A stretch of 36,856 nt of DNA from Flavobacteriales bacterium (GTDB lineage: Bacteria > Bacteroidota > Bacteroidia > Flavobacteriales_F > PHOS-HE28), in assembly GCA_044347005.1 (NCBI GenBank), contig JBIIYD010000003.1, forward strand, positions 1 to 36,856, given 5' to 3'. The notes below the pieces were generated by a model. It had not been told where the DNA came from and did no database searches. It saw nothing but the letters and a program-made list of their open reading frames with translations. The translations under genes were made by a program, and so were the position numbers. This document shows positions 1 to 36,856 of this stretch, piece by piece. How positions within the stretch are numbered: the stretch's first letter is position 1; every line of letters starts with the position of its first letter.

Positions 1-66
1 CTTGGCTACTTGCTGCTGGCAACCCGGATGTCCGGCCAGCAGCCAGCGGCGAATGGCCAGCGGCGT
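1..66. repeat. 7-bp-periodic inverted repeat in frame inside dnaE2 (cut by window edge)
   Basis: ttggcta-cttgctg-ctggcaa ... ccggatgtccgg ... ccagcag-ccagcgg-cgaatgg-ccagcgg; encodes AAGHSPLAAGRTSGLPAASSQ. Confidence 0.6.
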
Positions 67-2503
67 GCAACGTGCATAGCTCATCACTTCGGTTCAAGCA
101 CGGCGCCTCCACCAACGCTCCGGCGCGCTTCGCCTCGTGCAGGTAGAACTCCGTGTGGTAGAAGCCGCCGAAGTTGTTCGCCACGGCCACCATGAACTCC
201 AGTGGGTGATAGGCCTTCAGGTAGAGGCTCTGGTAGCTTTCCACCGCGTAGCTGGCACTGTGGCCCTTCGCGAAGCTGTAGCCGGCGAAGCTCTCGATCT
301 GCCGCCAGATCTCGGCGCTCTCCTCCGCCGGATAGCCCTTGTTCAAGCAGTTGTCGAAGAAGCGCTCCTTCACGCGCTGGAACTCCTCCCGGCTGCGGTA
401 CTTGCCGCTCATGCCACGCCGCAGGATGTCCGCCTCCGCCAGCGTGAGCCCTGCGTACAGGTGGGCCACCTTGATCACGTCCTCCTGGTACACCATCACG
501 CCATAGGTGTCGGGCATGATCTTCAGCATCGCCGGGTGTGCCTGTTTACGCCGTTCGGGATCGCGGTGCCGCAGGATGTACTCGCGCATCATGCCGCTCT
601 GCGACACGCCTGGACGGATGATGCTGCTGGCCGCCACCAGCGTGGGGTAGTCCTCCACGTTCAGCTTCTTCAGCAGCATGCGCATGGCCGGACTTTCCAC
701 ATAGAAGCAACCGATGGTGTCGCCGGTGCGGAGGAGTTCGTTGATGCGGGGGTCGTGCTTGAAGCGTTCGATGGCGTGGATGTCCACCGCTTCGCGGAAT
801 GATGAATGATCAATATCCAATGTCCAATTTTCAATGGTCGCCTGGCGTGTTACGTTGTGGCCGTGTCTGCGCATGGGGCCAATTGAACATTGATCATTGA
901 TCATTGGATATTGGACATTGGCTTTCGTGCCCACCATCTCCACCGCATCCCGTATATGCCCCAAGCCCCGCTGGCTCAGGATATCGAACTTGTACAGCCC
1001 CATGTCCTCGGCCTCCAGCATGCTGAACTGTGTGGTGGCGAAGCCCTTCGGTGGCCGGTGCAGCGCGGTGTACTGGGTGAGGGGTTGCTCGCTGATCAAT
1101 ACACCGCCCACATGGATGCTCAGGTGGTGCGGGTGTTCGTGGAAATGCTCCGCGTAGCGCAGGATGGTGTGGGCGATGCGCTGGTCACCGTGGTCATTGC
1201 TCTGGTCAGCCTGGGGCTTGGCGTTGTCACTTCGACCGATCCACCGTGACCTTGCCGTATCCCCTTCCGCGAGTGCCTCGATCTCGGACGGTGGCAATCC
1301 GAAGACCTTACCCAGTTCGCGGACCACAGCGCGGTACTGGTAGGTGCTGTAGGTCGCCAGCAGTGCCACCCTTCGATCGGCGCCGTACGTGTCGAAGAGG
1401 TACTGCGTCACCTGGTCACGGTCCTTCCAGCTGAAGTCCAGGTCGAAATCGGGCGGGCTGCTCCGGCTGGGATTGATGAAGCGCTCGAAGTAGAGGTCCA
1501 GTTCGATGGGATCCACATCGGTGATGCCGAGGCAATAGGCGACGAGACTGTTCGCACCGCTGCCGCGCCCCACGTGGAAGAAGCCCTTGCGCTTCGCGAA
1601 GCGGATCAGGTCCCAATTGATCAGGAAGTAGCTCACGAAGTCCTTCTGCGCGATCACGGTGAGCTCGCGATGCACGCGCTCCAGGACCTGCTGCGAGGGT
1701 GATGGGTAGCGGCGTAGCAGACCGGCCTGTGTTTCGGTGCGCAGCAGTTCGAGGTCGGCGGATGAGTCCGTGCCCCACGTCCTGCGGTTCTTGCTCTTAC
1801 CGTGGGCGAAGTGCACATCGCACTGGTCCATCAGGCGGCGCGTGTTCCACACCAGTTCGGGCACATCAGCGAAGGCGGCGCAGATCCGCTCTTCGCTCGG
1901 GAAGCGTTGCGTGGCGGACGCTACATGATCCGGTGGTGTGGTGCTCAGCAGCGTGTTGGTGTCCACCGCGCGCTTCAGGCGGTGTACGTTGAAGTCGCGC
2001 TTGGCCAGTTGTTCATCGCTGCGGAAAGTGGCTGTGACCAGCGCGAGCAGCTTCTCCTTGTGTGTCATCCACGGCGAGAAGCGCAGGCGATTCACATCGC
2101 CGGGCCGCACGCCGATGAACTCGTTGGGGCGAAGCTTCTGCGGGATGTTCCGTGCGCCGTAGGGGTATATGATGAAGGCATCGGGGAGTTCCGGTGCCTG
2201 CTCCGGAAGCACGTCGCCATCGAGCAGTTGGTCCGTAAGCAGCGATGCCAGCTGATGCACACCCTCGTTGTTCCGCGCGATGCCGATGTACAGGGTACGC
2301 GCTCCCACCTTGAATTCGATCCCGGCCAGCGGACGGACCTTGTACTTGTCGGCCAGACGGAACAGGTCGCTCCAGCCCGCCGTGCAGTTGATGTCGGTGA
2401 GCGCCACCTGCTGTAGCCCCAGGTCGTGTACCTCCTGCAGCACCTGCTCGGGCGAGAGCACGCCGTGGTTGAGGCTGAACCAGCTGTGGGTGTTGAGGAG
2501 CAT
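1..2503 (-). CDS. dnaE2: DNA polymerase III alpha subunit, error-prone DnaE2-type (3' end beyond window)
   Basis: Manual translation from ATG 2503: MLLNTHSWFS..ALTDIN (PHP), GRGSGANSLVAYCLGITDVDP, PDFDLDF, KFDILSQRGLG, GCFYVESP, GVMVYQE, FAGYSFAKGHSASYA. No stop seen before the window edge, so it is absent from the ORF track. DnaE2 assignment rests on the dinB/LexA-like context. Confidence 0.92.
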   Translation of the reverse strand, partial: MLLNTHSWFSLNHGVLSPEQVLQEVHDLGLQQVALTDINCTAGWSDLFRLADKYKVRPLAGIEFKVGARTLYIGIARNNEGVHQLASLLTDQLLDGDVLPEQAPELPDAFIIYPYGARNIPQKLRPNEFIGVRPGDVNRLRFSPWMTHKEKLLALVTATFRSDEQLAKRDFNVHRLKRAVDTNTLLSTTPPDHVASATQRFPSEERICAAFADVPELVWNTRRLMDQCDVHFAHGKSKNRRTWGTDSSADLELLRTETQAGLLRRYPSPSQQVLERVHRELTVIAQKDFVSYFLINWDLIRFAKRKGFFHVGRGSGANSLVAYCLGITDVDPIELDLYFERFINPSRSSPPDFDLDFSWKDRDQVTQYLFDTYGADRRVALLATYSTYQYRAVVRELGKVFGLPPSEIEALAEGDTARSRWIGRSDNAKPQADQSNDHGDQRIAHTILRYAEHFHEHPHHLSIHVGGVLISEQPLTQYTALHRPPKGFATTQFSMLEAEDMGLYKFDILSQRGLGHIRDAVEMVGTKANVQYPMINDQCSIGPMRRHGHNVTRQATIENWTLDIDHSSFREAVDIHAIERFKHDPRINELLRTGDTIGCFYVESPAMRMLLKKLNVEDYPTLVAASSIIRPGVSQSGMMREYILRHRDPERRKQAHPAMLKIMPDTYGVMVYQEDVIKVAHLYAGLTLAEADILRRGMSGKYRSREEFQRVKERFFDNCLNKGYPAEESAEIWRQIESFAGYSFAKGHSASYAVESYQSLYLKAYHPLEFMVAVANNFGGFYHTEFYLHEAKRAGALVEAPCLNRSDELCTLHAAGHSPLAAGRTSGLPAASSQ
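797..921. repeat. Heptamer palindromic element E1, in frame inside dnaE2
   Basis: gaatgat gaatgat caatatc caatgtc caatttt caatgg / ~40-nt spacer / aattg aacattg atcattg atcattg gatattg gacattg; no stop in the dnaE2 frame (checked codon by codon). Confidence 0.9.
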
Positions 2504-2538
2504 GGATCACCTGATCGACGAATAATCGGACGATCAAT

Positions 2539-2555
2539 TGATCATAAAGTAGTCA
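2539..2555. promoter_or_regulatory. Candidate operator TGAT-N9-GTCA upstream of dnaE2
   Basis: tTGATcataaagtaGTCAtat; same spacing and flanks as 13421-13437. Confidence 0.45.
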
Positions 2556-2649
2556 TATTCCGCCACCGCACGAGCGCACTTTATCAGGATCATTCGCAAT
2601 GAACCTATGACGCAAAGCCGTGTATCTAACGGGCACCGACCTTTGTCCA

Positions 2650-4671
2650 ATGCGCACGCTGCTCTCTTTTCTCCTGTTGCTCGGTACCACGCTCCACGCC
2701 CAGCAATGGAACTGGGCCGCCAGTGCCGGCGGTGGCGGCAATGTGGACTTCTGCCACGGCATCGCCACCGACAGCGAGGGCAATGCCTACTGGGTGGGTA
2801 GCCTGGCAGGCATGGTGGATTTCGGTTGTGGCATCATCAGCGATGGCAACAGCGACGTGATGGGCTTCATCGCCAAGCGCGGTCCCGATGGCGCGTGCCT
2901 GTGGGTGCGGGCGATCACCGTGGGCTTCAACGATGCTTGGGCGTACGGGGTGGCCGTTGATTCGGCCGACCGTATCTATGTGACCGGCAGCTATAACGGC
3001 AACGCGGACTTCGGCAGTGGGGTGACGCTGGGCAGTCTTGGCAACGACGACATCTTCCTGGCCCGCTACGATACGGCGGGAATCTGCCTGTGGGCGCGGC
3101 GTGCAGGCAGCAGTGGCAGCAGCGATGAGGCGCGTGGCGTTGCCGTGTCGGCCGATGGCGGTGTGTTCATCGCGGGCTTCAGCGGAGGAACCACCATCGG
3201 CTTCGACGGCATCAGCATTCCCAACGCGGGGAACTTCAGGCAACTGGTGATCGCGCGTTATGACAGCACCGGCACCGTGCAGTGGGCGCGTGCGAGTACA
3301 GGTAACGGACAGAGTAAGAGCTGCCGCGCGATCAGTGTAAGCGGCGATCGGCTGTTCGTGACCGGACAGGTCGGTGCTTCGGCCGCGAGCTACGATGGTC
3401 TGGCCTTGACGCCGGGCGCGAGCGGAGCCTACCTCTATGTGCTGGCCACGGACCTGGAAGGCAACGGCCTTTGGGCGCGCAGCTACGGAAACGGCGACAA
3501 CGAAGGCATGGGCATCAGCGCGGATACCCTGGGCAATGTTTTCGTGGCGGCGCGCATGTGGGGCAGCCTGTTCCTGCCGGACGATACCCTTGCGTCGGTA
3601 AGCAGCAATGACGACATCCTGGTGATGAAGCTGGATCAAGATGGGGATCTGCAGTGGGCACAAAGCACCGGTTCCACCCAGCGTGACCTGGCTTGGGACG
3701 TGGAGGCCGATGGCATGGGCAATGTGCTGGTGGCCGCGCATTTCCAACAGAGCATCGACTTCTTCGGAACACCGTTCACGTCCCTGGGCGGTGAGGACAT
3801 GCTGATCGCGAAGCTCGCCGTTGATGGGCAGGTGGTGTGGGCATCACGCCCGAGCGGGTTCCAGCGGGACATCCCGCTATGCATCCACCGCCAAGCCTCT
3901 GCGCCCAACAGCATCTACTTCGGCGGGTACTATTGGGGTGCGATCACCTACGGCAACACCACCATCGATGACGTCGGCAACGGCGATGCGATGTTGATCG
4001 CGGGCATCGACACCACCTTCGCGGCGAGTACCTACAGCGCAGGGATCTGTCCGGGTGCGTGTGATGGGATCGCGCAGGTGTTCACGAACGGCGACGGTCC
4101 GTTCAGCTATCTGTGGAGCACCGGTGGCACTACGCCGGTGATCGACGGACTATGCGTCGGCACCTATGACGTGCAGGTGTTCGATTCGAACGGACAGGTG
4201 CGCACCGTTGCCATGGAAGTGCTGGAACGCGCTGATCCGGGCTACACGGTACAGGTGGACGGTGATTCGCTGTGGGTGATCGGCGGGGTGGCTTGGGATT
4301 GGTACCTGAACGATGACCAGTCGATCAGCGAAAGTTCTTCGGTACTCGCCTTGGTGAACGGTGACTACCACGCCCTAGTGACCGATGCCTTCGGTTGTGT
4401 ATGGAGCACGGATACGGTGCAGGTCTTGACCACGACAGTGACCGACGTGGAGGGACTGGGGTTGCGGGCCTGGCCGAACCCGATGGGAGAGATGTTGTTC
4501 GTGGAAGGTCTGCGCCCTGGTGAGGTGCTGGAACTGCTCGATGCCTTGGGGCGTGCGGTGTGGCGGGGGCAGGCCGTAGGTGGGCGCTCCGCGATCCCGA
4601 CGAATGGGCTGGCACCGGGGAGCTACTTGCTTCGGACGGAAAGCGGAGCTGTGGTGAAGCTGGTGAGGTAG
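2650..4671 (+). CDS. T9SS type A CTD secreted protein with SBBP-like beta-propeller repeats and a SprB-like repeat
   Basis: Signal peptide MRTLLSFLLLLGTTLHAQ; repeated D..GN.YVTG/DIFLARYD..G..WA units; CPGACDG..GPFSYLWS; CTD AWPNP...LAPGSYLLR...KLVR. Confidence 0.85.
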   Translation: MRTLLSFLLLLGTTLHAQQWNWAASAGGGGNVDFCHGIATDSEGNAYWVGSLAGMVDFGCGIISDGNSDVMGFIAKRGPDGACLWVRAITVGFNDAWAYGVAVDSADRIYVTGSYNGNADFGSGVTLGSLGNDDIFLARYDTAGICLWARRAGSSGSSDEARGVAVSADGGVFIAGFSGGTTIGFDGISIPNAGNFRQLVIARYDSTGTVQWARASTGNGQSKSCRAISVSGDRLFVTGQVGASAASYDGLALTPGASGAYLYVLATDLEGNGLWARSYGNGDNEGMGISADTLGNVFVAARMWGSLFLPDDTLASVSSNDDILVMKLDQDGDLQWAQSTGSTQRDLAWDVEADGMGNVLVAAHFQQSIDFFGTPFTSLGGEDMLIAKLAVDGQVVWASRPSGFQRDIPLCIHRQASAPNSIYFGGYYWGAITYGNTTIDDVGNGDAMLIAGIDTTFAASTYSAGICPGACDGIAQVFTNGDGPFSYLWSTGGTTPVIDGLCVGTYDVQVFDSNGQVRTVAMEVLERADPGYTVQVDGDSLWVIGGVAWDWYLNDDQSISESSSVLALVNGDYHALVTDAFGCVWSTDTVQVLTTTVTDVEGLGLRAWPNPMGEMLFVEGLRPGEVLELLDALGRAVWRGQAVGGRSAIPTNGLAPGSYLLRTESGAVVKLVR

Positions 4672-4690
4672 AAAATCTGGGATGGCCCCC

Positions 4691-4782
4691 GAATATCCAA
4701 TGATCAATGTCCAATGACCAATGTCCAAGTGCCTGAAGCTGACACTTGGACATTGGTCATTGAGAATTGGACGTTGATCATT
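4691..4782. repeat. Heptamer palindromic element E2 between convergent genes
   Basis: Perfect 20-bp stem caatgaccaatgtccaagtg (4712-4731) / 4743-4762, 11-nt loop, further degenerate heptamers outside; abuts the TAA at 4781. Confidence 0.9.
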
Positions 4783-7700
4783 ACTCCACCTTCTTCCTGT
4801 TATCCGCCGGCAGTCGATCGAAGAACAGATGGTCCGGATCGATCTCCACCGCACTTGGTTTTTCGCTCACCTGAAAAGTGAGCCTGTTCTCCCCGGTGTT
4901 CAGCTTCACGCGCTGTTTGGCCAGTGGCTCATCGCCCTTCTCCTTGTCCTTGCCAAAGCGCGCTTTGGGCTGCACGGCCACGTCCATCCAATCCGCCATG
5001 GGCACAGGCGCTTCACGACCCAGTGAATCGCTGTGCATCTTCTCCGCGGTGATCAACACCTCCACGGTCCAGCTGCTGTCGGCATTCATGCTGGCCTTGG
5101 CTTCGGTCACAGCGTTATTGTATAGCGTGATGTGTTTGATGTTGTCATCAAGCAGATACAGCAGACTGTCAGGCGTTATGGCACGCATGGCGCGGTACAT
5201 GTCCAGCGATGTGGGGTACGGCGGCTCGGCATAACCGAAGCTGTCGACCATGTGATGGAAGGCCTGATTCAACACATCCTCTCCGAGGAATTCGCGGAGG
5301 CCATAAAGCATCACACTGCCTTTGTTGTAGTGGATGTAGCCCTGGTTCTCCACGGTGAGCAGGGGCGATTCACCGATCGCCTCCGAGCCTCGTGCGTTCT
5401 GGTACTTATCGGCCTCGTACTTCATGAACTTGCGCATGTGCGGCCTGCCGTACTCCTGCTCCATCACCATCAGGGCGGTGTACTGCGCCATGCTTTCGCT
5501 GAGCAGTGTGGCGCCCTGCATCACGGCACCGATCACTTGGTGCGCCCACCACTGGTGCCCCATTTCGTGAGCCACTACATAGAACACCGGGTCGATATCC
5601 TCCGGCTCACGCAGGTCGGTGATGAAGCCGATGCCTTCACTGTAAGGCATCGTTCCGGGGAAGGCTTGTGCGAAGCTTGCGTAGCGCGGGAACTCGATGA
5701 TGCGCGCCTGTTTGTGTCGGTAAGGAGCGAAGTTCTTTCCGGCGTAAGCGATGGTCTTCTTCAGGCTGCTGAGCATGCGCGGCACGTTCACGCCATGGTC
5801 CTTGTGGTAGTAGACCTCGATGTCCACGCTCTGTCCAGAGCCCGTCGAAGGGTCGCCGAGCTTCTCGCGTGCCACCTCGTAGCGGGCGCTCATGAAGCTG
5901 TAGAAGTTCAGTGAGGGGTGGTCCACCACGTAGCGGAAGTAGCGCCGGCCGTTCTCGCTCCATTCCTTCACCAGGCTGCCTGGCGCGATGGCGATCTGGT
6001 CGGGTGCGGTACTGATGGTGGTGCCCACCTCCACCCAGTCGCTGTGGCGAAGCAGGTAGTTCTGCATGCGGTCCTCAGGGGCCTCGCTCAGCAAGGGCGT
6101 CCGACGGTTGGGTGGCAGGTCGTATTCACGGCGGTCGTTCTTGTCGGTAAGCTCGAAGTCGCTCTGGTATCCGATGCCGGGCAGGAGGTCCATGTTGTTG
6201 AAGAAGCTGCCGTTCTGAACGATGCCGGTGAAGGACACGTTGTTCTCGAAGCCCTTGGCCGCGTAGCCGCCGCGCACACTGAGGCGCAGGTCGGCGCCGG
6301 GCGCGAGGGGCGGGGTGAGGCGGTACATGCGTTGCTTCATGTCCTCGTCATCGAGCAACACGGTGGCACCTGGGATGTCCACTTGCAACCCTGATGGGTT
6401 CCGGTGCATGCGATCGGGCAGGCTCAACCACAACGTATCGATGGCACGGTCACCCTTGTTGCGCAGGGTGATGTCGGCTGTATACATCAGGGCACGCTTT
6501 TCGGGTTCCAGGTCGATGGTGAAATCCACCGCCATGTAATGCGGCTGGTGCATGCCCTCGTAGCGCTTGTAGGTGCGCTCATAGTCCACCTGCTGCTTTT
6601 CCCGTTCCTCGCTGGTGGTGTATTCATTGAGCACCTTGGTGTTGTAATAGCCCCAGCCGGCCAGGACCGCAAAGAGCACCACCAGGCCGATGGCCGGTAC
6701 GCGCGTGCTGGCGAAGCGCTGCTTCGCGTGGTGCCACCGCCACCGCCACGCCGTGTCGTTGCCCCGCACTAGGAAGAGCCAGCTGGCGTAGAGCAGGATG
6801 GCTGCGAAGATCATCCAATACACGCGGAAGAAGATCCATCCCGGCAGGAAGGGCCCGAAGCCGCTCATGTCCGAGTAGGTCAGGCCGGAGGAACCGTTCA
6901 GCTGTACGAGGTTGGACTCCACGTCCAGCGCGCTCCACCCGAAGGTGTTCAGCACGACCAGCAGGATGAACATGAAGTAGCCGAGGTACTTGTTGTTCAC
7001 CAGCACATGCACCAACATCGCAAGGGCGGTGAAGAATGCGAAGCCCAGTGTGGCTGGGATGATGAGATAGCTGAGGTACAGATCGGGCTGGATGCGGGTG
7101 TATCCGTTCAGCAGTTGGGTGACGATGCCTGCCAGTGCGGCGAAGCACATCACCACAAAGATCACGGTGGTCAATGCGGCGAACTTGGCCAGCAGCCCGG
7201 CGCCAGTGGAGGTGGGCAAAGCGTTGGTGATGCCATCGATGCGCGGCTCTCGTTCCTTCCAGATGAGCTGCCCGGCGTAGAAGGTGACAATGATGATCAG
7301 GTACATGAACAGGCCGCCCTGGATCACATCAGCCACGTTGTAGGTGACCGGGTACGTCTTGTTGCCATACAGCTCGGTGACGAAGCCCAGCGACACGAAA
7401 AGCTGCACCAGCCCGAGCGACATGATCAGGATGAACGGGGTGCTCTTCAGGATGCCCTTCACGTCCGTGAGGTAAAGGGAGGTGAACCAGCTGCGGCGCG
7501 CTCCGGCATCGAAACGCTGGGCCACCTTGGGTAGGGCTACTTGAGCAAAGGTGGTCTTTCGGTTGGCATCGGCCTCCAAGGCCTTGGCCTTCTGCACGCG
7601 TTCCGTGAAGGAGAAGCGCAAGTAGCCGAAGAGGAACACGCCGATGCTTACGGCGATCCACAGGATGCGGTTCCACAGCATCATGCCCGTGGCGGGCAGC

Positions 7701-8395
7701 ACCAGTGTGTTCTTGTCCTCCACGGTCCAGTACTTGGTGGCCACCTGGAAGGCGGTGCCACCGAAGGGGTCCGTCATCACCCCGATCCACTCGTTCTCCA
7801 GGTCGCTTGTGAAGGCACCGGCAATGCTGAAGCCCACCAGCAGCGCGATGGCGGTGATGAAGGCCGCCATGGTGTTGCGCAGCAGCACGCTCACGGCGAA
7901 AATGATGCTGGCGGAGAAGAGGACGTTGGGTATCGCGAAGAGCAGGACGGCCTGCAGGTGGTGGGCGAACTGGTTGGGACCGATGCGCACCTCGTCGATG
8001 CCGGGCCACATGCTGCCCACCACGAAGCCGATGCTCACACCCAGCATGGGCAGGAGGGCCACGAAGGTGCTGCCCAGGAACTTGCCGATGAGGTAGCTGG
8101 CCTTCGAGACCGGTGTGCTGAAGACGATCTGTGCGGTGTTGCTCGTGAAGTCGCGGATGGCCGTGGCGTTCACGAAGGCGGTGACGAGCAGCAGGCCCAG
8201 GGCGCTCCAGGTGGCGTACCACAGGTACAGGAGGTAGGGCGCGTTCTTCAGCACGTTGCCCACAGCCATGCCGATCTGCACGTTGTCGCTCACCACGGCC
8301 GCCCCCGTGAGGAAGGCGATGAGGGCGATGAAGATGTACGCCATGGGCTGACGCAGCCAGTAGCGCACCTCGAAGAGGAAGAAGCGGAGGGTCAT
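4781..8395 (-). CDS. ABC-2 type permease / M1 family aminopeptidase fusion protein
   Basis: About 12-13 hydrophobic helices in the N-half; C-half has HEMGH..LSE zinc motif and YIHYNKG; ATGA-coupled to the upstream ATPase. Confidence 0.88.
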   Translation of the reverse strand: MTLRFFLFEVRYWLRQPMAYIFIALIAFLTGAAVVSDNVQIGMAVGNVLKNAPYLLYLWYATWSALGLLLVTAFVNATAIRDFTSNTAQIVFSTPVSKASYLIGKFLGSTFVALLPMLGVSIGFVVGSMWPGIDEVRIGPNQFAHHLQAVLLFAIPNVLFSASIIFAVSVLLRNTMAAFITAIALLVGFSIAGAFTSDLENEWIGVMTDPFGGTAFQVATKYWTVEDKNTLVLPATGMMLWNRILWIAVSIGVFLFGYLRFSFTERVQKAKALEADANRKTTFAQVALPKVAQRFDAGARRSWFTSLYLTDVKGILKSTPFILIMSLGLVQLFVSLGFVTELYGNKTYPVTYNVADVIQGGLFMYLIIIVTFYAGQLIWKEREPRIDGITNALPTSTGAGLLAKFAALTTVIFVVMCFAALAGIVTQLLNGYTRIQPDLYLSYLIIPATLGFAFFTALAMLVHVLVNNKYLGYFMFILLVVLNTFGWSALDVESNLVQLNGSSGLTYSDMSGFGPFLPGWIFFRVYWMIFAAILLYASWLFLVRGNDTAWRWRWHHAKQRFASTRVPAIGLVVLFAVLAGWGYYNTKVLNEYTTSEEREKQQVDYERTYKRYEGMHQPHYMAVDFTIDLEPEKRALMYTADITLRNKGDRAIDTLWLSLPDRMHRNPSGLQVDIPGATVLLDDEDMKQRMYRLTPPLAPGADLRLSVRGGYAAKGFENNVSFTGIVQNGSFFNNMDLLPGIGYQSDFELTDKNDRREYDLPPNRRTPLLSEAPEDRMQNYLLRHSDWVEVGTTISTAPDQIAIAPGSLVKEWSENGRRYFRYVVDHPSLNFYSFMSARYEVAREKLGDPSTGSGQSVDIEVYYHKDHGVNVPRMLSSLKKTIAYAGKNFAPYRHKQARIIEFPRYASFAQAFPGTMPYSEGIGFITDLREPEDIDPVFYVVAHEMGHQWWAHQVIGAVMQGATLLSESMAQYTALMVMEQEYGRPHMRKFMKYEADKYQNARGSEAIGESPLLTVENQGYIHYNKGSVMLYGLREFLGEDVLNQAFHHMVDSFGYAEPPYPTSLDMYRAMRAITPDSLLYLLDDNIKHITLYNNAVTEAKASMNADSSWTVEVLITAEKMHSDSLGREAPVPMADWMDVAVQPKARFGKDKEKGDEPLAKQRVKLNTGENRLTFQVSEKPSAVEIDPDHLFFDRLPADNRKKVE
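5831..5852 (-). repeat. Short REP-like element CCCTTCGACGGGCTCTGGACAG, in frame (PSTGSGQ)
   Basis: Resembles the recalled CCCTTCGACAGGCTCAGG repeat type; sits in the loop EKLGD-PSTGSGQ-SVDIEVYY. Confidence 0.6.
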
Positions 8396-9282
8396 GCGGC
8401 TACGGTTTCGCGGTTGCTGCGGTGGATCGCCCCGAAGAACACGTCCTCCAGGCTGGGCTCGGCGCTGATGAAGCCATCGGCCGGTTTGGCATCGCTCATC
8501 ACATGGATGATCGGTGTGCCGGCCACCAGCTTGTTGCTGATCAGGTCGTGCGTGGTGGCATACTGCTCCAGCTCATGCTTGCCAATGGCCTTCTCCCACA
8601 CCTTGCCTTTCATGGCCGCGAGCGCATCGTTCGGCGCTCCGGCATAGAGCAGCCTGCCCTTGTTAATGATGGCCATGTTGCGGCACAGCTCCTGCACGTC
8701 CTGCACGATGTGGGTGCTGAGGATCACCACCACGTTCTCGCCGATCTCGGTGAGCAGGTTGTAGAATCGGTTCCGTTCACCGGGGTCAAGTCCTGCGGTC
8801 GGTTCATCCACGATGATCAATTTGGGATCACCGATCAGCGATTGCGCGATACCGAAGCGTTGCTTCATACCCCCGCTGAAACCGCTGATGCGGCGCTTGC
8901 GATGCTCCCACAGGTTCACCCGTTGCAGCAGTGCCTCCACCAGTTCCTTGCGCGGGCCCTTGTCCACCACGCCTTTCAGCAGGGCGATGTGGTCCAACAT
9001 CTCGTAGGCGCTTACCCGAGGGTACACCCCGAACTCCTGTGGCAGGTAGCCCAGCACTTTGCGCACGGCCTCCTTGTCGTTGAGTACATCGATCGTGCCC
9101 AGCATGGCTGAACCACCATCCGCTTCCTGCAAGGTGGCGAGGATGCGCATCAGCGTGCTCTTGCCAGCGCCGTTGGGGCCCAGTAGGCCGAACATGCCGG
9201 TGGGGATGTGCAGGCTGACATTGTCCAGCGCTTTCACGCCGTTGCCGTAGGTTTTGCTGAGGCCGTTGATGGTGAGTTCCAT
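8392..9282 (-). CDS. ABC transporter ATP-binding protein
   Basis: [26 protein letters not shown]; start moved to MELTING at 9282. Confidence 0.95.
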   Translation of the reverse strand: MELTINGLSKTYGNGVKALDNVSLHIPTGMFGLLGPNGAGKSTLMRILATLQEADGGSAMLGTIDVLNDKEAVRKVLGYLPQEFGVYPRVSAYEMLDHIALLKGVVDKGPRKELVEALLQRVNLWEHRKRRISGFSGGMKQRFGIAQSLIGDPKLIIVDEPTAGLDPGERNRFYNLLTEIGENVVVILSTHIVQDVQELCRNMAIINKGRLLYAGAPNDALAAMKGKVWEKAIGKHELEQYATTHDLISNKLVAGTPIIHVMSDAKPADGFISAEPSLEDVFFGAIHRSNRETVAA

Positions 9283-9420
9283 GGGGTGTGTGGTGGGGTT
9301 TGCAGGGTGCAAGATGGGGATCGCCGCCGGTCATTCGCAATGGATCACATAGGCGGTCGGGTTGGCGAGGTGACCGGTAGTGGGACGTGCGGAGGGAGTT
9401 AGGAGTTACAGGGCGGGAAG

Positions 9421-9510
9421 TATCGAATGATGAATGTCCGATATTCAATGACCAATTGCCCGTGATCACGAGGTCGTCATTGCATATTCACAATTGGACA
9501 TGGATCATTC
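9421..9510. repeat. Heptamer palindromic element E3
   Basis: gaatgat gaatgtc cgatatt caatgac caattg ... cattgcatattcacaattggacatggatcattc. Confidence 0.8.
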
Positions 9511-9537
9511 TTACTCCTCACACTCTCCTCTTCCACC

Positions 9538-10779
9538 TCACCGCCCCACGCGCTTCAGGTCGCCGCTGCCCACCACCATGGTGGTCACTTGGTCCGTGGT
9601 GTAGTTGACCTCTGCATCGCCCGATCCGATCACCTGGGCGCTGCCGCGCTCCGCAGCGAAGGCCCCTGCTTGCACATCGCCAGAGCCCGTCAGCGACACG
9701 TCCAGCTGCGTGGTGCTGCCGGCAACAACGATATCGCCGCTGCCCGCCAGGTCAAGATCGGTCCTCCCTTTCACCTCCGCATGGCGGCACATGATCCGGC
9801 CGGAACCCTGCATGTCAAGCCGCAAGGCGGAAAGGTCCTGCAGCGCCAAGGCCTCGATATCGCCGGAGCCCTTCACACTGAGCTCCATGGCTCCGGGCCC
9901 GGTAAAGCGGCCCAGGAGCGCATCACCCGATCCGCTCAACACAAGCCCGCTGAGGTTCGGCAGATGCACCACGACCCGCGTGGAAAAGCTGGACCCTCCC
10001 GGGATCTTGGCGATGGTCACCGGTCCGATCCACACCTTTGTTCGACGCTTGGGGTGGCCTTCTGCCTGGACCTCGCGGTGGTCCTTCTGCCTGATGGTGA
10101 GGGTGCCGCCCTTCACGGTGGCCTCCACGTATGGCAGTTCATCGGTCGGGCCGATGGCCACCACCGAGAAGGGACCTTGGTAGAATTCCACCTGGAGGGA
10201 GCCCAACAGCGTCACCTTCTCGAACCCGGTGAGGTCGAAGCGCCGCTCCGTTTCCGAGGTCGAGGTCGGGGCCGCAGCCATGGATCGCGTCGGTGCGGGG
10301 GGAGGCGTGGCTGAAGGCGCAGGGGAGGATCCGGCCGAAGGTCCAGGCACCTGCAGCGGCGTTGGTGCAGGTGGGGCGGGGTCCACCGCAGCGAATGGCG
10401 CATCGGGTGCCGGGTCCGCGGTAAGCACAGGGCGGACCTGCGCGGACGGTGTGGTGGCAGGCGTCAGTGATGCCGCTGGCTCAATGACAGCAGGAGGTGC
10501 CGGGTCGCTTTCAATGGCCTGCGCGGGTGGCGGTATGGCCTGTAATGCGGATGGCGGCGTGGTGGGGTCGGTGCTCAGGAAGTAGAGCACTCCACCGATG
10601 AGAAGTGTGCTTGCAGTGGTCATGAGGATGGTGTTGAGGTTGATCTTACGGTACCACGGCTTAGGTGGCGGCGGCGGAGGGAACTGGCCCACCCACTGTT
10701 GCACCCGGTCGAGGGTCACTTCCAGGGGAAGTGAACGGAGCAGATCAAGCTCCGGGGTTCGGCGATCGTGGACGGTCAT
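9538..10779 (-). CDS. Membrane-anchored GIN/DUF2807-domain protein, probable anti-sigma partner
   Basis: ATG 10779 overlaps the sigma TGA; short N-domain, TM (TLLIGGVLYFL), Pro/Ala linker, repeated GSGD motifs. Confidence 0.75.
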   Translation of the reverse strand: MTVHDRRTPELDLLRSLPLEVTLDRVQQWVGQFPPPPPPKPWYRKINLNTILMTTASTLLIGGVLYFLSTDPTTPPSALQAIPPPAQAIESDPAPPAVIEPAASLTPATTPSAQVRPVLTADPAPDAPFAAVDPAPPAPTPLQVPGPSAGSSPAPSATPPPAPTRSMAAAPTSTSETERRFDLTGFEKVTLLGSLQVEFYQGPFSVVAIGPTDELPYVEATVKGGTLTIRQKDHREVQAEGHPKRRTKVWIGPVTIAKIPGGSSFSTRVVVHLPNLSGLVLSGSGDALLGRFTGPGAMELSVKGSGDIEALALQDLSALRLDMQGSGRIMCRHAEVKGRTDLDLAGSGDIVVAGSTTQLDVSLTGSGDVQAGAFAAERGSAQVIGSGDAEVNYTTDQVTTMVVGSGDLKRVGR

Positions 10780-11336
10780 GGCAACAGGGTGATGAGGGTG
10801 AGCAGGGTGCGGATGCGGGCTGGGTTGGCTGTGGTGGGCCTGTCGCTCAGGAAGCCACGCAAGGCGGATCTGGCGCGGCTCACCCGCGTCTTCACCGCAC
10901 CCTCGGAGCTGTTCTGCACCACGGCGATCTCGGCCATGGGCAGTCCGGTCACCTCGAAGAGGAGGAGCGCTTCGCGCTGATCGGCGGGCAGCTTGTCCAG
11001 TGCGCGGTAGAGGAGCTGCACATCGAGCAGGGTCTCGGCGCTCACTCCCTGGGCGTGCAACCGCGCCATCTGGCGCTCCTCCACATCGGCCGTGCGACGG
11101 CGTACGCGCCAGGTGCTGATGGCCCGGTTGCGTGCCGCGCGCAGCAGGTAGTGCAGCAGCTCGTCGGGCCTTTCGATGCGCTCGAAGTGATGGAAGGCGG
11201 AGAGCAGCACGTCCTGCATCAGGTCCTCGGCGTCCATCCGCCCATGCGCCAGGGCCGAGCAGTAGCGGGCGAAGCGGTCGTGGCAGCCTTGGTAGGCCCG
11301 CATGAAGGCGGCCCGTTGGTCCTCTGTTGATGCCAT
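10776..11336 (-). CDS. ECF RNA polymerase sigma-70 factor
   Basis: DAEDLMQDVLL (region 2); LPADQREALLL..GLPMAEIA..EGAVKTRVSRAR (region 4). Confidence 0.92.
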   Translation of the reverse strand: MASTEDQRAAFMRAYQGCHDRFARYCSALAHGRMDAEDLMQDVLLSAFHHFERIERPDELLHYLLRAARNRAISTWRVRRRTADVEERQMARLHAQGVSAETLLDVQLLYRALDKLPADQREALLLFEVTGLPMAEIAVVQNSSEGAVKTRVSRARSALRGFLSDRPTTANPARIRTLLTLITLLP

Positions 11337-11360
11337 GGATGGATCGCGTTGCAAGGAGGT

Positions 11361-11388
11361 ATGTCGAGGTACCGGGCGAAAGGTTACA
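11361..11388 (-). promoter_or_regulatory. Candidate ECF-type (autoregulatory) promoter
   Basis: Minus strand TGTAACC-N15-CGACAT just upstream of the sigma ATG. Confidence 0.45.
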
Positions 11389-11468
11389 CGCAGGGTGAAA
11401 AATGCACCGCATGCCACCCACACCGCCCCCTCAGGCCCGCCTCGCAGGACGACCACCCAAGGGCATCC

Positions 11469-11726
11469 TTACAGGCCCTCCGCCCATTCCATCGCCGCCT
11501 TGGGCACCTCGTGATCGAATAGTTCGAACAGCTTGGGGATCTCGCCGCGCGTGAACAGGTCGTAGCTCTCCTGCATGGTGGCAAGGATGCGCATCAGGGT
11601 GCTCTTGCCGGCGCCGTTGGGCCCCAGCAGGCCGAACATGCCGGTGGGGATGTGCAGGCTGACATTGTCCAGCGCTTTCACGCCGTTGCCGTAGGTCTTG
11701 CTGAGGCCTGTGATGCTTAGTTCCAT
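11469..11726 (-). pseudogene. Truncated duplicate of the ABC ATPase 5' end fused to an unrelated tail
   Basis: First 53 codons nearly identical to 9282-9124 ([19 protein letters not shown]), then 32 unrelated residues; no Walker B. Confidence 0.85.
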
Positions 11727-11827
11727 GGATAGAATGGGTGTGTTGCGGGGTGAAGATGCAGCACCGTTTTCGAACAGCGCGGAGGCCATCCATGAACGGT
11801 GATGAAGTGGGATGGGCGGCGGTGCGT

Positions 11828-11920
11828 GAATTTCCAATGATCGATGGCCAATGTTCAATGATCAAGTTCGCATCGCAGGCACTTGAGCATTGATACTTGA
11901 GAATTGGACGTTGATCATTC
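11828..11920. repeat. Heptamer palindromic element E4, just after the dinB stop
   Basis: Shares a 23-bp identity ttgagaattggacgttgatcatt (11897-11919) with E2 (4760-4782). Confidence 0.9.
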
Positions 11921-11923
11921 CCA

Positions 11924-13150
11924 TCATGTTCTCCTGTTCGCCAACAACACCGGCGCCTGCCCATCAAAAGGGTTGTCCATCCGGCCGATGCTCTTCGCAT
12001 CCATACCGGCCGCGCGCATCACGGTGCGGTCGCCGAAGCGCTTGCGGATCTTGTCCATCGCCTGGTACAGGTCCATGGCCTCCTGCGTATCGGTGAAGGC
12101 ATCCATCTGGTGCCCGCCGCCCACCAGGTGACTGAAGCGCACGCCGATCAAGCGGATCCGTTGGCGCCGGTCGTAGAGCGTGCGGAACAGCTCGTGTACC
12201 GCGGGCAGTATGATGTGGTCGCAGGCGGTGTAGCCTAGGCGGATCTGTTTGGTGTGCGTGTTGAAATCGGCATAGCGGATCTTCACCGCGATGCAACTGG
12301 TGAGCTTGTCGCCCTTGCGCAATTGGAAGGCGAGGCTCTCGGCCATGGCGGTGAGCATCCCTTTCAGTTTCACCACATCGATCGTGTCGCGCTCGAAGGT
12401 GCGCTCCGTGCTGATGCTCTTGCGCTCGTGCCAGGCGATCACCGGACTGTCATCGATGCCGTTGGCCTTGCGCCACAGCACAGGCCCGTGCTCGCCCAAC
12501 AACCGATGCATCAGGTCCACCTGCAGCTCCTGCAGCGTGTGGATCTTCGCCACGCCCATGCTGCGCAGCAGGTGCGCGGTCTTCTCGCCCACGCCGGGGA
12601 TGCGCTCGATGGGCATGGGCGCCAGGAAGGGCTTCTCCGTACCGCGCTCCACGTACCATTCGCCCGTGCCTTGCTTGGCCTCGCCGGTGGCCACCTTGCT
12701 CACCGTCTTGTTGATGCTCAGCCCGATGCTGTTCGGCAGGCCGGTCTCCTTCACGATCAGTCGCCGCAGTTCGGTGGCCAGCTTCCAACTGCCGAAGAAG
12801 CGGTCGGTACCCGTCAGGTCCACGTAGAACTCGTCCACGCTGCTTTTCTCGAACAGCGGAACCTGCGTGCGGATCACCTCCGTCACCTCATCGCTCTTCT
12901 GCAGGTAAGCCCCGCTGTCGCCGCGTAGAATGATCGCATCGGGGCAGAGCTGCTTGGCCATCTTCATCGGCATTGCGCTGCGCACCCCGAAGGAGCGTGC
13001 CTCGTAGCTGCAACTGGCAACCACGCCACGGTCGCTGTCGCTGCCTATGAGTACGGGTTTGCCCATCAGCCGCCTCTCGCGCAGGCGCTCCACGCTCACG
13101 AAGAAGGTGTTGAGGTCGAGGTGGAGGATGGTGCGCTCGCCGTTTTCCAT
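11924..13150 (-). CDS. dinB: DNA polymerase IV (Y-family)
   Basis: HLDLNTFFVS, SYEARSFGVRSAM, SVDEFYVD, IPGVG, KSISTERTF, RLIGVR; start 13150 or 13171, both within a repeat. Confidence 0.95.
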   Translation of the reverse strand: MENGERTILHLDLNTFFVSVERLRERRLMGKPVLIGSDSDRGVVASCSYEARSFGVRSAMPMKMAKQLCPDAIILRGDSGAYLQKSDEVTEVIRTQVPLFEKSSVDEFYVDLTGTDRFFGSWKLATELRRLIVKETGLPNSIGLSINKTVSKVATGEAKQGTGEWYVERGTEKPFLAPMPIERIPGVGEKTAHLLRSMGVAKIHTLQELQVDLMHRLLGEHGPVLWRKANGIDDSPVIAWHERKSISTERTFERDTIDVVKLKGMLTAMAESLAFQLRKGDKLTSCIAVKIRYADFNTHTKQIRLGYTACDHIILPAVHELFRTLYDRRQRIRLIGVRFSHLVGGGHQMDAFTDTQEAMDLYQAMDKIRKRFGDRTVMRAAGMDAKSIGRMDNPFDGQAPVLLANRRT

Positions 13151-13222
13151 TCTACATTTTTCATTCATCATTTTTCATTCCCGTGGGCAGTGGTGAATGG
13201 CGAATGGTCACTGGTGAATTGG
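13140..13222. repeat. Heptamer element E5 overlapping the dinB start
   Basis: Minus strand: accagtg accattc gccattc accactg ... gaatgaa aaatgat gaatgaa aaatgta gaatgga aaacggc. Confidence 0.8.
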
Positions 13223-13240
13223 GGCCGCCTTAACGGGCTG

Positions 13241-13261
13241 CCTGCCTGCCGGACAGGCAGG
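13241..13261. repeat. CCTGCCTGCCGGACAGGCAGG palindromic REP
   Basis: One-base variant of the 20-mer at 14488-14507. Confidence 0.8.
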
Positions 13262-13420
13262 TTCGCTGTAGTCGGCTCGTCGGGTCCTGCGGGCGCGGGG
13301 CTCCGGGGTCACCTTCTGGCGTCGGTTCCTCCTCGCTCCACGCGCACGCAAGGCCTCGCCTTCGCCGGGCTGCCGCTCCCATCCCTGGCGGAGGTCCCCG
13401 TCCCACCAACAGTTCCATGT

Positions 13421-13437
13421 TGACAACATAATCGTCA
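13421..13437. promoter_or_regulatory. Candidate operator TGAC-N9-GTCA in the dinB / ORF6N-repressor divergent region
   Basis: tTGACaacataatcGTCAtat, in an AT-rich patch about 25 bp from a -7 box. Confidence 0.5.
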
Positions 13438-13461
13438 TATCGCGGTCAGTAAAATAGGCAT

Positions 13462-13469
13462 TACATTTG
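13462..13469 (+). promoter_or_regulatory. Bacteroidota -7 promoter element
   Basis: TACATTTG matches TAnnTTTG, 25 bp before ATG 13494. Confidence 0.6.
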
Positions 13470-13493
13470 TCCGTCGGATAACTGATCAGCATT

Positions 13494-14079
13494 ATGATGG
13501 GAACCCTGGCAGTCGGCCTTCCTCGCAAGTCCCCGCTCACGGACCTGCTTCCCTTGGAGTACCTCGTGGTAGCGGAGCCGCCAGTTCGGTACACGGCCAT
13601 CACCCCGCCCGATGCCGTGATCATGGACAAGATCCACCTCGTCCGGGGGCAAAAGGTCATGTTGGATAGTGATCTAGCCGACCTCTATGGCGGAACGGTC
13701 AAGACACTTAAGCAGGCGGTCCGCCGGAACATCGACCGTTTCCCCGGGGACTTCATGTTCGAGCTGACCATGGAGGAAGCGCGGACAGAATATCAAGTAC
13801 CGGCCCTTCGCCTTCACCGAACACGGCATCCTTATGCTGGCCAATGTGCTGCGCAGCGAGCAGGCGATCGCCGTCAGCATCCGAATTATCAGGGTCTTCA
13901 ACCGGATGAGGGAGGTGCTGCTTACACACCGGGAACTTCTCCAGAAGCTGGAACAACTGGAGGGTCGCCTCACGGGCCACGACGAGGAGATCCAAGCCGT
14001 TTTCGATCACCTTACGGAATTGGTCGCACCCGCCGAGCAGTCGTGCAAGCCCATCGGTTTCAAACCCGGCGAAGCATGA
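13494..14079 (+). pseudogene. ORF6N domain protein copy 1, frameshifted by an internal deletion near 13780
   Basis: KIHLVRGQKVMLDSDLADLY..FPGDFMFELTMEEA, then a different frame reads RGQNIKYRPFAFTEHGILML..KPIGFKPGEA. Confidence 0.85.
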
Positions 14080-14680
14080 ATACTACAATGCACACCTTGG
14101 TCATGGAGCCGCCTCCACCATACACGGTAATCGCCCCACCCGATACGGTCATTACCGGTCGCATCCACATCATCCGGGGCCAGCGTGTGATGTTGGACCG
14201 TGATCTGGCCGAACTCTATGTTGTTGAGACGAAGCACCTTAAGCGTCAGGTGCGGCGGAATCTCATCCGCTTTCCCGAGGATTTCATGTTCGAGATGACA
14301 TCCGCCGAGTGGGCCGCTTTGAGGTACCAATTTGGCACCTCGAACGAGGAAATCCTCTCAGAACGAGGTGGTTCCAAGGTGCTCCCCATGGCCTTCACGG
14401 AGCAAGGCGTGGCCATGCTCTCCAGCGTGCTGAACAGTGAGCAGGCCATCTTGGTCAATATCCACATCATCCGTGTCTTCACCCGCACCTGCCTGCCGGC
14501 AGGCAGGTGCGGGAAGTGCTCCTTTCGCATCGGGAGTTCCTCCAGAAGCTGGAGCAACTGGAGGGCCGCCTCACCGGCCATGACGAGGAGATCCAAGCCA
14601 TTTTTGATCACCTCACGGAGTTGGTCGCACCCGCCGAGCAGTCGCGCAAGCCCATCGGTTTCAAACCACAAGATCCCTGA
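14076..14680 (+). pseudogene. ORF6N domain protein copy 2, frameshifted by a 20-bp palindrome insertion
   Basis: RIHIIRGQRVMLDRDLAELY..PMAFTEQGVAMLSSVLNS; removing 14488-14507 restores FTRMREVLL..KPIGFKPQDP*. Confidence 0.88.
14488..14507. repeat. Perfect 20-bp palindrome CCTGCCTGCCGGCAGGCAGG inserted in an ATG codon
   Basis: Comparison with the paralogous copy 1 (ttcaaccggATGagggag). Confidence 0.9.
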
Positions 14681-14761
14681 TCCCCGCGTTCCAAGCAGCC
14701 GTCAACAGTCATAGTACATCGGACATTCCCCAGCAACCGTCAACCGTAATACACTCCCACC

Positions 14762-15589
14762 ATGGCAAACCCCGTCTTCGGATCCAACATCAAGCTCCTC
14801 CGCTCGCGCCGCGGCCGCTCGCAGGAGGAAACCGCCATCGCCCTTGAGGTGAAGCGCTCCAGCTACAGCGGCTATGAGAACGGCACGGCCGAGCCCTCTT
14901 TCGAACTGCTCGTGCGCATGAGCGAGTATTTCAAGGTCAGTCTCGATCGCCTGCTGAAGGACGACCTCAACGCCCTGGGCGAAAGCCAGCTCGGCGTGCT
15001 CGAGCGCGGCGGCGACGTGGACCTTAGCGGCCGTCGCCTGCGCGTGCTGGCCACCACGGTCGACAGGGAGGACCGCGAGAACGTGGAACTGGTGCCCGAG
15101 AAGGCCAAGGCCGGCTACGCCGCCGGCTACGCCGATCCGGAATACATCAGCATCCTGCCCACCTTCCAGATGCCCTTCCTCAGTCGCGACCGGAAGTACC
15201 GCACCTTCCAGATCAGCGGCGACAGCATGCCGCCGGTGAGCGAGGGTTCCTGGGTCACCGGTGAGTACGTGCAGAACTGGCAGACCATCCGCGACGGCCA
15301 GCCCTACATCGTGGTCACCAAGGACGAGGGCATCGTCTTCAAGGTGGTGTACAACCAGCTGAAGGAGAAGGGCAACCTGTTGCTGTGCAGCACCAACCCG
15401 CTCTACAGCCCCTACGAGGTGGGCGTCAACGGCATCCTGGAGATCTGGAAGTTCGTGCACTTCATCAGCGCCGAATTGCCCGAACCCAACATGAGCCGCG
15501 ACGAACTGGCCCGGAGCGTAGTGGAACTGCGCAAGGAAGTGGGGCAGCTGCGTCTGGCCATGGAGCAGCAGGGCAGGCTGGCATTCTGA
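14762..15589 (+). CDS. XRE-HTH / peptidase S24 LexA-like repressor
   Basis: N-terminal HTH (SQEETAIALEVKRSSYSGYENG); Ala-Gly site KAKAGY; FQISGDSM (Ser) and VFKV (Lys) dyad. Confidence 0.9.
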   Translation: MANPVFGSNIKLLRSRRGRSQEETAIALEVKRSSYSGYENGTAEPSFELLVRMSEYFKVSLDRLLKDDLNALGESQLGVLERGGDVDLSGRRLRVLATTVDREDRENVELVPEKAKAGYAAGYADPEYISILPTFQMPFLSRDRKYRTFQISGDSMPPVSEGSWVTGEYVQNWQTIRDGQPYIVVTKDEGIVFKVVYNQLKEKGNLLLCSTNPLYSPYEVGVNGILEIWKFVHFISAELPEPNMSRDELARSVVELRKEVGQLRLAMEQQGRLAF

Positions 15590-15620
15590 GCCATGGAAGG
15601 CAGGGGTTACCTTGTGGTCC

Positions 15621-16955
15621 ATGCGGAACTATGCCATTGATAGACTACGCGCCCCGTTCGGGGAATTTATGCGGGACCAGTCCACGGGAGGAGTCTTGCT
15701 CTTCATTAGCGCCGTGGTAGCCATGGTATGGGCGAACTCGCCTTGGAGCGAGAGCTACCACCACTTCTGGGAGCACACCATCGCATTCAGTGTGGACCAA
15801 TGGAAGTTGGAGCGTACGATTCACCATTGGATCAACGATGGCCTCATGGCCATGTTCTTTTTCCTGGTAGGGCTCGAATTGAAACGTGAAGTGGTGGGGG
15901 GCGAACTTTCCAAGCCGCGCGATGCCATCCTTACGGTGGCCGCCGGGTTGGGTGGCATGGTAGTGCCTGCGTTGATCTTCCTGCTGTTCAACCCGAGCGG
16001 CGAAGCACATGCGGGCTGGGGTATTCCCATGGCCACGGATATCGCCTTCGCCGTCGGGCTGCTGGCGTTGCTCGGAAGCCGGGCGCCTGTGGCCCTCAAG
16101 GTCTTCATCACCACCCTGGCCATAGCCGATGACTTGGGCGCGGTGTTGGTCATCGCCATCTTCTACACCTCGGATATAAGCTTCGCCAACCTCGCCGTTG
16201 GTGCTGCTTTTTTGCTCATGCTCGTTGCCGGCAATGTGCTGGGCATCCGCAACCCATGGTACTATGCGGTCTTCGGTATCGGGGGCATGTGGACGGCCTT
16301 CCTGCTCAGTGGTATCCATGCCACGGTCGCCGGGGTATTGGCGGCCTTCGCCATCCCGGCCGTTACGCGGATGGATGAGATCACCTACATCAAGCGGATC
16401 ACCAGATACATACGGGAGTTCGCTGCGTTAAAACCCAACCAACTGCCCACCCTTACGGAAGAGCAGTTGCAAGTGATCGAGAAGATCGATGAGGCCAGTG
16501 AGAATGCCGAGACGCCTTTGCAGCGCCTGGAGCATAAGCTACAACCGCTTGTCATGTTCGTGGTCATGCCGCTCTTCGCCCTGGCCAACGCAGGGGTGGA
16601 GCTCCCCGATAATATGGGTGCTGCTTTTTCGGGCTCTGTCACCCTTGGTGTGGGCCTTGGTCTGCTCTTGGGAAAACCCATCGGCATCCTGCTCACGTGC
16701 TGGGTCCTGGTGCGTTTGGGTTGGGCGCGCATGGCGTCCAAGTTGTCCTGGGCACATCTTGTCGGGGCTGCATTTCTCGCCGGCATAGGATTCACCATGT
16801 CATTGTTCGTGAACGAGCTGGCATTCGAGCATGAGGAACTGCGGGAGCAGGCCAAGCTTGGCGTCCTGGTGGCATCCATTATCGCTGGCGTTGCCGGCTT
16901 TGTATTGCTTCGGCGCTTGCCGCATGCTGTGATCGAGGAGGAGCACGCGGATTGA
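15621..16955 (+). CDS. nhaA: Na+/H+ antiporter NhaA
   Basis: WINDGLMAMFFFLVGLELKRE, GWGIPMATDIAFA, LAIADDLGA, GIGFTMSLF. Confidence 0.97.
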   Translation: MRNYAIDRLRAPFGEFMRDQSTGGVLLFISAVVAMVWANSPWSESYHHFWEHTIAFSVDQWKLERTIHHWINDGLMAMFFFLVGLELKREVVGGELSKPRDAILTVAAGLGGMVVPALIFLLFNPSGEAHAGWGIPMATDIAFAVGLLALLGSRAPVALKVFITTLAIADDLGAVLVIAIFYTSDISFANLAVGAAFLLMLVAGNVLGIRNPWYYAVFGIGGMWTAFLLSGIHATVAGVLAAFAIPAVTRMDEITYIKRITRYIREFAALKPNQLPTLTEEQLQVIEKIDEASENAETPLQRLEHKLQPLVMFVVMPLFALANAGVELPDNMGAAFSGSVTLGVGLGLLLGKPIGILLTCWVLVRLGWARMASKLSWAHLVGAAFLAGIGFTMSLFVNELAFEHEELREQAKLGVLVASIIAGVAGFVLLRRLPHAVIEEEHAD

Positions 16956-17005
16956 GGTCAGGTCATCAATGTTATTTCAATGTTAACAAACAGTGAACAA
17001 TAATG

Positions 17006-17013
17006 TATATTTG
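17006..17013 (+). promoter_or_regulatory. Bacteroidota -7 promoter element
   Basis: TATATTTG in an AT-rich intergenic region, 17 bp before ATG 17031. Confidence 0.65.
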
Positions 17014-17030
17014 TGCGTATCACTATCATC

Positions 17031-17429
17031 ATGCGTCTCCTGCTCATCTTACTTACGACCCTGTTCATAGGCGGTATTTCCGCCCAAGGGTCCTTGGTGC
17101 AAGAACATTGGCCGGATGGAAGTCTACGGTCCACACGCTATAGCGAGGCCGGCCGGATGCACTTCATCAACTACCACGAGAACGGCCGCGTGAAGGAGAT
17201 GGGAAGCTACCTGAACGGTAAGCGCGATGGCCTTTGGAACCAATACACCGACACCGGGGTCCTGCTCGCGCGTGCCACCTTCCACGATGGTGTGCGTCAG
17301 GGCGTTTGGGAGTTCCGCACCGCCGACGGGCAGCCTTTGGGAACGCTGCGTTACAGCAACGGTCTTCTCACCCAGGGTCAACTCCTCGATGATTCCGGAG
17401 AACTGGTAGCTCAACGCGATTATCGCTGA
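17031..17429 (+). CDS. Secreted MORN-variant (YwqK-like) repeat protein
   Basis: Signal peptide; YHENGRVKEMGSYLNGKRDGLW-type repeats. Confidence 0.8.
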   Translation: MRLLLILLTTLFIGGISAQGSLVQEHWPDGSLRSTRYSEAGRMHFINYHENGRVKEMGSYLNGKRDGLWNQYTDTGVLLARATFHDGVRQGVWEFRTADGQPLGTLRYSNGLLTQGQLLDDSGELVAQRDYR

Positions 17430-17481
17430 GCCGATCGTTCAAGTCCGTGCTTTGGGAAAAAGTATTCTTCGTTCCCGTCGG

Positions 17482-17898
17482 TCACGCCTTCTTGAACACA
17501 TTGTCCGGATCCGCGAACGCTTTGAACTCGATGGCATGTCCATCCGGGTCTTCGATGAAGAGGCTTCGTTGCTCACCCACCTCACCGGCCATCACGGTAT
17601 TGGGTTCGATGTAGAACGGAATACCCACCTTCTTGAGCTTGTCCCTTAATCGTCTCCAATCGGCCAGGCTTAGTACGATACCCCAGTGGTCGGCCGGGAC
17701 CTTGCTCTTCGGATTGTAGATCCGTGCTGTCTTGATCAACTTCGGGACCTCCTGAATTGTGAGTTGGTGGCCGAAAAAGTCGTAATCCACCCAGGTGTCG
17801 CTGCTTCGGCCTTCCTTCAGCCCCAGAAAGCTGCCGTAGAACGCTTTGATCCGTTTAATGTCGGTAGTGGCGAATGCGAGGTGGAAACGGCCTTCCAT
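17482..17898 (-). CDS. VOC/glyoxalase family protein
   Basis: FHLAF..FYG..EGRSSDTWVDYDFFGHQL..HWG..DPDGHAIEFKAF. Confidence 0.9.
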   Translation of the reverse strand: MEGRFHLAFATTDIKRIKAFYGSFLGLKEGRSSDTWVDYDFFGHQLTIQEVPKLIKTARIYNPKSKVPADHWGIVLSLADWRRLRDKLKKVGIPFYIEPNTVMAGEVGEQRSLFIEDPDGHAIEFKAFADPDNVFKKA

Positions 17899-17920
17899 AG
17901 GGCGGGGTTTGCCACCAAAT

Positions 17921-17958
17921 TACAACGGCCCAAGGTCTTGGGACCTTGGGCCGTTGTA
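17921..17958. terminator. Perfect 17-bp hairpin (possible terminator or regulatory site)
   Basis: tacaacggcccaaggtc-ttgg-gaccttgggccgttgta; only a weak U-tract. Confidence 0.5.
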
Positions 17959-18001
17959 TGGAATATGAGCAGTGGACGGTTGATCGCCCCCAGGCCTGCG
18001 G

Positions 18002-18400
18002 TCAAAGGTCGTCGTCGTCGTCCCCTTCCTCGGCATCATCCGCTGCATCGTCATCCGCATCATCCTCGGTGTCCACGTCCTCCTCTTCCTCGGTTTCTTC
18101 GGCCGCATCGGCCCCGATGTCCGTACCGCTGTCATCGATATCGGCATCGTCGCCGGAAGCATCCTCCTGATCGAGGAACTCTTCGATCTCGGCCCGGCTC
18201 TCGCTGTTGATCTTGATCAAGTACAACGCATCCGGTGTACTTAACTCAATGACGCGAAGGATATCTCCCTTGGCGGTTGGAATGCTCTTGATGTGTGTGG
18301 CATCGATACCGTCCGGGTACTGTTCCTGGAGGGTTTCCTTGAGTTCATCGGTCAAGGTGTTGAAGGAGCGGATGAGTCGCTGCATGGTGTGTGTGCTCAC
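18002..18400 (-). CDS. Hypothetical protein with a highly acidic C-terminal tail
   Basis: Globular N-part (YPDG..LYLIKI) followed by ~55 D/E-rich residues; overlaps the DHS stop; alternative start 18385. Confidence 0.75.
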   Translation of the reverse strand: MSTHTMQRLIRSFNTLTDELKETLQEQYPDGIDATHIKSIPTAKGDILRVIELSTPDALYLIKINSESRAEIEEFLDQEDASGDDADIDDSGTDIGADAAEETEEEEDVDTEDDADDDAADDAEEGDDDDDL

Positions 18401-19377
18401 ATGTCGAGGACGTATGCAAATATGAGTGGTGCAACGATCGTTGCGTCACTTTCGACGATGAATTTCGGTGTGCCGATGTCCAGCTTGCCCCATGTGATCT
18501 TTTCATTGGGCACGGCGCCACTGTAGCTGCCGTAGCTGGTGGTGCTGTCGCTGATCTGGCAGAAATAGCTCCAGAACGGGATGCTGTCCCGCTGGAGGTC
18601 CTGGTGCAGCATGGGCACCACACAGATCGGGAAATCGCCTGCGATACCACCACCGATCTGGAAGAACCCGATGCCATCGGTGCCACAGTTGTTGGTGTAC
18701 CAATCGGCCAGGAACATCATGTACTCGATACCGCTCTTCATCATCCCCGGCTTGCAATCCCCCACGATGCAATGGCCCGCGAAGATGTTGCCCAAGGTAC
18801 TGTCCTCCCAACCCGGACAAATGATCGGCAGGTTGCGCTCGGCAGCAGCCACCATCCAACTGTCCTTGGGGTCGATCTGGTAGTACTGCTGCAATACGCC
18901 CGAATTGATCATGGCGTAGAAGTACTCGTGCGGAAAACGGCGGTTCCCGCTCTTGTCATCAGCGGTCCAAAGGTCCACCACATGTTTCTCCAGTCGGCGG
19001 AATGCTTCGTGCTCCGGAATGCAGGTGTCCGTGACCCGGTTCATCCCACGGTCCAGAAGGTCCCGCTCTTCCTTGGGAGTAAGGTCGCGATAATGCGGTA
19101 TGCGCTCATAGTGGTCGTGGGCTACGAGGTTCATGACATCCTCCTCCAGGTTGGCGCCCGTGCAACTGATGATATCCACTTTGCCTTGGCGGATCATCTC
19201 GGCCAGGCTCTTGCCCAATTCGGCCGTGCTCATGGCACCCGCCAGGGTTACCATCATTTTTCGGCCTTGCGCAAGGTGTGCCTTGTAGCCTTTGGCGGCG
19301 TCCAGGAGAGCAGCTGCATTGAAATGCAGGTAGTTCTTCTCCATGAAGGCGGAAATGGGGCGGGAGTTGCTCATCAA
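18397..19377 (-). CDS. Deoxyhypusine synthase-like protein
   Basis: TLAGAMST, TGANLEED, IGGG, GSYSGAVPNEKITWGK, SDATIVAP. Confidence 0.93.
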   Translation of the reverse strand: MMSNSRPISAFMEKNYLHFNAAALLDAAKGYKAHLAQGRKMMVTLAGAMSTAELGKSLAEMIRQGKVDIISCTGANLEEDVMNLVAHDHYERIPHYRDLTPKEERDLLDRGMNRVTDTCIPEHEAFRRLEKHVVDLWTADDKSGNRRFPHEYFYAMINSGVLQQYYQIDPKDSWMVAAAERNLPIICPGWEDSTLGNIFAGHCIVGDCKPGMMKSGIEYMMFLADWYTNNCGTDGIGFFQIGGGIAGDFPICVVPMLHQDLQRDSIPFWSYFCQISDSTTSYGSYSGAVPNEKITWGKLDIGTPKFIVESDATIVAPLIFAYVLDM

Positions 19378-19506
19378 TGTGGTTACGGGCCGAAATATAG
19401 ATGCGGGCTTCGATATTGCACCGGGTCGAAGAAAATGTAACGTGCCGCCGACCGTCGATCGGCCCCCTTTACCGATCCATCCAATAGTCCGCTGCGTATC
19501 CTCCGT

Positions 19507-20922
19507 TCATTTCTTCACGACTTCCTCCATGGGCAGGTAGCCGAGGAGTTGGAGCATGCGTTCGGCGGTCTGCTGCTGCGCGAATACGGTGTCCTGTAGT
19601 GTGCCATCGGGCAAGCGGTCGATGAGCACATGTTTGGGTTTGGGTATGAGGCAATGCTGTATTCCGCCGAAGCCTCCCAGCGTATCCTGGTAGGCACCCG
19701 TGTTGAAATAGCCGATGTACTGTTTGCGGTCCTCCCGGTACTTGGGCAGGTAGATCGCGTTGATGTGCTGTTCGCTGTTGTAGTAGTCGTCGCTATCGCA
19801 GGTCATGCCGCCGAGGAACACCCTTTCATACTCGTCCTCCCAATTGTTCACCGGAAGCATGATGAAGCGTTTGCTGATGGCCCAGGTATCGGGCAGGGTG
19901 GTCATGAACGAGCCGTCGATCATGTTCCAACGTTCCTTCTCGTTCTGCTTCTTCTGGTACAGGACGCTGAAGAAGGTGGCACCACTATCGCTCACGGTGA
20001 AGCTTCCGAACTCGCTGTAGATGTTGGGTTCGTGCACCTTGTTCTCCTCGCAGATGTCCTTGATCCGCCCAACGATCTCCCCGATCATGTAGTCCAGGTC
20101 GAAGCTGAAGTTCAGGCTGTTCTTGATCGGCAGCCCACCTCCGATGTCGAGCGTGTCCAAGGTGCGGCACAGTTTCCACAGATCGCAGTAAACGTTCACG
20201 CACTTGGTCAACTCGTTCCAGTAGTAGGCCGTGTCCGTGATGCCCGTGTTGATGAAAAAGTGCATCAGCTTCAGGCGGAACTTCTTCTGCTTGCTGATGT
20301 TCCGCATGTAGAACGGAATGATGTCCTTGTAGCCGATCCCCAAGCGGCTCGTGTAGAATTCGAACTTGGGCGCTTCCTCCGCAGCGATGCGGATGCCGAT
20401 GTCGCACTGGCCCGTGATCACCTCGTCCAAGGCATAGATCTCGGACATGTTGTCGATGATGGGGATCACATTGAATCCCTTGTTGGCAAGCTTGCCGATC
20501 CCCTGTATGTAGCGCTCGTCCTTGAACCCATTGCACAGGATGGTGGCGTCCTTGGTGATCCTTCCCCGCTCGATGAGCAGCTCGATCATTTCCAGGTCGT
20601 AAGCGCTGCTGGTCTCCAGGTTCACGCCCTTGCCCAGCACCTTGTCGATCACATAGCTGAAATGGTTGCTCTTGGTGCAATAGAAGTATTCGTAGGTGCC
20701 ATTGTACTTGTGTTCTTCCAAGGCCTTGGCAAAACTGGACCTGGCCATCTCGATCTTCTCGCCGATCTTGGGCAGGTAGGTGATCCGCAGGGGTGTGCCG
20801 TGTTTTTCCAGCAGTTCCGTCAGCTGCAGGTCGTTCCAAAGCAGCTTTTCTCCGTCCAGCTTGAACTCGTCCTTCGGGAAATCGAAGGTCTGTTCGATCA
20901 GGTCGATGTAACGTGTCTTCAT
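19507..20922 (-). CDS. speA: Arginine decarboxylase (Bacteroidota type)
   Basis: YCTKSNH (PLP Lys), CNGFK, LDIGGG, EFG, TCDSDD, GAYQ; start MKTRYIDLIEQTFDFP. Confidence 0.92.
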   Translation of the reverse strand: MKTRYIDLIEQTFDFPKDEFKLDGEKLLWNDLQLTELLEKHGTPLRITYLPKIGEKIEMARSSFAKALEEHKYNGTYEYFYCTKSNHFSYVIDKVLGKGVNLETSSAYDLEMIELLIERGRITKDATILCNGFKDERYIQGIGKLANKGFNVIPIIDNMSEIYALDEVITGQCDIGIRIAAEEAPKFEFYTSRLGIGYKDIIPFYMRNISKQKKFRLKLMHFFINTGITDTAYYWNELTKCVNVYCDLWKLCRTLDTLDIGGGLPIKNSLNFSFDLDYMIGEIVGRIKDICEENKVHEPNIYSEFGSFTVSDSGATFFSVLYQKKQNEKERWNMIDGSFMTTLPDTWAISKRFIMLPVNNWEDEYERVFLGGMTCDSDDYYNSEQHINAIYLPKYREDRKQYIGYFNTGAYQDTLGGFGGIQHCLIPKPKHVLIDRLPDGTLQDTVFAQQQTAERMLQLLGYLPMEEVVKK

Positions 20923-21176
20923 CGATCGGTCAGAAAGGGATGTAGAGAAAGGGATATCGGGCCACGGTCCACGGCGACCAGTGACAGCTTGTTCCAACCC
21001 GTGCGTGCTTGTAACGTTTGTTGATGCCCGCACCACGCGGTGGCATCGATCGAAGCACGCCGGTGGTCGTCATCGGAATTCGTTGGCAATGACCGCGTGT
21101 TCGACCACTCCATGATGATGGGCGTTCGACCGGGTATTGGTGCTGGATGGAAGAGGCAGCATCGGCTTGTGGGTTG

Positions 21177-21184
21177 CAAAAGTA
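21177..21184 (-). promoter_or_regulatory. -7 promoter element for speA (long leader)
   Basis: TACTTTTG on the minus strand about 255 bp upstream of speA. Confidence 0.55.
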
Positions 21185-21259
21185 GAGGGGTGGGTGCTTC
21201 GCTGGTGATCGGAGCCGGAAAATCGTTCGCTCCAAGCTCGAGCAATTGCGAAAGGTCCG

Positions 21260-22321
21260 CTACAACCACCGTTTCTTCCTGAACCAGGCCAGCATCAAAA
21301 GGGACAACAAGGCCATGAAGGCCATGACCCCGAAGTATCCCATACGCCACTCCAGTTCGGGCATGTACTTGAAGTTCATGCCGTAGATACCCACGATGAA
21401 GGTGAGCGGAATGAAAATGGTGCTGATCACTGTGAGCAATTTCATCACCTGGCCCATACGCAGATTGACCCCTGCATGGTAGGTGTTCTCCACACTGGAC
21501 AATAGTTCGCGGAACGTTCCGATGGTATCCGCGATGTAGACGGTATGGTCCTGAAGGTCGTTCAGGTAACGTCGAGTGGACTTGTCGATGAGCGGGTTCT
21601 GAAGGGTGTTCAGCCTGCCGGCCAATTCGCGCATGGGCGTGATGTGCTTCGAAACGGCGATCAGTTGTCCCCTGAGGCGTTGTATGGCGTGCAGGTCGTC
21701 ATTGCCAGGTCTGGAGGTAACCTTGTTTTCGAGTTCCTCGATGCGGCTACCGAGTTGGTCCAATACCACGAAATAGTGGTCCACGATAACGTCCAACAAA
21801 GCATAGAGCAGGTAATCCGCACCGCCCCTTCGAACCCTTCCGAGGTCCTGACGAAGCCGATCACGCACGGGGTCGAGCACATCGCCGCTTTGTTCTTGGA
21901 ACGTAAGTAGGAGCCCTGATTTCAGGATGAAGCTGATCTGTTCCGCTTGGAATCCCTTGTTGTCCTTGTCGCTCTTCAACATCTTGGCGACCACGAACAG
22001 GCTGTCCTGGTACTCTTCCACCTTGGGCCGGTGGTCGGTGTTCAGGATATCCTCCATCAACAACGGATGCAGGTCGAAGCGCGCTACGGCATCATGGATC
22101 ACCTGGTCGTCCCTCAATCCGTCGATGTTGATCCAATGGGTCGCGCCTTCTTCCCTGGCACCGGACAGTTCAGCCATGGAAGCGAATTCCCGCTCCGATA
22201 CACGTGCTGCATCGAATTCGAAGAGCTGCACGGTGGCCTTGTTACCACCATTTCGCCCCACGTGCACCAGGGACCCTGGAGGAAGACCAAGCTTTCCGGA
22301 ACGTTTGGATACCTTCTTCAT
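21260..22321 (-). CDS. corA: Magnesium/cobalt transporter CorA
   Basis: GLPPGSL, HPLLMEDILNT.HRPK, GIYGMNFKYMPEL. Confidence 0.96.
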   Translation of the reverse strand: MKKVSKRSGKLGLPPGSLVHVGRNGGNKATVQLFEFDAARVSEREFASMAELSGAREEGATHWINIDGLRDDQVIHDAVARFDLHPLLMEDILNTDHRPKVEEYQDSLFVVAKMLKSDKDNKGFQAEQISFILKSGLLLTFQEQSGDVLDPVRDRLRQDLGRVRRGGADYLLYALLDVIVDHYFVVLDQLGSRIEELENKVTSRPGNDDLHAIQRLRGQLIAVSKHITPMRELAGRLNTLQNPLIDKSTRRYLNDLQDHTVYIADTIGTFRELLSSVENTYHAGVNLRMGQVMKLLTVISTIFIPLTFIVGIYGMNFKYMPELEWRMGYFGVMAFMALLSLLMLAWFRKKRWL

Positions 22322-22603
22322 GGAGCACAAAGGTGGGTTATCGGGAAGAGGTCGACGCAGGATCTATGGTTCGACGTCTTTGCCAGGACGTTCGGCCGGG
22401 AAGAGCGGTGTGTCCTGTTGGTCCGATCTCCCAAGGACTCGACCGAGCCCTGGATGGTCATGGATCGTGGGTCACACATTCCCGATCCAAGGGCTATGGT
22501 TCGCTTGACCGAATACACCCGGCGAAGTACCAAGGCTCTATTCGATCCAGGCCATGCCTAGTTTCCCTCCCGTTCACCATCCATGCAGCACCGGACCGAA
22601 CGT

Positions 22604-23314
22604 TCACTTCAGGTCCGATAGGTCCATCCTGAACACCCTGCCTGGTTCGACCACCAACGTTTCGCGCGCGCCACGGAACAATTTCATGGGTTTCCCGCTC
22701 AAGCTTATGCGCGTGTCCTTCGCGTGCAACAGCGATCCTTCGCGCAAGCCCAATACGGGCAAGCCCGGGTTCTGTTGCACGAATTCCGCAATGCGTTGTT
22801 CCCGACTTTCGCCACCATGCCCGGGTATGGTATCCTCGGTGAAGTGTGGGTTGATCTGGAAGGGCACGAGATGCATGGCACGCAGGCTCGGCGGCTCCAC
22901 GATGGGCATGTCGTTGGTGGTCATGATGCTGGGACAGGCGACGTTGGCACCAGCGCTCCAACCCAGGTATGGCATGCCCTTCTTGACGCGCTCAGCGATC
23001 GCACGCATCAGTCCTGTGCGGTAGAGGGATCGTACAAGCAGGAAGGAGTTGCCTCCTCCAATGGCTACCGCATCAGAGTTGTTCAAGGCTTGTACGGGGT
23101 CGGGCACATTGTGCAAGCTCACCAGGTCCACACCCATTCCAGCGAATACCTGCTTCACTTTTTCAGCATACGCATCTTGCTGGTCCTCCGATGCGGCGAA
23201 CGGTACGAAGGCAACGCGTTGGCGACCTTGGAGGAAGTTGGAAACATAGTCACGGGGCCATTGGAAGAAGGACTCCCCCGGCATGGTGGAGTTCGATAGC
23301 AGCAGCAGTTCCAT
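22604..23314 (-). CDS. pepE: Dipeptidase E (S51)
   Basis: LLLSNST, GGGNSF, GWSAGAN, TTNDMPI, FQINPH, GHGGESRE.RI.EF. Confidence 0.95.
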   Translation of the reverse strand: MELLLLSNSTMPGESFFQWPRDYVSNFLQGRQRVAFVPFAASEDQQDAYAEKVKQVFAGMGVDLVSLHNVPDPVQALNNSDAVAIGGGNSFLLVRSLYRTGLMRAIAERVKKGMPYLGWSAGANVACPSIMTTNDMPIVEPPSLRAMHLVPFQINPHFTEDTIPGHGGESREQRIAEFVQQNPGLPVLGLREGSLLHAKDTRISLSGKPMKLFRGARETLVVEPGRVFRMDLSDLK

Positions 23315-23323
23315 GGTGCAAGC

Positions 23324-25600
23324 TTACGGAACGATCTCTCCTTCGATGATCAGTTCGATCTTCTCCGGGACACCGTTGGTCCGGATGGTCACCGAACGCT
23401 CCAAAGCCCCTAAGGGCGCACGACCGTTGAATTTGACCGTCACCTGCACTTCCTGCCCCGGTGCGATATCGCCTTGGTGCAGGTCGGCAGTGGTGCATCC
23501 ACATTCAGCCCTGCTGTCCAACAAGCGCATTGGGCCATTGCCCGAATTGCGCACCGTGAAAACCACCTCGCGCGGTTCGTCCTGTTTCGTGATCCCTATT
23601 TGCTTCCGCTGTACTTCGCGCGTGACGTCCGTGGCGATCGGCCGCAGGTGCAGGGCTTCCACCTCGATGCGCCTTTCGAGGGCAGCCTGCACGGCATACA
23701 CCGACCGATCGAGGTCCGTGATGTCGTCGCTCACGTTGGCACCCGCCTTATCCTCGCCAAAAGGCAGTACCGATATGCGGATGGTCGCATTGTTGGCTGC
23801 GGTGCCGTCCACGTAAGGCTTCAGCACACCACCATTGGCCAGGCGCAGGTGGTTGCGCAAGCTCTCGATACGCCGTGTGGAAAGGTTGATGTTGTAATCG
23901 TTCGGGGCCAATGGGCTCGCATGGCCGCGCACGTCGAGCGTCACCGATGTCCCGTTGTCCAGGGTTTCGCGGAGTGCGATCACCAACTCGGCCAGCTCCA
24001 GGTATCCACGGTCCACGTCGTCCTTGAAGAATTTTCGCAGCGCTTCCAGCTCCGCATGTTGCTCGTATTCCGGGATCAATGCACGGTAGCTGCGGTAGGT
24101 GGTGCCGTAGTCCAGCGTGGTGGTGGTGCTCCATGAGCGCGGGTCGGGCTCGTCGTTGTGGAAATACAGTTTGAGCGGTAAGCGCCGCAGGATGTCGTTC
24201 ATCTGGGCCATTCCCCCGGTGGGATAGGCTTGGGCTTCTGGTCCGACGGTATCTCGAACCACTGCAACAGGGTCGTTCACAGGCAGCTCGAAGCGGTACA
24301 GGTCGTTGCAGCAGGTTTCACCCTTGGCAGCGAAGGATCCGACCCGATTGCTGGTGATCCAGCCTTCGTTGCGCGCTGGGAAGAGGGCAGGGTAGAGGTC
24401 GTTGGCCGGGCTGTTCAACGGAACACCGGCATGCACCGGGGCACCGAAGACCTTACCTGTGAGCACGCTGGTGAAAATGTCATAACCACCCATACCGGGG
24501 AGGAAGTCGGAACTGAACCAAAGCGTGCGACTTCGGGTGTCGTACCACGGACTGCGTTCATCACCCGGGGTGTTCACTGGTGGACCCAACGGTCGCACGT
24601 CCACCGCTTCGCCGTTCACGATGCTGGCCTGCCAGATGTCCATGCCTCCCATTCCCCCGGGGCGGTCGCTTACAAAAAAAAGCAGTTCGAGGTCTTCCCA
24701 AAGCACCACCATCGGTTGCGTGCTTTGTTCATCCCCCAGGCCTTTCATGGGGGCAGGGGACGGGTCCATTACATTGAATTGGCTGTGGTGTATTCTACAA
24801 GGCCCTGCGTTCGGACAGTAGGTGAAGTACGTCCGTTCCCCATCCAACGACCAGGTCGGATTGGCGACCGGACCGTCCGTTGAAAGTTTTGTCACGGCAA
24901 GAGCGGGGTTCCAAGTTCCATTGTTCCTGATCGTCCTGAACACCCTGGCCAGGTATGATGCCGTGTCCAGCACTTCGCCTTCCTTGTTCAGGTCGCCCCG
25001 CAGGCTGGTGAAATAGAGCGCGGAATCGGGCCCGATGCGAGCACCGAACTCACTGTCATAGGTGTTCACGGGTTGCGGCAAGTGTTCGACGACGATGTTT
25101 CGCGGTGCGGCCATGGCTTCGCGTGCGATGGCGCACCCGGCGATCGCGTTTCGCGCACGTTGGGCGGTCACCGAGTTCTTGTCCTTCTCCTTTTGTAGCA
25201 CCCTGGTCCAGGTCTGTTCGGCTTCGTCGTAGTTGCCGTTGCAGAGCAGCATCTCACCCGACCAGCGCAGCACATCAGGATAAGTACGACCGGCATCCTT
25301 GGCATACACCCGCTGGTACAGTTCGGCCGCCTTGTCGTACTGGTTGCTCAGTCTGCACGCTTCAGCTTGTTTCCATTGCAGGCTCATACGGCCACCATCC
25401 AAGGCCAGCGCACCAGCGTAGAAGCGCGATGCACCGTAATACTCGCCACGTTCCATGGAAGCATCGCCCCAAGTTGTCCACTGCTCCAATGACTGTGCCC
25501 TCAGGTCTGTTCTCCCGATGACGGCGAACACGACCATGGCAACCAAGCCGAACACCTTCGGCATCGTTCGACTTGACCTCTGCGTCATCCGTGGCTTCAT
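23324..25600 (-). CDS. PorE-like TPR + PD40 + OmpA-like protein with C-terminal DUF1573
   Basis: TPR N-term; FVSDRPGGMGGMDIW and GMGGYDIF PD40 repeats; LYFHNDEP..YNINLSTRR; AECGCT. Confidence 0.8.
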   Translation of the reverse strand: MKPRMTQRSSRTMPKVFGLVAMVVFAVIGRTDLRAQSLEQWTTWGDASMERGEYYGASRFYAGALALDGGRMSLQWKQAEACRLSNQYDKAAELYQRVYAKDAGRTYPDVLRWSGEMLLCNGNYDEAEQTWTRVLQKEKDKNSVTAQRARNAIAGCAIAREAMAAPRNIVVEHLPQPVNTYDSEFGARIGPDSALYFTSLRGDLNKEGEVLDTASYLARVFRTIRNNGTWNPALAVTKLSTDGPVANPTWSLDGERTYFTYCPNAGPCRIHHSQFNVMDPSPAPMKGLGDEQSTQPMVVLWEDLELLFFVSDRPGGMGGMDIWQASIVNGEAVDVRPLGPPVNTPGDERSPWYDTRSRTLWFSSDFLPGMGGYDIFTSVLTGKVFGAPVHAGVPLNSPANDLYPALFPARNEGWITSNRVGSFAAKGETCCNDLYRFELPVNDPVAVVRDTVGPEAQAYPTGGMAQMNDILRRLPLKLYFHNDEPDPRSWSTTTTLDYGTTYRSYRALIPEYEQHAELEALRKFFKDDVDRGYLELAELVIALRETLDNGTSVTLDVRGHASPLAPNDYNINLSTRRIESLRNHLRLANGGVLKPYVDGTAANNATIRISVLPFGEDKAGANVSDDITDLDRSVYAVQAALERRIEVEALHLRPIATDVTREVQRKQIGITKQDEPREVVFTVRNSGNGPMRLLDSRAECGCTTADLHQGDIAPGQEVQVTVKFNGRAPLGALERSVTIRTNGVPEKIELIIEGEIVP

Positions 25601-25611
25601 TCCGTCGCGGC

Positions 25612-26709
25612 TTAGATCTGGTCAGGACAAGCTTTGAAGCGAACCGGTATGGCAGGGCGTTGCTTGAAGATCCGCACGATCGCGAATTCGATGCCCCCGC
25701 GGTTGCGGCTTGCGGGCACCAGGTCGCTGGTGTTGATGTCGTAGCTCACGCCGAAGGTCCAATCGTCGTATTCGACACCTGCGTAGAGGTAGCCTGCATC
25801 ATTTGCTCGCCAATGCACACCGAATTGCACAGCCCTGTTCAAACCATATCGGTCCAAAAGGATGTAGCGCAGGTTGCTGCCCAGGGTCAACTCACGGAAT
25901 TCTCCCTGTGCCATGAACTGCGCCATCGGAAGCAGATCGAATCGCTCCTGGATCGGGAACTGGGTGGTGATGTGGTAGGTCGACCGACGATCCAATGGAA
26001 CGCCGGGTCCACCCAGGAAGCCGATGTCCGGCGTGGTCAGGTTGAATATACCTGCACCAGCTTGCACGAGCACACGATCACGGGGAGCATAGCGATAGAC
26101 CAGTCCGGCATTCACATCCGGATGGAGCAGTCCATCGCGTCCGAAGCTCTCTCCGGTCGGCAGGTCGGGGTCGTAGGTGAAGCCGTTGTACTGGTTGTCG
26201 AAGGAAAGCGCACGACCGTCCAGAGTGAGCGATGTGAATCCGGCCTGTAGTCCACCCGTAATGCTGTGGTGGCGTTGCGCACCGAAGCGCTGTGTCCAGC
26301 TCGCGCCAAAGCTCAAGTGGAATTGGTTCAATCGGCTATCACCCGCACGGTCGTTGAACAACCAGGCACCCACACCCAAGCCTTGCACCCCCAGGAAGTT
26401 CTTCGCGTCACCACCGATGCCCAGTGTGCGGTAGGGTACGGTCACCGATCGCCATTGCTGTCGGAATATCCCGTTGACCCGGTAGTCCCCATCGAATTGC
26501 CCGATAGTGCCAGGGCCCAGTGAAAGAGGCGCGTTGAAGAATTGGGAGAAGTGGATGTCTTGGGCGATAAGGGATGAAGTGCTGAGAATGAATGCAAGGA
26601 CCGGCACGGAACACCAAAAGAGCGGATGGCGAACGGTGAATCGTGAATGGACCGCTGCCGATGAGGCGGCCCCATTCGCCATTCGCCAATGACCATTCGC
26701 CTGCTTCAT
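25612..26709 (-). CDS. PorP/SprF family T9SS membrane protein
   Basis: AQDIHFSQFFNAPL, RQQW, GVSYDINTS, GGIEF; ATG overlaps the upstream TGA. Confidence 0.92.
   Translation of the reverse strand: MKQANGHWRMANGAASSAAVHSRFTVRHPLFWCSVPVLAFILSTSSLIAQDIHFSQFFNAPLSLGPGTIGQFDGDYRVNGIFRQQWRSVTVPYRTLGIGGDAKNFLGVQGLGVGAWLFNDRAGDSRLNQFHLSFGASWTQRFGAQRHHSITGGLQAGFTSLTLDGRALSFDNQYNGFTYDPDLPTGESFGRDGLLHPDVNAGLVYRYAPRDRVLVQAGAGIFNLTTPDIGFLGGPGVPLDRRSTYHITTQFPIQERFDLLPMAQFMAQGEFRELTLGSNLRYILLDRYGLNRAVQFGVHWRANDAGYLYAGVEYDDWTFGVSYDINTSDLVPASRNRGGIEFAIVRIFKQRPAIPVRFKACPDQI
26624..26700. repeat. Heptamer palindromic element E6, in frame in the PorP N-terminus
   Basis: ggatggc gaacggt gaatcgt gaatgga / spacer / cccattc gccattc gccaatg accattc. 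Confidence 0.8.
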
Positions 26710-29700
26710 CGGATCACCGTCACATTACCTTTCGTGAAGTATTCCTGACCATCGAGGCATTTTGCGGTCAAGTGGTACACGAACACGGCCGGGCCGACCT
26801 CTTCGCCCTTGAAGGTCCCATCCCATCCGATGTTCAGGTCGTTGGTCTCGAAGACCTTTTCACCCCAACGATCGAAGACCAGGAACTCCAGTTCGGTAAT
26901 GTTCCTACCACGTACGAAGAGCCTGTCGTTCGCGCCATCGTTGTTCGGTGTGAAGCTGTTCGGTACGAAGATGTCCGGTTCTCCGCAGACAGCATCGTAG
27001 ACCGTAACGGTGACCGAATCGGACTTGGAACAGATCCCATCACTGACCGTTACCACGAACGTAGTGGTGCTTTCGACCGTGGCCGTAGGAGTGGCACTCG
27101 ACGGGTCGCTCACAAGTTCGGCCGGTGACCAATCATAGGATACACCGGAACCGGGCGTAGCGGTAAGCGTAACGACCGTGCCGGGTGAAACGATGTTCTG
27201 GTCCACCGATGCGCCGACCGACCCGCTCGCAATGGACGATACGGAGACAATGATGGTCCCGTTCCAACTGCAACCTTCAGGACTCGTTATACCCACCCCG
27301 TAACCGGTGGTCTCCAGCGGGGCCACAGAGGCGGTTGGGGTGCCTTGACCCTCCAGTATCTCCACATTCGGCTCCCACAAGATCGTCGAACCGGCATCGG
27401 CACCCAGTACTTGCAGCATGGCCGTGTCACCCGAGCAGACGAGGGAATCCCCGACAACTGCCACTTGTGCAAGGGAAACAGTCACTGTAACACTGTCGGT
27501 GGTCCGGCATGCCGGTACCGTTCCGCCACGGACATGGTACGTGCCGCTCAACGCAGGAGAAATGAAGGCTGTGCTATCCTGCTGCGACGCGTTCAGCACA
27601 TCGGTGAACGATGCAGAACTCGACCATGTGAAATTGTCAGTGGTGCCGAACGAATTCGCGACGAGCATGAAACCGTCCAATGGTCCGCACAGGAGCGTGT
27701 CGTTCATTGCGATGATCGAAGGTGCCGCGTCTTCCACTCGCACGGTTCGTGAAACAGCATCGGTCCCGTTGCAGGTCAACGGGTTATCCGCGACGAGCGT
27801 TACCGTATACACACCTGGCGATGCGTAGGTGTGAGTAGGGGATACGGCACTGCTTGAACCGCCATCACCAAAATCCCATTGGTGTCCGGTCGCGCCGCCG
27901 CTCAAATTCGTGAAGGGGATCGTGGATCCCGCACAGGCGGTATCCGGTGCGGAAAAATTGGCGATGACCAGTGGTGAGTCGAAGTCCAATTTGACGACTC
28001 CGTTGTTGCACCCACCGCTGTTGTTGGTGGCGCTCCAAGCTCCGGGAGTGGTCGGAAAATCGCTGTTGCCCTGGCAACCGGCGCAAACACTCTGATACAC
28101 CCTTCCGCGCCGATCGAACCGACTGGTGCCACCGTCCACGTGTTCAGGACTTGTTGGCCCGCCGTAGTAGGTGGCGTAATCCAATGCGGTCATGTCGATG
28201 TCGAACACCGCCAAATAAAGATCGTGCCCTGTGGTGGTTGTCTGGATGGCACTCGGTGTTACAGGTAGTCCGGCAGTGGTCAATTGGCCGCCCAAACCAC
28301 CGGCACTGCTGCCCCATCCACTGGTGTAGATCTTGTCGCACACGTCCACCAGGAAGGCGGTGGGAGAAATGTCGGGGGTGCCATCACCGGACCCTACGCG
28401 TGAGCTGATCTGAACGACATCGAGGTCGGCGCTCATCTTGGTGATGAACTGACCACCGGATGGCACGTTGTACGGTGCGTTGAAGATGAGTTGACCCGCA
28501 GGTGCCGATGTTTGGCCGAACAGGTACACCGAGCCGGGACCGTCCAGTTCAACGAAATAGGCTTGATCATAGGCACTGCTGCCCCAATAGGTCAGTCGGT
28601 CGATGGCATTGCCCGAAGCTTCGAAGCGGGCTACGAAGCAGTCGGCGGCACCGCCATTGAACGCAGGGTTCACTGCACCGCTGCTAATAGGCAGGTCCGC
28701 ACTTGAGCTTCCGCCACACACGTACAGCCTTCCGCTCGGGTCCAGTTCACCGGCATAGGTGGCGTCCGCATTCGAACCACCGATGTAACTGGCATATTGC
28801 AATTGCGAAAGGAAGGGATCGAAACGGGCCACGTAGCCATCGTGGCTCCCCCCACCGAAAGAGGGTTGGGCCGCAGCGGGAGTTACCGGCATATTGGTGC
28901 TTTGGGTGCAGCTTACCACCCATACGTTCCCAAGGGGATCCAGCAGCACTTCCCCGCGCACTTCATCGGCGTAGTTGAATTTGAGCGCTGGCGCCGAATT
29001 CAATCCATCATTGCCACTGCCGCCCAGCAGGGTAGAAGCCAGTAATTGCGAACCATCGGCACTTAGTTTGGCCAGGATCATGTCCGACCCATTCGGGTAG
29101 GAAAGCCCCAAGCCGGCAGGGGTGAAAGCGGTTCCACCGGCAAAGCTGTTGTCGAACGCGCTGGTGGAAGTCGGGAAGTTCGCGGATGCTGTGGTGCCAA
29201 GCACATGCAACTGATCGTTGCCGTCCACGATCAAGCTGTGTGGCATCTCGGCTGCATTCCCTCCCAGATAGGTGCTCCAAACCAGAAAAGTGCCGGTGGT
29301 GTCGTACTTGGTTATGGCAATGTCGGTGGTGCCACCTGCCCAGGTCGTGGAATAGGCACCCATCGTCGTGGGATATTCGTTGCCGAAGGCGGTACTTCCT
29401 GCATAGAGGAATCCCGCGTTGTCGAAGGTCGCCGTGTACCCGAAGTTGTTGCTTACCGAACCCGAGAACGTGGCGAAGCTCAGTGTAGGGTCGATGATCA
29501 AGGGCAACGCCGGGTCGTAAGGCCCGGGTTTTACGCCTACCACGCCATCGGTCAACACATAGGTGCAGGATACGGGGGTACGTTCTCCATTCACTTCCTG
29601 GTAAGCCAACGGAATACGTTCCACCAAACGGCCCAGCGAGGTGTTCACCAGCAAGGCCCCATCGCGCAGGAGCATCTTTTCCGCTCCTTCATAGGTGAAC

Positions 29701-30212
29701 CGTATGCCGGCCGGATCGGAACCGGGGCTAAGGACAAGGTCGTATTTCAAGCCGGTACGCCCTTCGCGAAAGACGGCATCGCAACCGGGAGCCACACTGT
29801 GTAATGTGACCTCCGCGTACGCGCGGCTGTTGTGTCCCCAATGCGAAGGGTCGTTGCCGAGGAAGTAATTGTAACGCCCAGGGAGCAGGAGACGTGAACT
29901 GGTCCGGGCTTCCAAAGTGGCGCTCAGGAAGCGTAACCGCAAGGCATGATGGCGGAGCGATCCGCCGATCTCCTTGGTGGGGTCGAACGCGATGTTGGCA
30001 TGGGCCTTTGCCACAAGCTCCGCATCATAGCGGTCGATCACCACGGCCCCGCGTTCCATCCACACGAATGCTCCGGGAAGTTCGGCCCGATGGGTCACTT
30101 CCTTGGGCCATTGGCCTTCATTGCTGATGAACCGCATACCATGTTGACACCAGGCCGTGGATGCGGCCAGGGTAAGTGCCAATAGGAAAGGGATCTTCGA
30201 CAGGCATATCAT
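26706..30212 (-). CDS. T9SS type B (gliding motility-associated) CTD protein with SBBP and PKD domains
   Basis: Signal peptide at 30212; LIIDP.L..ATF, WDFGDG..PTHTY; FVPNSFTPNNDGAND..FDRWG..GWDG..KGNVTVIR. Confidence 0.9.
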   Translation of the reverse strand: MICLSKIPFLLALTLAASTAWCQHGMRFISNEGQWPKEVTHRAELPGAFVWMERGAVVIDRYDAELVAKAHANIAFDPTKEIGGSLRHHALRLRFLSATLEARTSSRLLLPGRYNYFLGNDPSHWGHNSRAYAEVTLHSVAPGCDAVFREGRTGLKYDLVLSPGSDPAGIRFTYEGAEKMLLRDGALLVNTSLGRLVERIPLAYQEVNGERTPVSCTYVLTDGVVGVKPGPYDPALPLIIDPTLSFATFSGSVSNNFGYTATFDNAGFLYAGSTAFGNEYPTTMGAYSTTWAGGTTDIAITKYDTTGTFLVWSTYLGGNAAEMPHSLIVDGNDQLHVLGTTASANFPTSTSAFDNSFAGGTAFTPAGLGLSYPNGSDMILAKLSADGSQLLASTLLGGSGNDGLNSAPALKFNYADEVRGEVLLDPLGNVWVVSCTQSTNMPVTPAAAQPSFGGGSHDGYVARFDPFLSQLQYASYIGGSNADATYAGELDPSGRLYVCGGSSSADLPISSGAVNPAFNGGAADCFVARFEASGNAIDRLTYWGSSAYDQAYFVELDGPGSVYLFGQTSAPAGQLIFNAPYNVPSGGQFITKMSADLDVVQISSRVGSGDGTPDISPTAFLVDVCDKIYTSGWGSSAGGLGGQLTTAGLPVTPSAIQTTTTGHDLYLAVFDIDMTALDYATYYGGPTSPEHVDGGTSRFDRRGRVYQSVCAGCQGNSDFPTTPGAWSATNNSGGCNNGVVKLDFDSPLVIANFSAPDTACAGSTIPFTNLSGGATGHQWDFGDGGSSSAVSPTHTYASPGVYTVTLVADNPLTCNGTDAVSRTVRVEDAAPSIIAMNDTLLCGPLDGFMLVANSFGTTDNFTWSSSASFTDVLNASQQDSTAFISPALSGTYHVRGGTVPACRTTDSVTVTVSLAQVAVVGDSLVCSGDTAMLQVLGADAGSTILWEPNVEILEGQGTPTASVAPLETTGYGVGITSPEGCSWNGTIIVSVSSIASGSVGASVDQNIVSPGTVVTLTATPGSGVSYDWSPAELVSDPSSATPTATVESTTTFVVTVSDGICSKSDSVTVTVYDAVCGEPDIFVPNSFTPNNDGANDRLFVRGRNITELEFLVFDRWGEKVFETNDLNIGWDGTFKGEEVGPAVFVYHLTAKCLDGQEYFTKGNVTVIR

Positions 30213-30296
30213 CCTCCACGAAAGTAAGCACCGCTGATGGGTTCTTTGATCAAAGGGACCAGCAAGGTGCCGTTCGGATCGTGCAACTTGCGCTCC

Positions 30297-30989
30297 ATGG
30301 AACCGGACCAGGTACATCCGTGGCTGGCACCCTTGCTGGTCGACCTGCGCAAGCACGCCAAGCCTGACATGGCGAAAGGTCAGGAGGCTTATATGCGACA
30401 TCGCTTTCCCTTTTTGGGCATTGGAACGCCCGAACGAAGGCGCCTGACCAAAGCCCATATCGCCAAGTTCGGAATGCCGATGTTGGGCGAACTGTCGGAC
30501 GTTGTTCGCAGCTGTTGGCGCCAGCCACAGCGGGAAATGCACTACACCGGCATGGAGCTATTGACCCGCAACGTGGGGGCGATCGGCCTGCCCGAACTAC
30601 CCTTTATCGAGGAACTGATCCTGGAACATTCCTGGTGGGATACGGTGGACCATCTGGTGGTACATGGCGCAGGTGCCGTCCTGTTCCATCAGAGGCAGGC
30701 GCACTTGGCGGCCAACGCGCGCTGGCTGGCCAGCGGCCAATTGTGGTTGTTGCGAACGGCTTTGATCCATCAACTGAATTGGAAGGGCGAAACGGATACG
30801 GCCATGCTCTTTGCCAACTGCAAGGCCCTCGCGCACCATCAGGATTTCTTTGTTCGCAAGGGCATCGGTTGGGCCTTGCGCCAATACGCCCGTACTGACC
30901 CCGGAGCGGTGCGGGTGTTCGTGGACAGCACCGGCTTATCCCCACTGAGCAAACGGGAAGCGCTCAAACGCTCGCGGGATACAGGATAG
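30297..30989 (+). CDS. DNA alkylation repair protein (AlkD-like)
   Basis: AYMR..FLGI.TPERR, QREMHY, SWWDTVD, FFVRKGIGWALRQY, LSKREALK. Confidence 0.9.
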   Translation: MEPDQVHPWLAPLLVDLRKHAKPDMAKGQEAYMRHRFPFLGIGTPERRRLTKAHIAKFGMPMLGELSDVVRSCWRQPQREMHYTGMELLTRNVGAIGLPELPFIEELILEHSWWDTVDHLVVHGAGAVLFHQRQAHLAANARWLASGQLWLLRTALIHQLNWKGETDTAMLFANCKALAHHQDFFVRKGIGWALRQYARTDPGAVRVFVDSTGLSPLSKREALKRSRDTG

Positions 30990-30991
30990 CG

Positions 30992-31639
30992 CTATCGGCG
31001 CTTCACAGGGAAGAAGGTCTTGAACTCGACCCGGCGGTTCGCCCGGCGTCCTTCCGCGGTTTCGTTTGGGCCGACAGGATGGCGTTCGCCAAGGCCCAAG
31101 GCCGAAATTCGCGACGACGGTACACCGCGTTGAACGAGTTGGGCCTTCACTTCCGCAGCGCGCAGTTCGGACAACAGTTGGTTCTGCATATCAGCACCTA
31201 CGCTGTCCGTATGTGCTTCGATGCGCACATTGGCTTTAGGATATTGGAGCAGGACTTGGGCGAAGTGGTCCATCCACGGGGCGTACTCGGGTGACATCGT
31301 GTGGCTTTGGGCGCTGAACAACACCGTGGTAACCCGGACCTGGTCAAGTTCGGGAATGTCGATCCGCACCTCGAACAAGGTGCTACGGTCGCCTGGGTCC
31401 AACCCCGGTAGACTATGGTCGTCCAAGGGGAAGGGGGTGTATTTCCCGAGCATTTCCTTGAATCGCGCGGCTTCCGCATTGGGTGCGGCATCCGCCGATG
31501 CCTTGGGCATCTCGGCCAGGCGGTCGGCGCCGTCCTGGCTATGCACAGGTGCGGTCCATCCTGCCATTCCCAGCCATACAAGGCACACTGTCGTCCTGTA
31601 GCGCATCTGGTCCAAATGCTTACGGTAGTTCCAGGTCAC
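30992..31639 (-). CDS. OmpA family peptidoglycan-binding protein
   Basis: IEAHTDSVG..NQLLSELRA..GLGERHPV..NRRVEF. Confidence 0.85.
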   Translation of the reverse strand: MTWNYRKHLDQMRYRTTVCLVWLGMAGWTAPVHSQDGADRLAEMPKASADAAPNAEAARFKEMLGKYTPFPLDDHSLPGLDPGDRSTLFEVRIDIPELDQVRVTTVLFSAQSHTMSPEYAPWMDHFAQVLLQYPKANVRIEAHTDSVGADMQNQLLSELRAAEVKAQLVQRGVPSSRISALGLGERHPVGPNETAEGRRANRRVEFKTFFPVKRR

Positions 31640-31682
31640 GATCTTCCTACGCAGGGGATCGGAATAGGTTGCACCCGGCGGA

Positions 31683-32033
31683 TCAGCGCTTCAACTCGCG
31701 GGCGTGGTCTTCCATATCGACCGCCATCCTGAACTCCACTCGCCGATTCAGGCTCCGTCCCGCTTCGGTGCGGTTGTCCGCGACCGGAGCGTTCTTCCCA
31801 AGCCCGATGGAAACCATACGCTCCTGCTCGATGTCGCTTGCGACCAGTTGCTCCACAACGGAGTTCGCACGCTGTTGGGAAAGGTCGATGTTGTAATTGC
31901 GGCTACCGAGGTCATAAGTGCGGGCCCAGTCCCAATGCACGGGTTGGGCCTGGAGCAACGGTGCAGTGCCGGCGACGGCAATTGCCGAGGTCAGTAGGGC
32001 CGGTGCTATGGAATGCCTGAGAGTAGGGAGCAT
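31683..32033 (-). pseudogene. Signal peptide fused to a partial OmpA C-terminal domain (probable internal deletion)
   Basis: ..LQAQPVHWDWART joined directly to YDLGSRNYNIDLSQQRA..NRRVEF; first half of the OmpA domain missing. Confidence 0.55.
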
Positions 32034-32187
32034 TTGTCGATCTGTTTCAGCTATTGGTGGGGTGTCCGGGCCCACTTAGACGGTCGTTCTACGGGGTCGG
32101 GTCCAACCATGTTTCAAGTGCTCCGGTACCTTGCACCCTGAACGAGGCGTTACGGAATGCGAGTCGTTGCATTCCATATTCCGACCC

Positions 32188-32733
32188 ATGGCACCATCGC
32201 CGTCCACCGACGAGACCGAACAGGTACTGGCCGCCCGCAGAGACCCGCGCCGCTTTGGTCCGCTCTACGACCGCTACTTCGGCGATGTGTTCCGCTTCAT
32301 TTTGCGTCGTGCCGGAGACCGTGAACTCACGGCCGACCTTACCCAGCAGACCTTCTTGAAAGCGATGTTGGGTCTGGCCCGCTACGAACCGAGGGGTCTT
32401 CCTTTTCGCGCCTGGCTGTACAGGATCGCCCTGAACGAACTACGGATGCACTGGCGCAAACGCAAGGAAGTGGTCATCGACCTCGGTTACCGGGAGGTGA
32501 AGGGGATGTGCGAGGAAATGGGTGTCCCGGGCGATGATGATGACCTTCGCAGGTTGGCGGTAGCCATGGGCAAGCTACCCGAGGACAAGGCCCGCCTGAT
32601 CGAAATGCGCTACCTGGACGGAATGAGCTTCATTGAACTTGGCGCGGTCCTTGGCATTGCCGAGGAAGCTGCGAAAATGCGTACACACCGTGTGCTCGCC
32701 ACGTTGCGCCACTACCTTTTGCCCCGGACATGA
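32188..32733 (+). CDS. ECF sigma-70 factor
   Basis: FGPLYDRY, DLTQQTFLKA, WLYRIA.N, GMSF.ELG..AAKMRTHR. Confidence 0.92.
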   Translation: MAPSPSTDETEQVLAARRDPRRFGPLYDRYFGDVFRFILRRAGDRELTADLTQQTFLKAMLGLARYEPRGLPFRAWLYRIALNELRMHWRKRKEVVIDLGYREVKGMCEEMGVPGDDDDLRRLAVAMGKLPEDKARLIEMRYLDGMSFIELGAVLGIAEEAAKMRTHRVLATLRHYLLPRT

Positions 32734-32990
32734 GTCCTCGCTACCGCATAACACCCGAAGGACGGCCGCCGGAACCCAGCGACGCCGAGCTTGCGCGCTA
32801 TCGGAATTCCGAACGCCTGATCTTCAATTACCAGCGCGCCCTGCGATCGGTACACCGCAAGCCGCTCTACAAGGACCCTAAGGCCTTTTTGGCCATCCTG
32901 CTGATCGTCCTTCTGGCGCTGTTCATAACCGAAGTGGTCGATAAGGAAAAGTCGGTCCGCCCCGATCCCTTGGAGAACAACGCGCGTTGA
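32730..32990 (+). CDS. Small single-TM protein, probable anti-sigma
   Basis: ATGA-coupled to the sigma; hydrophobic AFLAILLIVLLALFI. Confidence 0.7.
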   Translation: MSPRYRITPEGRPPEPSDAELARYRNSERLIFNYQRALRSVHRKPLYKDPKAFLAILLIVLLALFITEVVDKEKSVRPDPLENNAR

Positions 32991-33063
32991 GCTCCTGTCA
33001 GCGGCTTCGGGGGTAGTAATTTCGCTCCTTTCCCGCTCCTGTTCAGCTCATTCATCTTCGCAC

Positions 33064-35256
33064 ATGTTCCGTCGCCTGCTCCTTTCCTCCGCCGTTCTCC
33101 TTGGATCCCTTGCGAATGCCCACGAGGGCATGTGGCTGCCTACGTTGCTCAAGAGCATCGAGGGCGATCTGCAAAGTGCCGGCCTCAAGCTTAGCGCCGA
33201 GGATATCTACTCCATCAACAGCAGCAGCCTCAAGGACGCCATCGTCCTGTTCGGGGGCGGCTGCACCGCCGAAGTGATCAGTGACCAAGGCTTGATCCTG
33301 ACCAATCATCATTGTGGCTTCAGTGCGATCAGCGACCACAGCACCGTGGAGAACGATCGGCTGAAGAACGGCTTCTGGGCCGCTACAAAGGCGGACGAGT
33401 TGAGGAATGCCGGTTTGAGCGCCACGTTCGTGGTTCGCATGGAGGATGTCACCGAGCGCATCCTGGCGAACCTCGGCGAGGGTCTTACCGAGGCCCAACG
33501 CCGGGAGGCAGTCGGTTCCTTGGCGGCTACCATTTCCGCGGAGGCCGTCGCTGGCACCCACTATAATGCCGTGGTCCGTCCGTTCAATTACGGCAATAGC
33601 TATTACCTGATCGTGACCGAGACCTTCCGCGATGTGCGCTTGGTGGGCGCACCTCCCAGCGCGATCGGCAAATTCGGCGGGGATACGGACAACTGGATGT
33701 GGCCGCGACACAATGCCGACATGAGCCTCTTCCGCATCTATGCCGGGGCGGACAACAAGCCCGCGGATCCGTCCGATGCGAACGTGCCCTTCGTACCACG
33801 ACATGTATTGCCCATTAGCTTGGAAGGTCCGGTGGAAGGGGAGTTCGCCATGATCTTCGGATTCCCGGGTTCCACACAGCGTTACCTGAGCTCCTATGCC
33901 GTGGAGTACACCATGGCCAAGGCCGATCCGATGCGCATCGAAATGCGGAGGGCAAGTCTTGCGGTGATCGATGCCGCTATGCGCTCGAGCGATCGCACCA
34001 GGCTCCAGTATGCGGACAAACAGGCGGGCATCAGCAACGCGTGGAAGAAATGGATCGGGGAATTGCGGGGTCTGAAGGAGTTGAACACCTTGGAACGCAA
34101 ACGCGCGTATGAACAAGCCTACCAGGCCAGGGCGGTCGAGACGGGCTCCACGGCCTATTCGGGGGTGCTGCCCACGATCAAGGACCTGTATGGGGCCTAT
34201 GTACCCTACGCCACGGCCAGGGACCTTTTCGTTGAAATGGTCTACTACGGACCCGAGATCCTGCGCTTCACCGATGGGTTCCGGGAGGTGGTCGAGGAGC
34301 ATGCCAGGCTAAGTGCCGAAGGGAAGTTGTCCCCTGCCGTGGCCGATCGACTGGCCGGTGCCGAGGGCTACTTCAAGAACTATGACGTGGAAGTGGACAA
34401 GCGCATCTTCAAGGCGCTGCTGCCCATCTACCGTTCCCACGTGCCGGCACATCTTGCACCGGACCTGTTCGCGGAGATCGATGGGAAGTTCAAGGGGAAT
34501 TCCGATGCCTGGGTGGATGCCCTTTACGCACGCAGCGTATTCGCGGACGAGGCCAGGCTGCGGAAGGCGTTCGCCAAGCCCGGTGCGAAGGCCATGAAGA
34601 AGCTTGCCGCCGATCCGGCCTACAAGGCTTCGCGCAGCTTTTTCCGGAGTTTCCTGGAGCAGGTGAGACCTAACCATGCTGCGCTGAGCGACCAACTCGA
34701 GACGGCGATGCGCACCTACGTCAAAGGGATGATGGAGTTGTATCCGGAAAAGACCTACTGGCCCGATGCGAACAGCACGCTCCGTCTTTCCTATGGCAAG
34801 GTCGAGGGCAGCGAGCCCAGGGACGGAGTCGTTTACCAACCGTTCACGACACTGGAGGGGGTGTTGGAGAAGTACGTTCCCGGTGATGCGGAATTCGACG
34901 TGCCTGCGCGGCTGATCGAGTTGTACAAGGCCAAGGACTATGGTCCTTATGGGGTGGATGGTACCATGCCGGTCTGCTTCACATCATCGCTGCATACCAC
35001 CGGTGGCAACAGTGGTAGTCCGGTGCTCAACGGAAGGGGCGAACTGATCGGATTGAACTTCGATCGCAGTTGGGAAAGCACGATGAGCGACATCCAATTC
35101 GATCCGGACAAGTGCCGGAACATCTGTGTGGATGTGCGGTACATGCTCTTCCTGATCGACAAGTATGCCGAAGCCCACCACCTTATAGCGGAGATGAAGT
35201 TGGTGCGGCCAATGGATCCCGGGATGCACACCATTTCGATACCCCTGCACCGATGA
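33064..35256 (+). CDS. S46 dipeptidyl peptidase (DPP11-like)
   Basis: EGMWLP, TNHHC, DNWMWPRH, TGGNSGSPV, NFDRSWE. Confidence 0.95.
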   Translation: MFRRLLLSSAVLLGSLANAHEGMWLPTLLKSIEGDLQSAGLKLSAEDIYSINSSSLKDAIVLFGGGCTAEVISDQGLILTNHHCGFSAISDHSTVENDRLKNGFWAATKADELRNAGLSATFVVRMEDVTERILANLGEGLTEAQRREAVGSLAATISAEAVAGTHYNAVVRPFNYGNSYYLIVTETFRDVRLVGAPPSAIGKFGGDTDNWMWPRHNADMSLFRIYAGADNKPADPSDANVPFVPRHVLPISLEGPVEGEFAMIFGFPGSTQRYLSSYAVEYTMAKADPMRIEMRRASLAVIDAAMRSSDRTRLQYADKQAGISNAWKKWIGELRGLKELNTLERKRAYEQAYQARAVETGSTAYSGVLPTIKDLYGAYVPYATARDLFVEMVYYGPEILRFTDGFREVVEEHARLSAEGKLSPAVADRLAGAEGYFKNYDVEVDKRIFKALLPIYRSHVPAHLAPDLFAEIDGKFKGNSDAWVDALYARSVFADEARLRKAFAKPGAKAMKKLAADPAYKASRSFFRSFLEQVRPNHAALSDQLETAMRTYVKGMMELYPEKTYWPDANSTLRLSYGKVEGSEPRDGVVYQPFTTLEGVLEKYVPGDAEFDVPARLIELYKAKDYGPYGVDGTMPVCFTSSLHTTGGNSGSPVLNGRGELIGLNFDRSWESTMSDIQFDPDKCRNICVDVRYMLFLIDKYAEAHHLIAEMKLVRPMDPGMHTISIPLHR

Positions 35257-35522
35257 GCACAGTCCTTTGGGTGGAGCGCGATGGTGCCCTCCAGCGGTCG
35301 TTCGGCTTCAGCGGTCCCGGTGCAGCGTCCGAATTCGTATCACGGATGAAAGCGCTCGCCGATACCATGGGGCATCATCCTACCTGGTCCGTCGCCGGTG
35401 GCACGGTGGCCGTGCGCACCACCACCCATGATGCGGGCGATACCGTAACGGCCAAGGACCACGCGCTCGCTCTTGCGATCGACGAGTTGTTCCGAACCTT
35501 CGGCCATAACCTACCGGCATGA
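35253..35522 (+). CDS. Pterin-4-alpha-carbinolamine dehydratase
   Basis: LQRSF.F..A.EF..A..GHHP..TTHDAG.TVT.KD..LA..ID; ATG overlaps the S46 stop. Confidence 0.88.
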   Translation: MSTVLWVERDGALQRSFGFSGPGAASEFVSRMKALADTMGHHPTWSVAGGTVAVRTTTHDAGDTVTAKDHALALAIDELFRTFGHNLPA

Positions 35523-35557
35523 AAAAGCCCCCTTCCAACAGGTGGAAGGGGGCTTTC
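35523..35557. terminator. Bidirectional intrinsic terminator
   Basis: aaagcccccttcca-acagg-tggaagggggcttt between convergent genes. Confidence 0.85.
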
Positions 35558-35573
35558 AATGATCCGTTGAAGC

Positions 35574-36101
35574 CTAGCTGGTCTTCTCTACGAAGGCCTT
35601 GATGCGCAACACCGTTTCGCGCGGTTCCGTGTTCGCCACAACGGTGACGGTCTTGGTCTGGGCGTTCTCTTGTTTGCCCGGCTTGTATTCCACTTCGATG
35701 TCACCGGTGCCGCCCGGAGGAATGGGTTGTTTGGGGTAGTTGGGCACGGTGCAACCGCAGGAACCCGTGGCCGACTCGATGATCAACGGCTCGCTGCCGG
35801 TGTTGGTGAAGGTGAACACGTATTTGTTCTCGCTGTCCTGCTTCACATTGCCGAAATCGTGCTCCGATTTCTTGAAGGCCACCATGGTCTTCGGCGTATT
35901 GTCGACGACCTCGCCGGTGTTGGCCATGGGGTCGAAGGCGGGAGTTGCCGACGCGGCTGCCGGATCGGCCACCACGTTGCTGGCCACCACATTGGCTGCA
36001 CCTTCCGTAGTGGTTTTTCCGCCAGTGAACTGGGCTACGGCGAGTGCAACAAGGGCCACCGCGATCACGGAAAGCAGTGCGATCTGGATCTTGTCTTTCA
36101 T
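35574..36101 (-). CDS. DUF1573 domain protein
   Basis: HDFG..FTFTNTG.EPLII..GSCGCT.P..PI.PG. Confidence 0.9.
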   Translation of the reverse strand: MKDKIQIALLSVIAVALVALAVAQFTGGKTTTEGAANVVASNVVADPAAASATPAFDPMANTGEVVDNTPKTMVAFKKSEHDFGNVKQDSENKYVFTFTNTGSEPLIIESATGSCGCTVPNYPKQPIPPGGTGDIEVEYKPGKQENAQTKTVTVVANTEPRETVLRIKAFVEKTS

Positions 36102-36234
36102 TGGGATGGAAATTTCAGCGTGAAGGGGTTTGTTGTGGGCGCGAAATTAACAGGTGAAGGGTACGGTCGCCGGCTTCCTTAACAAGGCATTAACAGCTCC
36201 TGCCCTACAGTTGTTCCGCGAAGCTGGCAGGTGT

Positions 36235-36856
36235 TCAGTACCGGGCCATGCCGATCCGCTGGAAGGTGTTGTCGGAGAGGGCCTCCAAGGCTTTCTGGAA
36301 GCTCCGGTCCACCGGGTTCTCGGCATTGATCATTTGCCAATAGGCCGAGGTGTTCCAAATATCCCTGGCGATCAGGGCCTTCAGGCGCAGCTCGATCAAG
36401 GCTTTGGAGCGTGCCAGACCTTCCGCGTCGGGTGCCACGCCTTCCTTTTCCGCAGCGGCCACCAGGCCGCTCATGAGCGCCTCGTCCACCGTGAAGCGGG
36501 TGCGGAAGGTCTCCGGGTCGGGGTACTTGGCCAACAGCTTCGAGCGGTTCTGGTCCACGTGGCCCAGGGCGAAGGTGTTTAGCACACCGCGCCGCACCAG
36601 TTGCCCGAAATACGACGAACTGAGGGTGGTGTCGATCGGCACGAAAACGTCCGGCATGATCCCCCCTCCGCCGTAAACCACCCGCTTGTTCATGGTGTAG
36701 TAGCGCACCGTATCGGCCGCATGCACACTGTCCGCACCGGTCAGCTCGCCGGTTTCCCAGCGTGCGGAACTTTCGCGTTGGTAGGCTTCGACCCCTTCCT
36801 CGTAGGATTTCTGGATGGAACGGCCGGAAGGAGTGTAGTAGCGGGAAACCGTGAGC
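36235..36856 (-). CDS. S41 C-terminal processing peptidase (3' part; 5' end beyond window)
   Basis: LTVSRYYTPSGRSIQK, VYGGGGIMPDVFV. Confidence 0.9.
   Translation of the reverse strand, partial: LTVSRYYTPSGRSIQKSYEEGVEAYQRESSARWETGELTGADSVHAADTVRYYTMNKRVVYGGGGIMPDVFVPIDTTLSSSYFGQLVRRGVLNTFALGHVDQNRSKLLAKYPDPETFRTRFTVDEALMSGLVAAAEKEGVAPDAEGLARSKALIELRLKALIARDIWNTSAYWQMINAENPVDRSFQKALEALSDNTFQRIGMARY

Follow-up and report, generated by a model that had tools for sequence, protein, structure and literature searches.

The window, a 36,856-nucleotide stretch from a lake bacterium, carries seven short repeat elements that lie in or beside genes for a DnaE-family polymerase, an ABC ATPase, the Y-family polymerase DinB and a type IX secretion protein. 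All seven were first described in an earlier note, and each holds, at its position, what was described there. The features are:

1..66, minus strand: element 1, a hairpin of GCCAGNN-type heptamers, in frame at hot spot 2 of the DnaE-family gene, after ELCTL
2..2503, minus strand: DnaE-family DNA polymerase III alpha gene (Pfam PHP, DNA_pol3_alpha and finger domains; PDB matches)
797..921, minus strand: element 2, a CAATGNN/NNCATTG hairpin, in frame at hot spot 1 of the DnaE-family gene, after AVEMV
4691..4782, no strand: element 3, a near-perfect CAATGNN hairpin between the stops of two convergent genes
9421..9510, no strand: element 4, a GAATG/CAATG hairpin between the start of an ABC ATPase gene and the stop of a DUF2807 gene
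11569..11758, minus strand: ABC ATPase gene, 5′ end in second copy (88.5% identity with 9125-9316; blastn, window against genome)
11828..11920, no strand: element 5, a decayed CAATGNN hairpin beginning 3 nt past the dinB stop codon
11924..13171, minus strand: dinB, Y-family polymerase (Pfam IMS, IMS_C and IMS_HHH), flanked by elements 5 and 6
13140..13222, no strand: element 6, two half-arms in reversed order, overlapping the dinB start
25612..26709, minus strand: PorP/SprF type IX secretion gene (Pfam PorP_SprF), host of element 7
26624..26700, minus strand: element 7, a GAATGGN hairpin within the first ~30 codons of the PorP/SprF gene

Five of the seven elements are AATG...CATT heptamer hairpins, and for these the CAATG/GAATG arm composition proposed for the whole set holds. 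The exceptions are element 1, with its GCCAGNN-type units, and element 6, in which the CATT arm (13143-13179, over the dinB start codons) precedes the GAATGGN arm (13193-13220), opposite to the order in the other elements; its two arms belong to different subclasses and pair poorly. Element 1 (1-66) is truncated by the contig end, beyond which the 3′ part of its host gene also runs. Element 2 adds ~41 codons to the DnaE-family protein, and element 7 directly follows the ATGA stop/start overlap of the PorP/SprF gene. The in-gene copies are translated in frame as additional peptide loops at both DnaE sites and in the PorP gene, in agreement with the earlier note. Element 4 lies 27 nt from the DUF2807 gene stop, and the two copies of the ABC ATPase 5′ end each have one of elements 4 and 5 ~70-100 nt upstream. 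No ORF is present inside any of the seven, no target-site duplication is visible at any of them, and no Rfam family matches the window at its gathering score.

Folding of each region as RNA was scored against 200 shuffles. Element 3 folds most strongly (4685-4790; z -10.6 on the plus strand and -7.5 on the minus strand), followed by element 2 (790-930; z -3.1), element 7 (26615-26705; z -2.9) and element 4 (9415-9515; z -2.3). The folds of element 1 (1-70; z -0.7), element 5 (11822-11925; z -0.09) and element 6 (13135-13225; z -0.7) are weak; in these three, a repeat core is common to both arms, but pairing is poor.

Several elements share sequence with one another or with copies elsewhere in the genome. 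The 23 identical bp noted earlier between two elements belong to elements 3 and 5, which have ttgagaattggacgttgatcatt in common and are 78% identical across 92 nt. A run of 25 nt from position 13155 in element 6 is identical to the right arm of a gene-carrying copy on contig C192, and element 7 and an element on contig C72 have 23 identical nt in common.

The hairpin population and its gene-carrying forms

The seven elements belong to a genome-wide population and thus form part of a dispersed family, as had been suggested. Runs of at least three AATG or CATT at 7-base spacing occur 25 times in the 2.95-Mb genome (84.6% complete), and 7 of the 25 fall within the 36.9-kb window, which is 1.25% of the genome. 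A shuffled genome contains one such run. Sixteen other 4-mers of the same composition give 0-6 runs each, the maximum of 6 being reached by TGAA and TTCA, whose runs may be part of the same repeats. Inverted partners within 1 kb accompany 43 of 104 period-7 tracts, as against 20 of 95 for period 8, 9 of 61 for period 10, 11 of 899 for period 9, 3 of 399 for period 6 and 0 of 15 for period 5. Under stringent settings the genome holds 32 elements, 24 of up to 200 bp and 8 of 200-1200 bp. The repeat unit mostly has 7 bases, with 8- and 10-base versions, and many unrelated unit classes coexist in one genome.

The hairpins are a large, genus-wide population in which the copy number of a family differs up to 60-fold between genomes. 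The GATCAGAN 20-mer family is found in 35 of 41 genomes with 0-60 copies each, and a CAATG 21-mer in 10 of 41; G017, G042 and G051, the three closest relatives, have no copy of it. Reversed-pattern controls for both families give 0 matches in all genomes.

Full-size versions of these hairpins carry a gene. TIGR02436 is the 23S-rRNA intervening-sequence protein family, first seen within ribosomal RNA insertions, and its members are four-helix-bundle proteins. The earlier note proposed that some copies might enclose such a gene, and this proved correct: all nine TIGR02436 genes of the genome, each above the family cut-off, lie between inverted repeat arms (repeat scores 28-49), and in eight of the nine both arms reach a lag-7 self-match of 0.5 or more. 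Across the genus, flank repeats score at least 30 at 20 of 30 TIGR02436 loci and at 0 of 54 shifted controls; 28 of the 30 loci exceed the control maximum, and the best period is 7 in 22. The Avd model gives only a weak match. For the GIY-YIG genes also suggested as cargo, the proposal found no support: one of the two small ones has a non-periodic 22-nt inverted repeat and the other has none.

An ORF-less element consists of two inverted arrays of a short tandem repeat; in the full-size version, a four-helix-bundle gene sits between these arrays. Short and filled copies have arms of one sequence type, identical in places. Seven loci (L064-L068, L070 and L071) have a common flank, with 83-94% pairwise identity (94% for L064 and L071), and differing four-helix-bundle genes with differing arms that lie ~6-10 nt from the same host start codon. 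Genome G010 has hairpins at both DnaE sites and no TIGR02436 match, so upkeep of a hairpin does not need the gene. TIGR02436 is a very large orphan family related to Avd, and it is here tied to hairpin arms.

Relation to described repeat systems

The full-size layout is that of ORF-bearing 23S rRNA intervening sequences, here found outside rRNA. The intervening sequence in helix 45 of Coxiella burnetii 23S rRNA has a 28-bp terminal stem, a variable number of tandem GACAGAT heptamers and an S23p ORF, and the authors see in it a selfish element whose mobility is unknown (PMC4990558). In both systems terminal inverted repeats form a stem around an S23p/TIGR02436 gene, which is evident here from the folds and from the flank repeats around all nine genes, and the arm holds tandem heptamers in varying number. 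The present elements differ in lying outside rRNA, between protein genes or in frame inside them, and most copies lack an ORF.

Other short repeats share single traits with the elements. Rickettsia palindromic elements are short palindromic repeats that sit in frame in unrelated protein genes and are translated, with no transposase known (PMC10969869). In-frame insertion into unrelated protein genes (DnaE-family and PorP) is also seen here. The Rickettsia elements are ~150-bp families with a conserved peptide rather than tandem-heptamer arrays, and none is known to occur in a version that carries a gene; in the present case, related species have differing repeat classes in the same loops, and host lineage and unit structure set the two apart. 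TAACTGA arrays of Beggiatoaceae, Cyanobacteria and some Bacteroidetes also have a 7-base unit, are mostly intergenic, often lie a few bases from a start codon and are patchily spread, with 169 direct sets against one indirect set in one genome (PMC4679880). The present arrays, by contrast, are inverted pairs that form hairpins and are tied to a gene family. Further 7-base tandem arrays are the STRR arrays of cyanobacteria.

REP/REPIN-RAYT elements and MITEs resemble the hairpins in being short, multi-copy, hairpin-forming, non-coding and located at gene ends, but the hairpins flank no HUH gene, lack the terminal inverted repeats of IS elements and target duplications, and comprise many unit classes. 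A MITE was rejected on the grounds that the 28 ORFs scanned in the window match no transposase family and no target-site duplication is visible. No integrase family matches these ORFs either, and the earlier note agrees on all three points. Integron attC sites, which work as hairpins, are imperfect inverted repeats at the borders of gene cassettes; here no cassette array exists, the arms consist of tandem repeats, and no integron integrase in the genome, which is 84.6% complete, exceeds the model cut-off (best TIGR02249 match 113 bits against 265), with all 14 control genomes likewise below threshold. No transposase, integrase or reverse transcriptase linked to the elements was found. Nor did the literature searched yield a published description of heptamer-armed four-helix-bundle cassettes or of in-frame hairpins in polymerase genes.

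Occupied and empty sites among relatives

The elements occupy gene edges and permissive protein loops, where they are translated, and the corresponding sites of congeners are empty or hold other repeat classes. In the DnaE-family protein, residues 528-582, the region of element 2, align to chain residues 576-591 of E. coli Pol III alpha (2hnh). Among 24 loci, hot spot 1 holds 15 in-frame inserts of 30-150 codons with differing repeat classes and one of 11 codons; seven loci, four of them from the same genus, are empty, and one is frame-broken. Hot spot 2 is filled in 17 of 21 readable loci and empty in four (L010, L013, L015 and L020), and orthologous hairpins of the element 1 class are present in G017, G051 and G042. 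At least three state changes are required at each DnaE site on the protein tree. A second DnaE paralogue, 31-37% identical, is present in each of five congeners tested.

The gene-edge sites vary in the same manner. The element 3 site is empty in G017, where the two stop codons are 3 nt apart; neither this empty-versus-filled comparison nor that at DnaE hot spot 1 reveals a duplication. dinB itself is 74-93% identical in congeners. The site at its stop (element 5) holds other hairpin classes or nothing there; the dinB-side arm of element 6 is retained in L023, L024, L026, L027 and L028. At the PorP start, a period-7 tract is present in nine or ten of 30 congener loci, and other loci have no more than a short signal peptide. 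Empty orthologous sites, sought in the earlier note, are thus seen in some relatives at the DnaE, element 3, dinB-stop and PorP-start loci.

The idea that the elements delimit movable gene cassettes was not borne out. G051 retains the series dnaE - ABC transporter genes - dinB - ORF6N gene, although it has no match to the SBBP gene and has the ABC-2/M1 gene in a second copy; in G017, synteny stops after the ABC ATPase gene, in the neighbourhood of element 4. Of the proposal of a mobile or recombinogenic family, the dispersal and the empty sites in relatives stand; given the occupation of the same sites in many congeners, hot spots with turnover fit better than free transposition. The genus is a natural experiment: because four defined sites are empty, filled or differently filled in dozens of species, mobility and function are directly testable. 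For annotation, such hairpins explain odd loop-length variation in conserved proteins.

Proposed origin and turnover of the hairpins

The seven elements are probably small selfish DNA with turnover at hot spots, the ORF-less relatives of cassettes that resemble rRNA intervening sequences. The occupation of the sites across much of the genus is a counterweight, since it also fits an old insertion evolving in place. Copies would spread or replace one another at the DNA level through arm-to-arm recombination or template switching, with no transposase. On the basis of the architecture, deletion between directly oriented arms could strip a hairpin-gene-hairpin cassette of its gene and leave a single hairpin, and an existing hairpin could serve as the landing place for another copy. 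Slippage would alter the number of units, and copying across the hairpin would keep the arms complementary. The four-helix-bundle protein probably binds hairpin nucleic acid, as the analogy with Avd of diversity-generating retroelements suggests.

A broader proposal, speculative and rather doubtful, treats the hairpins as landing pads of an enzyme-light system in which cassettes are swapped by arm-to-arm recombination with the four-helix-bundle protein as hairpin-binding factor; 23S rRNA intervening sequences, the 7-base-repeat excess of bacteria and in-frame polymerase hairpin loops would then be one widespread class of mobile element. The findings link the orphan family TIGR02436, an unexplained heptamer-repeat excess in some bacteria and translated selfish hairpin DNA in housekeeping proteins.

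The alternative that survives best, though unlikely, is that hairpins arise in place: slippage expands heptamers and template switching copies the opposite arm, with no movement between loci, and the hot spots are tolerated or useful places. It would account for the same four sites being occupied in many congeners by units that differ between species, and for the failure to find an enzyme or a target duplication. It also fits the 3′ edge of hot spot 1, TTCCGCGAAGCG, which is kept in L001, L002, L016, L054 and L055 (and with one mismatch in L004) while the units differ, and L016, where hairpin and host sequence stand in four tandem copies. Against it are the 23-25 identical nt common to copies on different contigs, the 0-60 copies per genome of the 20-mer family and the patchy 21-mer family with their zero control matches, the clustering of AATG/CATT runs in the window, and the empty alleles L012 and L013, which are nested among filled ones on the protein tree.

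A role for the host at the RNA level is less probable still. The hairpins would act as RNase III processing sites or as mRNA-end stabilisers that uncouple neighbouring genes, and their A-rich arms could adjust translation initiation, the organism lacking Shine-Dalgarno sites. Their exact placement (3 nt past the dinB stop, at the porP ATGA overlap and over the dinB start) agrees with this, as do the few nucleotides that separate most Beggiatoaceae TAACTGA arrays from start codons (PMC4679880) and the cutting of the Coxiella intervening-sequence stem by RNase III (PMC4990558). Cutting of the copies inside dnaE, however, would destroy the mRNA, yet the frame is retained in 16 of 17 occupied loci. 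Three of the seven window hairpins fold no better than shuffles, and there is no sense-strand folding or G-U advantage: the sense strand folds better in 4 of 15, 8 of 15 and 4 of 28 cases, a negative outcome that neither proves a DNA-level role nor excludes an RNA role. None of the seven is called terminator-like. One such call, at 13120-13151, touches the edge of element 6.

It is very improbable that the hairpins are REP/REPIN-like elements mobilised in trans by a RAYT-type transposase (IS200-like HUH) whose gene lies elsewhere in the genome. REP elements are also short palindromes at gene ends, and the genome has four Y1_Tnp matches above the Pfam cut-off. None of these four HUH genes has period-7 tracts in its flanks, so the earlier suggestion that periodic arms might enclose an HUH gene finds no support; the HUH gene on contig C172 has an unrelated inverted repeat of its own, ~64 nt long. 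Many unrelated unit classes per genome and common copies in coding sequence also count against this route.

An origin as assembly artefacts in a fragmented metagenome bin (345 contigs) is practically out of the question, as independent contigs from four separate lake-water metagenome runs bridge elements 2, 3, 4, 5 and 6 with 0-3 differing letters per contig piece, ruling it out for these five, and orthologous hairpins are present in dozens of other genomes. No contig in the four runs displays a clean excision or an empty allele, which says little since contigs drop rare variants. The hairpins may also explain contig breaks in metagenome bins, the window's own contig ending within element 1.

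Anatomy and genomic distribution of the hairpins

The seven repeat elements reported for the window in the earlier note are all found by sequence inspection. They and the genes that host or adjoin them are as follows.

1-66, element 1, in the DnaE-family gene
797-921, element 2, in the DnaE-family gene
4691-4782, element 3
9421-9510, element 4
11828-11920, element 5, after the dinB stop codon
13140-13222, element 6, on the other side of dinB
26624-26700, element 7, in the PorP/SprF gene
2-2503 (- strand), DnaE-family polymerase gene
11924-13171 (- strand), dinB
25612-26709 (- strand), PorP/SprF gene

Contig C210, the window, carries the type IX secretion genes PorP/SprF and CHU_C, which suggest Bacteroidota. 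It belongs to the fragmented genome bin G000 (345 contigs, 2.95 Mb, 60% G+C, 84.6% complete), and sequence near-identical to it is present in lake-water and freshwater metagenome runs.

Sequence inspection demonstrates the anatomy of the elements. The proposed layout of an xAATGxx 5′ arm, a spacer, and an xxCATTx 3′ arm applies to five of them and fails for two. Element 1 consists of GCCAGNN-type units and runs into the contig end, which truncates it, while in element 6 the order is reversed, a CATT arm preceding an AATG arm, and the arms belong to different subclasses; from its sequence, element 6 looks like two half-elements placed back to back. When RNA folds are compared with those of shuffled sequences, element 3 comes out as a near-perfect hairpin (z −10.6), folding is moderate for elements 2, 7, and 4 (z −3.1, −2.9, and −2.3, respectively), and for elements 1, 5, and 6 it does not exceed that of shuffled sequence.

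Phased AATG/CATT runs number 25 in the genome versus 1 in a shuffled genome and 0–6 for 16 control 4-mers, which excludes chance; the window, 1.25% of the genome, contains seven of the 25. Elements 2, 3, 4, 5, and 6 are spanned by contigs of four separate metagenome runs, with 0–3 differences, so these five are not assembly artefacts. No excision variants occur in the contigs of the four runs, a data type that hides rare variants.

The dispersed family posited from the window is borne out by period-7 inverted pairs throughout G000. Period-7 tracts number 104 there, in many unit types (CAATGNN, CGAACAA, GAGTGGC, GTGTGAA, and GCCAGNA among them), and inverted pairing is specific to certain periods. 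After merging, 32 stringent elements are obtained, of which 24 are no longer than 200 bp and 8 measure 200–1200 bp.

Table. Repeat tracts of G000 counted as paired (inverted copy within 1 kb), by period
Period 5: 0 of 15 tracts
Period 6: 3 of 399 tracts
Period 7: 43 of 104 tracts
Period 8: 20 of 95 tracts
Period 9: 11 of 899 tracts
Period 10: 9 of 61 tracts

Swings in copy number are demonstrated across 41 genomes. A 20-mer of the octamer GATCAGAN family (at most 2 mismatches) matches in 35 of them, at 0–60 copies each, and its reversed control has 0 matches in every one. The CAATG 21-mer of the window (at most 3 mismatches) is found in 10 of the 41, with 5–7 copies each in G000, G001, G002, and G050; G017, G042, and G051, which are the three nearest genomes, all lack it, and its controls give 0. 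Elements 3 and 5 have 23 identical nucleotides in common and are 78% identical over 92 nt. Element 7 shares 23 identical nucleotides with a short copy on contig C72, and element 6 shares 25 with the right arm of a filled cassette, i.e., a gene between inverted repeat arms, on contig C192. The patchy occurrence of the families and these common 23–25-mers argue for copying between loci and against a purely local origin.

The GATCAGAN hairpin family has grown to 25–60 copies in G016, G041, G039, G051, and G047, and six of the 41 genomes are without it. Homogenisation to one hairpin class per genome is not supported: G000 alone has many classes, and a pair of sites in G017 lacks any long identical stretch within the hairpins. 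A candidate second repeat at ~13225-13320 (CTACAGCG...) was counted 163 times versus ~115 expected, mostly in coding sequence, and was dropped.

Cassettes with four-helix-bundle genes

The hairpins are demonstrably tied to the four-helix-bundle family TIGR02436 (23S rRNA intervening-sequence protein). The check for copies enclosing such a gene, suggested earlier, was run and found them in G000. Three AATG-class pairs, with arms 400–510 bp apart, each have one ORF between them, and each of these ORFs exceeds the cut-off of TIGR02436 ("four helix bundle protein"). A family search recovers nine TIGR02436 genes in G000, every one of them between inverted repeats (scores 28–49). Lag-7 self-match is at least 0.5 in both arms for eight of these nine cassettes, and the unit sequence is individual to each. 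The family is present in 39 of the 41 genomes of the genus, at 0–9 copies each. Among 30 loci of the genus, the flank repeat score reaches 30 or more in 20, versus none of 54 shifted control windows, and in 28 it lies above the control maximum; an arm period of 7 fits best in 22 of the 30, and one of 6, 8, 9, 11, or 4 in the others.

Cassettes take two layouts, arm-gene-arm and hairpin-gene-hairpin. Loci L064–L068 and L070/L071 represent one orthologous site with a common flank (83–94% identity between individual pairs, 94% for L064 versus L071), at which the two groups carry different four-helix-bundle genes and arms, starting ~6–10 nt upstream of one conserved host start codon. The empty and filled forms envisaged in the earlier note both exist, as sites in relatives and the four-helix-bundle cassettes attest.

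The closest described system is the ORF-bearing 23S rRNA intervening sequence. In Coxiella, according to PMC4990558, it combines an S23p ORF with a terminal stem of 28 bp, which RNase III cuts, and with a variable number of tandem GACAGAT heptamers. The present elements have this design, but they fail its defining location and most are without an ORF. For the in-gene copies, the nearest known counterparts are the Rickettsia palindromic elements (review, PMC10969869). Heptamer arrays beside start codons are on record from Beggiatoaceae, Cyanobacteria, and a few Bacteroidetes, where they are described as direct repeats (PMC4679880). A literature search (subscription journals and supplementary files lying outside its coverage) returned no paper that ties heptamer hairpins to the four-helix-bundle family and no description of such hairpins in protein genes.

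Polymorphic sites in host genes

The DnaE-family gene has two insertion hot spots, which appear to be surface loops on the basis of length variation and alignment to E. coli Pol III alpha (2hnh). In this alignment, query residues 528–582 lie opposite chain residues 576–591; element 2 thus lengthens a short linker. Hot spot 1 (element 2, after AVELV) was read in 24 loci, and polymorphism is demonstrated both in occupancy and in unit class.

Table. Alleles and unit classes at hot spot 1
In-frame insert of 30–150 codons: 15 of 24 loci
11-codon insert: L014
4–5-residue loop only: 7 of 24 loci (four of the same genus, three of other genera)
~56-nt insert with a TAA stop and frame change: L015 (G001:C8), the sole frame-breaking allele among the 24
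CAATGNN units: window
CACAAGN-type units: G017 and L054
ACAAGAC-type units: L055 and L016
TCAAGCN units: L004
GGGTGCA units: L005
CGAACAA/CAACTGA units: L008 and L017
Octamer GATCAGAN arm: G051 and G042
Plain palindromes: L007, L009, and L014

The reading frame is kept in 16 of the 17 occupied loci. As predicted, copies add peptide loops: the inserts at the DnaE hot spots are in frame and, judged from sequence, would be translated. Where the phase of a unit in element 2 could yield TGA, CAATAT and CAATGT stand in place of the common CAATGA. L016 (genome G006) carries four tandem copies of the hairpin plus AVELV codons, amounting to 435 extra nt, in frame. The 3′ edge TTCCGCGAAGCG is common to L001, L002, L016, L054, and L055 despite their different units, and recurs in L004 with one mismatch. 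L055 (G035), near-identical to L016, has a single copy at this site.

Hot spot 2 (element 1, after ELCxL) is filled in 17 and empty in 4 of the 21 readable loci; the nearest relatives (G017, G051, and G042) carry the GCCAGNN class, as does the window. A protein tree from which the inserts were left out requires at least three state changes at each hot spot and places the empty pair L012/L013 amid filled lineages. A second DnaE-family gene, 31–37% identical to that of the window, is present in all five congeners tested (G042, G051, G031, G035, and G040), and the window polymerase does not reach the cut-offs of the NCBIfam models for replicative or for error-prone enzymes. If this polymerase is dispensable, its tolerance of inserts would be explained.

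Other sites vary as well. The site of element 3 is empty in G017, where two stop codons lie 3 nt apart. For the site of element 4, the tryptophanase-like neighbour of G017 was looked for in G000 and not found. The site after the dinB stop (element 5) was classified by eye in the 28 loci extending far enough. Period-7 or AATG-type hairpins occur in six, GATCAGAN arms in two, and a hairpin of AATGGAC units every 10–11 nt in seven (L023, L025, L029, L033, L045, L046, and L049), with nothing obvious in 13. The ORF behind the AATGGAC hairpin weakly matches the four-helix-bundle profile in L023, L025, L029, L033, and L045. The one scanned, from L029 (~220 aa), has a TIGR04258 suffix domain (54.8 bits) and falls just below the TIGR02436 cut-off (23.1 versus 24). 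At the PorP start, the site of element 7 directly follows a conserved ATGA stop/start overlap. A strong period-7 tract is present there in 10 of 30 loci, one value being inflated by masked bases, and some others of the 30 have a short signal peptide only.

The idea that the elements delimit gene cassettes is not supported, and that of dinB as a movable cassette is rejected, gene order around dinB being kept in G051 and G042. The gene at 13494-14714, next to the dinB-side hairpin, is likewise kept in these two genomes; its 406-aa product has two ORF6N (KilA-N-like) domains.

Host-end duplications, candidate mechanism, and enzymes

Ends of host genes are duplicated beside hairpins. The 5′ end of an ABC ATPase gene occurs twice in the window, at 9125-9316 and 11569-11758 (88.5% identity), with a hairpin ~70–100 nt upstream of each copy. 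The second copy lies within a 189-codon ORF without a family match. The corresponding 5′ end in G051 is 85.6% identical to this second copy versus ~76% to the region of the first. No metagenome contig joins cleanly across a hairpin. The joints that were listed, with short sides of 20–50 letters, lie in conserved ABC-ATPase sequence and were discarded; two of them connect the duplicated 5′ ends (9149 or 9180 to 11598).

In L025, L028, L029, and L030, the dinB loci of G031, G006, G032, and G040, a second copy of the initial ~30 nt of dinB (MERTILHLDL) lies just upstream of the gene; after it come a stop codon, then the perfect palindrome GGGCGCATCATGATGCGCCC, then the real start. This duplicate could be a small insertion with the host gene end duplicated, or a leader peptide. 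Furthermore, in G051 47 nt from the dinB 3′ end recur beside a hairpin, and in L065 and L070 ~30 nt of the host gene 5′ end are found again past the cassette. Together with the patterns of cassette exchange, the host-end duplications suggest that the arms are sites of recombination or template switching.

As a general picture, selfish spread via the arms is somewhat favoured; the specific steps are rather doubtful. Selfish DNA elements would spread and displace one another via their arms. As to the steps, (i) a hairpin-gene-hairpin cassette might become a gene-less hairpin through deletion between directly oriented arms, (ii) gene-less hairpins might serve as landing places for further copies, and (iii) slippage and copying across the hairpin might maintain periodic, complementary arrays. 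Selection would afterwards filter the copies, e.g., by frame-keeping in the polymerase gene. The earlier reading is largely right overall, with mobility and an enzyme unproven.

Its remark that no transposase or integrase is visible holds, as none of the 28 window ORFs matches such a family. HUH or GIY-YIG genes, also suggested as candidates between the arms, are nowhere enclosed by periodic arms in G000: this applies to all four HUH (Y1_Tnp) genes, and to the two small GIY-YIG genes, of which only one has an inverted repeat, 22 nt long and non-periodic. The IS200-like HUH gene at G000:C172:11805-12326 has a ~64-nt flanking inverted repeat in which the palindrome CCCATGGCAACGCCATGGG occurs; this REP/RAYT-like system is distinct from the heptamer hairpins and has no relation to them. 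In G000, at 84.6% completeness, no reverse transcriptase was found and no integron integrase above the cut-off.

At the RNA level, the window has no Rfam match at gathering thresholds, and no hairpin qualifies as a terminator in a terminator scan. Six of the eight sigma-70-like promoter matches in 1-14000 lie inside hairpins (within 799-834, 4700-4767, 11890-11918, and 13149-13178), where units such as TTGGACA and TGATCAT imitate the two hexamers. This lineage is not expected to follow the sigma-70 consensus, and the matches in hairpins are probably meaningless there. The sense strand folds better than the antisense strand in 4 of 15 cases at DnaE site 1, 8 of 15 at site 2, and 4 of 28 after dinB, the last set including neighbouring coding sequence. 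In this comparison, G-U counts are higher on the antisense strand.
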